The notes below the pieces were generated by a model. The model had not been told where the DNA came from. It searched no databases and saw only the letters and a program-made list of their open reading frames with translations. Positions 1 through 64,000 of a stretch of DNA of 64,000 bases are shown here, piece after piece (position 1 is the stretch's first letter; each line of letters begins with the position of its first letter). Position numbers and translations under genes: made by a program. Source of the DNA: an uncultured Desulfospira sp. (GTDB taxonomy: Bacteria > Desulfobacterota > Desulfobacteria > Desulfobacterales > Desulfobacteraceae). The stretch is from contig OY760175.1 in the NCBI GenBank assembly GCA_963663165.1, positions 896,001-960,000 of the forward strand, written 5' to 3'.

Positions 1-447
1 TTTTATAAATTCACCTTTAATATCCAAAATTGTTCAGAAGTCCTCGGAGCTGAATTAAAAGTCAATGTGGACGACATGGCAGTAGCTTACCTTAACGGTC
101 ACAGAATTTCCCCCAAAATTTCAGCAGAAGATTTCACAAGTGAAGCCGGTAGAGAAAGAACTGAAAACGGAGTTCCAATTCTGGCATGGCCGAATATGGA
201 TACTTTAAATGTCAATCCTGACTTATTCGTTCAGGGGGCAAATGTTCTTGTGTTTGGTGTCATTGGTGATGCCATTAATGAGTATGGAAACCAACTGGAA
301 CCAACTGGAGTTGAGTTTGCCATGGCAATTGATATTAAAAACCCACCCTGCAAAGGGGATCTTGATGAAGATGGAGATGTTGATGGTAATGATTTACTTG
401 AATTCACAAATGTATTTGGTAAGGAGTGCACGACAACTTCCGAATAG
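1..447 (+). CDS. 5'-partial protein with C-terminal dockerin/EF-hand-like tag
   Basis: Frame is open from base 1 (FYKFTFNIQNC...). Ends GDLDEDGDVDGNDLLEF, a dockerin-like Ca-binding motif. Confidence 0.7.
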   Translation, partial: FYKFTFNIQNCSEVLGAELKVNVDDMAVAYLNGHRISPKISAEDFTSEAGRERTENGVPILAWPNMDTLNVNPDLFVQGANVLVFGVIGDAINEYGNQLEPTGVEFAMAIDIKNPPCKGDLDEDGDVDGNDLLEFTNVFGKECTTTSE

Positions 448-586
448 AAATCTATAGTCAACAAAATACATTTTCGCTCCCGTACATAGAACCTGAGAAA
501 TCAATTTAATACCGGATAAAATTGATTCTTTGCGAACCGACCAATGTATAGGGAATTTAGGAATCTTACGGAGAGTACCTTATCTA

Positions 587-1633
587 TCATGTGTCGCCCA
601 AAGGCTTTATAGAAAGGGTAATGTCCGTGTCCTCTTTAAATCCGTATACGCCGACAAGCCATTCAAAGGGACCGGCATCGGGTTTTGAGGTCAGCCGCAC
701 TTCCTGGCTTAAAAATCGGTCGTCAAATTCCCAGATATTTTTACCGTAATCATACACCCCCACACCGCTGCCAAGTACGGAGTACTGGTCATAATCCCTG
801 TGACCGGTGATGGAAACAAGGTCAAAGGCATCGGCTTCGTATTCAATCTTCAGCGCCTGGCCTGCCCCTTCCTGGTCAAGGGTTGAGTCGTGGAACCCTC
901 TCATCTCGGTGGGGTTGTCGTTTTTCAGGCCGTCGTCACTTGTAAATACTCTGTAAAGTCCCTGGCCGTCATCGTATTCAAAAGCATCCACGACCAGGGA
1001 AACAGACAGGTTATTATTGGGCAGCCACAATGCATTGGCCTTGATGTTTCTTCTATCGATCTTTGTAGCATCGTCCTGCCCGGTACGTGTATTTTTCATA
1101 AACCCGTCGCTGATGATGCCCCGGCCGTCAATGCCCAGAAAAAATCTGTCTTTTAAAACCGGAATATCAAGGCTGACACCGGCTTCATATTCCGGGATCA
1201 TGCCGTGGGAGGTGTCAAAGATGCTGTATGTGGCTTCAACGGTTCCGCTGAATGCGTTGCCCGGTTCCCGGGTCACAATATTCAATACGCCGGACTCCGT
1301 GTTTCTGCCGTAAAGGGTGCCCTGGGGACCGCGCAGGAATTCCACCCGTTCAACGTCAAGCAGTTCCAGGTTGTGCATGAACTGCAGCGGATAGTTGATA
1401 CCATCAATGTAAACGCCCACTGGCCCGATGGTGGCACCGTCCACCGAGGATACACCCCGGACCACCATGATATTCTCCATAGTCGCTTCTTTGAAATAAA
1501 CATTGAGAACAAAGCGGATCAAATCAGGCGTATCTGCTACGCCGGCATATTTCAGAGCCATGGCATCAAATGCATCCATACTGACAGGTACATCCTGCTC
1601 GTCAGCTTTTCTTTTTTCCGCTGTTACCGTCAT
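587..1633 (-). pseudogene. TonB-dependent receptor fragment (plug plus first barrel strands)
   Basis: TVTAEKR, VERVEFLRGPQGTLYGRN and SQEVRL motifs. Only 348 aa with no terminal Phe strand. In-frame TAA two codons upstream of the ATG and no signal peptide. Confidence 0.8.
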
Positions 1634-1945
1634 GGTTTAAACAATGGGAGCATACCATTTATCAATTTACGTGAGGTCATATTCAGTCGCCGTCGGATTG
1701 TTGAAGTTTGAAAATTTTTGTTTTATTTCATCTGGTTGATCCTGTTTTTCGGAAATGTTAATATTTCTTGACAAAAAGCGATGAAGCATTTACTCATACT
1801 ACTAAACTAAAGCACAATCAAATTTGGATGTCATGACTAAATCAATGAGTCGTGGTAAATTAAATGTATAGGGATGGACGCCACAAAGGTTAAAAAGTGG
1901 TTATTATTTTTATGTTTATACTGAATAGAGGAGGAATATCTACAG

Positions 1946-3808
1946 ATGAAAATTGTAAAATGGACGTTTTCCGGCTTGTTTTTGATCCTGTGTTTGCTGT
2001 TTCTTACGGCCTGCAATGGCGGCGGTGGCGGCGGCGGTGATGCTGCGGATGCCACCATCAGCGGTATTGCCGCAGCGGGCGCTCCCATAGTCGGTACCAT
2101 AAATATCAGAGGGGCAAACGGTGTCACATCCCAAAGTGCAATTCTGGCTGACGGCAGTTACGAAGTCAATGTTGAAGCCCTGACTGCCCCCTTTCTGATC
2201 TGGGCCCAGGGAACGGCCAACGGAAAGGAAGTCAAGCTTTATTCCACGGTGGACTCTACTGAGGAAAACGCCAATGTCACACCGGCCACCAATTTGGTCA
2301 TGGCCATGGCTTTAGGGGCGGACCCGGCAGACGTTTATGAGGATGATCCTGATGCGGATGTTCCTGATGCCGCTGATATAGTCAATGCGGCGGTACGGGT
2401 CCAGGAACTTTTAAGCAGTGTTTTCGCCACCCTGGAAATGGATGCAGATTTTGATTTGATGAACGGTGAATTTGTCATCGGAGAGTCCTTTGACAGGGTC
2501 CTTGACACGGTATCCTTTCAAGTAGACAGCACAGACCCTGACAATGTGACCGTAGAGATTGCCGACAAGTCCTCGGGTACAACAATGTTTGAACATAACG
2601 CTTCAAGCGGGGAAACCGAAAAGGAACTGACACCTGAGGAAGTTCAGGAGATTGTGGGGGCCAATCTCACTTTCCAGGAAGAAGCCCTGGCCATATTTAA
2701 GAAAATAGAAGCGTTATATGCGACTTCAGAGCCAACTATAGCTAAATTGAAAGCGGCGCTTCTCCCCTACATGACGTCTGATTTTCTGGATGAGGGCATG
2801 GGCCGGGAAGATTTCCTGGAAGATTGGCTGGATGAAGATGAAGGGCCAACCACCGGCATTACGATCACGGCGGTGAGTATTTACCGGGGAATGAGCAACG
2901 CTAAAACGGTGTATAATAATGTAACAATAGACGAAATGCCCGGTTATACGGAAGGAAACTGGTGTTTGGTAACATTGAGCGAAAATGGGGTTACAGAGAG
3001 TTTTATCACCTCATTTGTCAAAGACGGTGACATCGTGAAATGGTATGGCAACCAGTGTCCATTTTATGACGGTGGGGATATAGAAAGTGACCATGTTTTT
3101 GAGACGCGGGAATACGGTGGGGATAGCAAATGGTCCGGCCTTGATTTATGGGCTGAAGATGAGGGTAATGTGGCGTTGGACACCTATGGTATTAATGGGT
3201 TTATTGTGTTGCATCCAGCGTTGCCCAGTCTGACCAATATCGGTTATCCCGGCATCAACGGTCTTTTGCTTGAACGGACCAGTGATATAGATCCGGAATA
3301 TACAATTTCTTCAACAACGACATCCCATTGGATGAGTCAATATACAGAAGATGACGGTTTGAAAATTGAAGAACTCACGGCGGGTGATGAGTTTTTCTTT
3401 GTCGGGGTGGATGTTGACACCAAAACAGTCAAGCACAGCTGGATTTGCCCGCTTAATGCCGTTCCCCTCAAGGCGAGCAAACTGACCAACGCGCATTTTC
3501 CAACCATTACTACGCCAACTGATTCCGGTGATGTAAGTATTCCCGGAGAGGTCTCTGTGGCCTGGACCCTGCCCACGGCAGTAGATGCCTTTGGAGACTG
3601 GGTTTCCATTAACTTTGGTACTGGTTCCAATTGGTCAAATATGGACAACGATAATCCTGAGTGGGGTGATAAAGACTGGGTGACAACCACCTTTGATACC
3701 TCTGAAACCAGTATCACCAATCCCACCTGGTTTAATGTCCAGGTAACTGCAGAGGACGGCAGTGGCATGGCTTTTAAAAGGATTCTTTCTTTTTCACTGC
3801 CCCAATAA
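1946..3808 (+). CDS. Acidic lipoprotein, unknown function
   Basis: RBS GAGGAGG; lipobox LTAC followed by a poly-Gly linker; ISGIAAAGAPI and NVTPAT motifs typical of N-terminal carboxypeptidase-regulatory-like domains. Confidence 0.8.
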   Translation: MKIVKWTFSGLFLILCLLFLTACNGGGGGGGDAADATISGIAAAGAPIVGTINIRGANGVTSQSAILADGSYEVNVEALTAPFLIWAQGTANGKEVKLYSTVDSTEENANVTPATNLVMAMALGADPADVYEDDPDADVPDAADIVNAAVRVQELLSSVFATLEMDADFDLMNGEFVIGESFDRVLDTVSFQVDSTDPDNVTVEIADKSSGTTMFEHNASSGETEKELTPEEVQEIVGANLTFQEEALAIFKKIEALYATSEPTIAKLKAALLPYMTSDFLDEGMGREDFLEDWLDEDEGPTTGITITAVSIYRGMSNAKTVYNNVTIDEMPGYTEGNWCLVTLSENGVTESFITSFVKDGDIVKWYGNQCPFYDGGDIESDHVFETREYGGDSKWSGLDLWAEDEGNVALDTYGINGFIVLHPALPSLTNIGYPGINGLLLERTSDIDPEYTISSTTTSHWMSQYTEDDGLKIEELTAGDEFFFVGVDVDTKTVKHSWICPLNAVPLKASKLTNAHFPTITTPTDSGDVSIPGEVSVAWTLPTAVDAFGDWVSINFGTGSNWSNMDNDNPEWGDKDWVTTTFDTSETSITNPTWFNVQVTAEDGSGMAFKRILSFSLPQ

Positions 3809-3861
3809 CAATAGCCGGTCGGGTTTTGTCGGTGGTTGATCCGGAATAACGGACCGTTAGG

Positions 3862-3903
3862 GAGACAAGGCCTTTAATTTTAAACAGGCCTTGTCTCTCT
3901 TTG
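3862..3903 (+). terminator. Probable intrinsic terminator
   Basis: GAGACAAGGCCT...AGGCCTTGTCTC stem followed by TCTTT, downstream of the lipoprotein gene. Confidence 0.55.
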
Positions 3904-3975
3904 CTGCAACACACCGGTTGGTTTTAAGGATGGCAGTCCCCTTTCCGATACGGCAGTTAAAGGGACTGCCTATCC

Positions 3976-4818
3976 ATGGATTTAAGCAGGCCAACAGTAA
4001 ATATGAAAAGACCTTTTATAATCATAAGCCTGGTTTTTATTTTAACTTTTTATGGTTTCTTTTTTGAAACCGTTAAGATGAGTGCGCTTGCCAAATCCCA
4101 GACAGTTCATAATGAAAATACAAAAAGCGTTAAGGCTGACAGAGCCAAAGATGCGCTACTTCGAAAAACGAATTTAGACCTTGAACTTTTAGGAACAATT
4201 GTCGCAGAAGGCAGTGCTTCTTATGCCATTATCCGGAATAAACATACACATGACCAGATTCTGTATTCAACAGGGGATAGAGTTAATGACGCTGTTGTGG
4301 AAAGGATCTTCAGAGAAAAGGTTGTTCTGGCGGTTAACGGGGAAAATGAGATACTGCATATTCAAAAAGGCCGTCAGGTTTTGCCGGATACCGGCGGAAA
4401 GCCAACCCGGGACTATGGAACACAACATAAGGATGGTAAAGATCATATCGCGGTAAAAAAAGAACATGTTGAACAAATAATAAATAATTTTGACGTGCTG
4501 CAAAAACTGATTCGTGTCCAACCGGTTTATTCCAATAAAAAAATGGATGGTTATAAAGTTACGGGAATAACAGCAGGTTCTGTTTTTGAAAAAATCGGTT
4601 TAAAGAACGGGGATGTTGTGGTGGGTGTCAACTCGAAAAAAATTACATCAATAGAAGATGTCGCAATAATTTATGAGGAATTTCAATCACTTGGGGACTT
4701 AAGCGATATAGATCTTGAGATAAAAAGAGAACAAAATACCGGCCCAAAACACAGGTTCCGCCGTAAAAAAAGATCCCCGAACCCATCTGCATACCGGGCT
4801 ATCTCCGGTAATAGCTGA
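3976..4818 (+). CDS. gspC: Type II secretion protein C with PDZ domain
   Basis: N-terminal TM helix; HR domain LELLGTI..YAII..REKVVL.NG; PDZ motif GSVFEKIGLKNGDVV..VN. Confidence 0.8.
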   Translation: MDLSRPTVNMKRPFIIISLVFILTFYGFFFETVKMSALAKSQTVHNENTKSVKADRAKDALLRKTNLDLELLGTIVAEGSASYAIIRNKHTHDQILYSTGDRVNDAVVERIFREKVVLAVNGENEILHIQKGRQVLPDTGGKPTRDYGTQHKDGKDHIAVKKEHVEQIINNFDVLQKLIRVQPVYSNKKMDGYKVTGITAGSVFEKIGLKNGDVVVGVNSKKITSIEDVAIIYEEFQSLGDLSDIDLEIKREQNTGPKHRFRRKKRSPNPSAYRAISGNS

Positions 4819-5158
4819 CAATACCCTAATAAACGGAGACCGGGAACAGGAGACCGGAGGCCGGAATACGTATACCTTAAGAAGGTGCAACTCCCGGTTT
4901 CCGGTCTTCATTCCTTCAGTCTCCCCGCAGGGGCGCCTAAGATGCCTTTACTAAACCAAGTTTAAATGATACTCTTTTTTTGAGTCATAATGAGCCGTTA
5001 AGGTAGGTTAAAATAGAGTTCGCCGGATCATCCAGCCGCTGCCAAGACATCGCAACCTCATACCGGACCGTGGCCGTTTTGCTCAAACATGCTCATGAAT
5101 TTCATTTCACCGGATCTGATCCACAGGGTAATGTCAACGTTAACGGGGTGGGTGCCGG

Positions 5159-5731
5159 ATGGGAACGAAACACACCATTTCAGAAAGTCTTGCAAGCGAT
5201 ACCTTTCCGCTTAATATCGCCATTGTGGGCGGCGGCCGGACCTGCCGGTTTTTTCTTGAGCTGATCCATGATGACCCCCTGCCGTTCTTTGATATCAAAA
5301 TACTGGGGGTGTGTGATAAAAACTCCCGGGCCGAGGGGATTCTGATGGCCCGGAAAATGGGGATATATACAAACAACAGCCTTGATGACCTGCTGAAAAT
5401 TGAACGCCTTGACAGCGTTCTTGAGCTGACGGGAAAGCAAATCGTCCTTCTTGAAATTATCCGGCTAAAACCCCGGGGGGTCGGGGTTCTTGAGTACAAT
5501 ATCAGCCGGGTGCTGCGCAATCTTCTAAAAACCCGCCAGCGGCTTGAATCAACCGAGCAACGGCTTTTGGCCGAAAAAACATTTTCCAATCTGTTGATCC
5601 GCCAGAGTACGGCGGCCATTGTTTCTATTAATACGGATTTCACCATTGTTGATGCCAATGACGCCTATCTTAAAACGGTGAAAAAGACAAAGGACCAGGT
5701 CATGGGTGCCCGCTGCTATGAAATTTCATAG
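5159..5731 (+). pseudogene. Truncated sensor protein (Rossmann-like plus PAS N-terminus)
   Basis: IAIVGGG motif, then PAS (IVDANDAYL...GARCYEIS) that stops mid-domain next to the IS91-like end. Confidence 0.7.
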
Positions 5732-5799
5732 ACAGATACAACAGATAAGAACTTGCTTTTTGACTCAAGAAGTATAGAAAAATATTGGAAGCTTGAAAT

Positions 5800-5855
5800 A
5801 TGCCCCCGCCGGGCCACAGGCACAACATGTTGTGCCTGTGGCCCGGCGGGGGCAT
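5800..5855. repeat. Perfect 56 bp palindrome
   Basis: ATGCCCCCGCCGGGCCACAGGCACAACA followed directly by its exact reverse complement. Confidence 0.95.
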
Positions 5856-6633
5856 TCGCCGAAAAAAGGGATGTCGCAGGACAGAGGTAAAAGAATAGCC
5901 TGTATCAGAAATCTCCAAAGCAAATATGAAAATTCCAAAATTTAAGCTGATTTTAAGCGCACCTCACCAGAAACCCCGCGTACAGAGAAAATCAATTCCA
6001 ATACTCAACTGCCGGGATCTGGGAGACTGAAAAGTCATAAACCAACTCAGGAATGGGATCAGAAATAACCGCCTGCGGTGGGTCATGGTTGTGGATATCC
6101 CATAAGCCCAGGTGCCGCAAAATCTTTTCGATAATATCAAGATCTTCGATAAAAGAAATAATTTTCATTTGGCCCTGACATTTTGGGCAAACCAAAGGAT
6201 CAATTTCATAAATTTTTTGGATTAATCTGGCCCAATTCTGCCTTGCTTCTTTTGAAGACATCTTATTTTGTATAATTGTCGGGATTGTGTTATCAGTTTC
6301 CGCCTTCTTTCTCATCCCCCTGGACTTGTTAGAAAAGTAACTATAGTAACGAACGGTATGCTCGTATCTTCCTGGAATATGTGTCACCAACCTGGCAAGC
6401 CAATCCAAAGCATTAAACATTTTTTGGGATTTTCCATCTTTGGCGGTATAAATGATTTTAGCAATACCATCATCAGATTTTTCGACCGGAATATAGACCA
6501 GTCTTTCCTGGGAGAAGCAGGCTCGAATGATATATCTTGCCAGGTTGCCAAGTCCGATTTTATCATCAGGCTCAATTCTGTCTCCGATATAAACTTTAAA
6601 TCCGGAATGATACCAGGAAAGCATGTTGTTCAA

Positions 6634-6652
6634 GTTTCTGCCCTTCAGGGTA
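6634..6652 (-). repeat. 19 bp micro-insertion (TACCCTGAAGGGCAGAAAC)
   Basis: Sits at a transposase frameshift; matches the other copies. Confidence 0.8.
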
Positions 6653-6992
6653 TGATGGCATCATTTATTTTCCCCTCTTTCTTGAGCATTTTCAGCACCT
6701 CATACTGAAATGCTTCTTCCAGGTCTTCAAGCATAAATATCGGAGCAGTCTGAAAGCTGCCGTCTTTTAAGAAACAACCGTCTGAAACTATGGCGTGAAG
6801 ATGCGGATTGAAATTTAGAAAGTCGCCATAGGTCTGCACTGCAATACTGGCACCGGGAACAGCTTCTCCACCCGGGACCGTAGATTTCAGGTAAGCTGTA
6901 ATAACACTCCATGCACATTTGGAAAGTTTTGCCAGTAAAGTGCGGTCATAAAGAAAATAAATTCGTAACCGTTTAGGGATGCTGAAAACCCA

Positions 6993-7011
6993 GTTTCTGA
7001 CCTTTAGGTTA
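6993..7011 (-). repeat. 19 bp micro-insertion (TAACCTAAAGGTCAGAAAC)
   Basis: Removal restores CGG CAA TGG GTT TTC (RQWVF). Confidence 0.85.
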
Positions 7012-7263
7012 TTGCCGGTATGGGACATCTTTTAAGACATTTGTCAGCAGCCATTCTCCATATTCGACAACCCTTTTCTGATGATAGGATGGGCAAAAAT
7101 GCCGGCGCTTGCAAGAAAATGCCAGAAGACACTCATGGCCACATTCTTCACAACGGACCCTGGCAAACCCCATATGAAGATCACCACAGTCGAGATATCT
7201 GTAAATTACAGTCATGACGTATGTTCGCCAATAGCCGTATCTGGATTTATACATATCATCCCA

Positions 7264-7281
7264 GTTTCTGCCCTCCGGGTA
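7264..7281 (-). repeat. 18 bp in-frame micro-insertion (TACCCGGAGGGCAGAAAC)
   Basis: Adds YPEGRN within ERV/WDD of the transposase. Confidence 0.8.
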
Positions 7282-7529
7282 CACCCGTTCCAACTCTTCA
7301 AAATGATTCTCAACACACTTGTAATATGCGCTTTCTTTGGGAGTACGCGGTTTGTAAACATCAAAATTACTTGTTGCCTGTTGGGCCATTACGCGCTTAT
7401 GTGTTAATTAGGTTTTCCAGGTGTATCAGGGTGGGCTTGGGATTGTTCAGGATGAGGGCAACTACTGGTTGTTGATGAAAACATACAATAATTGTTGAAT
7501 AAACTAAACAAAAATAAAAATTGAAATCG

Positions 7530-7577
7530 CCCTAACAAAAAAATGCTGCGGATAAACCGCAGATTTTGACGTTCTGG
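7530..7577 (+). other. Integron attC-like recombination site (48 bp)
   Basis: CCCTAAC-N5-AATGCTGC...GCAGATT-N5-GTTCTGG. L''/L' pair with one extrahelical G. A TGA lies just upstream. Confidence 0.65.
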
Positions 7578-8577
7578 GTGCGACACGAGGTCGCACTATT
7601 GGCTGTTTGCGGGCCTGTCGGTCCTGACCAAACCCGGCATTCTCCTGCCGGTACCCTATGTGGCATGCGGTTTCCGGTGCATCCGGAAACGGTGTGAAGC
7701 CCAACCGAAAACGTACCGAATTCCGCAATTGCGGAAGGGGTGGAAGCCGTGAGGCGGATATCCTCCTGGAAGCCTCAATCCGGTTGAGGGCAAGGGTTTG
7801 GATGATATGGTCAAATTAATTGAATGTTCCGTAAGTACCGTCACGGAGAGCAAGCTAAAGAGGCTGGTAAGCTTGGACCTAAAGGTGAGCGGTCAGGTTG
7901 CAGATTTCCGAACTACCGCGTGAGATGTTGCGCCGCCGGTGCTTAAGGGCAGGCCTAAGTCATCCACTAATTGGCAATAGTGTGGAACGTGGAAACCCCG
8001 TATCTTCGCCGGGAACATTCGGCAGGTGAAACCGTAAGGCACACTGATGAAGGTGCGGGAGTAAGATGCAGGAAAAAGCGAATGCCATCTTGTAATGAGG
8101 TGGATACGGATTGAGATGGATCTATTCTTCAACATTACCCGGCCCGAAAGGGAGCTGACGTCCGGCGGGTGTGGCTACAGACACACCCGGACAGGTGTTT
8201 CTTTGCGAGAAAGTCTGGAGAATCTTTGAAAATGGGAAAGCAAATGACGGCAATAGCTGGTGCGCCCATCAGCAGTTTATACTGTTAAAAGACTGTAGAT
8301 GCGTATCGCAAAGGTTGTTAGAGAAGCACACGACATGCACATCCAGAGGCATTTTCAAAAGACGTATGTTTTTTGACCAGAAAAAAAAGAACTGTACTTC
8401 CCTGGCGGATCATCAAAGAAGCATGCTATGGAATAACTGTAAATTTCATTATTGCTTAAACAACCGGGTGGCCCCGCAAGGCTTAGCCTTAGAAATGCTT
8501 GAGCCGTATGACGGGAAACTGTCACGTACGGTTCTGAGGGGGCTTGGGGCAGTTAAAACTGCCCCCGGCTACCCGAT
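7578..8577 (+). ncRNA. Group II intron (IIB/CL-like) lacking an intact RT ORF
   Basis: 5' GTGCGAC; domain V GAGCCGTATGACGGGAAACTGTCACGTACGGTTC; domain VI hairpin ending ACCCGAT; no YADD-containing ORF. Confidence 0.9.
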
Positions 8578-8726
8578 TGACAAAAAATATATGGTTCAAT
8601 ACCGTTGTTGGAAAAACCACTCTCGGAGAGAAGGAAGGAACCCTAATTGTAAAGAATTAAGGCATGTTTTTATTTATAAGTCTCTTTGTATTTAGTTTTC
8701 TAATAGCATTTTTCTCAGATTCGCCA

Positions 8727-10133
8727 TCAAGGAACTATCTGCTTTCCTGCGGCTGTCTTTAACGCCTCAACCAGCGGCCATATCCTGTCCGCTGTTTTTT
8801 CGGCAAATACGCTGCTTTCCATCTCGTGCAGTCTGTCGAACCATTTTTTATCACCGGATCTGTCGTTTCGCCAGCATTGTCGGACTTTTACCGCTTCTTT
8901 GACCAGGGCCTTCATCTCTGAATTTTCAAGCAGTAGCGTTAACATTTTTTTCCCTGTGTGCTTTTTATTGTGAAGGTAAACCTCAAGACTTTGCATCAAC
9001 TCAACCCCTGTATTGTGGTCAGTTGCTTCATCGGCTGATTCCGGTTTTTGGGTTTGCACAAGCCCACCAAGTAACCCTGCGGTTCTGGGAAATCGAATAA
9101 TAGCCGAAATAAAGGGTGCCAATGCTTTTTGCCACCGGTCCATCTCACAAAGAGCAAAAGCCCGTGCAAAATTTTCCTGCGGATAGACCATGCAGACGTA
9201 CCAGGCAGCTTTTTCTGCTTCTTCCCAGGCTCCGCTGTTTAAATACACAGGAATGCGCTCCGACATTGCAGTGATTTTTTGACCGCACTCCTTGTCCAAC
9301 TTATCGCATAGTGCAAGTGCCCGGGTGTATTCGTTATTTCGGTTGCAGGTTTGCGCCAGATAGATTATCGCGCGGATGTATGGCCGGGTTGACAGATCCG
9401 ACCAGTAACTGTCCTTCCGGATCCGCTTTGGAAAAAGTGTGCGACCTATAGTCATGGCATTTTTAAAATGCGTTTTAGCTGCTGCCAGATCATTTTTTGT
9501 CACAGCGGTAAGTCCCAGATAATTGTGGCCCTCGGCATAGTTATCCCAGCACTCAACAAACAGTCCGGCCAAGGCCTCAACCTTATCATATTCCTGATTT
9601 TCATACATTTGGGCAATAGCCTCCATTCCTTCGGCAGGTATTTCACGGCGATGCATCAATGTTCGCCAGAAAAAGGGATTGTCCTGGTTCCATTCGTTTT
9701 CTTCTTGATCTGCAAGGTCAAGCCGCCAACTGATGAGATCCCGCAGATACATAAGCTCGTGTTGCTGATTTTCCAATAGCCTTGCCGATGAAATCAAAAC
9801 CTGGGGATCTGCAATTAAAAGTTCTTTGGTAAATGCAACCATGGCATTTCGAAAGCCGTTTTCCACCCTGCTCTGCTTGTATGGATAAAGATCGGGAAGA
9901 ATAGCCATGTTATTTTTTATAGCGGCGTCCAGCTTTTTCCAATCAAACCGGATCGCTGGAAACTCATCCTCAAGGAATTGCCTGAACATCTGTTTATACT
10001 TGCCGGTTGCAGCCATGGTTTCAGCCTTTGAATAGAACACGAACAATGTCTGCTGTTCCACGGAGTTGGAGACTGAATTCCTTTGCCCATGAACGATAAC
10101 AACTTGATTGCCTTTTTTTCTGACATACGCCAT
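8727..10133 (-). CDS. TPR-containing hypothetical protein
   Basis: RBS AGGGGGAG before MAYVRKKG; TPR-like AEGHNYLG..A.A...F..A; RPYIRA motif. Confidence 0.8.
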   Translation of the reverse strand: MAYVRKKGNQVVIVHGQRNSVSNSVEQQTLFVFYSKAETMAATGKYKQMFRQFLEDEFPAIRFDWKKLDAAIKNNMAILPDLYPYKQSRVENGFRNAMVAFTKELLIADPQVLISSARLLENQQHELMYLRDLISWRLDLADQEENEWNQDNPFFWRTLMHRREIPAEGMEAIAQMYENQEYDKVEALAGLFVECWDNYAEGHNYLGLTAVTKNDLAAAKTHFKNAMTIGRTLFPKRIRKDSYWSDLSTRPYIRAIIYLAQTCNRNNEYTRALALCDKLDKECGQKITAMSERIPVYLNSGAWEEAEKAAWYVCMVYPQENFARAFALCEMDRWQKALAPFISAIIRFPRTAGLLGGLVQTQKPESADEATDHNTGVELMQSLEVYLHNKKHTGKKMLTLLLENSEMKALVKEAVKVRQCWRNDRSGDKKWFDRLHEMESSVFAEKTADRIWPLVEALKTAAGKQIVP

Positions 10134-10403
10134 ATGCTCCCCCTGATGTTGTGTTTTTTTGTATAATTGCACAACAGCACGAATTGTGCAATAAATCATT
10201 TGCGCACAACAACCTTGTAATTTAAAAAAAGAAGAAAGTCATACCGCGCATAGCCAGGTTAACGATGAAAAGAGAAGAAAGCATTTGGTGGTCGCCTTTT
10301 GATGTTAAAATGGAGCCTTTACAGGAATTTTTAACAGGCCTTTTGATTTATATTTTCGTCTGATATAATGCTGAAAAATATATCCGGGAGGTACAAAAAA
10401 ATC

Positions 10404-10628
10404 ATGAGAGTAACCAATACATCAATATTTGATTTAAGCCCACCAGAAAAATTGCAGTTGGTACAGGATTTATGGGATGATCTGGCTAACACTGCATCTG
10501 ATGTCCCCATTCATGAATGGCAAAAACAAGAATTGGCCAAGAGAAAGGCTAACTTAATGACCAATCCGGCTTCTGGGCTATCATGGAACGAGGTAAAGCA
10601 AAAAGTTCGAAGTCCATATGGACGCTGA
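10404..10628 (+). CDS. Addiction-module antitoxin (TIGR02574-like)
   Basis: LSPPEKLQLVQDLWDDL...WQKQEL.KR...SWNEVK; overlaps the toxin start. Confidence 0.85.
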   Translation: MRVTNTSIFDLSPPEKLQLVQDLWDDLANTASDVPIHEWQKQELAKRKANLMTNPASGLSWNEVKQKVRSPYGR

Positions 10629-10918
10629 ACTCGTCATAGCACCTGAGGCTCTTCAAGATGTTCATGAAGCCTATAACTGGTATGAAAACAGAAGGACTGG
10701 CCTGGGTGAAGATTTTTTGAGTTGTGTGGATGCCTGTATCCAAAAAAATATGCCGGGCACCTGAATTATATATGAAGGTTCATGAGAACTATCGACGGGC
10801 ACTGGTGAGGCGCTTCCCATATGCTGTATTCTTTGAATTTGCAAATAAAAAGGTGATTGTTTACAGTATATTCCATATTTCTCAAAATCCAGGAAAATGG
10901 AAATTCCGCTTAACTTGA
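10618..10918 (+). pseudogene. RelE/ParE toxin, frameshifted
   Basis: MDAELVIAPEALQDVHEAYNWYE..GLGEDF continues as YRRALVRRFPYAVF only after a shift in the A7 run at 10742-10748. Confidence 0.85.
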
Positions 10919-11050
10919 TCAAGATTGTACAATCATAGAAAAACAAGCTCTTGAATTTCTTATTTATCCCGAGGAAAGACTTTTAAATACTTCATAACAA
11001 AAACATGCTGCGGGCAAGCCACAGATGTTTTTGTTAATCCTGACGGGAGA

Positions 11051-11185
11051 CCGGATGTGGACCAGGTGCATGTGGACCAGGAAAATAAAATCGTTACCAC
11101 GCCGGCTTATATGCTGGGACCTGGAATCAAAGACGCGGCCAAAGGAATTGAAAAACTGGTTCTGAAAATAATTGAAATGGCATGA
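11051..11185 (+). pseudogene. elbB: 3' remnant of an ElbB/ES1-family glyoxalase gene
   Basis: Translates to VHVDQENKIVTTPAYML..IKDAAKGIEKLV..IIEMA*; no start codon. Confidence 0.75.
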
Positions 11186-11588
11186 TAAAATTCATGTTTG
11201 GCCGTGTGTCTGTGACAGTCTTTGTTCGTCCGTGTTTTTTGCAGGAGAGGCTATTCTCGCGAAGCCATCGTGGGCATGGCCCACTCCTTCCCAAAATCGA
11301 AATTCATCCCAAGATCGATTTGATAGCGTTCCCTATAGCGATAGCGAGTTCGGTAGGGTAGGTACACTTTATTATAAATGCGGGTTACCCTGACTCTGTG
11401 GATGGGCACCCTTGACAAATAAAATAAAGCCTGATTAAAAAGGATGTTATTAAAATTCATTTTACCCCGCTGCAGCTGAAAACAGAAATCATAAACGGCA
11501 CTCAAGATTAGAGAATTCCAGAGAAGATCTGCCAAAAATCCTTTTGGCAGGGTCGATCTGTTTTTACTTTAAAGGAGGGGAAAGCATC

Positions 11589-13385
11589 ATGGGAATCAAG
11601 AGGATTGCAACATGGCTGTTCATAACGGCCTGGGTACTGACGGTCATGGCCACACCAGGTTTTGGACTTATGTCTGAGCAGATCAATTACCAGGGCAAGC
11701 TAACGGATCCATCAGGAATGCCTGTTCTTGATGACACTTACATCATCACCTTTTCCATCTACAACTCGGATACGGCCACCATCCCGCTTTGGCATGAGGC
11801 TTCGGTCGCCGTACCGGTCGTCAATGGAATCTTCAATGTCAAACTGCCCCATGACCCCGGCAGTTCCCCCTTCCCGGCAGGCCTGTTTGACAACGAACTG
11901 TTTTTGGGCGTTAAGGTAGGAGCGGATGATGAGATGGTGCCCCGGCAACTTCTCACCTCAGTTCCCTTTGCCTTTAAAGCCGCTGATTCACAAATGCTTG
12001 AGGGCCGTTTGGCTGACGAGTTTGCCGGTGCCGAACACACCCACGATTTTGCTGATATAAACGGATCGGTCAGCGACGACCAGGTTCCGGATACCATTAC
12101 CGTCAATCATGCTGCCCAGGCAGACCTTGCAGAAAATGCAGACCTGCTGGACGGTCAGCCTGCAAGTTTTTTTGCCGCTGCCACCCACGAACACACCTTT
12201 GCTCAAATCCTTGGCGAGATCGGCGACGGCCAGGTCCCCAACAACATCACCGTTGAGTATGCCTCAAATACTGGGAATGCAGATATGGTGGATGGTCAGC
12301 ACGCCAGTGCGTTCATGGCCGCAGGCACTGACAACTGGGTTAACACCACCGGAGACACCATGACTGGCCGCCTGGAGGTAACGCGGATACTGCTTAACGG
12401 ATGGGGAGAGTCTATCAAAGGCATTCTCAATACCGGAGACACCGGGGCCGGTGTATATGGCATGAGCAATGGTCCCAATTCCTATGGCGTGGCCGGCGGT
12501 GCCACCGGGGCCAATGGCGCCGGTGTATACGGTGAGACCACCGGGACCAGCGGCATCGGTGTAAAAGGAACCGCCTTTGGTGCCGACGGGATCGGTGTTT
12601 ACGGCGAGGGACAGCAATGGGCCGGCTACTTTAACGGCGACCTGTTTGCTGGCGGAACGGTGGGGATCGGCACGACCAATCCAACGGAAACCAAACTTCA
12701 TGTGGCCGGTAATTTAAAAGTGACCGGAGATGACGGCTGGAGCACCACCGGTGACGAGGCCGTCATCGGTCTGGGCAATTATATCGGACACTTTTTCATC
12801 AAGGCGGTTTTCGGGGATGGCCTCCGGCTTGGCGCTTACGCCACCACCGATGCTTTTGTGCTCAAGCAGATCTCCGGCAATGTCGGTATTGGAACGGCAA
12901 GTCCTGCCAGCAAGCTGGATGTAAACGGCACCACCACCACAAAAGTCCTGGTCATTACCGGCGGTGCAGATTTATCCGAAAGTTTTGACGTATCTCCTAC
13001 CGGCAGAGAAATCCGGCCAGGCGCGGTGGTCAGCATTAACCCGGATCAAACCGGCGGGCTCATGGTCAGTCAGGAGGCCTATGACCATAAAGTGGCCGGC
13101 ATCATCAGCGGCGCCGGTGATGTAAAACCCGGTCTTCACATGGGCCAGAAAGGCACCCGGGCCGACGGAGAATACCCCGTGGCGCTTACCGGCAGGGTCT
13201 ACTGCTGGGCAGATGCCTCCCGGGATCCGATCCGGCCAGGCGATTTATTGACCACATCAGACACTCCGGGCCATGTCATGCGCGTGACAGACTATGCAAA
13301 AGCTCAGGGGGCCACACTTGGCAAGGCCATGAGTTCCCTGGAACAAGGCCAGGGGCTGGTGCTCGTGCTGGTGGGACTGCAGTAA
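11589..13385 (+). CDS. Secreted tail-fibre-like protein
   Basis: Signal peptide; INYQGKLTD; HxH and AD.LDG repeats; GxxG-rich beta repeats; VGIGT repeats; C-terminal GADLSE..VAGIISG chaperone-like domain. Confidence 0.75.
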   Translation: MGIKRIATWLFITAWVLTVMATPGFGLMSEQINYQGKLTDPSGMPVLDDTYIITFSIYNSDTATIPLWHEASVAVPVVNGIFNVKLPHDPGSSPFPAGLFDNELFLGVKVGADDEMVPRQLLTSVPFAFKAADSQMLEGRLADEFAGAEHTHDFADINGSVSDDQVPDTITVNHAAQADLAENADLLDGQPASFFAAATHEHTFAQILGEIGDGQVPNNITVEYASNTGNADMVDGQHASAFMAAGTDNWVNTTGDTMTGRLEVTRILLNGWGESIKGILNTGDTGAGVYGMSNGPNSYGVAGGATGANGAGVYGETTGTSGIGVKGTAFGADGIGVYGEGQQWAGYFNGDLFAGGTVGIGTTNPTETKLHVAGNLKVTGDDGWSTTGDEAVIGLGNYIGHFFIKAVFGDGLRLGAYATTDAFVLKQISGNVGIGTASPASKLDVNGTTTTKVLVITGGADLSESFDVSPTGREIRPGAVVSINPDQTGGLMVSQEAYDHKVAGIISGAGDVKPGLHMGQKGTRADGEYPVALTGRVYCWADASRDPIRPGDLLTTSDTPGHVMRVTDYAKAQGATLGKAMSSLEQGQGLVLVLVGLQ

Positions 13386-13439
13386 GAGGCATGAGCCGAA
13401 AGGACTTTAAGTCAGGTAACATCAACGAAGGAGTCTTTC

Positions 13440-15038
13440 ATGCAATCAAGACTAACAATATATCGACTTTTTGGCTGGATCATGGCCATACCGGCTCTTT
13501 TCTGGATAAGCGGCAGTTCCGCCTGGGGACAGGCACCTTTCATGGACAATGCCGTCAAGCCCCTCCGGGTGAAGGCTGTTGCCCAGCCGGCCCCCCGGTC
13601 GCTGGAAAAGACAGAGCTTTTTGACCAGACCAACCTGGTGGAAACCCCTCGGCTGAACGTTCAGCAATTGCTTGCTGAAGATGCCGGACGAACGCGCCTG
13701 GGCCCGCTTCGGATTGGCGTAACCCAGCAATTTTCACCAGTATCCACCCGGGAAAACGGCAAATGGACAACCCTGCCCGATGGCGGACAAATATGGACCG
13801 CCTGGTTCAGGGCACCGGGAGCCCTTTCCATACGGCTTCGACTGACGCCCTGGCCTCCTGCAGCAGGGGCTCAGCTTATCATTTACAATTCTGAAGATGG
13901 AACCCAAGTCAGACAGATGGATGCTGCCCGCGCCGGCAGAACATCCGGCGAGTTCTGGACACCGCCGGTTTTCAACGATGAAGTTCGCCTGGAGTACTAC
14001 CTTCCCGACGGCATTGATCCTGGCTCAACCAATACTTTTTTCTCTGTCGACGCCATCTCCAACCAGTACCGCCCCATGCCCGGTACGGCGTCCACAGATG
14101 ATCTTCAACCGGTCGAACTGGACTGCCATCTGAATATCAGCTGCTACACAGAATGGCAGACCCAGGCAGACGGCGTTGGTGCGCTGACCTATATATCGAG
14201 TCCGGAAGAAGGCCAGTTTTTCTGCTCAGGGGCCATGTACAACCGAGTGCCCCAGGATTTCACATCACTGTTTGCCACGGCCCGGCACTGCGGCGGCAGC
14301 GATGGCTGGAGCCAGTCCGAGGCTGAGTCCGCAATTGTATTCTGGTTTTACCAGACACCTTCTTGCAACGGCACGCCTCCTGACCCGTCAACGCTGCCGA
14401 GCACCAGTGGTGTAGCTGTGCTCGCGGTCGACTCAAACACCGACTACACCTTGCTTGGTCTTGAATCAGATGTTCCCGGAGGCGTCGAATACGAGGGTTG
14501 GGATGCCGGCTACTGGGCCGACAACGAACCTGCAACGGGCATTCACCACCCTCGGGGAACGCACCGTCGGATTACCTTTGGAACCAAAACTGACGATGTT
14601 ACCAGCTGCATCCCGGCCCAGGCATGGCGGGTTTACATTGCCGATGGAGACGGAGAAATCGAACCCGGTTCCTCCGGATCACCAATTTTCGATTCAGGCC
14701 ATCGCGTCCGGGGTGTCGCCAGTTGCGCCAGCTGGAGTTGCACCAGCGACGATACTACCGATTACGGGCGTTTTGACACCGCATTTTCCGTGCTTGAACC
14801 GTTTATTTACAGGAATGATGAAGTGGAATGGGATGCCTATATCAATGAGTCTTATACCGGCACAGAAAAAGGAACCATGTCCCAGCCTTTTAACACTGTC
14901 TTAGAAGGCATTTTTGCCGTACGCAAAAGCACGGACTATTCGGTTTACATTGAGGGGGGCAGTTATGACGAAAGTCTGGTTATCGACACACCCATGACGT
15001 TGAGGGGCCGGAACGGTATTGTCAGCATCGGCCGGTGA
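13440..15038 (+). CDS. Secreted trypsin-like serine protease (lysyl endopeptidase-like)
   Basis: CSG, TARHC (His), DYTLL (Asp), GIHHP.G and GSSGSP (Ser); signal peptide and propeptide. Confidence 0.85.
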   Translation: MQSRLTIYRLFGWIMAIPALFWISGSSAWGQAPFMDNAVKPLRVKAVAQPAPRSLEKTELFDQTNLVETPRLNVQQLLAEDAGRTRLGPLRIGVTQQFSPVSTRENGKWTTLPDGGQIWTAWFRAPGALSIRLRLTPWPPAAGAQLIIYNSEDGTQVRQMDAARAGRTSGEFWTPPVFNDEVRLEYYLPDGIDPGSTNTFFSVDAISNQYRPMPGTASTDDLQPVELDCHLNISCYTEWQTQADGVGALTYISSPEEGQFFCSGAMYNRVPQDFTSLFATARHCGGSDGWSQSEAESAIVFWFYQTPSCNGTPPDPSTLPSTSGVAVLAVDSNTDYTLLGLESDVPGGVEYEGWDAGYWADNEPATGIHHPRGTHRRITFGTKTDDVTSCIPAQAWRVYIADGDGEIEPGSSGSPIFDSGHRVRGVASCASWSCTSDDTTDYGRFDTAFSVLEPFIYRNDEVEWDAYINESYTGTEKGTMSQPFNTVLEGIFAVRKSTDYSVYIEGGSYDESLVIDTPMTLRGRNGIVSIGR

Positions 15039-15079
15039 TCCGACTTATCAAAAAAATACGGGCGCCTTCCTGACGATTG

Positions 15080-15434
15080 ATGGGAGCAACCGCCTATCTG
15101 CTCAAAAATGCCGCGATGAAAAAACGGCTGCTTGATGCTAAAAACCGCACGGAAGGAATACCTTTTGATAAAGCCTGCCAGGATCTTGGAGTTTGATGCC
15201 AACGGATTTGAGGACCTTGCCTGGTGGATCGAAAAGGACAGAAAAAAGGCCCAAAAAATCGTTAAACTCATCAAGGAAGTCCAACGCCAACCGTTTGAGG
15301 GGACGGGCAAGCCCGAACCCCTCAAACACGAACTGTCTGGATGCTGGTCACGACGGATTGGCCGGGAACACCGGCTGGTCTAACTGGTCTTTGATGAAAA
15401 AATCAGGATATTGGCTTGTAGATATCATTATTAG
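15080..15434 (+). pseudogene. Antitoxin remnant plus Txe/YoeB toxin with a nonsense codon
   Basis: ATAYLL...KRLLDA..EGIPF remnant overlaps LEFD..FEDL.WW...GKPEPLKH.LSGCWSRRI..EHRLV*, which continues in frame to ACRYHY*. Confidence 0.85.
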
Positions 15435-15452
15435 CTGAACTCTTGTTTAGCT

Positions 15453-15582
15453 GTCAAGCTTGACCTTGGTTGGTTTCTTAAAACGCCTTTTTTGCCCTCA
15501 AAAACATCAATATAGGCCCCCAAAAGGGGATATTTTTAAGGCTAACTGATTGATTATAAATCATTTTGCTTGGTCCGACCCC
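15453..15582. repeat. ~130 bp element ending GGTCCGACCCC
   Basis: Similar to 16997-17116, which ends GGCCCGACCCC. Confidence 0.5.
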
Positions 15583-15615
15583 GACTCAACGACTCACTTG
15601 CTCATGGCCCGACTC

Positions 15616-15940
15616 ATGACTCAACTTCAATAGACGCACTTTGACCGCTTTCGGCTTCCTGGCCGTTTACACTGCGCAGACTTGCCGCTGCATAGGTGTA
15701 GGTGCCTTCCTGGTCCGGCTAGTCTGTATATTGTGTGGTGTCAAGGGTGGTTTAAAGGGGAAAGTTGAACTTGCCCGGGAGCCATCCGGTACTCCACATA
15801 TCCTGCGGCAGAATCCACGGCATTCCATGTAAGGCTGATCTTTCCTGCCGGCATACTGACTCCGGCAAGGCCTGCGGGCGCTTCCAAGGGGGGCAGATCC
15901 CCCTGGTAAATCTGGAAGGCATTGTCATCACTGGCCTTGT
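15616..15940 (-). pseudogene. Fibronectin type III fragment of a large surface protein
   Basis: APAGL..ISLTWNAV..A.GY and YTD*..GTYTY; interrupted by a stop and a frameshift. Confidence 0.6.
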
Positions 15941-16030
15941 TTGAAAAAAACTTGCCCAACTTGAAAAATAAAGGCACACTAAAAAATATGATCAAAAATA
16001 GCCTGATTGTAATAAAATAATGGAGTGACT

Positions 16031-16177
16031 ATGGTATTAGCTGACAGGGCGTTGATGCAGACCATCAAGGAGATAGACAACCTGACCGAAGAGGACCGAA
16101 CCACGACAAAAGAGGTATTAAATACATTTATTATTAAACACCGTTTCCAGCGTTTGGCGTCCCAAACAGGCCTGTAG
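16031..16177 (+). pseudogene. Probable C-terminal remnant of an XRE-type regulator
   Basis: DRALM..IKEIDNL.EEDR..KEVL.TFIIKH; no HTH portion. Confidence 0.4.
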
Positions 16178-16182
16178 CATTT

Positions 16183-16500
16183 ATGGAACATGACATATTG
16201 AACCGCATACAGAAAAGTGCGGAAAAACAAATACTGTTTCTTCCCCATGCTGTACGCCAGATGTCAAGGCCGGACAGGATGATAAGCACCAGGGATATCC
16301 GTTACGTGATCGAAAACGGTGAGGTCATAGAAGATTATCCGGAAGATGTCCGGGGCCACAGTTGCCTTGTCCTGGGCTGCCCTGATCATGCGATCCATGT
16401 TGTTTGTTCTCCCAAACCGGACTATCTTGCCATTATAACCGCTTACCTGCCCGACGAACAGGAGTGGGAGAACGATTTTAAAACAAGGAGAAAAACATGA
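16183..16500 (+). CDS. DUF4258 domain protein (putative toxin)
   Basis: HAVRQM...GEVIEDYPED.RGHSCLVLG..IHVVC..IITAY.PD..W. Confidence 0.85.
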   Translation: MEHDILNRIQKSAEKQILFLPHAVRQMSRPDRMISTRDIRYVIENGEVIEDYPEDVRGHSCLVLGCPDHAIHVVCSPKPDYLAIITAYLPDEQEWENDFKTRRKT

Positions 16501-16709
16501 AGTGCATGCATTGCCAGGGAACAATGATCAAAGGCACGGCACCTTTTCATATTGATCAAAAGGGCTACTACTTAACTTTGGAAAAAGTGCCGGCCTGGGT
16601 GTGCCAACAATGCGCAGAGGTCTATTTTGATGAACAGGAAGTAGACGCTATCCAGGAAATTATTAAAACACTGAGAGACCGGACAGATAAGCTTATGGCT
16701 GTGGCATAG
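16497..16709 (+). CDS. YgiT-type zinc finger protein (MqsA N-terminal-like)
   Basis: MKCMHC...VPAWVCQQC.E; ATGA overlap with DUF4258. Confidence 0.85.
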   Translation: MKCMHCQGTMIKGTAPFHIDQKGYYLTLEKVPAWVCQQCAEVYFDEQEVDAIQEIIKTLRDRTDKLMAVA

Positions 16710-17338
16710 CAATTTGCTTTGGGGAATAGAAAGTCCAAATGTCAAGCCTGCCCCCCCACTTTTTAAATCTTTTAGCGGGGTAGTTTAAACCAAATAATCT
16801 TGGACGGGTGAGTCTAATTATTCTAAGGCTTAGCAAATAGCCGCATCTATCATATCCAAGTCTGTGCATAATGCTATAATCAAGGTTTAGCCCCTTTTCT
16901 GGAAGGTAATCACCAGGATCAGGGGGACTTGCGCCAGGGGTTGGCCGTTGCTGCGGTCCACGGCCCGGCCAATGATCTCTATATTCTATAAAAAATAAGG
17001 TCAGAGTAAAATTAAACCCATGTTTTCGGCCCCCGAAAGAGTCGATTAAGGCCGTTTTAGGGGCATATTTTTAGCTCTTTTATAGATATTACAATGGGTT
17101 GCTGTGGCCCGACCCCAAACCTACCAACAACCAAACCCAAATCACGCCATGACCATTCAAACATTCGATAGTGTTGAATCCGCAAAAAAGTGGCTCAGAA
17201 AGTGAGGCCATTGCCGCTTTGTTTATTTTTCACACCTTGAATGATGTTTGCAGCCCTATTCCATATATGATAATTAAGCCCATGGTCAAAATGAAGCCGC
17301 CCACAGGGTTTGCCTTTTCATATTAAGGAATAACCATC

Positions 17339-19696
17339 ATGTACGTTAACTTGCTAAAACAGGCTTTTATATTAATCTTTATGTGCTGCTTTCTGACCGG
17401 ATGTGCAAACCAACCGGAAACCGAGGCTGAAAAATTCATCAAAAGCGCCAGGTCTTACATTTCCCAACAAAAACCGGATGAGGCGGTGATTGAATACAAA
17501 AACGCCATAAAGGCTGATCCCGGCAATGGTAACGCCCTGTTTGAACTTGCCGAAACCTATATCCTACTGAAAAGGGTTAACCTTGCCGTCAAGTATTATC
17601 AACTGGCAGCCCGGGCAGAACCCGGCACCCTGACGGCACATCTGAGGCTTGGGCAGATCTATCTTCAGAAAGGACAGCTTATGGAAGCAAGGCAGGAGGC
17701 CATTCACGCCCTTAAAATCTCTCCTGACGCCATTGACGGCCTTCATCTTCTGGCAGATCTTCAGGTTAAAGAAAAGGATATTGAATCCGCCATTAAAACC
17801 CTGAAAACAGCATCAACCATTGACGATAAAAATGTCAAAACCTTTACCGGTCTTGCGCTGCTTTACCTTAAAAACCGGCAGTTAACCAAGGCCGAAGAGG
17901 CCTTTCAAAAGGCCATTGCCGTTGATCCGGCCTCAAGAGATGCCTATATGGGGCTGGCAAGGCTTTACGCCTTTCAAGGCAGGAATGACAAAATTGAGGC
18001 CCTGTTGAAAACAGTCCTTGAAACACCCGGCATAACATCCCAAAAGCATGTGGATCTTGCCTGGTTTTATGAGGGCCAAAAAAATTTCCCCCTTGCTGAA
18101 GAACACTATCTAAAAGCCATTCCGGCATCTGATGAAGCCGTGCGCCCCCTTATCGATCTTGCAAAATACTATGCACGGCGGGAAATGAAGGACAAGGCTG
18201 TTGATACCATGCAAAAGGCCCTTTCAAAACATAAAGAATCCGTGGTTGTGCTCACGGAGTTGTCATGGATTTACCTTAATTTCTCGATGGTGGACAAAGC
18301 ATTTGAAACCGTGAATCAGGCATTGGCCGGGAATCCTTCTGATGTTGACGCCCTTTTACAAAAGGGCCGGGTATTGATGGCCCGAAATGATGTTGAACAC
18401 GCCCTGAAAATTTTTGACAGGGTCATCGGCCAGGACAGGCTCAATGCAAAAGCATACTACTACCGCGCCATCTGTATTGAAACCGGGGGGGCAACAGACC
18501 TGTCGGCACAAGAAATTTTCAGGTCGGCCGCAGGCCTGGCCGACAACCCGGCGGAATTTGAAAAAGTCCAGGTAACGGACAACCTTCTTGCCGCCGCAGC
18601 AATCGACCCGGATTTCACGGATGCCAGGATCAAATTGGCCCAGATCTACCTTTCTGAAAAAAATATAAAAAAGACAAAAGAACAGCTTGAAGAGATCTTC
18701 AAACGCCGGGCACCGAATTTAAAAACCCTGACCCTTCTATCGGGACTTCATATTCTCGAGGGGAACATGGCCCAAGCCGAAAAGATTCTTAAAACCATTG
18801 TTGAGGAAAAACCCGGCCATATCCCGGGAAAACTTCGGCTTGCCCTTTTATACAAAGCCATGGGCAATAAAGAAAAGGCCATAGCGTATTTTCAGGCAGC
18901 TTATGACCTGGACCCAAGACAGCTGGGCCTTATCCAGAAGATCACAAACATTTACCTTGAAGATAAACAATATGGCCCGGCCCTGGCTCTTTTGGATAAG
19001 GTTTCCGGCCAATTCGAACATCAGACAGATGCCAATAATGCCTTATCCTTTTTTGAAAATCTCAAGGCAGAAATCTATTTAAATAAAAAAGAGCTGGACA
19101 ACGGGGTGATTCATCTTCGCAAAGCCATTGAACTGCAACCTGAATACATAACCCCCCGCAATCTGCTGGCAAATATTCTGGCCATGGACAAGGACAAATC
19201 AAAAGCATTGGAACAGTTCAGGGCCATTGAAAAGCTGAACCCGGATTTTATCCCCGCGCTCATGGGCATCGGATCAATATCGGATCTTAGAGGAAACACC
19301 GGCACGGCCCAGGCCTATTACCGTAAAATTCTGGAACTTGACCCTGGCCATGCCCGGGCCGCAAACAACCTGGCATTTATCCTTTCAGAAGAAAAAGACG
19401 GCCTTGAAGAGGGATTCCGCCTGGCCGGGCTTGCAAGGAGCCGTCTTCCCAATGCACCGGATGTTCTGGATACCATGGGATGGCTTTACTTTCAAAAAGG
19501 GGTCTACCCGTCTGCCCGGGCTGAATTTGAAAAAAGCTTAAAACTGAATCCTGAAAGCGCCCTTACCTGCTATCACTATGCCATGACCTTATACCGGATG
19601 AAAGAGTTTGAAGAGGCAAGGGTCTATTTTAGAAAAGCGTTGAAAATCGATCCCGACTTCAAAGGGGCATCTATGGCAAAAAATCTCTTAAACTAG
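17339..19696 (+). CDS. TPR-repeat lipoprotein, PEP-CTERM system PrsT-like
   Basis: Lipobox LTGC; A.IEYKNAI..DP; many TPRs; AANNLA and LDTMGW; adjacent to a PEP-CTERM gene. Confidence 0.8.
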   Translation: MYVNLLKQAFILIFMCCFLTGCANQPETEAEKFIKSARSYISQQKPDEAVIEYKNAIKADPGNGNALFELAETYILLKRVNLAVKYYQLAARAEPGTLTAHLRLGQIYLQKGQLMEARQEAIHALKISPDAIDGLHLLADLQVKEKDIESAIKTLKTASTIDDKNVKTFTGLALLYLKNRQLTKAEEAFQKAIAVDPASRDAYMGLARLYAFQGRNDKIEALLKTVLETPGITSQKHVDLAWFYEGQKNFPLAEEHYLKAIPASDEAVRPLIDLAKYYARREMKDKAVDTMQKALSKHKESVVVLTELSWIYLNFSMVDKAFETVNQALAGNPSDVDALLQKGRVLMARNDVEHALKIFDRVIGQDRLNAKAYYYRAICIETGGATDLSAQEIFRSAAGLADNPAEFEKVQVTDNLLAAAAIDPDFTDARIKLAQIYLSEKNIKKTKEQLEEIFKRRAPNLKTLTLLSGLHILEGNMAQAEKILKTIVEEKPGHIPGKLRLALLYKAMGNKEKAIAYFQAAYDLDPRQLGLIQKITNIYLEDKQYGPALALLDKVSGQFEHQTDANNALSFFENLKAEIYLNKKELDNGVIHLRKAIELQPEYITPRNLLANILAMDKDKSKALEQFRAIEKLNPDFIPALMGIGSISDLRGNTGTAQAYYRKILELDPGHARAANNLAFILSEEKDGLEEGFRLAGLARSRLPNAPDVLDTMGWLYFQKGVYPSARAEFEKSLKLNPESALTCYHYAMTLYRMKEFEEARVYFRKALKIDPDFKGASMAKNLLN

Positions 19697-19861
19697 GTAT
19701 TTTTCTTCCCAACTTTATGTAAAAATTTACCCAAATACAGCCTATCCCCGGTTTAGATAAACACACCGCCTGGCACCCATCATCTTCACATCAGTGATGA
19801 AATCCATATTATTTTGAACAGTTATACAAAAAAAACAATATTAGTGATCTTTTTGAAGAAC

Positions 19862-19877
19862 TGGCATTAAATTTGCA
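19862..19877 (+). promoter_or_regulatory. Sigma-54 promoter
   Basis: TGGCATTAAATTTGCA (GG-N10-GC) upstream of the PEP-CTERM gene; TGTAAAAATTTAC enhancer-like site near 19718. Confidence 0.75.
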
Positions 19878-19991
19878 TGTATTATATGTGGTTTATTCGA
19901 TTCAGCTGATTTGCTAAACAGATTGCGACAGACAATGGGCAGACAACAGCTTTTTAATGGCGTGGACAAAATGAAACAGGCGGCAGCGGTT

Positions 19992-20978
19992 ATGAAGTTG
20001 ATTTTTCGAACAAAAGTTATCTTTCTTTGTCTTGGGGTTTTACTATTCTGCGCCAATGCTTATGCAGGGGCCATGCAGGACTTTAATTTAATCGTCCTTG
20101 GCAACCTTACCGCCGGCAATAGTGATGTGCATGGACGAACCCTTGTTGCCGGGAATATTAAAGGAGGTACAAAAGATTTTGCCATCAGGGAGGGGGCTGT
20201 TTCAAATGATGTCACTACTACGGGGCTCGATAAAAACGATTCCCTGATTGTTGGCGGGCAGATTCTCTCATCGGGTGAGACTCATGTCGACTTTGGCGGT
20301 ACCAGGGTTGGCGGAAGTGACGCAGGCAAAACAATCCTTAATTCCGATTATGTATATTATAACGACACATCTGTTAATGATGTGATCCAGGCGGTCAGTG
20401 CCGATATTCAGGCCACCACGGACTGGTTTGAAAATCTGAACGCCACAGCCACCGAAACCATGACATATACGGCTAGCAATGCTGCTGCACTCAACGTGGC
20501 CACCACCGGTGATACCGCTGTCTTTGAACTGAATTCCAGTCTGATAGACAGTTCAACGGCATTGGCAAATCTTTATATTACCGGCAATCTTTCCGATGTG
20601 GATATGATCCTTATCAAGGTGACAGGAGATAGTAAAAGCCTGGTTACCGGCGGCGGACTGCATTTATCCGAAGCCTTTACAACCTATGCAGACAAAATTG
20701 TGTGGTACTTTCCGGAGCTTGAAAGTCTAAAACTGTCTACCGGATGGGCAGGCTCGGTGGTTGCCACCGGCGCAAATTTCAGTTTTACTTCGCCCATTGA
20801 AGGCTCCGTGGTTGTCAACAACATGACACTTGACTCGGAAATTCACCTGCAAACCCCTTCCTGGGATCGCCCAGACCCCGGCAGCACCGTTCCGGAACCT
20901 GCCACCGCTTTTTTGCTCGGATTTGGAATTCTTGCCATTGCCGGCCGGATAAGACTTCCCGGGCGATTTATAGTATAG
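19992..20978 (+). CDS. Choice-of-anchor A domain PEP-CTERM protein
   Basis: Signal peptide; FNLIVLGNL..SDVHGR.LV.GN; EIH motif; C-terminal VPEPAT-TM-basic tail. Start may instead be 19971. Confidence 0.85.
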   Translation: MKLIFRTKVIFLCLGVLLFCANAYAGAMQDFNLIVLGNLTAGNSDVHGRTLVAGNIKGGTKDFAIREGAVSNDVTTTGLDKNDSLIVGGQILSSGETHVDFGGTRVGGSDAGKTILNSDYVYYNDTSVNDVIQAVSADIQATTDWFENLNATATETMTYTASNAAALNVATTGDTAVFELNSSLIDSSTALANLYITGNLSDVDMILIKVTGDSKSLVTGGGLHLSEAFTTYADKIVWYFPELESLKLSTGWAGSVVATGANFSFTSPIEGSVVVNNMTLDSEIHLQTPSWDRPDPGSTVPEPATAFLLGFGILAIAGRIRLPGRFIV

Positions 20979-21120
20979 TGTCTGATCAAAAACTTGAAAA
21001 TTGTGCCATGTACAAGGCGGGCTGAAATTACAGGTCCGCTGCCTTAAAATTCTTGGGACTTACACGGCATTGCTTCCGGATCATTCTTCCGGCGGGCTGC
21101 TAAGCTGTTTTAAGTATTCA

Positions 21121-21201
21121 TATAAACGGTCACGGACCGTCCCGGGTTATCCAACCAAGAACCGTCCTAAACGAATAATGAAAGTTTTTATAAGTAGTTA
21201 A
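21121..21201 (+). repeat. ~91 bp triple-hairpin repeat, degenerate copy
   Basis: AACGGTCACGGACCGT..GGTTATCCAACCAAG..ATGAAAG. Confidence 0.8.
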
Positions 21202-21442
21202 GCAATGTCATTCGGTCAGATACAAGATGTACAGCTCTTCCAAATCCTCTAACCCCACCGAGATGGAAAGATAAATTTGGTCGCCGTCATAGTTATCCAC
21301 TGAAAAGTTCCAGACCGAGAAAATGTCTTCGTCTTCGTCCATGAGGTCCGTTAAATTTGCCAGCAAGTCTTTGTCCGTGACAAGCGTTGCGGTAAATGAA
21401 AAGTCATTGGAATCTGCCGCCACGGCACCGGACAGACCGCTT

Positions 21443-21479
21443 GGTATCGTAACAAAACGTTGGTGTCGATTGCGATCAT
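21443..21479 (-). pseudogene. VapC/PIN toxin N-terminal stub
   Basis: MIAIDTNVLLRY, ATGA-coupled to the antitoxin, then unrelated sequence. Confidence 0.75.
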
Positions 21480-21691
21480 TGCAGAGAACTCTGCCTGGAC
21501 TCTTCATCAGTCATAGAAGGGTCCCCCTGGACATGTTTTAAGACGCCTTTTGCAATTCCCTGTTTTTTTGTCACAATGGTTAACTGGCCAAGAGCGATAA
21601 AGCATTCCACTTCATCCCCCGGTTTGATTCCCAAAGTTTCACAATGACTTACAGGCAAAGTGATTTGTCTTTTTGCACTGACCTTTGGCAT
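21476..21691 (-). CDS. AbrB/MazE-family antitoxin
   Basis: KVSAKRQITLP...LGIKPGDEV; RBS GGAGG. Confidence 0.85.
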   Translation of the reverse strand: MPKVSAKRQITLPVSHCETLGIKPGDEVECFIALGQLTIVTKKQGIAKGVLKHVQGDPSMTDEESRQSSLQ

Positions 21692-21936
21692 GTCCCCTCC
21701 TTTACTATTTGTCAATCGGTAAAGATTATCCCCTCTTCGTCGGGACCAAAAAGGACCGCATCAAGCCAGGCAGGGTGAGCACGTTTTTTGTACCCACAAT
21801 GCCGGTGGTTTGTAAACCAACCTGCTTTTTACCCCCCCCTCTACCCTTTGGGGTATAGATTAAAAACAGCCCTGATTATACTTCTCGTGAGTGAAAGCTG
21901 ATTAATCCCTAATTTGAGTTATTGAGGAGGCTCAAC

Positions 21937-23394
21937 ATGTTTATTGGTAAAAAATTTTCACTTATTTTAGTGGCGGCCGGTTTATTTATCCCGGTATTGA
22001 CCCTGCCCCTGCACGCACAGGATTACCCCCATCCGGGCACCTATGTGCCGTCCCCTGCACAAGTCGCCGAGCATAAAGCGGTAATTGACGACCCCAGGCC
22101 GATTTTAAAAGAGTTTGGGATTCATCAGCTTGTGCCAAAGGAAATGCTGGAAAAAATGACGTGGGACGTCGGGCAGATGAAGCAGCAGTGGAGCCAAATC
22201 AAAGGGTTTAAGGCCCCGGATGTGGTGGGCAAAATTGCCCCGGACATCAAGCCCGGCAAATATACCTGGGAGGATGTACAGAACAATCCCGGATTTAAAG
22301 AGCTGTTGCCCGAAGGCTATATCGAGCGGTTCAAAAAAACAGCCCCGCCCCTGGCCGGCACTTTTGAAGAATTTGAAATCATCCCCACCCGCCAGTACTA
22401 CATGCCCCTGCCCGTGGCCGAGGCCACGGCCAAAAATGCCGGAAAAACCCGGCTGGATGACCAGGGATATATCATAGACAAAACCTGGGTGTCCGGAATG
22501 CCCTTTCCCCGGCCTGAAGGCAAATTCAAGGCCCAGCAGATCATGTATAACTTAAAATTCACATACGAGTGCTGGGGCGGCAATATATACTTTGTTGACA
22601 ATGCCGTGGGGTGGAACCGGAACCTGGAACAGGATTTTACCAACACCCTTCACTATTACGGGGCAAGGATGAACGGCCGGGTCATCTTTCCCCCCCTTGG
22701 CGCCATCAATGAGCGAGCCGCCAACCGGCGGGAACTTAAAGGGGAGATCACCATTTATGATGCCCCCCGGGATGTGGCCGGTATGACCATGGTGACCATC
22801 TCCTTTATTCCGGCTGAGTCCGAATCCCAGAGCATGATGTACCTGCCGTCCCTGCGAAGGGTCAGGAAACTGAGCGCATCAGACACCCAGGACCCCATGG
22901 CCGGATTTTCCCAGGCCGTGGATGATCTTGGCGGGTTTGCCCAAACCATGTCCCCTGATGAGTATCCCATGTCATATGAGGTGATTGCCGAGCGGGAGTA
23001 CCTGGTCACCGCCCCCACCACAGACGGCGCATTTACCATCACCCAACAGGGGACCATCGTGGGACAGCAGTTTGAAAGACGGCCGGTATGGGTGGTCCTT
23101 CTCACGGAGCTGGATCCCAATTATGTCTATTCAAAGCGCATCTTATACATCGACCAGGAAACCAACCGGCTCATTTTCTCAGATATGTACGACCAGAAGG
23201 GACGAAAATACAGGACCACGGAAAACGGCGGTTCCTGGCATCCGGAATTTGGCGTTGTCAGCTCCGGCGGCGGCTGGGTGCTGGCCTGCGACCACATTGA
23301 GTATCACACGGAAATTTCGGTCTCCTATGAACTGCCGGCCGTCTATGACGCTGAAGATATCAGCTTAAGAAACATGATGCGCAGGGCCAAGTAG
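21937..23394 (+). CDS. DUF1329 family periplasmic protein
   Basis: Signal peptide; GMPFP.P; PRDVAG; YLPSLRRVRKLS; YSKRILYID.E; MYDQKG. Confidence 0.85.
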   Translation: MFIGKKFSLILVAAGLFIPVLTLPLHAQDYPHPGTYVPSPAQVAEHKAVIDDPRPILKEFGIHQLVPKEMLEKMTWDVGQMKQQWSQIKGFKAPDVVGKIAPDIKPGKYTWEDVQNNPGFKELLPEGYIERFKKTAPPLAGTFEEFEIIPTRQYYMPLPVAEATAKNAGKTRLDDQGYIIDKTWVSGMPFPRPEGKFKAQQIMYNLKFTYECWGGNIYFVDNAVGWNRNLEQDFTNTLHYYGARMNGRVIFPPLGAINERAANRRELKGEITIYDAPRDVAGMTMVTISFIPAESESQSMMYLPSLRRVRKLSASDTQDPMAGFSQAVDDLGGFAQTMSPDEYPMSYEVIAEREYLVTAPTTDGAFTITQQGTIVGQQFERRPVWVVLLTELDPNYVYSKRILYIDQETNRLIFSDMYDQKGRKYRTTENGGSWHPEFGVVSSGGGWVLACDHIEYHTEISVSYELPAVYDAEDISLRNMMRRAK

Positions 23395-23448
23395 GGCCCA
23401 AGTAGGGCTTGAACAAAAATTCAACAACGCAAAAGGAAACGCATACAG

Positions 23449-24891
23449 ATGAAAAAACATACCCATTGTGCCGCAGCTTTAATCGTTATGGTGCCCATGA
23501 TCATGGCGTTTTGCATGATGATACCGGGAACAGCCTTATCCGGAACCGGCCCGGTTGAGTTTTCCGGTTATATTGAACAGGGGGCCAATTTTGGTATTGC
23601 CGGTGACAAACAGGACAACAAAGAGGGATTCCAGCAGGCCGTCACAAAGGTCCTTCTTGAAGCACGCCATGATTTTTCAGACACCCTGTTTTTCTATGGA
23701 TCAGGCCGGCTGGATGTGGACCTGGCCTATGATCTGTTACATGACAACCATGAATGGGAAAGCAAGGGGTTCAATAAATCCAGGGACGAGCGCCAGATGC
23801 TGGATGAATGGAATGACCTCCTTTTTGAGGCCCATCTGACCTGGACCCCGGGGGATTTCAGGATCCGGGTGGGCAAGCAGATCATTCAATGGGGGGAGAT
23901 GGACATTGTGCCGGTGACCAGCCAGGTGTCGCCCCAGGACTACCGCAGGGGGTATACGGAAAACGATTTTGAATTGCTGTTTTTACCGGTTACCATGGCC
24001 AAGATAGAGTATTATCCCCCTATCTTTACCGAGTCTGTCTCCCATGTGGCCATTGAACTGGTCATCAACCCGGGCATCGAATTTCGGGGAACGGAAGGCT
24101 GGGTCGAGGCCTCAAGCCAGGATGCCGGGATCTGGACCCCGGACATGATGGACTTATGGATTCCGGCCAACTATGCTGAAGATATAGACTTCAAAGAGCC
24201 GGACCATTACGAGGAGTTCGGACTGCGTGTCTCTGCGGATATTTTTGAGACCTATATCCAGGTCATGTACTTCAACGGGATCCAGAACAACCCGGTGGTG
24301 ACCGAAGTGGATGCCTGGTTTACCTCCACCAAAGCCGGATACAGGGATGAAGAGTTTATCGGCATGTCCCTTTCCCGGGAACTGCCCTTTTCCCTTTCCG
24401 CCCTTGGCGGGGTTAAACCGGTGCTGCGCCTTGAAACCGCCTATTTCTTTGACTCCACCATCGGGTTCTACTATATCCCGGATTATTTTATGAGCCTTAT
24501 CAAAGACAAGTGGCTGTGGGGCGTCGGCCTGGACTGGAAAATCGATATCCCCCTTTTAAACCCCAGGGCCGACATTACCGTTTATCCGGAAGTGGTTCAG
24601 GAACTGGTCCTTGACACCAACACCGCTGAAGTGGATGCCGTCAGCGGTGCCCAAAAAACAACCTCCTGGAACCTGACCCTGGAAACCCTCTATCTGCACG
24701 ACAAGCTCAAGGCCTCTTTGTTTATTCAGTATGAATCCGAGTACAATACCCGGCAGATCAACCCGGCCATTGAGTACAGCCCGGATGAAAACTGGACCTA
24801 CCGGCTCGGCGTCCGGTGGTTTGACGGAACCAAAGATATCACGTGGAACCACAAAGACCACATCTATGCATCGGTATCCTACCAGTTTTAA
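23449..24891 (+). CDS. DUF1302-like outer-membrane beta-barrel protein
   Basis: Signal peptide; RVGKQIIQWGE.D; C-terminal SVSYQF; gene context. Confidence 0.75.
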   Translation: MKKHTHCAAALIVMVPMIMAFCMMIPGTALSGTGPVEFSGYIEQGANFGIAGDKQDNKEGFQQAVTKVLLEARHDFSDTLFFYGSGRLDVDLAYDLLHDNHEWESKGFNKSRDERQMLDEWNDLLFEAHLTWTPGDFRIRVGKQIIQWGEMDIVPVTSQVSPQDYRRGYTENDFELLFLPVTMAKIEYYPPIFTESVSHVAIELVINPGIEFRGTEGWVEASSQDAGIWTPDMMDLWIPANYAEDIDFKEPDHYEEFGLRVSADIFETYIQVMYFNGIQNNPVVTEVDAWFTSTKAGYRDEEFIGMSLSRELPFSLSALGGVKPVLRLETAYFFDSTIGFYYIPDYFMSLIKDKWLWGVGLDWKIDIPLLNPRADITVYPEVVQELVLDTNTAEVDAVSGAQKTTSWNLTLETLYLHDKLKASLFIQYESEYNTRQINPAIEYSPDENWTYRLGVRWFDGTKDITWNHKDHIYASVSYQF

Positions 24892-25168
24892 ATAACGGTC
24901 ACGGACCGTCTTTGGTTATCCAACCAAGAACCGGTCCACAACAAAAGATGGAAGTCTTTACGGGTAGTTAGTCAGACTTTCATATAACGGCCACGGGCCG
25001 TCTTGGTTATCCAACCAAGAACCGCCCACAACAAATAATGAAAGTCTTCTCAGGAGGTTAGTGAGACTTTCATATAAACAGCCACGGGCTGATTTGGTTA
25101 TCCAACCAAGATCCGCCCACAACAAATAATGAAAGTCCTCTCAAGATGTTAGTGAGACTTTCATATAA
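24892..25168 (+). repeat. Three tandem copies of the ~91 bp triple-hairpin repeat
   Basis: Unit AACGGCCACGGGCCGT-CTTGGTTATCCAACCAAG-...-ATGAAAGTC..GACTTTCAT repeated head to tail. Confidence 0.95.
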
Positions 25169-25245
25169 AACCCGACAGACCCGGGGGCCAGTTTTCCTTA
25201 ACGGGCCGGCCCCTTTGGATAAGACCCGAACATAAGCAGATCCAT

Positions 25246-26265
25246 ATGGTAAACAAAATATTTCACCACACCTTTTGGGCCGCGTTGACGCTGCCTTTAC
25301 TAATTTTTTTGTGGGCCTGCCCGGCCTTTTGTGAATACGGCCTGTTTAACCGTGACCTTTTTTCCGTATCCTTTCCGGCACCTGAATCCGGGTGGGCCTG
25401 CGGCCGGCGGGGAATCATCGCCGCCACCCGCGACGGCGGCAACACCTGGGACCGCCAGGAGAGCGGGACACGTTTTACCCTCTCCTCCATTTGTTTTACG
25501 GACGTGCAAACCGGCTGGGCCGTGGGGGATGTGGGAACCATCCTTCATACCGTGGACGGCGGCAAGACCTGGCAGCCCCAGAAAAGCCCCGTCAGCTATT
25601 ATTTAATGTCGGTTTGTTTTGCCGATTCCCTTACCGGATGGATTGCCACTGAGATGAGTACCATTCTCTTTACCCGTGACGGGGGCCTGACCTGGGAGGT
25701 CCAGTTTCAGGACCCGGATGAGGAGTTTGTGTTCCGGAGCATTTCATTTTGCGATGAAAACAACGGGTGGGCTGCCGGGGAGTACGGCTTTATCTACCAT
25801 ACGACCGACGGCGGCAGCACCTGGGAAAAACAGGCCGGATTTTTAAGGATTTCTCTTGAAACCGAGATGATGGAAACGGGCAACTTTATTTTTGATGTCT
25901 GGGCTGTTGATCCGGATACGGCCTGGGTGGCGGGCCTTGGAAAATATATCGCCGTAACCCGGGACAACGGAAACACCTGGCAACAGATCCAAACCGACGT
26001 GATTGATCCGGTCCACCTGTTTGCGGTATGGGCGGATCAAACCGGCCATGTCATCATCGGCGGAAACGGCACCCTGATTGAAAGCATCGACAATGGGGCT
26101 TCCTTTCAAAAGGCAGCCGTCACGCCCCCGGTGACCTATGGATGGATCGGCGACATTGAACCTTCGGCAGACAATACTTTTTTTGCCGTGGGCATCAAGG
26201 CCTGGATCTATAAAACCCATACCGGCCCTTCCGGCCATTGGCTAAACCTCAACCCGAGCAGATAA
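25246..26265 (+). CDS. YCF48-like BNR/Asp-box repeat protein
   Basis: Repeated GWA.G..G.I..T.DGG.TW units. Confidence 0.9.
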   Translation: MVNKIFHHTFWAALTLPLLIFLWACPAFCEYGLFNRDLFSVSFPAPESGWACGRRGIIAATRDGGNTWDRQESGTRFTLSSICFTDVQTGWAVGDVGTILHTVDGGKTWQPQKSPVSYYLMSVCFADSLTGWIATEMSTILFTRDGGLTWEVQFQDPDEEFVFRSISFCDENNGWAAGEYGFIYHTTDGGSTWEKQAGFLRISLETEMMETGNFIFDVWAVDPDTAWVAGLGKYIAVTRDNGNTWQQIQTDVIDPVHLFAVWADQTGHVIIGGNGTLIESIDNGASFQKAAVTPPVTYGWIGDIEPSADNTFFAVGIKAWIYKTHTGPSGHWLNLNPSR

Positions 26266-26283
26266 AAAGGCTACGCAAAAACC

Positions 26284-28722
26284 GTGACACAGAAAATTAA
26301 AACAGACCGCAAAGGGCTTGCCGACGTGATTATGGGACAAAAAAAAGGGGTTATTGTCCTGGTTGTATTGCTGACACTGGGGTTTGGCATGGGCATGGGA
26401 AAAATTAAAAATGAAGTGGTGTTATCCGACCTGTTTCCCCTGGATCACCCCTACCTTCAATTAATGGACAAATTTTACGAGGTCTTCGGCGGGTTTGGCA
26501 TGGGGGTTCTCATCGGGGTAGAATCCAAAGATCAGGATATCTTCAATCCCGAAACCCTGGCCAAGGTCAGGGACATTACCCTGGAAATTGAGTTGTGGGA
26601 TGAGGTGTACCGGCTCCAGACCTTTTCCATGGCCTCCAGTGCGGCCAAGGTGGTCAAGCTTTTGCCCGGCGGGGAAATCCGTTCGGAAAACCTGATGTTT
26701 CCTGAAGTGCCCCAGGACCCGGCCGGGATAGAGGCGTTAAAGACAAATATCTTTACCGATCCCACCTATGACGGCGTGTCCGTATCCATGGACGGCACAG
26801 CGGCCATGATCACCACATCTTTTAGAGAAGACATTTCCTACAGCCGGGTTTATGCCAAGATGCAGGACCTTAAAAAACGGTATGAAGATGAGAACACCAC
26901 CCTTCATATTCTGGGGTTTCCCATGCTCATGGGGGTGATCTACAGTTTTGTGGGCCAGATGTACCTGGTATTTGCCATCTCCGTTGTCCTCATGGTGGTC
27001 ATCCTTTTTCTTATCTTCAGGAATGCCTTAGGGATCATCGCCCCGTTGACCATGCTGGTGATCTGCACCATCATGGGGCTGGGATTTACCGGGTGGATCC
27101 AGATGAATTTCTCCCCCCTGCTTTATGTGCTGGCCTTTTTAGTGGGGGCGAGGATGCTGAGCAACTCGGTGCAGATCACCCACCGGTATATTGAAGAACT
27201 CAAGGCCACAGGGCATGTGGACCAGGCCACGGGCAACACCATCACCGCCATGTGGAAGCCCAATGCCGCGGCGGTCATGACCGATGCGGCCGGATTTCTG
27301 GTCCTGGGCCTGGCCAAGATTGTCCTGCTCCAGCAGCTGGCCGTTATCATGAGTTTCTGGATGCTGACCATCGGCCTTTCAGGCATTCTGGTGCCCCTGA
27401 TCTGCAGCATGGTGCCCGTTGACCCTAAGACTTTGAAAACCGCGCCGGCGCAAACAAAAGAGAGCCACTGGCTTGACCGGATGATTCTCAACACAGTGAA
27501 CTTTTCCATTGGCCGGGGAAGGCCCCTGATTTTCATCATCATTGCCGCCATCCTTGCCGTGGGAATCTGGCAGATCAAACATTTAGAGGTGGGCGACCCC
27601 ACCCCCGGTTCGGCCATCCTCTGGCCTGATCAGCAGTACAATACGGACACCGCCCTTCTCAATGAGAAATTCAAGGCATCTTCCGATGATTTCTCCCTTT
27701 TCTTTGAAGGAGAGAAGGGGGCGGTTTACCAGCCCCAAGTATTGAAAACCCTGGAGGATTTTTCCGATTATATGCTCGAAACCCTGCCGGACATCTATAA
27801 ATCTTCGGACTCCATCCTCAACCTGGTCCGGTCGGTGAACTACATGTTCCGGGAGGGAGACCCCTTAAGATACCAGCTGCCCGCCAACCTTGAGGAGATG
27901 ACCGGCCTTTTGGGACAGCTGAAATCCACCATTGATCCGGCGGTTCTGGCCCTGTATATGGACAAGGAGATGCGGCGGACCCAGATCACCCTCTATTTTG
28001 CCGACCATACCTCCCAAAATATCATCCGCATCAAAAAAGCGGCCTATGATTTTTTCAAAAACAAAGGGATAGCACTTGAGAACGGCGGGTTTACCACTGA
28101 GCACGGCACCTATTTTCTGGCCGGCGGAGCCATTGGGATGGAGATTGCCCTGAACGAGGAGATGCGGCGCTCCCATGCGGTCATGGACGCCTTGGTGCTG
28201 CTGGCCATCTTTGTCATGTGTTCTTTGACCTTCCGGTCTATGGCCGCCGGGCTCATGCTCGCGGTTCCGCTGCTGTTTTCCAACCTGATTGCCTTTACCT
28301 ACATGACCTTTGCCAATGTAGGGCTGACCACCAACACCCTGCCGTGTTCGGCAGTGGGCGTGGGGGTGGGCGTGGATTTTGCCATCTATCTGTACTCAAG
28401 GTGCATGGAGGGGTTCACCCCGGAAAAAAGTTACAGCCAGGTGGTGGTCGAATCGGCTAAAACAGCCGGCAAGGGCATCATCTTTACCGGGATCACCCTG
28501 ATCCTGCCCCTGATCATGTGGTACGCGGTTTCCGGATTGAAATTCCAGGCCCAGATGGGATTTTTCCTGTCCATGCTGCTGTTTACCAATATGGTGGCGG
28601 CCTTAACCCTTCACCCGCTGTTAATCTGCGCCATCCGGCCTGAATTTCTTAAAAGAAAGGCAAACCAGAGCTTGCAGCCCAAACTTTCAGGATTTCACCC
28701 CTCAGGGGCGGAACACGGTTAA
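26284..28722 (+). CDS. MMPL/RND family transporter
   Basis: Two-repeat topology of about 12 TM helices with two periplasmic loops; GVGVGVDFAIY. Confidence 0.9.
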   Translation: MTQKIKTDRKGLADVIMGQKKGVIVLVVLLTLGFGMGMGKIKNEVVLSDLFPLDHPYLQLMDKFYEVFGGFGMGVLIGVESKDQDIFNPETLAKVRDITLEIELWDEVYRLQTFSMASSAAKVVKLLPGGEIRSENLMFPEVPQDPAGIEALKTNIFTDPTYDGVSVSMDGTAAMITTSFREDISYSRVYAKMQDLKKRYEDENTTLHILGFPMLMGVIYSFVGQMYLVFAISVVLMVVILFLIFRNALGIIAPLTMLVICTIMGLGFTGWIQMNFSPLLYVLAFLVGARMLSNSVQITHRYIEELKATGHVDQATGNTITAMWKPNAAAVMTDAAGFLVLGLAKIVLLQQLAVIMSFWMLTIGLSGILVPLICSMVPVDPKTLKTAPAQTKESHWLDRMILNTVNFSIGRGRPLIFIIIAAILAVGIWQIKHLEVGDPTPGSAILWPDQQYNTDTALLNEKFKASSDDFSLFFEGEKGAVYQPQVLKTLEDFSDYMLETLPDIYKSSDSILNLVRSVNYMFREGDPLRYQLPANLEEMTGLLGQLKSTIDPAVLALYMDKEMRRTQITLYFADHTSQNIIRIKKAAYDFFKNKGIALENGGFTTEHGTYFLAGGAIGMEIALNEEMRRSHAVMDALVLLAIFVMCSLTFRSMAAGLMLAVPLLFSNLIAFTYMTFANVGLTTNTLPCSAVGVGVGVDFAIYLYSRCMEGFTPEKSYSQVVVESAKTAGKGIIFTGITLILPLIMWYAVSGLKFQAQMGFFLSMLLFTNMVAALTLHPLLICAIRPEFLKRKANQSLQPKLSGFHPSGAEHG

Positions 28723-28823
28723 CCTCTTTGTTGTTTTATGATATTAATTGAGAATCTTTCAGGGGCATGAAATCGGTATCCGTGCCCCTGAATATGTAGA
28801 ACTTTAATAAAAATTGGGGTTGT

Positions 28824-29720
28824 TTGAGGATGACAGGTTCGGCGTACGCTTTAGGGGCGGCCTTTTTCTGGGCCGCCGGTGTTATTTTATTCAAAAAAAG
28901 CCAGGGCACGTTTTCTCCGGTTCCCCTGAACATTTATAAAAGCATTGTGGCCCTGGTCCTGTTGACCGGCACCATGCTGATATTCAAGGTTCCGTTTTTT
29001 CCGGGCCATCCCCATAGATACTGGATTTTGCTGTCCTTGTCCGGCTTTCTCGGCATTACCCTGGCCGACCTGCTTTTTTTTATTGCCCTGGACCGGCTGG
29101 GCGCCGGGTTCCTGGCTGTAGTAGAATGTTTTTACCTGCCCTGTATTCTGTTGTTCTCTTTTGTTCTGCTGGATGAATCCCTGTCTGCCCCGGGCATTGC
29201 CGGAACCTTTTTGATTCTCGGGGCCATCGGCTTGGGATCGGTTTCCTTCCGGCAAAGGCCCCAGGATAAGGCCTTAAACGCTCAAATTTCCTTTATCGGT
29301 CTCGGGGCGGGGTTTTTGTCCATGATTCTTCTGGCCTGGGGCATTGTGATGGTCAAGGATGTACTGGAGCAGACCCATGTGTTATGGGCCACCCTGGTCC
29401 GGGTCGCGGCCGGGATACTGCCCCTGGGAATTATCGTGCTGTTTCATCCCAAACGGGATCAATACCTTAAGGAGTTAAAGTTCTCAAATGCCTGGCTGAC
29501 CGCCCTGCCCGCCTCCATTTCAGCTAACTTTCTGGCTCTCTTGTGCTGGATTGCCGGCATGAAATACACCACCGTATCAAGGGCCGCCATCCTCAACCAG
29601 ATGTCCACCATCTTTATTTTTATTCTGGCCGCCCTTTTTTTAAAGGAGAGAATCACGGTCAACAAAAGCATTGCCATCATCCTTGCCGTGGCCGGGGCCT
29701 GGCTGACCATTGTGGGATAA
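28824..29720 (+). CDS. DMT/EamA family transporter
   Basis: About 10 hydrophobic helices in two repeats; FLKERIT motif. Confidence 0.85.
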   Translation: MRMTGSAYALGAAFFWAAGVILFKKSQGTFSPVPLNIYKSIVALVLLTGTMLIFKVPFFPGHPHRYWILLSLSGFLGITLADLLFFIALDRLGAGFLAVVECFYLPCILLFSFVLLDESLSAPGIAGTFLILGAIGLGSVSFRQRPQDKALNAQISFIGLGAGFLSMILLAWGIVMVKDVLEQTHVLWATLVRVAAGILPLGIIVLFHPKRDQYLKELKFSNAWLTALPASISANFLALLCWIAGMKYTTVSRAAILNQMSTIFIFILAALFLKERITVNKSIAIILAVAGAWLTIVG

Positions 29721-29907
29721 CAATACATCAGAAATGGGCTGACCATAAAAATTATGGTTGCATCCTGTTAACGGCAAAGGATATACAATCAAAACCAATG
29801 TCCGGTTTTATTCCATTCCGTTTTTAAGGCTTGGATATTTTTCAAATCATCCGGATATTCAGTTATTCTGATGCAGCATCATAATCAGTCAACGCTCAGG
29901 AGCAGTT

Positions 29908-30855
29908 ATGAACGGTGAGAATGACAACCAATTTAACACCCCTTTTGAAGCAGTTGTTGGTGAATGCTGCTCCGAAGACGATGTCGGCCATGGGAACCAC
30001 CTTGGGATCTTTTATGATGATCTGACCAGCCTTTTTAATCAGCTTCCGGAAATTATACAACAAGGCCGGATAGCGTTATCATATGCGGACAACAAAAGCG
30101 CCAGGCCCTATCCATTTCCCGAACAGGAACCGACAGGTGTTCTGCTGGAATGGCCCATACCACGATTTGGTTTGATCAGTGTCATTCAAACGGACTCGCC
30201 GGAAGGGGGGAATGAATTCATCTCAGCCTATCCCTGGGTAAGTGATGGGGCGCAGCATACAATTCTTATTGAAGAAATTAAATTATGGCCCAATCGTCTT
30301 GAAGCCCAGATTCAATGTGTTGTGGGCTCTGAAAAAGATCACTCGCTTGTATTTTTTGATCCGTTGTTTGCCGCTAACCGAAAATTTTATAAAAAAGGGG
30401 AAGCTTATCCGTTCATTTTTACGGGGTTCACATATACGATGGAAATCGTAAGCCCTGATCCCATCATTATCCATGAGCAAGAACATGTCTCCCGGCTTCG
30501 GGGGGTGATGCATGCCAATAATCCAGCCGAACGGGATAGTAAAGAACCATTGATTTTTCAAACCTGTGGAATGGCAGCGCTTTTACCACGGCCTGATCTT
30601 GGTGAAGACGACTATGAGTTTCAGGGACCTGTCAGATCGGTGACAGAACTGCATGAAAAAATGCTCGGTCAAAGGGTTTGGTGTATTCGCATCACGGTAC
30701 TCAGACCTTGTGATATTGATTTTGATATCGATTTGTATGTCCCTGAAAACAAGCTCAAAAACCGCAGACTCCCAACCATTGGTGAAGACGTGCGCGGCGT
30801 TCTCTGGCTCCAGGCCTATCTTTGGTATCCCGGAGAAAAAACAAACCAAACATAA
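29908..30855 (+). CDS. Hypothetical protein
   Basis: 315 aa ORF with RBS AGGAG; no recognised motif. Confidence 0.75.
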   Translation: MNGENDNQFNTPFEAVVGECCSEDDVGHGNHLGIFYDDLTSLFNQLPEIIQQGRIALSYADNKSARPYPFPEQEPTGVLLEWPIPRFGLISVIQTDSPEGGNEFISAYPWVSDGAQHTILIEEIKLWPNRLEAQIQCVVGSEKDHSLVFFDPLFAANRKFYKKGEAYPFIFTGFTYTMEIVSPDPIIIHEQEHVSRLRGVMHANNPAERDSKEPLIFQTCGMAALLPRPDLGEDDYEFQGPVRSVTELHEKMLGQRVWCIRITVLRPCDIDFDIDLYVPENKLKNRRLPTIGEDVRGVLWLQAYLWYPGEKTNQT

Positions 30856-30887
30856 GTGGAAATTCAATTTAAAGTCCAACTATTGGA

Positions 30888-30993
30888 TATAACGGCCATA
30901 CCCTAAAGGGCAGAAACCGGGCCGCCTTGGTTATCCAAGCGAGGCAGCCGGCAACAAAGATTAAAAGTCACCTTTGTTAAGGGACTTTCTCAT
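30888..30993 (+). repeat. ~91 bp repeat copy carrying the 19 bp micro-insertion (30899-30917)
   Basis: AACGGCCA[TACCCTAAAGGGCAGAAAC]CGGGCCG..TTGGTTATCCAA. Confidence 0.85.
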
Positions 30994-31008
30994 AAAACTC
31001 AATACACT

Positions 31009-33078
31009 ATGAATGACATCGAAAAAATCGAAAAACGTCTATGGGAGGCGGCTGACCAGTTAAGGGCAAACTCAAAGCTGACCTCTACCGAATACGCATT
31101 GCCCATATTGGGGCTGATCTTTTTGAGGCATGCCTACAACCGGTATCTGATCGTTGAAAAACAGATCAAGAAAGACCTGCCGTCCCGTGGGGGCAAGACC
31201 CGTCCCCTTACCAAGGATGATTTCGTTCAGAAAAGCGCCCTGTATCTCCAGAAGGAGGCCCAGTTCCAGTATCTGCTTGAGCTTCCCTCGGGGGAGGATA
31301 TTTCCCATAAGATCATCAATGCCATGACGATCATCGAGTCCGACTATACGGGGCTCCAAGATATCCTGCCCAGGGAATACCACATCTTCGATAACGAACT
31401 GTTGAGCAAGATGCTACGGATTTTTGACGATGAAGCCCTGCGTAACGGCAATGGGGATGTGTTTGGTCGGATCTACGAGTATTTTCTCATGAAGTTTGCC
31501 ATGGCCGGTGCCCAGGACTCCGGGGAGTTTTTTACGCCGACATCCCTGGTTCAGACCATCGTGAATGTCATTGAACCGGACCATGGGACCGTGTTTGACC
31601 CGGCTTGCGGGTCCGGCGGCATGTTCGTTCAAACCTCCCATTTTCTCAACCAGACGGGCAGGGCAACCCAGGAGGCTGTCACCTTTTACGGGCAGGAGAA
31701 GACGGCACTGACCATCCGTCTTGCCAAAATGAACCTTGCCGTGCACGGCCTTGAAGGGCAGATCCTTGAGGGAAACACCTTTTATGAGGACAACCACTGG
31801 CTTTGGGAGAAGGCTGATTTTTTGATGGCCAATCCACCGTTCAATGTGGACAAGGTGGACGCCGAAAAGATCAAGGACGATCCCCGCCTGCCCTTTGGCC
31901 TGCCCGGCGTAAACAAGAACAAGGAGGTCAGCAACGGTAATTACCTGTGGATCTCTTATTTCTACAGTTATCTCAATGGGACAGGGCGGGCCGGTTTCGT
32001 TATGAGTTCCCAGGCGTCAAGTGCGGGCAACAAAGAGGCCGATGTCCGGGAAAAGCTCATCAAGACCGGCCATGTGGATGTCATGATCGGTATCCGGTCC
32101 AACTTCTTTTATACCCGGTCGGTGCCCTGTGAGCTGTGGTTTTTTAATAAATCCAAACCTAAGACCATGGCCCGTAAGGTGCTCATGCTGGATGCCCGGA
32201 ATGTTTACCGGAAAGTTACGCGCAAGATCTACGACTTTACGCCGGAACAGCAAAAGAATCTTACGGCAATCATCTGGTTATACCGTGGCCAGACAGAGCG
32301 ATACCTGGGACTTATCAAGGCGTACCTGGGAACGTTGGTAACTGAGAGTCTGGCCGTCGAGGACGCCCTCAAAGGGTTTGCCGATGGGCAAAAGCCGCTG
32401 CTGGATAAACTCAATGCCTTCCAGAAGGTCGTCAAGGACGCCAGCCTGGGCCAATTAATCCGTGACGTGACCGGGATAGTCGAGCAGTGCAAGACCCATG
32501 GTGGAAAACTGGTGTCCGACATCAATGCGTACGGGGCTGAATACGCCGGGATTCCCGGCACGAATGACCGCCAGAACCAGGCCCGCAAAGACTTTGAGCC
32601 GATCAATGGCCAACTGAAGATGCTGCCCAAAACGATTGACCTTTTGTTTAAGCAGACGGTTCGGGGTATCGAGATTGCCGAAAAGGACCTGGACGCCAAG
32701 TCCAATGATGCGTGGGATAATCGTGAGGTCACCCGTCTGAAAAAGGAACTGGATGTCATTCGAAAAGAGGCTGTTGGGAAGCTGAAGACACCAGGGTATT
32801 ATTATCGGCAGATTGAATGGCTGCAATCGCGTTTCCCTGATGCCAAGCTTGTCGATGTCGAGGGATTGGTGAAGTTGGCCGATCAGTCGGAGCTTGAGGC
32901 CAATGACTGGAGTCTGACGCCGGGACGGTACGTTGGGGTTGCCCCGCCTGTTGAGGACGAAGATTTTGACTTTGAGGAGACCATTCGGGATATCCATCTT
33001 GAGCTTGAGGGGTTGAACCAGGAAGCCATTGAATTGGCGAGGACTATCCAGAGCAACTTTGAGGATCTTGGGATATGA
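31009..33078 (+). CDS. hsdM: Type I R-M methyltransferase subunit
   Basis: LWEAADQLRANS; GEFFTP; DPACGSGG; NPPF. Confidence 0.95.
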   Translation: MNDIEKIEKRLWEAADQLRANSKLTSTEYALPILGLIFLRHAYNRYLIVEKQIKKDLPSRGGKTRPLTKDDFVQKSALYLQKEAQFQYLLELPSGEDISHKIINAMTIIESDYTGLQDILPREYHIFDNELLSKMLRIFDDEALRNGNGDVFGRIYEYFLMKFAMAGAQDSGEFFTPTSLVQTIVNVIEPDHGTVFDPACGSGGMFVQTSHFLNQTGRATQEAVTFYGQEKTALTIRLAKMNLAVHGLEGQILEGNTFYEDNHWLWEKADFLMANPPFNVDKVDAEKIKDDPRLPFGLPGVNKNKEVSNGNYLWISYFYSYLNGTGRAGFVMSSQASSAGNKEADVREKLIKTGHVDVMIGIRSNFFYTRSVPCELWFFNKSKPKTMARKVLMLDARNVYRKVTRKIYDFTPEQQKNLTAIIWLYRGQTERYLGLIKAYLGTLVTESLAVEDALKGFADGQKPLLDKLNAFQKVVKDASLGQLIRDVTGIVEQCKTHGGKLVSDINAYGAEYAGIPGTNDRQNQARKDFEPINGQLKMLPKTIDLLFKQTVRGIEIAEKDLDAKSNDAWDNREVTRLKKELDVIRKEAVGKLKTPGYYYRQIEWLQSRFPDAKLVDVEGLVKLADQSELEANDWSLTPGRYVGVAPPVEDEDFDFEETIRDIHLELEGLNQEAIELARTIQSNFEDLGI

Positions 33079-34205
33079 GCTGGCTGACGCAAAAGCTTGG
33101 TGACGTTCTTACGCTGAAAAGGGGCTATGATTTACCTTCGTCAAAACGACAATTCGGTTCAATACCAATTATTTCATCATCAGGCATAACTGGAACACAT
33201 AATATTTGTAAGGTTGAAGGTCCCGGTGTTGTTACAGGGCGTTACGGCACCATAGGAAAGGTCTATTATGTAAACAACGATTTCTGGCCATTGAACACTG
33301 CCTTGTATGTGCAGGACTTCAAAGGCAATGACCCAAGGTTTGTTTCCTATTTTTTAAGTCACGTTTTGATGTTCACACAAAGTGACAAAGCTGCTGTGCC
33401 TGGAGTAAATCGAAATGACCTTCATGCCAAGGATGTTTTGTTTCCACCCAAGGAAATTCACACTAAAATTGCCTCCATCCTGACCGCCTACGATGACCTC
33501 ATCGAGAACAACAACCGCCGGATAGCCCTCCTTGAGGACTCCGCACGTCAGCTTTACCGTGAGTGGTTCGTGAGGTTGCGGTTTCCCGGGCATGAGAACA
33601 CAAGGATCACCGATGGTGTGCCCGATGGATGGGAGAAGGCTGCTGTTTCTAACTTTTGTACCGTTGGTAGAGGAGCTTCCCCGAGGCCAATCAAAGACTA
33701 TATGGGGGGCGATATTCCGTGGTTTAAAATCGGTGACGCTACTGCTTCAGAAAGCCCGTATATCTTTGAGACTGTAGAAAAGGTGACCGAAGATGGATCT
33801 CAGAAGAGTATCATACTGCCTGTTGGCGAGTTGATTCTCTCAAATAGTGCTACATGTGGGATTCCCAATTTTACGGGTGTTTCTGGTTGTATCCACGACG
33901 GTTGGCTTTATTTCAAAGGGTTAAAGCATATAAGTAAGTACTTTCTCTATCTTTACCTTATTTTTCAGCAACAAGCTCTCCTGCAAGGTATTGGAGATGG
34001 TGCAACTCAGAAGAATTTAAACACCAAATACGTTTCAAACCAACCACTTCTTGTGCCTAAATCAACCAAATTGCTTGTGCGTTTTGATAAACTGGTTCAA
34101 CCAAAGTTCGATTATATTGAAAACCTGGCGAAACAAAATCAAAAGCTCAAAGCCGCCCGTGACCTCCTGTTACCCAAACTCATGAACGGAGAGATACCCG
34201 TATGA
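33075..34205 (+). CDS. hsdS: Type I R-M specificity subunit
   Basis: Two AT-richer TRDs; conserved DDLIENN.RRI and RDLLLPKLM.GEI. Confidence 0.95.
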   Translation: MSWLTQKLGDVLTLKRGYDLPSSKRQFGSIPIISSSGITGTHNICKVEGPGVVTGRYGTIGKVYYVNNDFWPLNTALYVQDFKGNDPRFVSYFLSHVLMFTQSDKAAVPGVNRNDLHAKDVLFPPKEIHTKIASILTAYDDLIENNNRRIALLEDSARQLYREWFVRLRFPGHENTRITDGVPDGWEKAAVSNFCTVGRGASPRPIKDYMGGDIPWFKIGDATASESPYIFETVEKVTEDGSQKSIILPVGELILSNSATCGIPNFTGVSGCIHDGWLYFKGLKHISKYFLYLYLIFQQQALLQGIGDGATQKNLNTKYVSNQPLLVPKSTKLLVRFDKLVQPKFDYIENLAKQNQKLKAARDLLLPKLMNGEIPV

Positions 34206-37200
34206 CAGGCCCCATGACCGAAGACAGACTTGTTCAGAAGACCACTGCTGAGTACTTTGAGTCGGAACTTGGATGGAACTCAGTGTATGCCTATAATGCT
34301 GAGGACTTCGGTCAGGACTCCCTGCTGGGGCGGAATGACGATACCGAGGTGGTGCTGGTCCAGCACCTTCTAAAGGCCCTGAAACAATACAACCCCGGCC
34401 TGCCCGAAACTGCCTATGAGTCAGCCGTAACGACAATTGCCGCCACCAGTGTCAGCAAGTCCGCCCTCCAGGCGAACCGGGAGAAATACGGGCTGTTCAA
34501 AAGCGGTGTCCCGGTCAAGTTCAAGAACGATAAGGGGATTATCGAAGAGCGGCGCCTCAAGGTCTTTGACTTTGGCGATCCACTGAACAATGATTTCCTG
34601 GTGGTCCGTGAATTGTGGATCGCAAAGCTTCCCTACCGGCGGCGTCCGGATATCATCGGGTTTGTCAACGGCATCCCTTTGCTGTTCATTGAACTAAAGA
34701 ACATCCATAAGGATATCCGCCGGGCCTATAATGAAAACCTCAAGGATTACAAGGACACCATTCCCCATTTATTTGATCACAATGCCTTTATCATGCTCTC
34801 CAACGGGGATAAGGCCAGGATGGGATCACTGTCAGCCAGGTATGGCCACTTCAAGGATTGGAAACGTCTGGACGAGGATGAACCGGGTGTGGTGGACTTT
34901 GAGACCATGCTCAAGGGGGTGTGCACCAAGTCAAACTTTATGGATCTTTTTGAAAATTTTATCCTGTTTGACGAGAGTGCCGGGACCCTTGCCAAAATCG
35001 TTGCGCGAAACCATCAGTATCTTGGGGTAAACCGGGCCGTTCGATCGGTACGGGACCGCAATGCCCTTGAAGGACAGCTCGGGGTCTTCTGGCATACCCA
35101 GGGGTCCGGCAAATCCTATTCCATGGTGTTCTTTTCCCAGAAGGTTCACCGTAAACTCACCGGAAATTTTACCTTTCTGATTGTCACGGATCGAGAAGAC
35201 CTGGATACTCAGCTTTACAAGACCTTTGCCGGATGCGGTATTGTGGATAACGATAAGGACCACTGCCGGGCATCAAGCGGGGCTGATCTTCGGGAACTGT
35301 TCTCTTCAAGCAAGGCGTACATCTTCACCATGGTCCACAAGTTCAATAAGGACGTGGCTGGCCCCGGGGATATCTATTCTGATCGGTCCGACATCATTGT
35401 TATCTCCGATGAGGCCCATCGTACCCAGTATGGCCGTCTTGCCCTGAATATGCGCAATGCACTTCCCCATGCCCACTACATCGGGTTTACCGGGACTCCG
35501 TTGTTCAAGGATGATGAGATCACCAAAAAAATATTCGGCGGGTACGTATCCACCTATGACTTCCAGCGGGCTGTTGAGGATAATGCAACAGTTCCACTCT
35601 TCTATGACAGCCGGGGGGAGAAACTTGGGCTGGCCACCACGAACATCAACATGAAACTGGCTGAAAAGCTTGAAGCCATTGAACTGGATGCGGACCAGGA
35701 GGCACTTCTGGAAAAGGACCTGTCCCGGGCGTACCATGTGATTACCGCCACCAGAAGGCTTACGGCCATTGCCCGGGATTTTGTTGAGCATTACGCCACC
35801 GCCTGGGAAACCGGCAAGGCCATGTTTGTCAGCCTCGACAAAATCACGGCCCTGCGGATGTATAATCTGGTTCAAGGGTTCTGGCAGGAACAAATTCAGA
35901 AAACCGACGCCGGCATGAAAGAGGCCTGTGACGAACAGGAATTAATGGGTCTGCGGCGTAAACTTGAATGGCTCAAAGAAACCCGGATGGCGGTGGTCGT
36001 GAGCGAAGAGCAGGGGGAGATTGAGAAGTTCAAACACTGGGATCTGGATATTATCCCCCACCGGGCACGCATGAAAAACGGATTTGAGACGTCTGACGGC
36101 AAGACCCTTGAAATCGACCTGGCATTCAAACGGGAGAATCACCCGTTCCGGGTTGTCTTTGTCTGTGCCATGTGACTGACGGGGTTTGATGTCCCAAGCC
36201 TTTCAACCCTCTACCTTGATAAACCCTTAAAGGCCCATACGCTGATGCAGGCCATTGCCCGGGCAAACCGCATCAACGAAGGAAAGAACAACGGGCTGAT
36301 TGTCGACTATTGCGGTATATTGAAAAATCTGAGGGAAGCGCTTGCCACTTTCGCTTCTGGTGGCGGCGCAGGTGGCGGTGTTCCCGAACCGCCCGTTAAA
36401 CCAGATGAAGAACTGCTTGAGGAACTGGCCGGGGCCATTGACCACACCAGGGTCTTTTTGAAGGAACGGGGGTTTGAGCTTGAGAGCATTTCCGAAAAAA
36501 CAGGATTTCAAAAAATTGCCGCCATAAAAGATGCCAAAAACGTGATCAATCAGAGTGAAGAGACCCGGAAGCGGTTTGAAATACAGGCACGGATGGTTTT
36601 TAAGAAATTTAAAGGCTGTCTGAACATCAAGGCTGTAAACGACTTCAGGCAGCCCCATGACGCCATTGACATTGTTTATAAAAAGCTGCTCGGGGATCGG
36701 GATAAAGCCGACATCAGCCGGATCATCCAGGATCTTCATAAGGTGGTGGACCAGGCCGTGGAAGTAAGGGAGGCCGGGCCGGGTGTTGATGACTACCTTT
36801 ATGATATCAGCAAGATAGACTTTAAGCTGCTGCAAGAAGAGTTTGCCAAAAAGAAACACAAGAACACAACGGTCTATTGCCTGAAAGAGGCCATTGAAAA
36901 GAAGCTTGCACGGATGCTGAAACAAAATCCCTTGAGGACCGACTTCAACAAACGCTATCAGGAGATCATCCAAGCGTATAATGAAGAAAAGAACAGATCC
37001 ACCATTGAGAAGACCTTTGAGGAGCTGATGAAGTATTACCGGCAGTTGTCCGAGGAAGAAAGGCGGGCCGCACGGGAAGGCCTTACCGAGGAACAGCTGG
37101 CGATCTTTGATCTATTACTCAAACCGGAAATATCAAAGGCGGACCGGGAAAAGGTGAAGCGCATCGCATCGCCGGTGAGCTTCTTGAGTTGTTAAAGGCT

Positions 37201-37404
37201 GAAAAGCTGAAAGTTGAGAACTGGCAGGAGAAAGAGGTGACCAAGGCCGCTGTCAAAACTTTCATTTACAACTACCTGTACGATGAAAACACCGGCCTGC
37301 CCGATCCCTTTTACAGCACCGATGATGTCGAACAAAAAACCGGTATCGTGTTTGATCACGTTTTTATGCGGTATCAGGATAGCGGCCATAGGGCTTATGT
37401 ATAG
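34202..37404 (+). pseudogene. hsdR: Type I R-M restriction subunit, inactivated
   Basis: PD..ELK, HTQGSGKS and DEAHR motifs. TGA at 36173-36175 replaces W of MWLTGFD. GCATC duplication at 37161-37170 shifts the frame. Confidence 0.93.
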
Positions 37405-37409
37405 CCTTA

Positions 37410-38294
37410 TTATCTCCGATTCTTTTTCCTGGATTTTTTAGACTGTTTGCGTTTTTTCTTTTTAGCAGATGATTGTTTTCTGCTTGATGCTTTTTGAGCC
37501 TTTAATTTCAAAGAACCCGAATGTTTTGTATTATCCTGAAAGCATGCCCACCAGGACATGGCCGCGTGGAAATCATCAAGGCTGTGTCTTTCCATATCCT
37601 CTTTCAACACCTGAAGACTCTTTTCTTTTCCCATATCCAGGGTTTTCTTGAAGCTTTCATAACCGATTATTCCAGGTGAGATCAGTCCGTTTTCATAAGA
37701 TGCCTCGATCGTATCCATAATCTCTTCAGGGTAAAGGTCGCAAACGATGCATGCTAATAGTCCCCAGAAGTCTGAAGTTTTGTCCGCTTCATTCCCAGTG
37801 AACAATGAGTTGAAAAACTCAATGGTATCCTCCCTGGATACATAACCGGATACAGTAGAATAAGCTATTGCTTGACAGCCTGAAATACGGATATATTCGT
37901 TTACCGCTGTATTACGAACCATGGATTTCATAGAATCAATGGAGCCGTTACAGGTATTGAACAAAAGAGCCGGCAAATCCGAGGTACAGATATCGCCAAA
38001 TAGTTTGTCCGGCAAGTCATCCGGAAGGCAAAAAATATCTATAAGCAATTTATGGACACGATGTTCTTTAAAATGTCCAAGCAGCATTACCGAATAAATG
38101 TGGTCATAGAGTTCACCATCTTCGATGTAAACCTGGGGATTGGACAAGAGGTCTTCCAGAACTTTGATCAACGCGGGTGTTATCTCTTCTTTGAGTTCAA
38201 TGGCTGCGTTGATTTCTTCCCGTTTGTAAACACCATCATAATATTTAAAGGATGCGAGAATTTCAGACACCCGATTTTTTGTATGATCTTCCAT
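37410..38294 (-). CDS. DUF1186-like protein
   Basis: Y.REEINAAIE..EEITP.LI; HIY..MLL..F.E; WWACF followed by a basic tail. Confidence 0.65.
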   Translation of the reverse strand: MEDHTKNRVSEILASFKYYDGVYKREEINAAIELKEEITPALIKVLEDLLSNPQVYIEDGELYDHIYSVMLLGHFKEHRVHKLLIDIFCLPDDLPDKLFGDICTSDLPALLFNTCNGSIDSMKSMVRNTAVNEYIRISGCQAIAYSTVSGYVSREDTIEFFNSLFTGNEADKTSDFWGLLACIVCDLYPEEIMDTIEASYENGLISPGIIGYESFKKTLDMGKEKSLQVLKEDMERHSLDDFHAAMSWWACFQDNTKHSGSLKLKAQKASSRKQSSAKKKKRKQSKKSRKKNRR

Positions 38295-38428
38295 ATCAAT
38301 CGTAGTAGATTTCCTTTTTTATTTTTCAGCGGGCTCAAAGCCACAACCTTGCGCTTGTCAAGGTGTTGAGAACTCGATTTAAAATGCAGGCTTTATTCTG
38401 CCTGTTTCACCAGTTGATAACTTTTCCT

Positions 38429-38851
38429 TTACAAAAACCTGGCTTTGAATTTTTCCGGCACCCTGGCCTTGACCCGCTCGTTTTTTTCCAGAAATACCCA
38501 TCCGTTTTTGGCCAGGGCCGCTAATTTTCCCGAATCCTGTATGGTCATCCGGTAGATAAATTCACATCCGCATTCCCAGAAACCGGAAACCCCGATCTCA
38601 ACGTTGAGAATCTGGCCGTAAAACACCTCTGATTTGTAGATAATGGCTGAGTCGGCCATGATCAGCCGGGTGCCTTCAATATCGGTTTCCACATAGCCAA
38701 GCTTTCGGATAAACCGGGCACGGGCCTCGCTGACCGCCACCAGAAAGGCTTCATTGCCCATATGATGGGCGGTATTGATGTCCCGCAGCCGGACATCAAT
38801 TTGGGTTGAAAAAAATATTCTTTCAGGGGGATCTATCCGAACTCGGGCCAT
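38429..38851 (-). CDS. Acyl-CoA thioesterase (4HBT/hotdog fold)
   Basis: VR..DIN..HHMGN..F...SEAR; YKSEVFYG. Confidence 0.85.
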   Translation of the reverse strand: MARVRIDPPERIFFSTQIDVRLRDINTAHHMGNEAFLVAVSEARARFIRKLGYVETDIEGTRLIMADSAIIYKSEVFYGQILNVEIGVSGFWECGCEFIYRMTIQDSGKLAALAKNGWVFLEKNERVKARVPEKFKARFL

Positions 38852-38987
38852 ATTTTTATATCTCCTTGGATCTTTAGTGCTTCAACAACAACTTTCGGCC
38901 CAAGTTTACCGTCATGTGTCTTCAAAATCAATACCGGCTGAATCAATGTCATTAACTTAAGCATCGAGTATGTTATTTGCAGGTCTC

Positions 38988-39169
38988 CTCTGTGTAGTTT
39001 GGCGCAAGCCAAACCTTAAATTCTCTCTGTGGTTAAATAGAAAATGCGGGCGAAGCCCGCTGATTTCACAAACCAGGAATTTCAAAAAAAACCTTTCAAT
39101 CCCTTTGGGATTTCATGTTTTTAAACCACAGAGGACACTTAAGGTTTGGCTGCGCCAAACTTCACAGAG
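38988..39169. repeat. ~180 bp element with ~50 bp imperfect terminal inverted repeats
   Basis: CTCTGTG.AGTTTGGCGCA.GCCAAACCTTAA..CTCTGTGGTT and its reverse complement at 39121-39169. Confidence 0.8.
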
Positions 39170-39339
39170 AGTAACGGACAGGGGCAGGCATTGGGAGATG
39201 TGCTCTTCATGACGTTAATAAGAGCCGTCCCAATTTATAGTGATGAAAACTCTTAATTTAATGACATTGCCGGCTGAATAGAAACAAGACCGGATCACTT
39301 TTCCTTAGGGGTTCGCATTCCGGTCTCCGGTTTCCGGCG

Positions 39340-39481
39340 GCAGGAAGCAGGGCCATACCCGCGAACCAATGGCAGACATGGCCCGCTCCCTGCATGGACC
39401 TAAAATGTGAAAATAAATGCTGAAGGTCGGGTATCCTTAGAACAGTGCACCCGGTCTGCGGTCTCCCGTCTGCGGTCTGCC
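39340..39481 (+). repeat. Composite REP-doublet element, copy 1
   Basis: Aligns with 57649-57795 and 61319-61461. Confidence 0.7.
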
Positions 39482-40585
39482 TTTATAACTGTCAAATCCC
39501 TCCCAAACGCGTTGTCCGGTATATGCCACCGGGTCTTCCGTCCCGCTGATCACCCGTAACACCCCCAAGGCCAGGGCCTCCATCTCAAGTTCCCCGGGGT
39601 AAATATCCACCGGGGCAATAAAGGCCACCATCCGGGTGAGTTCTTCGATAAAATAACTGTCCCGGCTGATTCCCCCGGTGAGGACGATGGCGTCCACCTT
39701 TCCTTCAAGGACTGTGGCATAGGCGCCAATGCTTTTTGCCACCTGGTAGATCATGGCATCGTATACCAGTTTGGCATACCGGTCCCCTTTGGCGATCCGT
39801 TGTTTGACCTCCAGAACCTCGCTGGTTCCCAGGTGATTGACCAGTCCACCGTTCTTCATGAACAGCTCTTTGACCTTGCGTTCACTGTATTGCCCTGAAA
39901 AACAAAGGCTGATCAGTTTTGATGGCGGGACCACACCGGCCCGGGTCGGCGCCATGGGGGCTTCCCCGTAAAGCAGGTTATCGGCATCCACCACCCGTCC
40001 TTTTTTATGGGCCGCAACCGATACGCCCCCGCCGATGTGGGCCACCACCAGGTTAACATCGGTATAAGGTTTGCCCATTTTAGCCGCCGCCCGCAGGCCG
40101 ACTTCCTTGTGGCTTAGGGCATGAAAGCTGCTGGATCGGGGCAGATCGGCAATCCCGCTCACCCGGGCCACGGGCTCTAACTCATCCACATCAGGCGGAT
40201 TGACCACAAAGGCGGGCTTGTCGTAAGCCATGGAAAGATCATGGGCCAGCAAAGGGCCTAAGGCGGCCGGGTGAATGGGCCGGGACCGGGCATGGTCGAG
40301 CATGAGGTCATTGACCGGGTAGGTTCCCCCGGAACAGGGGTCCAAGCCCCCTGCCCGGCCCACAAAGGCGGTGAAGGTTCTCAAATCGTATCCTTGTTCA
40401 TCCATGGCTTTGATGATCATCTGTTTTCGATAATCGAACTGATCGCTTAACTGTTTGAACCGGGCCAGCCTTTCCGCCTCATGGGTAATATCAAGGCCAT
40501 AAACCTTGTCCTCATTTTCAAAGACGGCAATTTTGGTGGATGTGGAGCCGGGGTTAATGGCCAGGATCCGTATGATTTCCATCAT
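39437..40585 (-). CDS. buk: Butyrate kinase
   Basis: ILAINPGSTSTKIA; VDEL; HAL; VAHIGGGVSV; LTGG; PGE.EMEALA. Confidence 0.93.
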   Translation of the reverse strand: MMEIIRILAINPGSTSTKIAVFENEDKVYGLDITHEAERLARFKQLSDQFDYRKQMIIKAMDEQGYDLRTFTAFVGRAGGLDPCSGGTYPVNDLMLDHARSRPIHPAALGPLLAHDLSMAYDKPAFVVNPPDVDELEPVARVSGIADLPRSSSFHALSHKEVGLRAAAKMGKPYTDVNLVVAHIGGGVSVAAHKKGRVVDADNLLYGEAPMAPTRAGVVPPSKLISLCFSGQYSERKVKELFMKNGGLVNHLGTSEVLEVKQRIAKGDRYAKLVYDAMIYQVAKSIGAYATVLEGKVDAIVLTGGISRDSYFIEELTRMVAFIAPVDIYPGELEMEALALGVLRVISGTEDPVAYTGQRVWEGFDSYKGRPQTGDRRPGALF

Positions 40586-40587
40586 GA

Positions 40588-41529
40588 TCAGCCTGCCTTT
40601 CCGGTAGCCGGGCAAGTTCCCGGCCCCGATTTATTGATGGATGCCGCCAGCAGAATCGAATTATATTTCTCTTCTGTAGGGCCCGATCTCGACGTTACAA
40701 TCATGGGGACCTTGGCGCCGACAATAATGGTGCCGGCAACGGATTTAGCACTGAATACCAGGCTTTTGGCCAGTGTATTGCCAACGGTAATATTGGGACA
40801 CAAAAGGATATCTGCCTCCCCGGCCACAGGGCTTGAATACCCTTTGATCAGGGCAGATTCCTTATCGACAGCAAGATCATAGGGCATGGGGCCTTCAACC
40901 GTACAGTCGGGTATCTCCCCGGCCTCACCCATTTTTTTAAGTTCCCCGGCCTCCACTGATTCGGGCATTTTAGGGTTCACGCGGTCTACGGCAGATAGAA
41001 CAGCAGCCTTAATGTCGGTGAACCCCATGCTTTTTAAAGCGCCGCTGGCATTGAGCAGCAGCTGTTTTTTTTGTTCCAGGGTCGGGTAGGGGACCATGGC
41101 CACATCTGTAATGGTCAACAGTTTATGATAGGTGGGAATCTTCAAAATAAGGATGTGGGAAATCAGCTTGCCGGTCCGCAGATCATTTTTTTTGTCGATG
41201 ACCATATTCATGAAGTCAGCGGTCTGAAGATGCCCCTTCATCATGACATCGATGTCACCTTTGCGGGCCAGATCAACGGTAATATTCAAGGCGGCATCCA
41301 TGTCTTTGGCATGCAGGATAGTGTATTCACAATAATCCTTATAAGCGCTTAAATTTTCGTTTATCTTTTGCTTGTCGCCAATCAGGACGGGATGGGCAAT
41401 ACCGTCCCTGCCCGCAGACATGGCGGCTTTTAAAGCATGGGCATCCTGGGCACAGACAACCGCGACATTTTTCTTGGTCGCGTTGAGGATATTGGCTTCA
41501 ATGAGCGTGCTAAAATCAGTGTAGACCAT
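40588..41529 (-). CDS. ptb: Phosphate butyryltransferase
   Basis: MMKG..QTA; VEGP..DLA; ADILL.PNI..GN; GAKVP..VTSR. Confidence 0.9.
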   Translation of the reverse strand: MVYTDFSTLIEANILNATKKNVAVVCAQDAHALKAAMSAGRDGIAHPVLIGDKQKINENLSAYKDYCEYTILHAKDMDAALNITVDLARKGDIDVMMKGHLQTADFMNMVIDKKNDLRTGKLISHILILKIPTYHKLLTITDVAMVPYPTLEQKKQLLLNASGALKSMGFTDIKAAVLSAVDRVNPKMPESVEAGELKKMGEAGEIPDCTVEGPMPYDLAVDKESALIKGYSSPVAGEADILLCPNITVGNTLAKSLVFSAKSVAGTIIVGAKVPMIVTSRSGPTEEKYNSILLAASINKSGPGTCPATGKAG

Positions 41530-41570
41530 TTTGACTTAAGACCCCCCCCCTTTTTTTATGAAAAAAACTG

Positions 41571-41628
41571 TTGACAAAGATTATCAAGGCATATATCACA
41601 AAAATAAAGCGAGCGCTCTATTTATTTT
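41571..41628 (+). promoter_or_regulatory. Sigma-70 promoter with overlapping palindromic operator
   Basis: TTGACA-N17-TATCAC followed by AAAATAAAGCGAGCGCTCTATTTATTTT. Confidence 0.6.
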
Positions 41629-41760
41629 AAAAAATTTTACACCGGCCAAAAAAATTAATTACCGCAACCTGGAAGCCAACTTTAAACATGAACCATTTAA
41701 CATCCCCCCATTTAAATTTGTCTATAAGGAAATTTGACACTTAAATTATGGAGAGAAATT

Positions 41761-43326
41761 ATGACCATAGGCACCTACGAAGAATACAAAAATAGACTGC
41801 TCAAAATGAAGCCCAATGTCTACTTAAACGGCAAAAAGGTGGACCGTTCCGGCGACTGGATCGATGGGGGGTGTTATGTAATGAAGCAAACCTATGATTT
41901 TGCCCACAACCCGGAGTATGAAGATGTCTGCACGGCCACATCCCATCTGACCGGCAAAAAAATCAACCGGTTCACCCATATTCACAGGTCCCAGGACGAT
42001 CTGCTTAAAAAACAGCTCATGACCCGGCTGCTCTGCCACCGGGTGGGCGGCTGTATCCAGCGCTGCATGGGGACCGATGCCTTGAACGCCCTGGCGGTTG
42101 TTACCTATGATTTAGACCAGGCCTGCGGGACCAGTTATCACGAACGCTTCAATAAGTATCTGCTCTATTCCCAGGAAAACGACCTGGTGGCCAACTGTGC
42201 CCAGACCGATGTCAAGGGGTCCAGAAATCCCAAGTACAAAAGGGCCCATATGCAGCCGGACCCGGACCAGTTTGTCCATATCGTCAAAACCGATGTGGAC
42301 GGTATCGGCATTGACGGCCAGCCCTGTAAGGGGATCATTGTCCGGGGCGCCAAAATCTGCAACTCCAATGCGCCTTATGTGGATGAAATCATTGTCACCC
42401 CCACCAAATTTATGGGACAAGGGGATGAGGCTTATGCGGTCTCCTTTGCCCTGCCCGCGGACTGGGACAATGTCAAACTCATGGCCCTGCCCGGCCGGCA
42501 TCACCGAAGAAAACATTTAAAAGCCCCCTTTGCCGAAGTCGGGGATGTGGAATCTTTGACCATTTTCGATGACACCTTTGTTCCTGAAGAACGGGTGTTT
42601 TTGAATGGTTACGACCATCCTGACGCATTTCAGTATGCCGGCTATCTGGCCTTGATGTTCGCCCACTTTCACCGTCACTCTTACACCGGGTGCAAGACCG
42701 CCGTCTCAGAAGTCATCGCGGCCCAGGCCGCCCTGGTGGCCGATGTCAATGATATTGCCAAACAGCATCATGTCAGGGATAAGCTGTGTGATATCATCAG
42801 CACGGCAGAACTTGTATTTGCTGCGGGCCAGGCCTCTGCCCTGCGGGCCGAAGAGTTTCCCAACGGGTCCTTTGTTCCCGATGAAATTTTGACCAATGCC
42901 GGCAGAAAACTGGCCGGTCAGAAAATTTACCATGAATATGAGACATTAGCCGACTTAACCGGCGGGGTCTGCGCCTCTCTGCCCACGGAAGAATCCTTTT
43001 ATGATCCCGAGACGGCAGAACTTTGCAATAAATATATTGTCAGAAATCCCGACTACACCCCGGAAGAAACCCACCGGGTCATGCGCATGATGGAAAACAA
43101 ATTGTGTGATGCCTTTGAAGGGGCCCAGGCCGTGGCCGGTGTCCATGGGGGCGGCTCTCCGCTGATGGAGACCATCACCATGATGAGCCGGTATGACCTG
43201 GAACCCTTAAAAAATATTGCCAAATTCCTGGCAGGCTTTGAAGGGGTCAAACTGCCCCGTTACGAACGCAAAACAGCCACGCCAAGAGCCATGCTGGACC
43301 GGTTTAAAAAAACAAAACAACCATAA
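41761..43326 (+). CDS. 4-hydroxybutyryl-CoA dehydratase-like FAD/Fe-S protein (AbfD/HpaB fold)
   Basis: GGCIQRCMG.DA.NA; TDVKG.R; VRGAK; HRHSYTGCK; HGGGSP. Confidence 0.85.
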   Translation: MTIGTYEEYKNRLLKMKPNVYLNGKKVDRSGDWIDGGCYVMKQTYDFAHNPEYEDVCTATSHLTGKKINRFTHIHRSQDDLLKKQLMTRLLCHRVGGCIQRCMGTDALNALAVVTYDLDQACGTSYHERFNKYLLYSQENDLVANCAQTDVKGSRNPKYKRAHMQPDPDQFVHIVKTDVDGIGIDGQPCKGIIVRGAKICNSNAPYVDEIIVTPTKFMGQGDEAYAVSFALPADWDNVKLMALPGRHHRRKHLKAPFAEVGDVESLTIFDDTFVPEERVFLNGYDHPDAFQYAGYLALMFAHFHRHSYTGCKTAVSEVIAAQAALVADVNDIAKQHHVRDKLCDIISTAELVFAAGQASALRAEEFPNGSFVPDEILTNAGRKLAGQKIYHEYETLADLTGGVCASLPTEESFYDPETAELCNKYIVRNPDYTPEETHRVMRMMENKLCDAFEGAQAVAGVHGGGSPLMETITMMSRYDLEPLKNIAKFLAGFEGVKLPRYERKTATPRAMLDRFKKTKQP

Positions 43327-43345
43327 CAAAGGAACCCTGTGCTAA

Positions 43346-43870
43346 ATGATCAAAAAATTTAATAAAATTTTATTTGCCACCGACCTGTCCGTCAATTGTA
43401 AATACGCTTTTACCTATGCCACGAGCCTGGCGGTCCACTATGACGGGGGCATCACCTTGCTCCATGTCATGGAAGATATCCAGGATTCTCTGGATTCCCG
43501 GCTCAAAGCCATGCTCGGCCAGGAAAAATGGGATATGATACAGCAAAAGCAAAAACATGACACAAGGTCCATTCTCATTGGCAAAAAAAGTGAACTAAAG
43601 CAGATCCGGGAGGCCCTGACCACTTTTTCTGAAGGGGATCCAGCTGTCAAAGGCCGGTTTGCCGTTGAAAACATTCTGGTTAAATCAGGCCAAATCGTCG
43701 ACACCATAATTGAAACAGCCAGTGAAGAAAACTGTGACCTGATTGTCATCGGGTCCAATAAAACCCTGTTTTCAGACTCTGTTTCTTTAGGCAACCGGGC
43801 CAAATCCCTTTTTAAACGTTCAAAAATTCCCATCTTGATGGTGCCGCCCCTGCCGTCTGATGAAGAATAA
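43346..43870 (+). CDS. Universal stress protein
   Basis: KILFATDLS; ITLLHV; CDLIVIGS; PILMVP. Confidence 0.9.
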   Translation: MIKKFNKILFATDLSVNCKYAFTYATSLAVHYDGGITLLHVMEDIQDSLDSRLKAMLGQEKWDMIQQKQKHDTRSILIGKKSELKQIREALTTFSEGDPAVKGRFAVENILVKSGQIVDTIIETASEENCDLIVIGSNKTLFSDSVSLGNRAKSLFKRSKIPILMVPPLPSDEE

Positions 43871-43883
43871 AAGGAAATATAAA

Positions 43884-44660
43884 ATGACACTAACCGATAA
43901 AGTAGCCATTGTCACCGGTGCCAGCCGGGGCATCGGAAAGGCCATCTGCTTAGGGCTTGCCAGAGAAGGGGCCAGCGTGGTGGTGGTCGCCCGCAGCGAT
44001 CAGGTCAAAGACGAACGCTTTCCCGGGACCATCCATGAGACGGTGGAGCAGATCACTTCCCTTGGGGCAAAGGCCATTGCCGTCAAGTGCGACGTCACCA
44101 AAGAAGAGAGCGTCAACCAGATGATGGACAAGGCCATTGAGGCATTCGGAAAGGTGGACATCCTGGTGAACAACGCCGGTGTGGCCTTTTACTACCCCGT
44201 GGTTGAAACGCCTTTAAAGCGGTGGGATCTGGTTTTGGATGTCAACCTTAAGGGGACCTTTCTGTGCACCAAAGCGGTGCTGCCCCAGATGATGGACCGA
44301 AAAAGCGGCTCCATTATCAACATCTCCTCCCTGGCGGCCGACGAACGGGACGAGGGCACGGTTCCCACAGGGCTTGCCTACAGTGTGGCCAAGGCCGGGG
44401 TGGACCGGTTCACCTATGGGCTTGCCACGGAAGTGGGCAAATACAATATTGCCGTCAACTGCATCAAACCCAAAAATGTGGTCCGGACCGAGGGCATGGA
44501 ATACTGGATGCCCAAAGAGGCCCAGGGCAACTGGGAATCACCGGACCGGATGGTCAAATGCGCCGTATTTTTAGCGGCCATGGATGCCGGCCGGGTCACG
44601 GGCACGGTTGCCACCGACATTGAGCTGTGCGGATGGCACGGCCTGGACCAGGGAGCATAA
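43884..44660 (+). CDS. Short-chain dehydrogenase/reductase
   Basis: TGASRGIG; NNAG; NISS; YSVAK. Confidence 0.93.
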   Translation: MTLTDKVAIVTGASRGIGKAICLGLAREGASVVVVARSDQVKDERFPGTIHETVEQITSLGAKAIAVKCDVTKEESVNQMMDKAIEAFGKVDILVNNAGVAFYYPVVETPLKRWDLVLDVNLKGTFLCTKAVLPQMMDRKSGSIINISSLAADERDEGTVPTGLAYSVAKAGVDRFTYGLATEVGKYNIAVNCIKPKNVVRTEGMEYWMPKEAQGNWESPDRMVKCAVFLAAMDAGRVTGTVATDIELCGWHGLDQGA

Positions 44661-44661
44661 C

Positions 44662-45495
44662 ATGGAGATCAAACGGGTGGGAATCGTGGGATGCGGCATC
44701 ATGGGATCGGGCATTGCACTGCTCTGTGCCCAGAAAGGCTTTGATGTCTGTATCATGGAGCAAAATGAGGCGTTTCTTGAAAAAGGGCTGGCCGCCATTG
44801 AAAGACAGCTGCCAAAGGATGCGGATACCGCACAGATACTGGACCGGATTTCCGGCCGGTGCGACTTTTTATCCTTTGACACCTGCGATCTGGTCATTGA
44901 AGCGGTCACGGAAAATCTGGCATTGAAAAAACAGATTTTTGCAAAGCTCGATGATATCTGCCCGGACCATGCCATTTTAACCTCCAATACATCGGTGCTG
45001 CCGGTCATTGAAATGGCCTCTGCCACGGGAAGGCCCCATAAGGTCATGGGCACCCACTTTCTGACCCCGCCCCAGATTATCCCGCTGCTGGAGATTGTCC
45101 AGACCCTGGCCACGGGCACCGAGGAACTTGAAACCATGCGCCGGTTCGGTGAGGCCCTGGGCAAAAAGGTGGTGGTGTCAAAGGACCGGCCCGGGTTTAT
45201 CGTCAACCGGATTCTCACCCCTATCCTTTTAAATGCCGTCCGCCTCCATGAAGAGGGCACCGGCAGCATGGAAGATATTGAAACCGCCGTAAAAGACGGC
45301 CTTGGCCTTCCCATGGGGCCGTTTAAATTATTGGACCTTATCGGCCTGGATACCATCCAGAAGGGCACCACGGCCATGTATAACGAGCTTAACGACCCCC
45401 AGTACGCCTGCCCGGTCACCATCAACCGCATGGTCTCTGCCGGCTGGCTGGGACGAAAATCCGGTAAAGGGTTTTACGAATACCGCAGGAAATGA
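44662..45495 (+). CDS. 3-hydroxyacyl-CoA dehydrogenase
   Basis: GCGIMGSGIA; EAV.E; SNTS; HF..P; GFIVNR; PMGP; LGRKSGKGFY. Confidence 0.93.
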   Translation: MEIKRVGIVGCGIMGSGIALLCAQKGFDVCIMEQNEAFLEKGLAAIERQLPKDADTAQILDRISGRCDFLSFDTCDLVIEAVTENLALKKQIFAKLDDICPDHAILTSNTSVLPVIEMASATGRPHKVMGTHFLTPPQIIPLLEIVQTLATGTEELETMRRFGEALGKKVVVSKDRPGFIVNRILTPILLNAVRLHEEGTGSMEDIETAVKDGLGLPMGPFKLLDLIGLDTIQKGTTAMYNELNDPQYACPVTINRMVSAGWLGRKSGKGFYEYRRK

Positions 45496-45504
45496 TGAAG
45501 ATAA

Positions 45505-46170
45505 ATGAGTGATAAAAAACAGACCTTTTTAGACCGATGGGACGAACATGTTCACCGGTTGATCAATGTTACGGCCAAAAAGGCCGATGCCGTTGATGTA
45601 AAGCACCAGCAGATTGTTGAAGGGGCCTGCCAGGTCTTTTTTGAAAAGGGGTTCCACCCTGCCTCCATCCGGGAGATTGCCAAAGCCAGCGGCATGTCCA
45701 TGGGGCAGATGTACCACTACATCTCATCAAAGGATGATGTGCTGTTTCTCATTCACCGGCATTCCCAGATTATCTGGCATAAGCATTTGACCGACGCCAA
45801 ACTGGATGCCTGTGAAAACCCGGTCAAAAAAATGGAGAAGGCCCTGAAAAAATCCATCGAGTTTCTCTTTGACCATAAGGACCTGTTCCAGCTGATCTAT
45901 ACCGAGAGCAAGTACTTAAGTTCCGAACACCTCAAGGTGGTGCTGGAAATGGATGAAAAAAATGTCACCGGGTTCTGGTGTGATCTGGTGGGAGAGGTGT
46001 TTGAATACAAGGGTATACAGGAAGATGTGAAGCTTGCCGGAAACGTTCTGGCATACAATCTGGTGTTTGTGGCCTTACGGGGCTGGAACTTAAAAGACAA
46101 ACCCAAACAGCAGATTATTGATTTTTTAGGGGCGTTTGTACTCAAAGGCCTGGGCCTTAACCTGTCATAA
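45505..46170 (+). CDS. TetR-family regulator
   Basis: F.EKGFH..SIREIA..SGMS.G.MYHY. Confidence 0.92.
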   Translation: MSDKKQTFLDRWDEHVHRLINVTAKKADAVDVKHQQIVEGACQVFFEKGFHPASIREIAKASGMSMGQMYHYISSKDDVLFLIHRHSQIIWHKHLTDAKLDACENPVKKMEKALKKSIEFLFDHKDLFQLIYTESKYLSSEHLKVVLEMDEKNVTGFWCDLVGEVFEYKGIQEDVKLAGNVLAYNLVFVALRGWNLKDKPKQQIIDFLGAFVLKGLGLNLS

Positions 46171-46283
46171 AATGGGTTATAGGTCGCCGGGCGCCGGCTT
46201 AAACAGCGGTGCATTAAGCAAAAATATATTGTCTATTCAATGGATTATGGAGGCTTTTCACAAAATAGAATAAAGGAAAAAAA

Positions 46284-47939
46284 ATGGGAACCCCGTTAAA
46301 CCGCGTCAGGCAACCGCTTGTTAAAACTGAGTTCGAAGTTGAAAAACCCGTATCAGAGTACATCAGGGACTGGGCACTGTTTAATCCCGAAAGAATTGCG
46401 TTGCGATATTATGGCTGGGACATGACCTATGCCGGGCTCGACGAGGCCGTCAACCGGTTTGCCAATGCCCTGATTGGCCTTGGCCTTGAAAAGGGGGATC
46501 GTGTGGCCCTGTATCTGCAGAACTGTCCGCAATTTGTCATCAGTTTCTTTGGCATCATGAGGGCGGGCGGGGTGGTGGTTTCCCTAAATCCCATGTTCAA
46601 GCAGGGGGAACTTGAATTTGAGATCAACGATGCCGGCGCGCGCATCCTGGTGGCCCATGACTATCTGTATCCTGAAGTGCTGAAAATCAAAGACAATGTG
46701 GGGCTCGAGTATGCCATTTTATGCTCTCTTTCCGACTATATCCCCCCATCCCCTGCCCTTCCCCTTCCCGATGAAGCAAAGATCGCCAAACAGCCGTTTC
46801 CGGGAACCTTTGATTTCATCCCGTTTATCAATAATGCGGCCAGCGAGCCTGTCAGCCGTATCCATGAGCTGGACGAAGAGCTGGCCCTGCTCCAATATAC
46901 CGGCGGGACCACTGGCCTTCCCAAGGGTGCCATGATTTCCCACCATACCCTTGCCTTTACCTGCCTTGGGACCATCAGCTGGTTCAAACACAGATACGGG
47001 GATGTATTTTTGGGGCTTACGCCCTTTTTTCATGTCATGGGCATGCAGCAGCTCATGTGTACGCCACTGGTGGCCGGGGCCGAACTGGTGCTCATGCCAA
47101 GGTTTGATCCCACCATCACGGCCAAAGCCATTGAAACCTATCGGGTTACCTTCTGGGTCACTGCCACCACCAGCCTGATCGCCCTGCTGGAAACCCCCGG
47201 CATTGATCAGTATGACTTTTCTTCCCTTCGAATTCTGGGAACCGGCGGAACCCCCATCTCCACCACTATCCAGGAAAAAATCCGGAATCTGTCCCCTAAA
47301 ACCCTTGTGGTGGAAGGGTATGGCTTAAGCGAGTGTACCTCCCACGGCGGATTTCAATCCCCCGTTATGTGTAAAAAGCCCGGGTTTATCGGTATTGCCC
47401 AGTTAAACAAGGTCAAGCTGGTGGATCCCAATGACGGAAAGACCCCGGTAGCCCCTGGGGAACAGGGGGAAATCCTTATCAAAGGCCCCACGGTCATGAA
47501 AGGGTATTGGAACAATCCCGAAGCCACCTGGAACACCCTAAGGGACGGATGGCTTTTTACCGGGGATCTCGGGGTCATGGACGAGGACGGATGGTTCAAC
47601 ATTGTGGGACGCAAAAAAGAGCTGATCAAATGCTCAGGCTTTTCCGTATTTCCCAGTGAAGTGGAAAACCTTCTTTATCGGAACCCGGCTGTACTCGAAG
47701 TCGCCGTCATCGGTGTTCCCGACCCATACAGGGGAGAAAGCCCCAAGGCCTTTATCATGCTCAAACCCGAGTATCGCGATGAGACCACCGAAGAAGAAAT
47801 CATTGAATGGTGCAAGGACAACATGTCAGCTTATAAACGGCCGCGGCAGGTCGCCTTTGTGGAGGATCTGCCCAAAAGTGCCGCCGGAAAGCTTTTAAGG
47901 CGTGTACTGATAGAACAAGAAGAAGCACACAATAAATGA
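46284..47939 (+). CDS. Acyl-CoA synthetase (AMP-forming)
   Basis: YTGGTTGLPKG; GYGLSE; TGD; LPKSAAGK. Confidence 0.93.
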   Translation: MGTPLNRVRQPLVKTEFEVEKPVSEYIRDWALFNPERIALRYYGWDMTYAGLDEAVNRFANALIGLGLEKGDRVALYLQNCPQFVISFFGIMRAGGVVVSLNPMFKQGELEFEINDAGARILVAHDYLYPEVLKIKDNVGLEYAILCSLSDYIPPSPALPLPDEAKIAKQPFPGTFDFIPFINNAASEPVSRIHELDEELALLQYTGGTTGLPKGAMISHHTLAFTCLGTISWFKHRYGDVFLGLTPFFHVMGMQQLMCTPLVAGAELVLMPRFDPTITAKAIETYRVTFWVTATTSLIALLETPGIDQYDFSSLRILGTGGTPISTTIQEKIRNLSPKTLVVEGYGLSECTSHGGFQSPVMCKKPGFIGIAQLNKVKLVDPNDGKTPVAPGEQGEILIKGPTVMKGYWNNPEATWNTLRDGWLFTGDLGVMDEDGWFNIVGRKKELIKCSGFSVFPSEVENLLYRNPAVLEVAVIGVPDPYRGESPKAFIMLKPEYRDETTEEEIIEWCKDNMSAYKRPRQVAFVEDLPKSAAGKLLRRVLIEQEEAHNK

Positions 47940-47941
47940 AC

Positions 47942-48028
47942 GGGAACTGGGACATGGGACTTGGGATATGGGGAAAAGTGGTCAGGTCCCCTCCTCAGGT
48001 CCCAAGTCCCAAGTCCCAGATCCCATGT
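47942..48028. repeat. Inverted heptamer-repeat element (GGGACTT/GGGATAT)
   Basis: Same element at 51088-51163; half copy at 61281-61309. Confidence 0.75.
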
Positions 48029-48206
48029 CTAAAAAAGGAAAGGAGGTGAACTGCCATTGATGAAGGTCCCTGTGCGGATTTGATGCTGGGGAAAGCAAAT
48101 GCGTTAAAGGGTGTTAAAGAACGGGTTTCAAGTAATGCGGCAGACCCGGCGTCTGCCATGGCCATTTTAATTTAATGACAAACATTTTGAAAAAGGGAGA
48201 GGCTCA

Positions 48207-49214
48207 ATGGTTAAACGTGTGATGGTTATCTTTATAGCAGTCATTGCCGTGCTTTCGGTAAACTTTTCCGTAAGTGCAAAAACAATTACCTTGAAAATTC
48301 AGTCCCACCTGATTCCGATTGATGCGGAGCGAGGCTTAGGCCCATTCAGGGATGCGGTTGAAAAACTGTCCAACGGCGAGATCAAGATCAAAATTTTTGG
48401 CGGCAGTTCCCTTTTTCCCATGAAAGAGGTTTTGGAAGCTGTGGGAAACGGCGCTCTGGACATGGCTGAAATCGCCGAAGGATACTGGCATAAAAAAATA
48501 CCGGTCAGTGAAGTGGCGGGCATGCCCTTTGCCTTTGAGACCCTGGAAGAGGCCAACGTATTTATGTATAAAAGAGGGTATGCGGAAATGTTAAAGCAGG
48601 AATATGCCAAATTCAACGTTTATCACATCCCTTATGAGTCTTACCCCGTCGGCTTGATGACCAACAAATCCATCAACACCTTTTCCGATGTGGTCGGCTT
48701 AAAACTGCGGGCATACGGTGTTATGGCTGAATGGCTCACTGAAATGGGCGCCTCCACCACCTATATTCCGGGCGGAGAACTCTATACCGCTCTGGCCACC
48801 GGCGTGGTTGACGGGGCCCACTGGGGGGATGCCTATCCCATGTTTATCATGAAGTTCCAGGAGGTCCTTAAAAACTACATGCTGCCCGATCCCATCGTCG
48901 GGGCATGGAACAACCTGATCGTGAACATGGACACCTGGAAAAAACTGACCCCGGTCCAGCAGGCAATTATTGAAAAAGCCGCCCTGGCTCAGGGGACGCT
49001 GCATTCCGCCGACACCCTGATTCTGTCTGAAATCGCCAGAAAGGATATGAAAAAAGACTGGAAGGTCAACATCAATACCCTGTCCGACGAAGAGTTAAAA
49101 AAGATGCGGGATGCCGCCATCGTTGTCTGGGATAAAATTGCCCAGAAAGATCCCCTCAATGCCAAGGCAATCGACATGATGAAAGCGTTCCTCAAGGACA
49201 TCGGGCGCATCTAA
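48207..49214 (+). CDS. dctP: TRAP transporter substrate-binding protein
   Basis: Signal peptide; GLKLR; ELYTAL.TGVVDG. Confidence 0.92.
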   Translation: MVKRVMVIFIAVIAVLSVNFSVSAKTITLKIQSHLIPIDAERGLGPFRDAVEKLSNGEIKIKIFGGSSLFPMKEVLEAVGNGALDMAEIAEGYWHKKIPVSEVAGMPFAFETLEEANVFMYKRGYAEMLKQEYAKFNVYHIPYESYPVGLMTNKSINTFSDVVGLKLRAYGVMAEWLTEMGASTTYIPGGELYTALATGVVDGAHWGDAYPMFIMKFQEVLKNYMLPDPIVGAWNNLIVNMDTWKKLTPVQQAIIEKAALAQGTLHSADTLILSEIARKDMKKDWKVNINTLSDEELKKMRDAAIVVWDKIAQKDPLNAKAIDMMKAFLKDIGRI

Positions 49215-49263
49215 ATCAAATGGTTCAGGATGTAATTTTCAAAAACTTCAAGGGGGTGAGGCA

Positions 49264-49770
49264 ATGCTCGACAGTATTCTAAAGCTGATCGATACCATCA
49301 GTGAATGGTCCGGCAAGGCGGTCAGCATGCTTATAATTGTGTTGGCGCTGATCGTAGGGTATGAGGTGGTGGCCCGGTATGTGTTTAAAAGCCCGACTTT
49401 ATGGGCCCACGAACTTTCTGCCATGATGTTCGGCACCTTTATCATTATCGGCGGGGCCTATACCGCTTATGAAAAGCTTCATGTCAATATGGACCTGGTT
49501 CACAAATCTTTGAGTGTCCGGACAAGGGCGCTGCTGGATATGGTCACTTTTTTCATCTCCTTGACGTTTTTGGGAACCCTGATCTGGGTCGGCGGGAAAA
49601 GCGCCGTCAAATCGGTTACCATACTGGAACACGCCTCCACTCAGTGGGGGCCCCCCATCTATCCGCTCAAGGTCATGCTTCCCATAGGGGCCTTGTTACT
49701 GCTTCTTCAGATAATTGCCAAATTCATTCGTGATGTAAGGACGCTTATCAGCGGAAAGGAACAGCACTGA
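49264..49770 (+). CDS. dctQ: TRAP transporter small permease
   Basis: EVVARYVF..P..WA.E; HV.MD; four TM helices. Confidence 0.92.
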   Translation: MLDSILKLIDTISEWSGKAVSMLIIVLALIVGYEVVARYVFKSPTLWAHELSAMMFGTFIIIGGAYTAYEKLHVNMDLVHKSLSVRTRALLDMVTFFISLTFLGTLIWVGGKSAVKSVTILEHASTQWGPPIYPLKVMLPIGALLLLLQIIAKFIRDVRTLISGKEQH

Positions 49771-51083
49771 TGGAAGTCGGAACCATAACCCTTCTCATTT
49801 TCTCCTCACTGATCTTAGGCTTGTTAACCGGGCTTCCCCTGGTGTTTATTCTCGGGGGCCTGGCCGTGATTTTTAATTTCATTTTTCTGGGCCCCAGCAC
49901 GCTATTCATGATTTCGTCCACGGCCTTCGGCACCATGAACGATTTCATCTTAACCTCCATCCCCTTGTTCGTGTTCATGGGCATTCTGCTTCAGCACTCG
50001 GGCATTGCCGAAGCGTTGTTTGACATGATGCACAAATGGGTGGGCGGCATCAAGGGGGGGCTTGCCATCGGCACTATCATCATCTGTACGTTTTTTGCGG
50101 CCATGTCCGGCATCAGCGGTGCGGCCACCGTGACCATGGGGGTCATTGCCCTGCCGGCCATGCTCAAGTACAAGTATAACGTCAAACTGGCCTCGGGCAG
50201 TATTGCGGCAGGGGGGGCCCTGGGGATACTGATCCCGCCCAGCGTCCTGATGATCATCTACGGCATATTTGCCGGAGAATCCATTGGGGCACTGTTTGCC
50301 GGGGGCGTTATTCCAGGCTTTCTTCTCTCCTTGCTCTTCATTGCCTATATTGCCATTCGATGCTACTTCAATCCGGACATGGGCCCTGCCATTCCCAAAG
50401 CCGACCGGGCCGGGTGGCCGGAGAAATTTGCCGCACTCAAGGCCGTGATCCTGCCGATTCTCCTGATTACCCTGGTATTGGGCGTGATCTTTAAAGGTAT
50501 TGCCACCCCGACAGAGGCGGCGGCCATGGGGGCCTTAGGCGCCCTTTTGTGTGCGGCGGTATCCCGGAAACTGACCTGGAGCGTGTTCAAGGAATCCTCC
50601 TTTCACACCCTGGGGCTGTCCTGCATGATCATCTGGATCATCATCGGCGGCTCATGCCTGACCCGGACCTATACGGCGGTGGGGGCCGTGGATTTTATCA
50701 GAGAACTGGTCAGTGCCCTGCCCGTTTCCAAATATCTGATCCTTTTCGGTATTCAAATGACCCTGCTCTTTCTGGGCATGATTCTGGACCCCGGCGGCAT
50801 CATCATGATCTGCACCCCGGTGTTTGTGCCGGTCATTAAGAGTTTAGGGTTTGACCCTGTCTGGTTTGGTGTCCTTTTCATCGTCAACATGGAGATGTCC
50901 TACCTGACACCGCCCTTTGGGTTCAACCTGTTTTATTTAAAAAGCATTGTGCCAAGGAGTGTGACCATGCTGGACATTTACAAAGCCGTCATTCCCTTTG
51001 TGGGAATCCAGGCCCTGTGCCTGCTGCTGCTGATTTTATTTCCGCAGCTGGTCACATGGCTCCCAAGCCTCATTATTAATTAA
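49770..51083 (+). CDS. dctM: TRAP transporter large permease
   Basis: IPLF..MG; LGILIPPS; TPTEA; LTPPFG. Confidence 0.93.
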   Translation: MEVGTITLLIFSSLILGLLTGLPLVFILGGLAVIFNFIFLGPSTLFMISSTAFGTMNDFILTSIPLFVFMGILLQHSGIAEALFDMMHKWVGGIKGGLAIGTIIICTFFAAMSGISGAATVTMGVIALPAMLKYKYNVKLASGSIAAGGALGILIPPSVLMIIYGIFAGESIGALFAGGVIPGFLLSLLFIAYIAIRCYFNPDMGPAIPKADRAGWPEKFAALKAVILPILLITLVLGVIFKGIATPTEAAAMGALGALLCAAVSRKLTWSVFKESSFHTLGLSCMIIWIIIGGSCLTRTYTAVGAVDFIRELVSALPVSKYLILFGIQMTLLFLGMILDPGGIIMICTPVFVPVIKSLGFDPVWFGVLFIVNMEMSYLTPPFGFNLFYLKSIVPRSVTMLDIYKAVIPFVGIQALCLLLLILFPQLVTWLPSLIIN

Positions 51084-51181
51084 CGAACGGGATATGGGAC
51101 TTGGGATATGGGTAAACGCCGTCAGGTCCCTTCCCCAAGACCCAAGTCTCATATCCCAAGTCCCCAAACAAAGGACCGATT

Positions 51182-51952
51182 ATGAGCATAAACGTTACGG
51201 ATCAGGACAAGGGCATTCGAATTCTCACCATTGACCGGCCCCCGGTCAATGCCCTCAACGAAGAAACGGTCCAGTCTCTTCTTGACAACATGGTGGAGAG
51301 CGCATCAGATCCCGACATCCGGGTTATCATTATCACCGGGGAAGGCAAATTCTTTGTGGCCGGTGCCGATGTGGACAAACTCCTTGAAGCGGACAGCGGC
51401 AAAGCCTCTGATATTGTCCAGGGGGTCAAAGCACTCCATCAAAAGATGCGCACCGCCCCCCAACCCGTCATTGCCGCCATCAACGGTCTGGCCGCCGGCG
51501 GCGGCCTGGAACTGGCCATGGCCTGTGATATCCGCATTGCCGCAGAAAATGCCGGCATGGGGCTTCCCGAGGTGACGTTAGGGGTACTGCCCGGGGCCGG
51601 CGGCACCCAGATGCTGCCCCGGCTGATTGGTGTTGGAAAGGCCATGCAGCTGATGTTCACAGGCAGAATCATTTCATCGTCCGAAGCATTGGCATTGGGA
51701 ATCATCGATGACATCGCCTCAACCCGGACGGTTTTAGAACAGGCCGTTGACCTGGCAAAGGCCGTGATCAAAAACGCGCCCCTCTCCATTGCCCAGATCA
51801 AGGCTGCGGCCTGGGATACCCTGTCCCTTTCCCTGGAACAGGGGCTTGAAATGGAAACCAAACGGTTTGCACAGCTGTGCGATTCACAGGATAAAAACGA
51901 AGGCATCAACGCCTTCAAAGAACGGCGCAAGGCGCAATTTCAAGGTAAATAG
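51182..51952 (+). CDS. Enoyl-CoA hydratase/isomerase
   Basis: F.AGAD; GGGLELA..CD; PEV.LG..PG.GGT, with both catalytic Glu present. Confidence 0.93.
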   Translation: MSINVTDQDKGIRILTIDRPPVNALNEETVQSLLDNMVESASDPDIRVIIITGEGKFFVAGADVDKLLEADSGKASDIVQGVKALHQKMRTAPQPVIAAINGLAAGGGLELAMACDIRIAAENAGMGLPEVTLGVLPGAGGTQMLPRLIGVGKAMQLMFTGRIISSSEALALGIIDDIASTRTVLEQAVDLAKAVIKNAPLSIAQIKAAAWDTLSLSLEQGLEMETKRFAQLCDSQDKNEGINAFKERRKAQFQGK

Positions 51953-52058
51953 CTCTTAGCATTTAGTCTTTAGTTCTGGGCTCCTTTTCGTCAGCTAAAA
52001 GCTAACAGCTAACAGCCAATATCTCTTTTATCAAATTTCATACACGGGAGAAAATTTC

Positions 52059-53228
52059 ATGGACTTCAATCTAACCGACGAACAACGGGATATCAAAAAA
52101 GCGGCCAGAAAATTTGCCGAAGGCGAGTTTCCCAAAATCGCAAAAGAGTGTGACCGGGAGGAAAAAACCAGCATTGAACTCATTAAAAAAGCCAGTGACC
52201 TGGGATTTATCGGCCTGTTTATTGATGAAAAATACGGCGGGGGCGGATACGGGTTTTTGGAAAACGCCCTGGTCACTGAAGAGTTCTGGCGGGTGGACCC
52301 GGGACTTGGGGGGGCGACCCTTTGCCCCTGCTTTGGCGCTGAAATGCTGCTGCTGTTTGGCACCGAAGAACAAAAGGAAAAATACCTGATTCCCATCTGC
52401 AGCGGCGAAGCCATCAGCGCCGTGGCCGCGACAGAACCCGATGCGGGAAGCGATGTGCTGTCCGCCTCAACCACGGCTGAAAAAACAGACAAGGGATATA
52501 TCGTCAACGGGAACAAGATGTTTATTTCCAATGGCACCATTGCCGATTGCTTTGTCACCCTGTGCCTGACCCACCCGGAAGAAAGGTCCCGCCACCACCG
52601 GCACAGCGTTTTGATCATTGATGCCAAATCACCGGGGGTTGTCTGCAAAAAGCTGAAAGGAAAACTGGGCATCCGGGCCCATGAAACCGCAGAAATCATA
52701 TTTAAAGATGTTGAAGTGCCAAAGGAAAACATGATCGGCGAACCCGGAGACGGATTTAAATGCTTTATGGCGTTTTTTAACCGGTCCAGGGCTTATGTGG
52801 CGGCCCAGGGGGTCGGCATTGCCCAGGGCGCTTTGGAAATGGCCATCAACCATGTGACCCAGAGAAAACAGTTTGGGACCGCCCTGTCCGGTTTCCAGAT
52901 GGTCCAGGCCAAACTGGCTGAAATGGCCACCCTCACCGAAGCGGCCCGGAACATGGTCTATAAGGCCGCCTGGAAGCTGGACAACGGCCAGGCCGAAGAG
53001 ATGCTGGTCTCTATGGCCAAATGGTATGCCGGACAGACCGGGGTCAAGGTGGTGGATGAATCCCTTCAGCTTCACGGCGGGTACGGCTATATGGAAGATT
53101 ACGATATCAGCCGGTTTTACCGGGACGCCAAGATTGTGGAAATCTACGAAGGCAGCAAGGAGATTGAAAAGCTGATTATCGCCAAACGGCTGCTTTCCCG
53201 CAAAGGCCTGAAAGTCATGGGATGGTAA
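52059..53228 (+). CDS. Acyl-CoA dehydrogenase
   Basis: TEPDAGSD; NG.KMFISNG; R.QFG; HGGYGY; IYEG. Confidence 0.95.
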   Translation: MDFNLTDEQRDIKKAARKFAEGEFPKIAKECDREEKTSIELIKKASDLGFIGLFIDEKYGGGGYGFLENALVTEEFWRVDPGLGGATLCPCFGAEMLLLFGTEEQKEKYLIPICSGEAISAVAATEPDAGSDVLSASTTAEKTDKGYIVNGNKMFISNGTIADCFVTLCLTHPEERSRHHRHSVLIIDAKSPGVVCKKLKGKLGIRAHETAEIIFKDVEVPKENMIGEPGDGFKCFMAFFNRSRAYVAAQGVGIAQGALEMAINHVTQRKQFGTALSGFQMVQAKLAEMATLTEAARNMVYKAAWKLDNGQAEEMLVSMAKWYAGQTGVKVVDESLQLHGGYGYMEDYDISRFYRDAKIVEIYEGSKEIEKLIIAKRLLSRKGLKVMGW

Positions 53229-53319
53229 CCGATACCGATTGCCATCTTGCGCTTGTTCCAGACCATAAATTCGAGCACGGGCAAGAGCAAAAAATACCTA
53301 AATCCGACGAGGAATCCAA

Positions 53320-54513
53320 ATGATATCCAAAGAAAATGATCCGGTAATTGTATCCGCGGTAAGAACACCCATTGGCGCATTCGGCGGCGGGCTTCGACCT
53401 GTCTTACATGAACATCTGGCTGTCACCGTTTTAAAAGAGGTGTGTGACCGGGTGGATTTCCCCAAAGAATTGTTAGATGACGTATACTGGGGGGTGGTGA
53501 TGCTCAGAAGCGATGAAAACGGCCTGGCACGGGGGGCGGTTCTCAAGGCCGGTATCCCTGAGCGGGTCTCGGCGGTCCAGGTCAACCGGGCCTGCTGCTC
53601 TTCCATGGAGGCCATTCGCCTGGCGTCCATGTCCGTTCGACTAGGCGAAGGCCGGGCCCTGATTGCCGGAGGCGGAGAGAGCATGAGCAATGTCCCCTAC
53701 AGCCTTAAAAACGCCCGATGGGGCATGCCCTTTCGCCACCAGGAACTCACCGACGGGATCTGGGACGGGCTCACCGACCATCACACCGGCATTGTCATGG
53801 GGCTGACCGCCGAAAATGTGGCGGAAAAATACGAAATTTCCCGACAAGACCAGGACGAGTTTGCCTATACCAGCCAGATGCGGGCCAAAGCCGCCATGGC
53901 ATCGGGCCGGTTCAAGGACGAAATTGTCCCGGTGGTGATTCCCGGAAAACGCGGAAAACCCGACCGGGTGATCGATACCGATGAACACCCCAAGCCCGAC
54001 ACCACCTTAGAAGACCTTCAAAACCTTTCCCCGGCTTTTAAAAAGGACGGCACCGTTACAGCGGGAAATGCATCCGGGCTCAATGACGGGGCCAGCGCGG
54101 TGATTGTCTGCTCCAAATCCATTGCCGAAGAATGCGGCATGACGCGCCAGTGGCGGGTGGTGGGTTCGGCCGCAGTGGGGGTGGACCCCAGATACATGGG
54201 GATTGGCCCCATTGATGCCATCAACAAACTGCTCATGCAGACCGGCATGGCCCTTTCAGACATTGAACTGTTTGAAATCAACGAAGCCTTTGCGGCGCCC
54301 TCGGTAGCGGTGGAAAGGGCTTTGGGTTTAGACCGGGACAAAGTCAACGTCAACGGAAGCGGTATTGCCCTGGGCCACCCCATCGGCAATACCGGATGCC
54401 GCATTGTGGTCAGCCTGATTCATGAGCTTGAAAAACGCAATTTGAATGTGGGACTGGCCTCCCTTTGCGGCGGCAGCGGACACGGACAGGCCATCATTAT
54501 TGAAAGATGCTGA
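53320..54513 (+). CDS. Thiolase
   Basis: NRACCSS; NASG.NDGA; NEAFA; GHPIG; LCGG.G. Confidence 0.95.
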   Translation: MISKENDPVIVSAVRTPIGAFGGGLRPVLHEHLAVTVLKEVCDRVDFPKELLDDVYWGVVMLRSDENGLARGAVLKAGIPERVSAVQVNRACCSSMEAIRLASMSVRLGEGRALIAGGGESMSNVPYSLKNARWGMPFRHQELTDGIWDGLTDHHTGIVMGLTAENVAEKYEISRQDQDEFAYTSQMRAKAAMASGRFKDEIVPVVIPGKRGKPDRVIDTDEHPKPDTTLEDLQNLSPAFKKDGTVTAGNASGLNDGASAVIVCSKSIAEECGMTRQWRVVGSAAVGVDPRYMGIGPIDAINKLLMQTGMALSDIELFEINEAFAAPSVAVERALGLDRDKVNVNGSGIALGHPIGNTGCRIVVSLIHELEKRNLNVGLASLCGGSGHGQAIIIERC

Positions 54514-54538
54514 TATTTTTTAGCGAAAGGAAGATCAT

Positions 54539-55399
54539 ATGAGTACCATTCAAACCGTGGGAATTCTGGGGGCCGGCATCATGGGTGCTGAAATTGCCTT
54601 ATGCTTTGCCAATGCCGGCTGCAAAGTCTTATTGAAAGACATCTCCACTGAAGCGGCCCAAAAGGGAAAAGACCGCCTGTCCAAACCCTTGGACAAAGCC
54701 ATTCAAAAGGGGAAATACACCGAAGAAAAAAAAGTGGAAACCCTTGAAAAAATCGTCCCCCTTGGCGATTACCAGGGATTTGATACCGCAGATCTTGTTG
54801 TGGAGGCGGTATTTGAAAATATGGATTTAAAGAAAAAACTGCTGGTTGAAGTGGCTGACCATTGCAAAAGCGACTGCATCATTGCCACCAATACCTCTTC
54901 CATCCCCATTACCCAGCTCGGGGCCTGCCTGCCGGCAGACCGCCGTCCCCTTTTTATCGGCGCCCATTTTTTTGCCCCGGCCTTTATCATGAAGCTGGTG
55001 GAGGTAATCCCCGGGGCGGAAACCTCAGAAGAGACCACCCTGGCACTCCTTGAAGCCTGCCGGATGATCGGGAAAACCCCCATAAGGGTAAAGGATACAG
55101 CCGGATTTGTGGTCAACCGGATGCTGTTTGCTTTTTTCAATGAAGCGGTCCGGCTGGTGGATGAGGGGGTTGCCTCTATCGAGGATATTGATACAGCCTG
55201 CCGGCTGGGCTTGGGCCATCCCATAGGCCCCCTGGCATTGATGGACATGGCCGATCTTGGCATGGCCCTTGATGTGAGCAACCTGCTTAAAGAATCCTAT
55301 GGCGACCGTTTCCGGTTCGGCACGGCCCTTCGCCAGAAAGTCTATGCCGGCCATATCGGCCGCAAAGCCGGCCAGGGCTGGTACGATTACAGAAAATAA
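54539..55399 (+). CDS. 3-hydroxyacyl-CoA dehydrogenase (second copy)
   Basis: GAGIMG; EAVFE; TNTSS; HFF.P; GFVVNR. Confidence 0.93.
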   Translation: MSTIQTVGILGAGIMGAEIALCFANAGCKVLLKDISTEAAQKGKDRLSKPLDKAIQKGKYTEEKKVETLEKIVPLGDYQGFDTADLVVEAVFENMDLKKKLLVEVADHCKSDCIIATNTSSIPITQLGACLPADRRPLFIGAHFFAPAFIMKLVEVIPGAETSEETTLALLEACRMIGKTPIRVKDTAGFVVNRMLFAFFNEAVRLVDEGVASIEDIDTACRLGLGHPIGPLALMDMADLGMALDVSNLLKESYGDRFRFGTALRQKVYAGHIGRKAGQGWYDYRK

Positions 55400-55421
55400 T
55401 TAAAATCAAAAAGGGGGTGCC

Positions 55422-57086
55422 ATGGTAACAAAAATTGATTTTCAAAAACCGGGTCACCTGATCCTGATCATTGGTTTTTTTCTGCTGATCAGCCTGCCTT
55501 TAAACGGATTTTGTGAGCCGCCGATGATGCCGACGGTTGTTGAACCCGGTTACACAATTGGGTCCCTGATGCCCAAAACCCAGGTCAATGGATTTAACGG
55601 CATCGCATTTGACAGTCAGGGGAACCTCTACGGGGGGGTGGTACAGGGGTCCACCATTTACAAAATCCATAAGGAAACCGGTGCGGTCACTCCCTTTATC
55701 GGTCCCCCTGAAGGCATGGCCGATGACTTGATTTTTGAACCCGGGGGACGGGTGATCTGGACCGGTTTTTTCTTAGGCAAAATTTTTGCCAAAGGGGCCG
55801 ATGGCGCAGTGGTTACCCTGGCCGAAGGATATCCGGGTGCCAATGCCATCGCCAGAAGCCGGGACGGCCGGGTGTTCTTTACCCAGGTTTTCTTGGGGGA
55901 CGCCTTATATGAGTTGGACATTTCCGGACAAAACAAGCCTCGCAAAATTGCGGAAAAGCTTGGGGGGCTGAACGCCTTCCAGGTCCACACCGACGGGTAT
56001 ATATACGGCCCAAGATGGTTTAAAGGCGATATCATCAAAGTCAATGTGGAAACGGGGGATTATCAACCCATTGCCGATGGTTTTCAGATCCCTGCGGCCG
56101 TAAAATTTGATTCAAAGGGCAACCTGTTTGTCATTGACAACAAGGCCGGAACCTTATTAAAGGTAGATATCAACACAGGGCAAAAAAACCTGGTGGCCAC
56201 CCTGGTGCCCCACCTGGACAACCTGGCCATTGACGAACAGGACCGGGTCTTTATCAGCACCAACGGAGACGGCAGTATCTTTGAAGTGGATACGGCCACG
56301 GGCAAGGTCAGAACGGTGGTCAAAGGACGGCTTGCCTGTCCCCAGGGGATTGCGGTCTGGGACAGCCCTGAAGGAGAGATTCTGTTCGTTGCCGACAACT
56401 TTGCCTACAAAAGGGTGGACGGGTTTACCGGTGAGGTCCATGAATCCACCAAGGGCGGGGCCTTTCCCAATGCGGCCGGCATCACCGGTGACCGGGTATT
56501 GATGTCGGGCTGGTTCCGAAATGTGGTTGAGGTATTTGACGCGAAAAACGACGACCTGCTCTATTCTATTCCCGGGTTTAAAGGGTCGCTTGGGATGCTC
56601 ATGCTGGATGACGGGACCCTTCTGGTGGCTGAGGCCCAGACCGGCAGCATTATCCGGGTTAAGGATAAAGCGGGCAAACAGCGGGATGTCCTGACCAAAG
56701 ATCTTTCTCTTCCGGTCTACATGGCAAAGGCAGGTCCCGATGCCGTCTATGTAACCGAATTTTTGTCAGGAGAACTCACCAAAGTCAGCCTGAAAACCGG
56801 AGAACAAAAAGTGGTTGCTTCGGGCTTAAGAAAGCCCAAGGGAGTGGCGGTCAAAGGGGACGGAACCATTCTGGTGGTCAATTCCGGGGCCCGGGAGCTG
56901 GTTTCCATCGATCCGGACACCGGTGCGGTCAAGCCCTTTGTTCAGGACCTGCCTGTCGGCCTCTATGTCCCCGAAGGGTTTATGCCCGCGTTCACCCTCA
57001 CCGGTGTGGCGGTTTCCAGAGCAGGCAACATTTATGTGACCAGTGATATAGAAAATGTGATCTATAAAATTTGCCCCGGCAAATAG
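55422..57086 (+). CDS. Exported double beta-propeller, SMP-30/gluconolactonase-like
   Basis: N-terminal hydrophobic signal; NGIAFD..GNLY, ADDL, LDNLAID and P.G.AV repeats. Confidence 0.7.
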   Translation: MVTKIDFQKPGHLILIIGFFLLISLPLNGFCEPPMMPTVVEPGYTIGSLMPKTQVNGFNGIAFDSQGNLYGGVVQGSTIYKIHKETGAVTPFIGPPEGMADDLIFEPGGRVIWTGFFLGKIFAKGADGAVVTLAEGYPGANAIARSRDGRVFFTQVFLGDALYELDISGQNKPRKIAEKLGGLNAFQVHTDGYIYGPRWFKGDIIKVNVETGDYQPIADGFQIPAAVKFDSKGNLFVIDNKAGTLLKVDINTGQKNLVATLVPHLDNLAIDEQDRVFISTNGDGSIFEVDTATGKVRTVVKGRLACPQGIAVWDSPEGEILFVADNFAYKRVDGFTGEVHESTKGGAFPNAAGITGDRVLMSGWFRNVVEVFDAKNDDLLYSIPGFKGSLGMLMLDDGTLLVAEAQTGSIIRVKDKAGKQRDVLTKDLSLPVYMAKAGPDAVYVTEFLSGELTKVSLKTGEQKVVASGLRKPKGVAVKGDGTILVVNSGARELVSIDPDTGAVKPFVQDLPVGLYVPEGFMPAFTLTGVAVSRAGNIYVTSDIENVIYKICPGK

Positions 57087-57101
57087 GGCCTCGATTTGGC
57101 A

Positions 57102-57581
57102 ATGGTTGAACTGGAGAATATGGATACCCTCAAAGGCTTGGGCAATGCCCGTTTCGGGCCGGGGCCCTGGGTCATGCTAACCCAGGAGATGATTGACGCC
57201 TTTGCCCTTGCCACACGGGATTACCAATGGATCCATACGGATCCGGACAGGGCCGCCAAAGGGTCATGCTTTGGCAACACCACCATTGCCCATGGGTTTT
57301 TGGTTCTGTCCATGGTCTCTGCCATGCACCGGGAAACCGTGGCCATCAAAAATGTGGCCATAGGGGTGAACTACGGTCTAAACCGGGTCCGCTTCCCGAG
57401 TCCGGTACCGGTAAACAGCCGGATACGCTTGTACTGCCGCACAGGCCGAATGGAAGATATGGGTAACGGCAGCTTCAAGGTGGTCTGGAAATGTGAAGTT
57501 GAAGTGGAAAACAGCCAAAAACCGGCCTGTGTCTGTGAATTGATTACCATGATGGTCGGGAGCGCAAATATTATAACGTAA
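57102..57581 (+). CDS. MaoC-family dehydratase
   Basis: FA.AT.D.QWIH.DP; TIAHGFL; NYGLNRVRF. Confidence 0.9.
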   Translation: MVELENMDTLKGLGNARFGPGPWVMLTQEMIDAFALATRDYQWIHTDPDRAAKGSCFGNTTIAHGFLVLSMVSAMHRETVAIKNVAIGVNYGLNRVRFPSPVPVNSRIRLYCRTGRMEDMGNGSFKVVWKCEVEVENSQKPACVCELITMMVGSANIIT

Positions 57582-57648
57582 AAAAAGGAAACCGGAAGAT
57601 GGAAGACGGGAGACCGGATATGTCAAGTTCCCTGGTTTGAGCGGGAGG

Positions 57649-57795
57649 GTAGGAGCGGGCCATGCCCGAGATTCGAATCGCGGGCATGGCCCGCTCCTAC
57701 CTTGCATTGACCCAAAATGTAACGATAGCTGCAGGATGTCGGGTTCCCTTGGAGGAGCGCATTCCGGCCTCCTGTCTTCCTTCTTACGGTCTCCC
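57649..57795 (+). repeat. Composite REP-doublet element, copy 2
   Basis: GTAGGAGCGGGCCATGCCCG..CGGGCATGGCCCGCTCCTAC plus a conserved tail. Confidence 0.85.
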
Positions 57796-57851
57796 TGCAT
57801 TTAACATTTTCTACAAAACCATATGCTTTCAAACCAAAAGGGGAGTGGTTC

Positions 57852-58529
57852 ATGGAATTACAAGACGCCATCAATCAAAGAAAAAGTATTCGCCGGTATT
57901 TAAATAAACCTGTGCCCAAAGAGATCCTGACACAGATTCTGACCCTTGCGGCCCAGGCCCCGTCTGCGGAAAATGCCCAGCCATGGGAGTTTGTGGTGAT
58001 CGCCGGAGAACCCCTGGATCAGCTTAGAAAAGCCAATGTGGAAAAACTAAGAAACCGTGAAGTGCCCCCCCAGGAAATGGCCCACATCACAATGGGGCTG
58101 GACAAGAAAAGCATTTACCGCCAACGGCAGATCGACATTGCCAAAAAGTTGTTCGCCGTTATGGGGATTGCCAGGGAAGATAAAGTCAAACGCTCGGAAT
58201 GGATGGAACGTGGATACCGGTATTTTGATGCGCCGGCAGCCATCATCATTGTGGCGGACAAATCCCTGCCCCTTGAGGGGTCCTTTCTTGACGTCGGTGC
58301 TGTCATGCAGAACCTGTGCCTGGCCGCCCTTGATTTCGGGCTTCACACCTGCATCGAAAACCAGGGCATCACCTATGCCAATGCCGTCAGGCAGATTGCC
58401 AAAATCCCCGATAACAAACGCCTGATGATCGCCATTGCCATTGGGTATCCGGACTGGGATTTCCCGGCCAACCAGGTCAAAAGTGAAAGAGAAGCTATCG
58501 AAAATGTTGTGACCTGGCATGGGATATAA
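57852..58529 (+). CDS. Nitroreductase family protein
   Basis: RKSIRRY; APS..N.QPW; IAIGYP. Confidence 0.92.
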   Translation: MELQDAINQRKSIRRYLNKPVPKEILTQILTLAAQAPSAENAQPWEFVVIAGEPLDQLRKANVEKLRNREVPPQEMAHITMGLDKKSIYRQRQIDIAKKLFAVMGIAREDKVKRSEWMERGYRYFDAPAAIIIVADKSLPLEGSFLDVGAVMQNLCLAALDFGLHTCIENQGITYANAVRQIAKIPDNKRLMIAIAIGYPDWDFPANQVKSEREAIENVVTWHGI

Positions 58530-58632
58530 TCCATTGGAAACCGGAAACCGAAGACGGCAGACCGGAAGGTTTTAACCCGGAAAATTAACACATCAGGTTT
58601 TCCGGTCTCCAGTCGCCATTCTTTATATTTTT

Positions 58633-58960
58633 ATATGAAAGTCTCACTAACAAGCTGAAAAGACTTTCATTTTTCGTTGTGGGCGGTGCTTGGTTGGATA
58701 ACCAAGGCGGCCCGTGGCCGTTTATATGAAAGTCTCACTAACGTCCTGAGAAGACTTTCAATATTTGTTGTGGGCGGCTCTTGGTTGGATAACCAAAGCG
58801 GCCCGAGGCCGTTTATAAGAAACTGGAGACAAGAAACAAGAGACAAGAGGGCGAAGCACCTGCGGTGCCCAATTTATAGTCTACCGTTGCTGGTATCTTC
58901 AGTTTCATTATTCGTTGTGGGCGGCTCTTGGTTGGATAACCAAAGCGGCCCGTGGCCGTT
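58633..58960 (-). repeat. Two full and one partial copy of the ~91 bp triple-hairpin repeat
   Basis: Reverse complement of the 24892-25168 units; the third copy is separated by about 90 bp of other sequence. Confidence 0.92.
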
Positions 58961-59170
58961 CGTACGATCCATTTTAAAATGACAGACGCTTAAAATAAAT
59001 CGTTTTCATTCATGTCTGATTTGCCGGTTTTCGTAATTCATGTCATAATGGGGATAAATCTTACCTGATCAATACATATTCTTGTGGCTCCTTCCTAAGG
59101 TTGAAAGGCATATGATTAAGGCATTTTTCTATTTGTAACACCAGGCACTACCGTCAAGTTAGGTGATGTA

Positions 59171-61252
59171 ATGGATCAAGACAACGATAGAACCCCATTA
59201 TGGCTTGAGTCTGCCTATGGACAAGAGGCAGATGAAATGCTTTCCAAGCTTGGCCCGGCCTGGGGGCAGATCCCAGGGGCCGTGGATAATTTTTATCAGA
59301 CCCTGTTTAAAATTCCTGCAGCTGAAAACCTGCTCGGCAATGTCTCCCCCGAGGAGTTCGCCCGGCTGAAAAAAGCCCAGGCCGATTACCTGACTATGAT
59401 TGTATCCCCGGGGATCACCATAGATGACCATCGCCGGATGGCATTGAAAATTGGTTTTACCCACTGTTTTGTAGGGGTCTCCACTGACCTGCTCACAGAG
59501 TCTTCCATTCTTTACACCGATATTGCGGGGCTGCTGACATCGGGAATGGACAACGAGGATGCGCTCAAGGAACTGATTGCCCGCCGCTTGCAGTTTGATG
59601 TGATCACACAGATCGAGGCCTATGCGAAAGTCCAGCATATTCGACTTGAAGTTTACAATAAAATCAGCCGGTTAAAGGACCAGGAAACCACCCTTGATCT
59701 GATGCGTTTTGTGCTTGATTTGCTCATCAGTTCGTTTAATAAGAGCCTTGCCGGCGTGGCATTCGGCAGCGTGAAAAACGGGACCTACCGCCACCTGCTT
59801 TCCATGGGGGATGTCCCCTTTGGGCCGGAAAAAAGCAAGGGCAACCGGTATCCCACTGTTAAAATCCGAAAAATTGAAGAGGCCTGGTTCAACGAACAGT
59901 CTTTTGTAAAAAACAATATATATGGCTGTTTTGAATCATTTGACAGCCTGAAAGAAGCCTGTGTAAACAAGGGGATCCGTTCTTTTGGGTTTTTTATGCT
60001 CCATGACCTTCAATATGCCCCTAAAGCTTACCTGCTGGTGTGCGGGAAATTTCCCGGATATTTCAGCGACAAGTCCATGAGGTACTATTGGAATCACCTG
60101 GCAGACGTGATCGGCGCCCATTTTGACATGATTGAACGCGCCCGGATCAAACGGCAAAGCCGCCTGTCCGACGGACTGACATACCGGCAGCTTCTGGCAA
60201 GGGGCCGGGTCAACATGCATTATCAGCCCATTATCGATCCGGCCACCGGGGCTACGGTAAAGGTGGAGACCTTAGCCCGGCTTGAGGATGGGGACAGGAT
60301 TATTTCACCGGGAATGTTTTTGCCCACCTTTGGAACCAATCACCTGCGTGACCTGTTTGAAATCGGGCTGGCCCAGGTCCTCAAAACATTGCCCACGGCC
60401 AGCGAGATTCCGTTGATGTGCAGCATCAACCTGCCGCCTGAGGCCCTGCTGGACAGGGAGTGGCTCGAACGGCTGCCGGATTATCTGGTGAAAACCGGTG
60501 CCAATCCCCAGCGGATTTGCCTTGAAATCCTTGAATCCTCTATTCATGACGATCCGGCGGTGATGACGCATTTGTTTGCCCTGCGCGAGGCGGGTTATGG
60601 CATTTTCCTGGATGATGTGGGGGCGGGGGAATCCTCGTTGCTGCGCCTGGTCAACCTGCCCGTGTCCGGGATTAAGATCGACCAGAGCTTTGTCCGGTCC
60701 CTGCCCCGCAGTTTTGAAAATATCGACCTGATTCTTTCCATGCGGTTTCTGGCCAACAACCGGGGTTTGGAGTGTATTGCCGAAGGGGTTGAAAACAGGG
60801 ATATTGCCGACACCCTGTTCCATATGAGCAAGGGCCGGATCCTGTTTCAGGGGTTTGCCTACGCAAAGCCCATGCCTGCCAAGGCACTGGCCGGCTGGCT
60901 GGTGCGAAACAATCCGTGTCCCCCGGAACCTGAGGTGTCCCAGTCCCTTTACGGCTGGTATTCCGGTCATATCGGCCGGCTCTTTTCCATGGGCAATGCC
61001 CTCCAGACCATCCCGGATCTTATTGACGCGGATCGCCTGGAAACCGCCGAATCCTGCCCCCTGCATCAAAATATTCGAAAAATCGGGGGCAATGCAGACA
61101 TTGAGGAGGCCCACCGGCAGTGGCACACCACCTATGCCGAATTTGTCAAAAGAATACAGGCAGGTTCAGGCTGCCAGGATCTCTGGCAGGCATTGAAGGC
61201 GGCCAGGCACAACCTCCAGGTCCTGATTGAAAAGGCGGTTCAAAAAAACTAA
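59171..61252 (+). CDS. Globin-coupled EAL phosphodiesterase with C-terminal CZB-like domain
   Basis: Protoglobin-like FY...Q..Y...IG..H..VGV; EAL motifs YQPI, ETLAR, DDVG.G.SS, KID, EGVE, QG; C-terminal H..C..H..WH. Confidence 0.8.
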   Translation: MDQDNDRTPLWLESAYGQEADEMLSKLGPAWGQIPGAVDNFYQTLFKIPAAENLLGNVSPEEFARLKKAQADYLTMIVSPGITIDDHRRMALKIGFTHCFVGVSTDLLTESSILYTDIAGLLTSGMDNEDALKELIARRLQFDVITQIEAYAKVQHIRLEVYNKISRLKDQETTLDLMRFVLDLLISSFNKSLAGVAFGSVKNGTYRHLLSMGDVPFGPEKSKGNRYPTVKIRKIEEAWFNEQSFVKNNIYGCFESFDSLKEACVNKGIRSFGFFMLHDLQYAPKAYLLVCGKFPGYFSDKSMRYYWNHLADVIGAHFDMIERARIKRQSRLSDGLTYRQLLARGRVNMHYQPIIDPATGATVKVETLARLEDGDRIISPGMFLPTFGTNHLRDLFEIGLAQVLKTLPTASEIPLMCSINLPPEALLDREWLERLPDYLVKTGANPQRICLEILESSIHDDPAVMTHLFALREAGYGIFLDDVGAGESSLLRLVNLPVSGIKIDQSFVRSLPRSFENIDLILSMRFLANNRGLECIAEGVENRDIADTLFHMSKGRILFQGFAYAKPMPAKALAGWLVRNNPCPPEPEVSQSLYGWYSGHIGRLFSMGNALQTIPDLIDADRLETAESCPLHQNIRKIGGNADIEEAHRQWHTTYAEFVKRIQAGSGCQDLWQALKAARHNLQVLIEKAVQKN

Positions 61253-61318
61253 CCCCCGTTTTCCATGGATGTATAGTTGAGACTTGGGACTTGGGATATG
61301 GGACTTGGGGAAGACCGG

Positions 61319-61461
61319 ATAGGAGCGGGCCATGTCAGCGATTCGATCGCGGGCATGGCCCGCTCCTGCTTTGTATTGACCAAAATGTAAAAATGGATGC
61401 CGGATGCCGGGTTCCCTTAGAGAGGGCGCCACCGGTTTCCGGTCTGCCTTGTTCCGGCTGC
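61319..61461 (+). repeat. Composite REP-doublet element, copy 3
   Basis: Aligns with 57649-57795. Confidence 0.8.
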
Positions 61462-61470
61462 CATTTAATC

Positions 61471-62307
61471 TTAATTGACGATGATGGGCACGGTAACCCC
61501 AAAATACCGGGCCAGGGATGTCAGGTCCCCGTCAACCAGGGCCGCGACCAGGTCAGCGCCGTCCACATCGCCGTCGTCATTGGCATCGCCGGGCACGGGA
61601 ATGTTGGCTATGCCGGTCAGGGATAAGTGGTCGTTTTCATCTTCTATGACAAGGACACCCAGGTTGGGTTCTATATAAAGCGAGAAGGTTGATTCAATTT
61701 GGTACGGGTTAACGGAATAAGTCTGGGTAGTGGTCACCTTCAGGACTTCAAAACTGCCATAGGGCATTGCCAGGGTTTGAACCCCTTCAATATCCACAGA
61801 TGATGAATAGTCTGCTTTTCCAGTTATGGGGTAGACGCCTAGTTTATAATAAAAATCGCCTTGCCCGGTTGCTACCAGGGGGTCAGCATCCGTGTCCATG
61901 GAGGGAAGGGAAATGACTTTTTTATAGGGAGACGCAAATGAAATACTCAAAGACAGGGTTGTTTCATCTCCCGGATATTCTTTTGTGCCGATTTCGTACA
62001 ACCCATCTTCTAAAACTTGGTAATATTCTTTTACCGTCTCCTCTATAGTATCATCATCATTATATGTGACCATGCGAAGCAGTCCCACGTCGACAATATC
62101 ATTGAACTTAACAGGTTCCATGACCTCAACCGTTGTTTTCTTACCGTTCTCGTCCTCATATTGCCATTGGCTGCCCGGCACCTGTAACAGATACAGGTAC
62201 GCCCCCATCTCGATCACCGGCTCTGCCATAGCGGGTGTCTGAACTGAAAGGCAAAGGGATACCCCCATTAGACCGGATATAAAAATAAAACCAATGAAAT
62301 GCTTCAT
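61471..62307 (-). CDS. Secreted protein with C-terminal dockerin-like tag
   Basis: Signal peptide; RBS GGAGG; GDANDDGDVDGADL. Confidence 0.8.
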   Translation of the reverse strand: MKHFIGFIFISGLMGVSLCLSVQTPAMAEPVIEMGAYLYLLQVPGSQWQYEDENGKKTTVEVMEPVKFNDIVDVGLLRMVTYNDDDTIEETVKEYYQVLEDGLYEIGTKEYPGDETTLSLSISFASPYKKVISLPSMDTDADPLVATGQGDFYYKLGVYPITGKADYSSSVDIEGVQTLAMPYGSFEVLKVTTTQTYSVNPYQIESTFSLYIEPNLGVLVIEDENDHLSLTGIANIPVPGDANDDGDVDGADLVAALVDGDLTSLARYFGVTVPIIVN

Positions 62308-62632
62308 GCTTAACCTCCTGTGGACTGTGCGGTTATGCGGTGTACGCCAGCCCTAACCAATTGATTTTCTGGATTTCTATTTTTCGTGTGCTGCAAAAGA
62401 TATTAAAATGGGAGCCTGCCTGGTGTCAACAAAAGAATGGTCGAAAAAAACGGTTCTGTTTCACAAGGTGCGGCACAATTTTGAACCGCCGGGTTCCGGT
62501 AACGGTCGGGAACGGTCAGGTAACGCAATTTGTGTTATTCGGCTGCCGGTATGGCTCTGTCCTTTGAGGCGGACCATGCTGATTTTACGGGGAAATGCTC
62601 TTTTATGAATTTTTTTCGACAATCAAACCCTT

Positions 62633-62648
62633 TGGCATGATGCATGCA
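62633..62648 (+). promoter_or_regulatory. Sigma-54 promoter candidate
   Basis: TGGCATGATGCATGCA (GG-N10-GC), about 140 bp upstream of DUF1638. Confidence 0.55.
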
Positions 62649-62789
62649 TTATAAATTTACAGTTATGCAGAAACCTTACCTCCATAATTTTCTGTTTAAC
62701 CACCTCACCACCGTCCGGGGCAGCTTAATACCGCCAGTGGCTGCCCCGGACTTCACCCACAAACGTTCAAGCCTTAAAAGGAAAAATCA

Positions 62790-63446
62790 ATGGAAAATGT
62801 AAGTTTTAAAGATTGCGCCATTGTCGCCTGCGGCACCATGAGCCTTGAGCTCAATCATCTCAAGGGGGAAGGGTTTCTCGATACCGATCATCTGTTTTAC
62901 ACCACCCCCGGGCTTCATCAGGATATTGTTAAACTGGAATCCCAGCTGGTCAAAATGATTGAAAAGGCCAGGACAAAAGCCGGTAAGGTCATTGTGGTGT
63001 ACGGGGGAAAGTACTGCTATGTAAACCCGGACCAGCCCACAAGACTGATGAAACACCTGGTGGAAGATCAGGGCAAGGGCATAAGTCGCGTTGATGCGAC
63101 CCATTGCATGGGCATGCTGGCCAGTGACGATGACATGAAAAAAATAGCGGAAGAAATGGCCGGCGGCGAGCCGGTCTGGTTTATGACCCCCGGCTGGGTA
63201 AAATACCGGCACGAAGTGTTCAAGGGATGGGACAAGGGGGTGGCCAACGAGAACTTCCCCCGGCATACCGGCGGCGCCATTGTCCTGGACGGCATCGGGT
63301 TTATGGACCAGTACATGGCCGAAAAGCCTGAAGAATTTCTTGAGTACTGTGACTGGATGGGAATTCCCATGCAGGCCTGCCCCATTACCCTGGACCGGTT
63401 CAAGGGGCTTTTGACGGATGCGCTGTTAAAGACGGGTCAGCCATAA
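62790..63446 (+). CDS. DUF1638 domain protein
   Basis: IVACG; PGLH; VVYG..C; HC..ML; FMTPGW. Confidence 0.8.
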   Translation: MENVSFKDCAIVACGTMSLELNHLKGEGFLDTDHLFYTTPGLHQDIVKLESQLVKMIEKARTKAGKVIVVYGGKYCYVNPDQPTRLMKHLVEDQGKGISRVDATHCMGMLASDDDMKKIAEEMAGGEPVWFMTPGWVKYRHEVFKGWDKGVANENFPRHTGGAIVLDGIGFMDQYMAEKPEEFLEYCDWMGIPMQACPITLDRFKGLLTDALLKTGQP

Positions 63447-63512
63447 CGGCCCCTATCCTGTTGGCAGAAACCGGGCGGCCCTGGTTGTTCAAACCAAAGG
63501 CTGCCCTCAAAA
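63443..63512 (+). repeat. Degenerate ~91 bp repeat with a degenerate micro-insertion (63454-63471)
   Basis: TAACGGCCCC[TATCCTGTTGGCAGAAAC]CGGGCGGCCCTGGTTGTTCAAACCAAAG. Confidence 0.6.
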
Positions 63513-63551
63513 AACCTGGCAGCCTTCAGTCTAAACCCCTTCAGCCTTTTT

Positions 63552-64000
63552 TTAGAAATAATGGGGCATGTAATCGATATCAGCCTGGTCAAATTCCTTG
63601 AACAGAAGTTTGAGCCGCTCATTGGCCGTATGGACGGCCAATGGTTTTTCATCGCTTTCCCGGGCCGTGGGATAGCAGGACAGGCAACGCTGGAACCGGC
63701 TGTTCTGCCCAAGGGCCGCAATGGTAAAGTCGGCCATCAGAAAAGTCTGTTCATTCTTTTTGGCGGCAAAATGCTCTACTGCAGGGATGATCTCCAAGCT
63801 TACGTCAATATGGACCTTATGGCCCTCTTTGGCAATATGGATATAGTCATGGATGGTCAACATCCCGCCTGTAAAAGGGTCCCGGCCAAGATCAATCTCA
63901 TCGTATTTCACCATCATTTTTTCTAAGCTGAACGAGGTGTCCGGCATTTGAATTCCCGTGTCGGCCAGCCGCTTGAAATCCCGTTTCAGATACCGGTTGG
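63552..64000 (-). CDS. 5'-partial hypothetical protein
   Basis: Frame stays open from 63552 to the window edge. Confidence 0.6.
   Translation of the reverse strand, partial: NRYLKRDFKRLADTGIQMPDTSFSLEKMMVKYDEIDLGRDPFTGGMLTIHDYIHIAKEGHKVHIDVSLEIIPAVEHFAAKKNEQTFLMADFTIAALGQNSRFQRCLSCYPTARESDEKPLAVHTANERLKLLFKEFDQADIDYMPHYF

What the first reader, a model, noticed from the sequence alone, without database searches (positions are those of the whole stretch)
6634..7281. An 18-19 bp hairpin micro-element inserted three times into one transposase gene
Seen: TACCCTRAAGGGCAGAAAC-like units at 6634-6652, 6993-7011 and 7264-7281, all on the minus strand. Removing the 6993 copy restores RQWVFSIPK, and removing the 7264 copy gives ERVWDDMY. 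The 6634 site keeps one extra base after removal. No target duplication longer than 1 nt is visible. The unit forms a CCCT-NN-AGGG hairpin plus a GAAAC tail. The bases 3' of the four clear copies are TGGG, TGGG, TTGA and CGGG, loosely complementary to the unit's own ACCC start. Inference: a very small mobile sequence, analogous to cyanobacterial small dispersed repeats, perhaps moved by a HUH/ssDNA or RNA-templated mechanism. It could also be the excision footprint of a larger element.
Basis: partly seen in the sequence, partly recalled or inferred. Interest (0 to 1): 0.85.

Follow-up and report, generated by a model that had tools for sequence, protein, structure and literature searches.

The report
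Tiny 18-19-base mobile hairpin family
An 18-19-letter DNA hairpin has pasted itself, with clean edges, into many unrelated sites in sulfate-reducing bacteria, even hitting the same spot in distantly related copies of one gene, so it is among the smallest mobile DNA units seen, and the enzyme that moves it is still unidentified.

Summary
The three insertions are real. An intact allele of the same IS91-like Y2 transposase in this genome lacks all three. The unit TAMCC-YRAA-GGKCA-GAAAC has 37 copies here: 17 in one dispersed repeat, 16 in another, 4 in IS91-like DNA, each host with empty twins. It occurs in 26 of 84 family genomes (0-159 copies). It inserts at R|YNR without target duplication. 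Filled transposase alleles are polyphyletic and diverged mostly at third codon positions, so two of the window's sites were hit independently in other genera. An 18-nt sister subfamily (tail CRCR) is more widespread, forms tandem arrays and nests in hairpin loops. No larger parent element and no enzyme gene flanked by units was found; REP, IS200 and IS91 target rules are not met. Best reading: an SDR-like micro-element cut and rejoined as single-stranded DNA by an HUH-type enzyme in trans (about 45%); RNA-templated insertion is the main rival. A 15-16 of 16 match to tRNA-fMet is an untested lead. This scan noted similar 22-24-nt units in other genomes; I found this sequence in no paper searched.

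The parts
6634..6652 (-). 19-nt unit, TACCC/GGGC subtype, in the Y2 domain at A|TTG; the same site is filled in diverged alleles L204 and L238
6993..7011 (-). 19-nt unit, TAACC/GGTC subtype, at A|TGG; starts with a stop codon; the same site is filled in G444, G006, G007
7264..7281 (-). 18-nt decayed unit, in frame (YPEGRN), at R|TGG; a 19-nt copy sits at this site in L029/L228 and a diverged filled allele is in L086
6628..6628 (-). separate one-base insertion (C) next to the 6634 unit, shared with L029/L228 but not with the independently filled L204 and L238
5992..7389 (-). host gene: IS91-like Y2 HUH transposase (PF14319 + PF04986), broken into three frames by the insertions
5743..5810 (-). 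3' end of the IS91-like element (oriIS-like; copies stop sharing sequence after ...AAGTTCTTATCT and are followed by GTAA, GTTG or GTTT)
   Evidence: the oriIS label is recalled, not tested
7530..7577 (+). attC-like site upstream of the transposase (read by eye; a solitary copy lies at C1:4923731)
   Evidence: no attC model was run
7578..8577 (+). group II intron remnant (GTGCG...AT, about 1 kb, no RT domain found) that follows the attC-like site; not shown to be linked to the unit
30899..30917 (+). fourth 19-nt unit, in the 3-nt loop (A|CG) of the small first hairpin of dispersed repeat A
30890..30996 (+). filled copy of repeat A (about 90-bp two-hairpin repeat, 226 cores in the genome); right boundary approximate
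24890..25170 (+). tandem empty copies of repeat A (cores at 24914, 25005, 25096); more empty copies at 21145 (+) and 58703, 58794, 58941 (-); boundaries approximate

Best explanation
SHOWN: the unit is a gene-less 18-19-nt insertion element with fixed ends. It enters between a purine and a pyrimidine (R|YNR) without duplicating or deleting target bases. It has done so many times independently, on either strand of its hosts, mostly in mobile DNA, dispersed repeats, hairpin loops and intergenic DNA. INFERRED: it moves as single-stranded DNA. An HUH-type (tyrosine) nuclease-ligase encoded elsewhere binds the short hairpin (TTYA loop and G.T pair on the bottom strand, like the tips of REP and IS200 hairpins), cuts at both ends of the unit, cuts an exposed R|Y step in another single-stranded region and rejoins, so no duplication arises. 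Copies in repeats A and B then multiply further with their hosts and by gene conversion. Which enzyme does it is not shown; the IS91-like Y2 transposase (its own DNA is the most often hit gene) and RAYT-like Y1 proteins are the candidates.
For: Empty twins for every host class. No duplication at sites where the parse is unambiguous (A|C, G|C). Logo over 53 flank clusters: -1 purine 49, +1 pyrimidine 49, +3 purine 51. Filled transposase alleles are not one clade (26 rows; AU p 7e-99 for the 6993 site, 4e-52 for the 6634 site), and filled pairs differ mainly at third codon positions, e.g. 69/41/194; their flanks match local empty sisters. Stem letters 3 and 12 pair in 373 of 378 distinct-flank copies and the A.C (G.T on the other strand) is kept in 370 of 378. 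Group 3 REP-Mb has a 5-bp stem with a TTTA loop and is cut 5' and 3' of the hairpin by a Y1 enzyme (PMC8266576, passages); REPs insert into their own tnpA genes in subclass 2.4 (PMC6006769, passages). IS91-like DNA hosts the first-listed copy in 8 of 29 genomes and was the only transposase-type cluster seen among ORFs near units (13 loci; judged from the printed sequences). In G000, 508,845 bases of multicopy DNA hold units only in the window's element. Units enter the loops of other units and of REP-like hairpins.
Against: No Y1 or GIY-YIG gene is flanked by units in 345 loci (one Y1 gene lies 180 bp away). G154, a one-contig genome with 20 units, has no PF01797 match. The tag-guided target rules of RAYT and IS200 and the tetranucleotide rule of the IS91-like element are not obeyed. 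Targets are only weakly more unpaired than matched controls (48 vs 626 sites: p 0.02 at -1, p 0.29 at +1, MFE p 0.40). IS91-like DNA is in 54 of 121 family genomes, many without units. The sister subfamily also sits in what look like IS110, DDE and IstB genes, so the enrichment may reflect tolerance of neutral DNA. Young identical IS copies inflate the 508-kb comparison. The covariation count is biased, since searched paired variants only; in the unbiased, 2 of 31 listed copies are unpaired.
Confidence: 0.45

Rival explanations
1. RNA-templated insertion: a short hairpin RNA (bottom strand GUUUC-UGCCC-UUYA-GGGUA, or a fragment of tRNA-fMet on the top strand) is copied by one of the group II-type reverse transcriptases, or recombines into RNA, and is fixed at nicks or hairpin tips.
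For: The bottom strand gives a full 5-bp stem with a G.U pair only under RNA parameters. The top strand matches tRNA-fMet nt 36-51 at 15 of 16 positions in several genera and 16 of 16 in G077, with the same YRAA variation. RT genes were found in 5 of 5 genomes tested. Tandem arrays of 2-3 units occur.
Against: No poly-A tail, truncation series or target duplication was seen. The commonest variant (CCC/GGG) departs from the tRNA by a compensatory pair that the cloverleaf does not need. The CRCR tail does not match tRNA-fMet in the 5 of 5 f127 genomes checked. The tRNA match was noticed after the fact. RTs are also present in G002, which has no units.
Confidence: 0.25
2. Excision footprint: a larger element inserts at R|YNR and leaves 18-19 nt made of its two ends when it is lost.
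For: The three IS200 copies in G000 begin TGTTTCTG and carry a CC-TTTA-GG hairpin followed by GGGTA, so the unit's bottom strand reads like a collapsed left end.
Against: No parent was found: 118 GG[GT]CAGAAAC sites in G000 show no other recurrent upstream end apart from CRISPR repeats; no B site holds a larger insert; none of the roughly 380 copies collected is split by anything but another unit. The IS200 copies follow TTTAT, which the unit's targets lack. Nesting and tandem arrays imply that the unit itself moves.
Confidence: 0.1
3. A few ancient insertions spread only passively, by host-repeat transposition, gene conversion and replication template switching, with no dedicated enzyme.
For: 33 of 37 copies in G000 lie at two repeat sites; subtype and site are tightly coupled (A with TACCC, B with TAACC); filled A and B copies are not one clade (12 of 203 parsed, AU p 3e-5; 18 of 78, p 0.007), which conversion would explain.
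Against: Conversion needs flanking homology, yet transposase alleles 73-77% identical carry the unit at the same nucleotide with their own local flanks, and dozens of unrelated single sites exist.
Confidence: 0.12
4. A single-strand nuclease of the Ssn (GIY-YIG) type, an integron integrase or an IS110 recombinase makes the nick and host repair joins the unit in.
For: The sister subfamily starts CGTG/CGCG on the bottom strand, close to the CGTC tag of Ssn-linked repeats (PMC3733652, PMC11893778, passages); small GIY-YIG genes occur in 5 of 5 unit-rich genomes and integron integrases in 4 of 5 genomes tested.
Against: None of 6 small GIY-YIG loci has a unit-like sequence nearby; empty sites have no GTT core or shared core dinucleotide.
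Confidence: 0.08

Closest known systems
Small dispersed repeats SDR1-8 of Nostocaceae (Elhai et al. 2008, Genome Res 18:1484; paper not held; seen only through passages of PMC4390886, PMC5861425, PMC3116915)
   Same: Tiny gene-less unit, precise insertion into a few recurring contexts with empty twins, unknown driver (compensatory hairpin and 21-27 nt size are recalled).
   Different: 18-19 nt; Desulfobacterota, not cyanobacteria; loose R|YNR rule, not HIP1; repeated hits at identical nucleotides of a transposase gene; self-nesting and tandem arrays. Sequence kinship could not be tested.
REP / RAYT (TnpAREP), especially group 3 REP-Mb of Marinomonas and subclass 2.4 (PMC8266576, PMC6006769, PMC3116915; passages)
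   Same: About 20 nt: short 5' tag + 5-bp stem + TTTA-type loop; no target duplication; insertion into a HUH transposase gene.
   Different: Tag is GTTTC, CGTG or CGCG, not GTAG; no flanked tnpAREP gene; cuts at R|Y, not tag-guided C|T or C|A; moves as a single unit, often into REP-like loops.
IS200/IS605 ends and their non-autonomous derivatives
   Same: TTTA-loop hairpin; the IS200 left end in G000 starts with the same GTTTCTG; no duplication.
   Different: One hairpin instead of two ends; no fixed 4-5-nt target 5' of the element (TTTAT for that IS200).
IS91 family / Helitron-type rolling-circle elements (features recalled)
   Same: No duplication; T at the 5' end, A|T preference and a subterminal hairpin recall Helitrons; IS91-like DNA is the most frequent coding host.
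   Different: No oriIS likeness; target is not the xxAC/GTxx tetranucleotide of the local IS91-like element; present on both strands of that element.
CGTC-tagged repeats / NTS with Ssn nucleases (PMC3733652, PMC11893778; passages)
   Same: Tagged, oriented hairpin; the sister subfamily begins CGTG or CGCG.
   Different: Stem 5 bp, not 8-9; no neighbouring ssn gene; found inserted into CGTC-type repeats instead.

Membership tests
SDR (Nostocaceae) | Empty and filled versions of the same context | tested here: met
SDR (Nostocaceae) | Hairpin kept by compensatory change (recalled) | tested here: met
   A-T / C-G swap at positions 3 and 12; 373 of 378 paired, biased sample; unbiased listings
SDR (Nostocaceae) | Length 21-27 nt (recalled) and Nostocaceae host (PMC5861425) | tested here: not met
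   18-19 nt; Desulfobacterota
SDR (Nostocaceae) | Sequence kinship with SDR1-8 | not testable with these tools
   paper not held
REP / RAYT | 5' GTAG (GTRG) tag | tested here: not met
   bottom strand starts GTTTC, CGTG or CGCG
REP / RAYT | Short stem-loop behind the tag | tested here: met
   5-bp stem with G.U/G.T and TTYA loop; compare REP-Mb
REP / RAYT | tnpAREP gene flanked by the repeats | tested here: not met
   0 of 345 loci flanked, 1 Y1 gene 180 bp away; none at G000 Y1 genes; loci are 0.6-20 kb samples, not whole genomes
REP / RAYT | Cleavage dinucleotide complementary to the tag | tested here: not met
   R|Y target for both GTTT and CGTG tags against the rule in PMC8266576; compared by hand
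REP / RAYT | Inverted doublets (REPIN) as the moving unit | not tested
   single, tandem and nested copies seen; no spacing analysis was run
IS200/IS605 non-autonomous element | Fixed tetra- or pentanucleotide target 5' of the left end | tested here: not met
   3 of 3 IS200 copies follow TTTAT; unit targets do not
IS200/IS605 non-autonomous element | Left and right ends, each with a hairpin | tested here: not met
   one hairpin in 18-19 nt
IS91 non-autonomous element | oriIS end and tetranucleotide target | tested here: not met
   local element ends ...TTCTTATCT followed by GTAA, GTTG, GTTT; the unit shares neither
IS91 non-autonomous element | No target duplication | tested here: met
MITE (DDE type) | Terminal inverted repeats and target duplication | tested here: not met
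   asymmetric ends, no duplication
CGTC/NTS repeat with Ssn | ssn gene flanked by the repeat | tested here: not met
   0 of 6 small GIY-YIG loci; no GIY-YIG in 345 unit loci
HUH-mobilised element (any) | Cleavage and strand transfer on ssDNA by a cognate enzyme | not testable with these tools
   needs a bench assay

The most novel reading that the evidence does not exclude
A single 18-19-nt hairpin, possibly born from the anticodon-to-T-arm stretch of tRNA-fMet, is a complete transposable unit: an enzyme in trans excises and re-inserts it as single-stranded DNA with no second end, no guide tag and no duplication, preferentially parasitising other mobile elements (above all IS91-like rolling-circle elements) and inactivating them. 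This would set the lower size limit for a transposon and supply the missing mechanism for SDR-type elements.
Probability: 0.25. Interest if true: 0.88.

Novelty: new variant of a known kind. Interest (0 to 1): 0.66.

Why it matters
How sub-30-nt repeats move has been open since the SDR paper of 2008. This family is shorter than those, has a simple target rule, exact and independently re-hit hot spots in a known gene, two subfamilies with swapped tails, and genomes with 0 to 159 copies inside one family, so the question can be put to a short list of enzymes with defined oligonucleotide substrates. It also shows a micro-parasite that inactivates larger mobile elements: up to three hits in one transposase allele in two different genera.

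Tried and rejected
Parent element with the same ends: none in G000 or among collected loci. Enzyme presence as a discriminator: Y1, RT and Y2 matched in 5 of 5 and integron integrase in 4 of 5 genomes, including unit-free G002, so no discrimination. Ssn-like GIY-YIG: not flanked. Subtype-specific target pairing: no offset from -20 to +20 associated with subtype in 35 single-subtype clusters (best p 0.09; that call kept only sites with +3 purine, so its logo is not used). Hairpin-tip rule for all sites: stem of 5 or more in 5 of 48 targets vs 24 of 626 controls; true for repeat A and nested copies only. Integrase G|TT or IS110 core dinucleotide: absent from empty sites. tRNA tail covariation: failed in f127. 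Earlier claim that repeat A is an IS110 miniature: no A ends found around the 4 PF02371 hits, a limited check, so left open; repeat B lies within 2.5 kb of none of 13 Y1 genes. Viral contigs: 1 stretch. Sequencing runs: no RNA holder listed. Print: none of five unit strings occurs in the library; searches gave no description of this family; no supplements were read, and the SDR paper and its supplements could bear on kinship. The host classifier put two transposase copies under repeat A; counts were corrected from the listing.

Full report
Observation. The three blocks lie at 6634-6652, 6993-7011 and 7264-7281 on the minus strand inside a transposase gene with Zn_Tnp_IS91 and Y2_Tnp domains. 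An intact 446-aa allele elsewhere in the genome (C1:4957953) aligns at 91% with gaps of exactly 18, 19 and 19 nt at these places plus one extra C. Three matches in the window stand against 0.02 expected. Contigs without the inserts occur in independent public runs (6634 site 4 of 4 runs, 7264 site 2, 6993 site 1), and one contig covers the 6634 unit without a gap at about 86% identity. The feature is neither chance nor an assembly artefact.

Family in this genome. There are 37 exact-pattern copies (listing): 17 in an approximately 90-bp two-hairpin repeat (A; 226 cores), 16 in an approximately 125-bp palindromic repeat (B), and 4 in IS91-like DNA (three here, one 18-nt variant at C1:1731658). 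Both repeats have many empty copies: 191 empty, 12 filled and 23 unparsed for A; 60 empty and 18 filled (looser pattern) for B. At these sites (CA|CGG, GCG|CAG) the parse is unambiguous: the insert runs from T to C and nothing is duplicated. Filled copies are not one clade in either repeat (AU p 3e-5 and 0.007), and orthologous A copies are filled in a relative but empty here (L134 at 94.6%, L015 at 93.7%) or filled in both (L015, L133; 24 of 178 flanks gave a usable long alignment, many of them not orthologous). Gain in place or gene conversion explains this.

Distribution. TAMCCYRAAGGKCAGAAAC matched 26 of 84 other genomes of family f1 and 3 of 316 outside it, with 0 to 159 copies and no match of the reversed control. 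The scan of named genomes stopped at 123 stretches, nearly all of the 80 listed being Desulfospira, Desulfobacula, Desulfobacter, Desulfocicer and unnamed Thermodesulfobacteriota or Deltaproteobacteria (about 9 chance matches expected by my arithmetic, and L093 is probably one). A sister subfamily with an 18-nt form and tail CACG, CGCG or CACA is confirmed by an empty twin, matched 11 of 401 phylum genomes with up to 33 copies in family f127 and at least 122 metagenome stretches.

Target rule. In 53 flank clusters from 226 sites, position -1 is A 41, G 8, T 3, C 1; +1 is T 31, C 18, other 4; +3 is a purine in 51 (some clusters belong to one repeat family). The sister subfamily prefers A|TAA and also enters loops at CTRA|AG, including its own loop and loops of hairpins that read like GTAG-tagged REPs and CGTC-tagged repeats (tags read by eye). 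GAAAC-type units enter the complementary-strand loop of other units at TT|CA, up to three deep (L216). Tandem pairs and triples occur. Units lie on both strands of IS91-like elements. Against matched control sites targets are only slightly more unpaired.

Independent hits at one nucleotide. Among IS91-like alleles, the 6634 site is filled in the window, L029/L228, L204 and L238; the 6993 site in the window, L229 and L011 (and L012); the 7264 site in the window and L029/L228. In a tree of 26 coding sequences (37 aligned, 11 under 750 bases left out, five duplicates removed) filled alleles sit among empty sisters, and holding them together is rejected (AU 7e-99, 4e-52). Differences between filled alleles fall mostly on third codon positions (window vs L011 69/41/194; window vs L238 56/50/182), so the genes diverged while functional and were hit afterwards. 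The bases next to the unit match each allele's own empty sister, which argues against conversion across lineages. L238 carries three units and a further 15-nt insert, a second multiply hit allele. This is the strongest evidence that the unit itself moves.

Structure. The top strand has a 3-bp stem with a YRAA loop and an A.C mismatch below it; the bottom strand forms a 5-bp stem with a G.U pair under RNA parameters and 3-4 bp under DNA parameters. Positions 3 and 12 swap between A-T and C-G (198 and 175 of 378 distinct-flank copies, biased by paired search strings; in the free-letter searches all listed copies and 29 of 31 are paired). The constant part is 14 nt; the 4-5-nt tail varies.

Driver. 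Y1, Y2, RT and integrase genes occur in unit-rich and unit-free genomes alike. G154 has 20 units and no Y1 match, though the nine copies examined sit in one repeat family that could have carried them. No Y1 or GIY-YIG gene is flanked by units in 345 loci. The IS91-like element is the most frequent coding host (8 of 29 first-listed loci; 13 loci), but its own target rule differs and it is common without units. The IS200 left end of this genome starts with the same GTTTCTG and has a TTTA-loop hairpin followed by GGGTA, but follows TTTAT in 3 of 3 copies. REP-Mb is of the same size and loop and is cut on both sides of its hairpin (PMC8266576, passages), and subclass 2.4 REPs insert into their own transposase genes (PMC6006769, passages); these show that the chemistry is possible, not that it is used here. 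I therefore put single-strand cut-and-join by an HUH-type enzyme at about 0.45, an RNA route at 0.25, passive spread at 0.12, a footprint at 0.10 and other nucleases at 0.08. That the unit is a mobile insertion element I put at about 0.9.

tRNA lead. The unit core equals tRNA-fMet from the last anticodon base on: 14 nt in this genome, 15 of 16 in several genera and 16 of 16 in G077. The CRCR tail is not matched in f127. The match was noticed after the fact; my rough chance estimate is 1e-3 to 1e-4. It is a lead only.

Comparison and novelty. It works like the Nostoc SDRs (precise insertion of SDR5 into HIP1 and restriction to Nostocaceae per passages of PMC4390886 and PMC5861425; the original was not held, and its 21-27-nt range is recalled) but fails membership on size and host, and fails the defining tests for REP/RAYT, IS200/IS605, IS91 and MITE derivatives. 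I also read passages of PMC3116915, PMC11893778, PMC3733652, PMC3184786 and PMC2884548; the last two added nothing. Five unit strings occur in no paper of the library. Earlier notes of this scan describe 22-24-nt units of like behaviour in other genomes; they are unchecked and not counted as support, but they show that the kind is recurrent. Verdict: a real, previously undescribed and unusually small variant of a known but unexplained kind, with unusually good handles for a test; interest 0.66.

Noticed in passing
L229, L236, L245 (IS91-like genes in G444, G251, G417): A second micro-element, about 24 nt, GAGSGCTRAAGCTTCACTKCGTGC, inserted at T-runs at two sites, each time with one target T lost or changed.
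   Followed up: partly
L024, L063, L128, L131 (repeat A of a named Thermodesulfobacteriota record): A third short insert containing GGGTCGAAGACGCGAAGCC in some copies of repeat A and absent from others.
   Followed up: no
L232 and L238, transposase CDS position about 369: A shared 15-nt insertion next to the 6993 hot spot.
   Followed up: no
window 7578-8577 (+): 1-kb group II intron remnant (RF02012, RF00029) without an RT domain, placed 7 nt after the GTT of an attC-like site, i.e. not at the classical IIC-attC position (classical position recalled).
   Followed up: partly
window 7530-7577; C1:4923731; L029; L172: The IS91-like element begins at an attC-like site in several copies, with the gene in reverse orientation to it.
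   Followed up: partly
G000 C1:4619777-4620415: A whole 92-bp repeat A inserted at G|TT inside an IS91-like remnant.
   Followed up: no
G000 C1:804859, 2722279, 6219601: Three near-identical short IS200 elements after TTTAT, ending TTAG; one interrupts a RAYT-like Y1 gene.
   Followed up: partly
L280 (G393:C67): Tandem pairs of units on both sides of a short stretch next to an rnpA-like gene: units also reach housekeeping regions.
   Followed up: no
L191, L202, L257-L264 (G154, G204): A further dispersed repeat (CCCGAAYATTTCA|TGACAATTTGAG) hosts the TAACC subtype; one related site lies 180 bp upstream of a RAYT-like Y1 gene.
   Followed up: partly
G000 C1 near 3023645, 4834496, 4888309, 4421637: RAYT-like Y1 genes preceded by GGGGTCA/GGGGACA repeats (TIRYT-type motif per PMC6006769), which share GGTCA(GA) with the unit core.
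   Followed up: no
window 10368-10918 and 15132-15438: Small gene pairs that look like toxin-antitoxin modules (addiction-module antitoxin with a RelE/ParE-like partner; YoeB-like gene), judged from ORF text only.
   Followed up: no
L462 (viral contig): Two head-to-tail TAACC-type units in a viral contig, the only hit in that collection.
   Followed up: no

Follow-up and report, generated by a model that had tools for sequence, protein, structure and literature searches.

Group II introns have been described at attC sites before. According to the available text of three sources (PMC7923331, PMC8876359, PMC4424553), the group IIC-attC introns (S.ma.I2 and its relatives) target attC sites in integrons and CALINs and lack an endonuclease domain; they are class C introns that lie on the bottom strand, in opposite orientation, at R'' (TTGT/T), and recognize the site as a hairpin. 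The first-pass annotation of the DNA studied here took this class and orientation to be the norm for attC-targeting introns, but one same-strand CL1 case is already in print. In the available text of Sonbol and Siam 2021 (PMC7923331), UHB.I2 is a single CL1/IIB1 intron of a soda-lake cassette array, set directly after an attC in cassette orientation, and its CL1 protein has no endonuclease domain. The same text cites Rodriguez-Martinez 2012 for a top-strand IIC intron of Enterobacter cloacae. As described in the accessible part of Mohr 2010 (PMC2882425), TeI3/TeI4 of Thermosynechococcus elongatus are IIB introns that proliferate in one genome and include ORF-less copies, twintrons, and varying EBS sequences. 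Canonical attC sites are given as 57-141 bp (PMC3053210) or, in mobile integrons, 56-141 bp (PMC5371416), with a VTS of 20-100 nt (PMC4889954), each in the portion of the article available. A literature search with subscription journals largely outside its coverage returned one paper on IIB introns at attC (PMC7923331) and none on minimal attC sites.

We analyzed a window of 64,000 nt from an uncultured Desulfospira sp. (contig OY760175.1, positions 896,001-960,000 of the forward strand; unless stated otherwise, coordinates below are window numbering), in which a 48-bp attC is followed directly by a group II intron. Taking the evidence as a whole, we consider it very probable that the short attC is genuine, that the CL1/IIB1 intron homes into such sites by pairing its EBS1 with their GTT, and that its copies recombine with one another.

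The intron is ORF-less and occupies 1000 nt of the plus strand (7578-8577), with Rfam group II domain matches at 7633-7791 (domain I) and 8499-8577 (domains V-VI) and about 90% identity to ORF-bearing copies. As annotated, GTGCG begins 4 nt after the GTT (intron start 7578, GTT 7571-7573). The intron thus has a GUGYG start, and domains V (34 nt, AGC triad) and VI, recognized by Rfam and by inspection of domain V, run from 8501 to 8577 and end in AT, of the form AY. A large deletion in domain IV took most of the ORF, and translation of 8232-8500 (plus strand) recovers N- and C-terminal scraps with stops. The intact protein of a sister copy has 528 aa and contains RVT_N, RVT_1, and GIIM; a domain search found no HNH domain. 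Among solved structures its best match is 6ME0, the CL1 protein of T. elongatus; this match scores 555 bits, and the next group II reverse transcriptases score 117-121 bits (117 for GsI-IIC). Given these scores and the lack of an HNH domain, the intron is of class CL1/IIB1 and not class C; it has neither a class C protein nor a short domain V with a CGC triad. The annotation of a non-IIC intron on the top strand was therefore correct. The attC-intron junction is matched with 0 differences by a 156-nt contig from a public run, which may be the source sample; contigs from public runs showed neither an empty allele nor a spliced form, which proves nothing. Unrelated group II introns at G000:C1:1160397-1161826, 1366263, and 2421452 of this genome, one with a class C-type domain V, were used as outgroups.

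Canonical attC geometry had been noted within 48 bp, and it is borne out at 7530-7577 (plus strand) by box spacing, fold, and family alignment. The site consists of R'' (7530-7536), a spacer (7537-7541), L'' (7542-7549), a central part of 9 nt (7550-7558), L' (7559-7565), a second spacer (7566-7570), and R' (7571-7577, beginning with GTT at 7571-7573), and thus has all four boxes, the AAC-GTT triplet, the spacers, and an extrahelical base (7545, within L''). The extrahelical G reported earlier is present, but as a top-strand base; its counterpart on the recombining bottom strand is a C. Several of the clinical attC sites that we compared share a bottom-strand extrahelical C, and such sites are tolerated and active according to the available text of PMC3053210. 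The bottom strand of 7530-7577 folds at z = -4.2, and 0 of 200 shuffles were equally stable. A covariance model of 12 known (clinical) attC sites, from which five longer, badly aligning sites were left out, matched the window site weakly and in the correct register (9.7 bits, E 4.7). A second 48-bp site of the same family, lacking an intron, was identified at 10992-11039 (plus strand) by fold and family match; it gave no match with the 12-site model. An attC pattern scorer returned 134 matches genome-wide, which was too noisy, and it was excluded from the counts. The length of 48 bp lies below the published 56-141 bp, a described range and no rule.

The window site is one of a family of 48-49 bp with 12 copies in the genome, a census rather than a test, as the same copies built the family model. 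Conserved among its members are the AAC and GTT triplets, the two spacers, and the extrahelical base; their stems show compensatory changes, a signal that kinship of the sequences can inflate. Matches to the family occur in 24 of 120 other genomes, some of them ordinary attC sites of 55-64 bp. One related genome (G037) has a complete integron in which 4.0 kb separate the integrase from a 48-bp member that stands amid ordinary attC sites, and two members each score 23 bits on the independent 12-site model. The R'/R'' footprint, in which R' at the start of a cassette equals R'' at its end, is perfect after one short-family member in G037 and also after the short attC beside the second IS91 copy of the Desulfospira genome; in the cassette ending in the G037 48-bp site, R' and R'' agree at the three variable bases. 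Integrase or array context and the footprint are found for the family in these two settings and not for the window copy itself, for which no downstream attC matching R' was found. The short family very probably consists of true attC sites. The 48-bp hairpin is predicted from its sequence to be a short yet genuine attC that IntI recombines, and we think it reasonably likely that the window copy still works.

Further short or related sites were seen in other genomes. Against the clinical model, a 45-bp attC of a complete integron (L227:11864-11908, in the G037 array that also holds the 48-bp member) reaches 28 bits, and the next cassette shows perfect R'/R'' agreement. Two 59-bp attC sites (L226:7134-7192 and L231:6224-6282) have the boxes and spacers of the 48-bp family and are possible longer parents. 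Short attC sites adjoin other IS91-type genes in G037 (L229) and G017 (L235), as judged by eye from translations.

The window has no match to an integron integrase, as had been stated; one is present elsewhere in the genome. The description of the locus as a cassette-array remnant fits, since members of the attC family form part of a complete integron elsewhere and another site of this kind is present 3.4 kb downstream. The AT-rich gene tail ending in TGA that was annotated ahead of the attC is merely suggested, as no ORF of at least 70 aa ends at that TGA. Beyond the intron, a 490-aa ORF with weak TPR matches, single-copy in the genome, runs against the cassette direction (8727-10199, minus strand). 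An addiction-module antitoxin (Pfam Unstab_antitox) and then a frameshifted RelE/ParE-like gene (by eye; its first piece has no Pfam match) form a pair upstream of the second attC (10368-10917, plus strand). The region is bounded on one side by a truncated PAS-domain gene (5159-5740) with an 86% identical paralogue elsewhere and on the other by the 3' end of an ElbB/DJ-1-like gene (11040-11185; by eye, no Pfam match). Elsewhere in the window are tandem repeats of about 90 nt (21125-21200, 24894-25167, 58630-58960) and type I restriction-modification genes (31009-37195, by eye) with the R subunit split in two frames.

Upstream of the attC is an IS91-family element on the minus strand, with its transposase gene broken into three reading frames (5992-7389; Pfam Zn_Tnp_IS91 and Y2_Tnp); an intact copy elsewhere in the genome has 446 aa. 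Downstream of this Y2 transposase is an oriIS-type end (5741-5760, minus strand), placed at the end point common to the genomic copies, and a similar motif follows the transposase in several relatives (by eye). No upstream end (terIS) common to the genomic copies or relatives was found. A perfect 28-bp inverted repeat near the IS91 end (5800-5855) is common to the copies. The stretch between transposase start and attC (7390-7529) is shared with the second, intact IS91 copy, where the common sequence reaches the GTT of the sister short attC and a true cassette then begins. The proposed link between attC and a rolling-circle element holds for these two copies, but none of 29 other loci with related IS91 transposases has an attC nearby, and we reject a general IS91-attC association. 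One-ended rolling-circle capture of flanking DNA is known from ISCR elements. By analogy, the IS91 element most likely carried the adjoining attC along by one-ended rolling-circle transposition; it is context, outside the intron system.

BLAST found 16 intron 5' ends in the genome, mostly within three cassette arrays; the start of one array adjoins an integron integrase (TIGR02249, 456 bits). An exon flank is present for 15 of the ends, and the remaining one belongs to the copy that was the target in a twintron. In all 15, the junction follows GTT/GTC at a distance of 3-4 nt: 3 nt in 10 copies and 4 nt in 5, the window copy among the latter. Thirteen are at long attC sites (of 44 counted in the genome), one is the window site, and one is doubtful, so that 14 are at clear attC sites. 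All 14 attC-linked copies are on the top strand at R', and none shows bottom-strand insertion at R''. The first-pass annotation had suspected an unusual target preference and proposed comparing the flanks of other copies; the preference is real, with copies and relatives at the same attC position and EBS1 pairing with the GTT core.

Introns occupy distal attC sites and leave proximal ones free in the arrays of this genome at 1.86-1.92, 4.18-4.19, and 5.54-5.61 Mb. The intact intron copy is at G000 5573101-5575411. In the twintron (G000:C1:4187788-4191082) an ORF-bearing copy follows the first three bases of an ORF-less copy. GC skew places the replication origin near 4.0-4.2 Mb and the terminus near 0.75 Mb; by this measure intron clusters are on both template strands, so no replication-strand preference can be claimed.

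How the intron reads its target was examined through its exon-binding sites. EBS1 (CCGAAC, 7908-7913, plus strand) pairs through its AAC with the GTT of R', and the 6-nt EBS1-IBS1 pairing is 6/6 with one bulged target base and 5/6 without the bulge. The same loop is complementary to the 5' exon of each non-attC relative, which identifies it as EBS1, and each of the 13 genomic copies still possessing the loop has AAC at its end. Its variable half tracks the target marginally among the 13 copies (p = 0.055). The 1-nt longer register (5 of 15 copies) may stem from a bulge in the pairing or from one additional G at the 5' junction. EBS2 (7844-7849, plus strand) was located as a statistical column in non-clade relatives, which average 4.4/6 pairs with exon positions -8 to -13; the window copy has a private G-to-C change there. 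The best column within the clade reaches 2.8/6, and EBS2 of the array copies makes 5/6 pairs with the commonest long-attC spacer and pairs weakly with the short spacer of the window copy. The search for both sites suggested by the earlier annotation thus recovered an EBS1 that pairs with the GTT core, but an EBS2 whose pairing in the window copy is weak. A first EBS2 candidate near 7885 had no signal in the clade and was dropped.

The comparison covered 158 related loci, made up of the 79 best out of at least 578 and the 79 best out of at least 593; 108 of them have a placeable 5' end and at least 25 nt of flank. The protein tree shows a core clade (support 1.0, 27 junctions), which a sister group (0.99, 5 junctions) joins with support 0.54. 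With the caveat that the clade boundary was drawn with labels in view and that kin are not independent, the junction follows GTT within 1-4 nt in 27 of 32 clade members versus 4 of 76 loci outside, and the EBS1 loop has AAC in 30 of 32 versus 6 of 76. The five other clade members are not after GTT, and some members follow a GTT where no attC is visible. Matches to the independent 12-site attC model terminate at the junction for 16 of the 32 clade loci (under mixed filter settings, with one match weak) versus 0 of 74 non-clade loci; one further such match is at a locus outside the clade, L165. The register tracks where AAC sits in the EBS1 loop: introns whose loop ends in AAC are in register +3, those with AACG in +2, and those with AAC shifted once more in +1. 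When 400 genomes of the order were searched at the DNA level, more junctions of this kind came up, and of 26 loci compared with the attC model 6 gave a match. Introns at L293, L298, and L227:6167-6242 begin immediately behind the G-T of the attC core; the protein from G037 groups outside the main clade, which hints at a second CL1 lineage on attC. At L030 and L175, a second group II intron lies immediately upstream, its 3' end abutting the clade-type intron.

From the observed intron class, EBS1 position, insertion pattern, and agreement of register with EBS1, we propose the following mechanism. A non-autonomous member of a CL1/IIB1 lineage would home into the top strand of attC, with the AAC of EBS1 pairing with the invariant GTT of R' and the first EBS1 bases reading the variable bases after it. 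Because the protein has no endonuclease domain, we infer reverse splicing into single-stranded DNA; ORF-less copies would be mobilized in trans by ORF-bearing ones. The insertion point is downstream of the G|TT crossover, so the attC stays intact and the intron becomes the 5' end of the next cassette. Homologous recombination between the roughly 15 near-identical copies at equivalent places could then swap flanks.

Footprints in the long arrays are consistent with such swapping. Among intron-free cassettes, R' and R'' agree in 19 of the 21 shorter than 1.5 kb and in 24 of 28 when distance is not limited; among intron-bearing cassettes, a small sample, they agree in 1 of 5 (1 of 6 with a longer case). 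Two of the expected 5' exons were found in front of other copies. Eleven intron copies are mosaic, with incompatible site pairs in 25 of 330 near comparisons versus 170 of 636 far ones (0 of 500 permutations as low). Recombination between copies appears to be the simplest reading of the broken R'/R'' matches and mosaics, small as the sample is, and it implies that the two flanks in the window may not stem from one insertion. The window intron might then never have homed here, its junction or downstream flank having been brought by cassette or intron-copy recombination. We hold this to be possible rather than probable. In its favor, the sequence that follows the G moves together with the downstream cassette, 4 of the 5 intron cassettes that could be tested have swapped flanks, EBS2 fits the long spacer of the arrays better than the window spacer, and the 3' flank in the window lacks a matching attC; on the other side, two other genomes also have introns of this lineage behind short sites (L085, L229/L288), and the private EBS1 of the window copy fits its own target. 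The question concerns the history of this copy, and either answer is compatible with the best explanation, homing by EBS1-GTT pairing.

Recognition of the attC hairpin as a structure, as in class C introns, with the EBS1 match secondary, is in our view unlikely. The weak EBS2 pairing in the clade and top strands that fold nearly as well as bottom strands would suit it, and the available text of Sonbol and Siam speculates on hairpin recognition for UHB.I2 (PMC7923331). It does not account for a register that shifts with the position of AAC in EBS1, for the clade members L032, L079, and L168, which follow GTT where no attC is visible, or for the twintron in this genome, whose inner target has no attC. 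The hairpin may still contribute to targeting. More doubtful again is that the 48-bp hairpin is a minus-strand intrinsic terminator or an IS91 end signal and no working attC. The stretch 7530-7577 is called terminator-like on the minus strand, but such matches occur at chance level (3 found, 2.3 expected). A hairpin at the same place in both IS91 copies would fit an end signal, yet none lies beside the 29 related transposases. The weak score on the clinical model and the fact that most of the 12 genomic copies stand alone also fit this reading, against which stand the conserved triplets, spacers, and extrahelical base with compensatory changes, and the members that obey the R'/R'' rule within a complete integron array. 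A short attC read through EBS1-GTT pairing remains the preferred explanation.

Homing by EBS1 would give group II introns a second route of integron colonization: they would pair, on the gene-sense strand, with three bases whose variation integrases cannot allow, and the attC would be left intact. It makes the testable prediction that EBS1 swaps change the insertion register. The swapped flanks suggest a role for such introns in remodeling cassette arrays. With the 48-bp family, natural attC sites extend to a smaller size than previously known, and searches calibrated on clinical attC may overlook some arrays. More speculatively, and with the chances perhaps slightly short of even, top-strand attC introns may act as portable homology at cassette starts, reordering or splitting arrays without the integrase as a second shuffling route for sedentary integrons, and attC sites of 45-49 bp, little more than R and L boxes, may be working sites common in the order.

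Compared with described systems, the window intron is closest in setting to UHB.I2, which begins TTGCG and has AACG in the matching loop, resembling the +2 sub-lineage here (by eye, unaligned, and outside the tree). The available text on UHB.I2 (PMC7923331) presents one instance, describes no lineage, and gives no EBS1-GTT explanation, although its figures may show the pairing. The window intron, in contrast, is an ORF-less copy in the +3/+4 register, of a type with about 15 copies in one genome, at a 48-bp target. The Enterobacter cloacae intron, as cited there, shares the top strand of attC and the cassette orientation but is class C, not CL1. Unlike the group IIC-attC introns, the window lineage is CL1, inserts in the top strand at R', and reads its target with a 6-nt EBS1. 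TeI3/TeI4 differ in encoding an En domain and, in the text available (PMC2882425), have no tie to attC. The window attC shares with canonical sites its R and L boxes, its AAC/GTT triplet, an unpaired spacer, and an extrahelical base, but it is 48 bp long, with L'' and L' separated by only 9 nt, and it lacks the second extrahelical base, which the 49-bp members have. The element is like an ordinary IIB homing intron and has only its target in common with IIC-attC introns. A CL1 intron lying same-strand behind an attC was already known from one case; added here are a family of 48-49 bp attC sites and a sign of intron-driven shuffling.

Follow-up and report, generated by a model that had tools for sequence, protein, structure and literature searches.

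A candidate catabolic gene block around a Glu455-less relative of AbfD in an uncultured Desulfospira sp.

The window analysed here, a stretch of 64,000 nucleotides from contig OY760175.1 of an uncultured Desulfospira sp., contains a block of genes for a transporter, a CoA ligase, an AbfD-like protein and enzymes of the beta-oxidation type (Table 1). Profile matches located all the genes that an earlier note had listed between positions 39437 and 57581. The genes on the plus strand (41761 to 57581) all point the same way and are separated by -1 to 267 nt. The universal stress protein gene inside the block was absent from the previous list, which also missed two genes lying just beyond those limits, encoding a hot-dog thioesterase and a nitroreductase (57852-58529). 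The thioesterase possibly belongs to product release. Profile searches found no member of a kinase family among the block's proteins besides Buk. The closest solved relative of DctP is 2ZZV, and the carboxylate-binding Arg of the KLR motif aligns.

Table 1. Features of the gene block, in positions of the window
Feature	Position	Strand	Evidence
Hot-dog thioesterase (4HBT_2)	38429..38851	-	PF13279, E 2e-18; downstream of buk; syntenic in G001
Butyrate kinase (Buk)	39437..40585	-	TIGR02707, 438 bits (cut-off 289, exceeded)
Phosphate butyryltransferase-like (Ptb)	40588..41529	-	PF01515; NF004472, 278 bits (under cut-off 399)
AT-rich 28-bp palindrome, candidate TetR operator	41601..41628	.	Divergent promoter region
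AbfD-like [4Fe-4S]/FAD enzyme, Glu455-less clade	41761..43326	+	E 5e-85 to 1U8V
Universal stress protein	43346..43870	+	PF00582
SDR, PRK08278/HSDL2/MFE-2-dehydrogenase-like	43884..44660	+	79% to SDR fragment in L107
3-Hydroxyacyl-CoA dehydrogenase 1 (HBD)	44662..45495	+	PF02737+PF00725
TetR regulator	45505..46170	+	PF00440
Acyl-CoA ligase (PRK08314-like)	46284..47939	+	56-57% to propeller-adjacent ligases in L107, G375, G432
TRAP transporter DctP-DctQ-DctM	48207..51083	+	Profile matches, all three components present
Enoyl-CoA hydratase (crotonase)	51182..51952	+	PF00378
Acyl-CoA dehydrogenase (ACAD)	52059..53228	+	Profile match; 77% to ACAD in L107
Thiolase	53320..54513	+	TIGR01930, cut-off exceeded
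3-Hydroxyacyl-CoA dehydrogenase 2	54539..55399	+	Profile match
Tandem double six-bladed beta-propeller, likely signal peptide, accessory	55422..57086	+	AF2 model
MaoC-type hydratase	57096..57581	+	PF01575

The palindrome, a candidate TetR operator by its sequence, is symmetric at 12 of its 14 arm positions, a value reached by 3 of 1000 shuffles. It is identical in the sister genome G001 and scores best of all 16 places in the genome where its 8-bp core occurs; we did not find it in the related modules L106, L107, L092, L094 and L189 or in the Sporomusa loci. A promoter scan of positions 41400-41900 gave one site, against 1.3 expected; a TTGACA-17-TATCAC arrangement ahead of the palindrome was spotted by eye only.

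Of the two sister genomes of the genus, G001 contains a syntenic block with 87-94.5% nucleotide identity, from which only the propeller gene is missing, and we did not find the block in G002. The maoC gene shows only 78% nucleotide identity to its G001 copy, which suggests that it was exchanged together with the propeller. The AbfD-like genes of both genomes differ by 75 synonymous and 5 non-synonymous codons, a sign of strong purifying selection. A recent transfer between this genome (G000) and G001 was considered and dropped, because their gyrB genes are 94% identical, similar to the block. The earlier note had proposed checking synteny across Desulfobacterales, where conservation found no support: with six candidates scored in each genome, the block's SDR was found in none of 400 genomes of the order; the AbfD-like clade turned up in one of 160 genomes of the family.

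The AbfD-like protein has the same fold family as AbfD (PDB 1U8V and 6VJR), with 1U8V as its nearest solved structure and ca. 38% identity, and retains C107, C111, H313, C320, E273 and Y317 (own numbering, counted from an upstream TTG start). In AbfD numbering, the [4Fe-4S] ligands Cys99, Cys103, His292 and Cys299 are invariant among 121 close homologues, as is Glu257, while Tyr296 occurs in 120 of them; the Arg90 and Lys300 positions are likewise preserved, and that of Thr190 is Ser in 121/121, which keeps the hydroxyl. Unlike AbfD, however, all 121 sequences have Ala at the position of Glu455 (A468 here), and the clade alignment contains no invariant acid that substitutes for it; this residue is Glu in 20/20 canonical abfD control loci. 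Other differences from AbfD that are invariant in these 121 sequences are Ala460 to Gly, His188-Gln189-Thr190 to Cys-Asn-Ser, and Gln294 to His. Glu257, Tyr296 and Glu455 have been reported to be important in AbfD, the latter for dehydratase activity. Of the 79 full-length representatives in a superfamily-wide alignment, about 9 by our reading have Glu in the Glu455 column; its loss is thus common, and by itself is no sign of a bulkier substrate.

These homologues form a tight clade (at least 68% identity) with members from Desulfobacterota, Sporomusa and spirochaetes; in the Oscillospiraceae family, 34 of 301 genomes contain it. Databases annotate its members as 4-hydroxybutyryl-CoA dehydratase; nevertheless, they show 36-39% identity to canonical AbfD, from which they separate with a tree support of 1.0, and both types coexist in three genomes (G938, G945 and G988). 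The second AbfD-family gene of this genome (C1:5701857) belongs to a different clade. A literature search reaching few subscription journals found no paper describing the Glu455-less clade. AbfD is unmentioned in the text parts and one supplement of PMC11887813, whose proteome tables could be informative about induction in D. variabilis.

We compared the neighbours of 68 clade loci, which are related to one another and not independent: an SDR was present in 39, an HBD-type gene in 31, a crotonase in 25, a thiolase or BKACE in 17 and OYE/VprA-type reductases in 14; EtfAB was no regular neighbour (9/69). Four spirochaete loci have ptb/buk beside the clade gene, at 54-55% identity to the block's Ptb, and the TetR beside it in Sporomusa/Desulfitobacterium loci is 38-40% identical to that of the block. 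In gut Oscillospiraceae, the clade gene is often present as two paralogues flanked by two SDRs. As a control within the Oscillospiraceae family, a clade-type SDR together with a crotonase and/or HBD was found in 13/20 clade loci, whereas a clade-type HBD was found in 0/20 canonical abfD loci; conversely, a 4HB CoA-transferase-type gene was present in 14/20 canonical versus 1/20 clade loci. The clade thus differs from AbfD in having its own beta-oxidation operon instead of this transferase. Candidate ring-opening hydrolases of three folds flank 18 of the 68 loci (beta-diketone-hydrolase-like in 10, GKL/Dr0930-type PTE in six and this propeller in two), and the PTE-type gene, found in two of five genomes checked, was single-copy and adjoined the clade gene in both. 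None of the 20 Oscillospiraceae-family clade loci contained such hydrolases, so within this control the class fails to separate clade from canonical loci. Locus L107 contains the same SDR/ligase/TRAP/ACAD/HBD/propeller module, but its AbfD-family protein is devoid of Fe-S cysteines. This HAEGS-type partner, seen in L107, G375 and G432 and without a paralogue in this genome, has a Glu where, presumably, acyl-CoA dehydrogenases carry their base.

The propeller was modelled with AF2 from an alignment (pLDDT 96, against 62 for a single-sequence fold) as two six-bladed propellers in tandem. Residues D101, D102, N141, N184, D266 and N267, invariant in 101/101 homologues, sit at the blade starts of the N-domain, and would define a putative metal site confined to the N-terminal propeller. 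The six-bladed fold and the invariant Asp/Asn at blade starts resemble those of the calcium beta-propeller lactonases Rpa3624, SMP-30, Drp35 and XC5397, which differ from the tandem arrangement with likely signal peptide found here. The calcium site of Rpa3624, with a catalytic Asp, is E15, N123, N172 and D229; counted by blades, D229 would correspond to Asn184, and this order does not yield an E-N-N-D set in register. The model matches 8DJF (Z 26.5, rmsd 2.4 over 238 residues), but NHL-type non-enzymes outscore lactonases (Z 29-30). Foldseek retrieved generic double propellers only, a PDB sequence search mostly designed Pizza proteins, and the ESM Atlas only auto-named SGL/NHL clusters. Of the exported lactonase-like propeller in the earlier note, the likeness to lactonases applies to the fold only, while export rests on an N-terminal hydrophobic segment seen by eye. 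The protein is rare (3/400 phylum genomes), yet in L007, L021, L107, G375 and G432 an AbfD-family gene is found no more than about 10 kb from its gene; such neighbours are missing beside the homologue in G941 (72-74%) and in the majority of 80 propeller loci from metagenomes.

From the observed gene identities, residue pattern, synteny and neighbour contrast, we infer all the reactions of the block, their substrate, a widened pocket and co-regulation. We give an even chance to the uptake and beta-oxidation of a C4-substituted 4-hydroxy or 4-oxo acid, with release of the residual acyl-CoA through Ptb/Buk. The block would be a TetR-controlled catabolic unit for a carboxylic acid larger than 4-hydroxybutyrate, with oxygen at C4 (a 4-hydroxy acid or its 4-oxo form) and, optionally, supplied as a lactone that the propeller would open outside the cell. 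DctPQM would import the acid for CoA activation, and the AbfD-like enzyme, for which a bulkier hydroxy acid or the corresponding lactone is the probable substrate, would use FAD/[4Fe-4S] radical chemistry to eliminate the oxygen at C4, yielding a 2-enoyl-CoA. The Ala and Gly at positions 455 and 460 would leave room for the C4 substituent, and the leaving group would be protonated by another group, either water or the His that replaces Gln294. Crotonase/MaoC, HBD/SDR and thiolase would then cleave off acetyl-CoA, the ACAD would interconvert enoyl- and acyl-CoA, and the residual acyl-CoA would become an acid, with ATP via Ptb/Buk, or via the thioesterase.

A dehydratase is favoured by the intact, invariant Fe-S ligands, Glu257 and Tyr296 and by strong purifying selection, and this explanation as a whole by the SDR and beta-oxidation genes that clade loci bring with them, in contrast to canonical loci, by the three genomes that have both clade and canonical AbfD, by the nearby hydrolase candidates and by the closeness of a rare propeller to AbfD-family genes. 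Against it stand the loss of Glu455 without an invariant acid replacement, how common this loss is in the superfamily, the L107 module that runs with a Fe-S-cysteine-less protein, the G001 block without propeller, the Oscillospiraceae-family clade loci without hydrolase candidates, and the propeller loci elsewhere that lack such neighbours. The explanation keeps much of the earlier pathway, in which a gamma-lactone was opened in the periplasm and the resulting hydroxy acid imported, CoA-activated, dehydrated and beta-oxidised: gene content and the recurrence of the module elsewhere back import, activation and beta-oxidation via AbfD-family chemistry, and the hydrolase candidates lend indirect support to lactone or oxo-acid entry. 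A role of the propeller as a required first step is not supported, because G001 has the block without it and 0/20 Oscillospiraceae-family loci have such a hydrolase. Likewise, the SDR had been suggested as a 4-oxo reductase, whereas its best structural relatives are of (3R)-hydroxyacyl-CoA dehydrogenase/HSDL2 types; such an enzyme would pair with MaoC.

An ordinary use of gamma-butyrolactone or 4-hydroxybutyrate through crotonyl-CoA, which the earlier note had included, agrees with the database label and with AbfD being the nearest solved structure; it is nonetheless very improbable, because Glu455 is missing, the neighbours differ from those of canonical abfD and do not include a 4HB CoA-transferase, and the clade is separate from, and coexists with, canonical AbfD. 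It is possible, with a probability clearly below even, that the AbfD-like protein is instead a dehydrogenase, a dienoyl-CoA-forming enzyme or a double-bond isomerase acting on an unsaturated, branched, cyclic or 5-hydroxy acyl-CoA, in an auxiliary beta-oxidation block with an (R)-branch of SDR and MaoC and an (S)-branch of crotonase and HBD. The unreplaced Glu455, the exchange for a HAEGS-type protein within the same module, the Glu of the latter at what we take to be the equivalent of the acyl-CoA dehydrogenase base, the (3R)-type SDR and the OYE/VprA-type reductases all agree with this; however, the invariant Fe-S/His/Tyr/Glu257 set exceeds the needs of simple dehydrogenation, the block already has an ACAD, lactonase-type genes neighbour 8/68 loci, and EtfAB is not a regular neighbour. 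We consider improbable the same radical gamma-elimination with a C4 leaving group other than water (ether, thioether, amine or ester), so that a leaving-group cavity would replace Glu455. The invariant Ala does make space, and gut loci contain carnitine-dehydrogenase-like, BKACE and CaiB-type neighbours, but amine/betaine transporters or aminotransferases are not recurrent and the SDR pairs flanking the clade gene suggest C=O/CHOH chemistry.

Two known pathways resemble the catabolism of a substituted 4-hydroxy or 4-oxo acid proposed here. The levulinate pathway LvaABCDE of Pseudomonas putida also has a CoA ligase, an SDR and a 4-hydroxyacyl-CoA that feeds beta-oxidation, but its LvaAB kinase step has no counterpart in the block, where a radical AbfD-type enzyme would stand in for phosphorylation and elimination. 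The 5-hydroxyvaleryl-CoA dehydratase route of Clostridium viride shares hydroxy-acid or lactone entry, flavin-dependent elimination and beta-oxidation; its enzyme is flavin-only, however, and may better fit the cysteine-less partner of L107, G375 and G432.

AbfD chemistry has been characterised with a single substrate, and abfD-type genes are taken in automatic annotation to indicate 4-hydroxybutyrate metabolism or carbon fixation. By its sequences, the clade is a widespread cousin of AbfD that has lost the key catalytic residue Glu455, and carries the AbfD label despite its different catalytic position and gene context. Its tight conservation spans several phyla, and roughly one in ten of the sampled Oscillospiraceae-family genomes carries it. 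A bolder idea, which we hold to be unlikely, is that this clade supplies the anaerobic radical dehydratase that has been missing for secondary 4-hydroxyacyl-CoAs, and that the propeller is a new type of exported lactonase with a permuted metal site. In gut Oscillospiraceae, the C4 hydroxyl would then be taken from 4-hydroxyvalerate or 4-hydroxy-5-arylvaleric acids, the open forms of flavan-3-ol-derived phenyl-gamma-valerolactones. The clade has cultured carriers, namely Sporomusa spp., Papillibacter cinnamivorans, Pseudoramibacter alactolyticus, Desulfosarcina variabilis and Enterocloster citroniae, so its reaction is directly testable. According to a 2026 review (PMC13515148), several steps around phenyl-gamma-valerolactones lack assigned enzymes, and it is by inference only that we would link the clade to them.

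ORF listing and Pfam/NCBIfam scans recovered every gene that the earlier note had assigned to the degradation block (ptb-buk to maoC), and also a Usp gene inside the block and thioesterase and nitroreductase genes at its edges. The plus-strand genes are closely spaced, and the block occurs once in the 6.74-Mb genome. In G001, a sister genome from this genus, gene order is preserved and nucleotide identity is 87–94.5%, close to that of gyrB (94%), indicating vertical inheritance between both genomes; of the block's genes G001 lacks the propeller alone, and its maoC has diverged further (78%). Synteny across Desulfobacterales, which the earlier note proposed to check, was not supported. The block was not found in the other genome of the genus (G002), the AbfD-like clade is present in one of 160 other family genomes and the SDR in none of 400 order genomes (six candidates scored per genome). 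Likewise, the propeller appears in 3 of 400 phylum genomes and, at full length, in none of 60 relatives, with four weak partial matches. The block is rare and patchy, and not a Desulfobacterales trait.

The AbfD-like protein keeps Cys99, Cys103, His292, Cys299, Glu257 and Tyr296 of the Clostridium aminobutyricum AbfD (1U8V, whose numbering we use). Among this protein and its 120 best homologues (n = 121), the first five positions are invariant and Tyr296 is kept in 120; equally invariant are the replacements Glu455 to Ala, Ala460 to Gly, His188-Gln189-Thr190 to Cys-Asn-Ser and Gln294 to His. In AbfD, Glu455 is the proton donor to the leaving hydroxyl, and no invariant substitute acid was found near its position in the clade alignment. 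A preprint (10.1101/2020.02.05.935528) counts T190, E257, Y296 and E455 among the residues that matter for dehydration by the enzyme. The clade (support 1.0) shows 36–39% identity to canonical AbfD, and the gene differs from that of G001 by 75 synonymous and 5 non-synonymous codons, indicating that it is under selection. As read from the alignment, about 9 of 79 full-length 50%-cluster representatives have Glu in the position-455 column, so the superfamily is rich in Glu455-less clades; at the sequence level, ours is set apart from these by keeping all the other residues and by its tight conservation.

A genome scan for the clade yielded 214 relatives, the best 80 of which were kept, giving 69 loci from Desulfobacterota, Sporomusa, Desulfitobacterium, spirochaetes, Oscillospiraceae, Lachnospiraceae and Actinomycetota. 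Without the G001 locus, 68 loci from these best 80 remain, many of them on short contigs; they contained SDR (39), HBD-type (31), crotonase (25), CoA ligase/transferase (20), thiolase or BKACE (17), ACAD (14), OYE/VprA-type reductase (14), ptb (5) and TRAP (4) genes. Candidate ring-opening hydrolases lie beside 18 of the 68. PTE-family proteins occur at six loci (E 4e-124 to the Geobacillus and 3e-113 to the Dr0930 enzymes, which are lactonases), 6-oxocamphor/beta-diketone hydrolase-like proteins at ten (E 1e-31 for one representative, a second group being linked by comparison) and the propeller at two.

In the family of one Oscillospiraceae locus, 34 of 301 genomes contain the clade at no less than 68% identity, and we fetched 20 clade and 20 canonical abfD loci as controls. 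The former were picked for long contigs, one is just 59% identical and several are shared with the 69-locus set; control loci are kin, hence we give plain counts. A clade-type SDR with crotonase and/or HBD was present in 13 of the 20 clade loci, whereas a 4-hydroxybutyrate CoA-transferase-type gene was present in one, versus 14 of the 20 canonical loci. All 20 canonical proteins keep Glu455, and neither set of 20 loci contained a ring-opening hydrolase.

Features of the window, its genome (G000) and fetched loci (L)
Feature	Location	Observation
HsdR (type I restriction subunit)	window 34202-37195	two ORFs; single long ORF in G001 (L045:2719-5913); RM region 97–99% identical to G001, above gyrB
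MITE-like element	window 38988-39270	about 270 nt, inverted ends; 4 near-full copies in genome, many in G001
Paired hairpins	window 47942-48025, 51089-51164	related, 76 nt, GGGACTT/GGGATAT units, either side of TRAP genes; nowhere else in genome
91-nt repeat	window 58630-58958	3 copies; about 227 matches genome-wide
Related TRAP system	G000:C1:157081-160010	44–59% identity; adjoins CoA-ligase-like and carboxyltransferase-like ORFs (named by eye)
Second AbfD-family gene	G000:C1:5701857-5703296	different Glu455-less clade; adjoins thioesterase-like ORF and sensor proteins
Beta-diketone-hydrolase-like crotonases	L013:1026-2018, L065:16977-17984	anaerobic spirochaetes and Firmicutes; BKACE, OYE, VprA-like neighbours
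HAEGS-type AbfD/HpaB-family proteins	L107:424-1908, L094:5378-6865	cysteine-less; 81% mutual identity; fill AbfD slot of similar module
Mycofactocin-type genes	L093:1-3417 (G432)	near propeller; MftF-like glycosyltransferase, mycofactocin-coupled SDR over cut-off

The AF2 model of the propeller, built with a 101-sequence alignment, has two six-bladed propellers (pLDDT 96). Asp101, Asp102, Asn141, Asn184, Asp266 and Asn267, at blade starts of the first, are invariant in this alignment, with no comparable Asp/Asn set in the second; a metal site is likely. Structure searches retrieved NHL domains at the top (Z 29–30), with lactonases close behind (Rpa3624, Z 26.5). According to PMC9843451, Rpa3624 requires E15, N123, N172 and D229, and D229N is inactive; judged from blade order alone, the counterpart of D229 in our propeller is Asn.

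The genomic context of this putative lactonase is suggestive. The propeller sits within about 10 kb of an AbfD-family gene in L007, L021, L107 and genomes G375 and G432, accompanied in the last two by ligase, TRAP and TetR genes, and in L107 by homologues of the block's SDR (79% identity), ligase (57%), DctPQM (60/57/78%), ACAD (77%) and HBD (59%). In L107, G375 and G432 the AbfD-family neighbour is of a different, 29%-identical type with a HAEGS motif and without Fe-S cysteines; those of L107 and L094 are possibly flavin-only dehydrogenases/eliminases. Among 80 metagenome propeller loci, L107 alone has the module and L106 alone a TetR gene, and homologues of 42–45% identity are mostly flanked by an M23 peptidase gene and a ClpB-like gene. 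On the other side, the propeller is missing from G001, and a homologue in genome G941 (72–74%) and most metagenome loci lack matching neighbours.

We give about an even chance to a pathway in which a C4-oxygenated acid bulkier than 4-hydroxybutyrate would be imported and CoA-activated, its C4 oxygen removed by radical chemistry, and a single round of beta-oxidation completed, the residue being freed via Ptb/Buk or a thioesterase; the propeller would be an optional front end. The clade would work like AbfD here, yet it departs from AbfD at Glu455. That the enzyme is instead a dehydrogenase/isomerase of unsaturated or 5-hydroxy acyl-CoAs seems somewhat unlikely, although its replacement by the HAEGS type in related modules, and the resemblance of the SDR to (3R)-hydroxyacyl-CoA dehydrogenase, argue for it. 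A leaving group other than water is quite improbable, and plain 4-hydroxybutyrate use would be very surprising.

The divergent promoter region contains a 28-bp palindrome, identical in G001 and matched by 3 of 1000 shuffles, which is a candidate TetR operator. A literature search, with subscription journals mostly beyond its reach, found no description of the Glu455-less clade, and passages of PMC10516121 and PMC11887813 (and one supplement of the latter) offered nothing decisive. It is conceivable, if unlikely, that gut anaerobes use the clade to dehydroxylate 4-hydroxy-5-arylvaleric acids at C4. For such gut compounds, several enzymatic steps are unassigned and enantiomeric hydroxyvaleric acids are formed, as stated in PMC13515148; these enantiomers would fit the paired SDRs and the paralogues of the clade.
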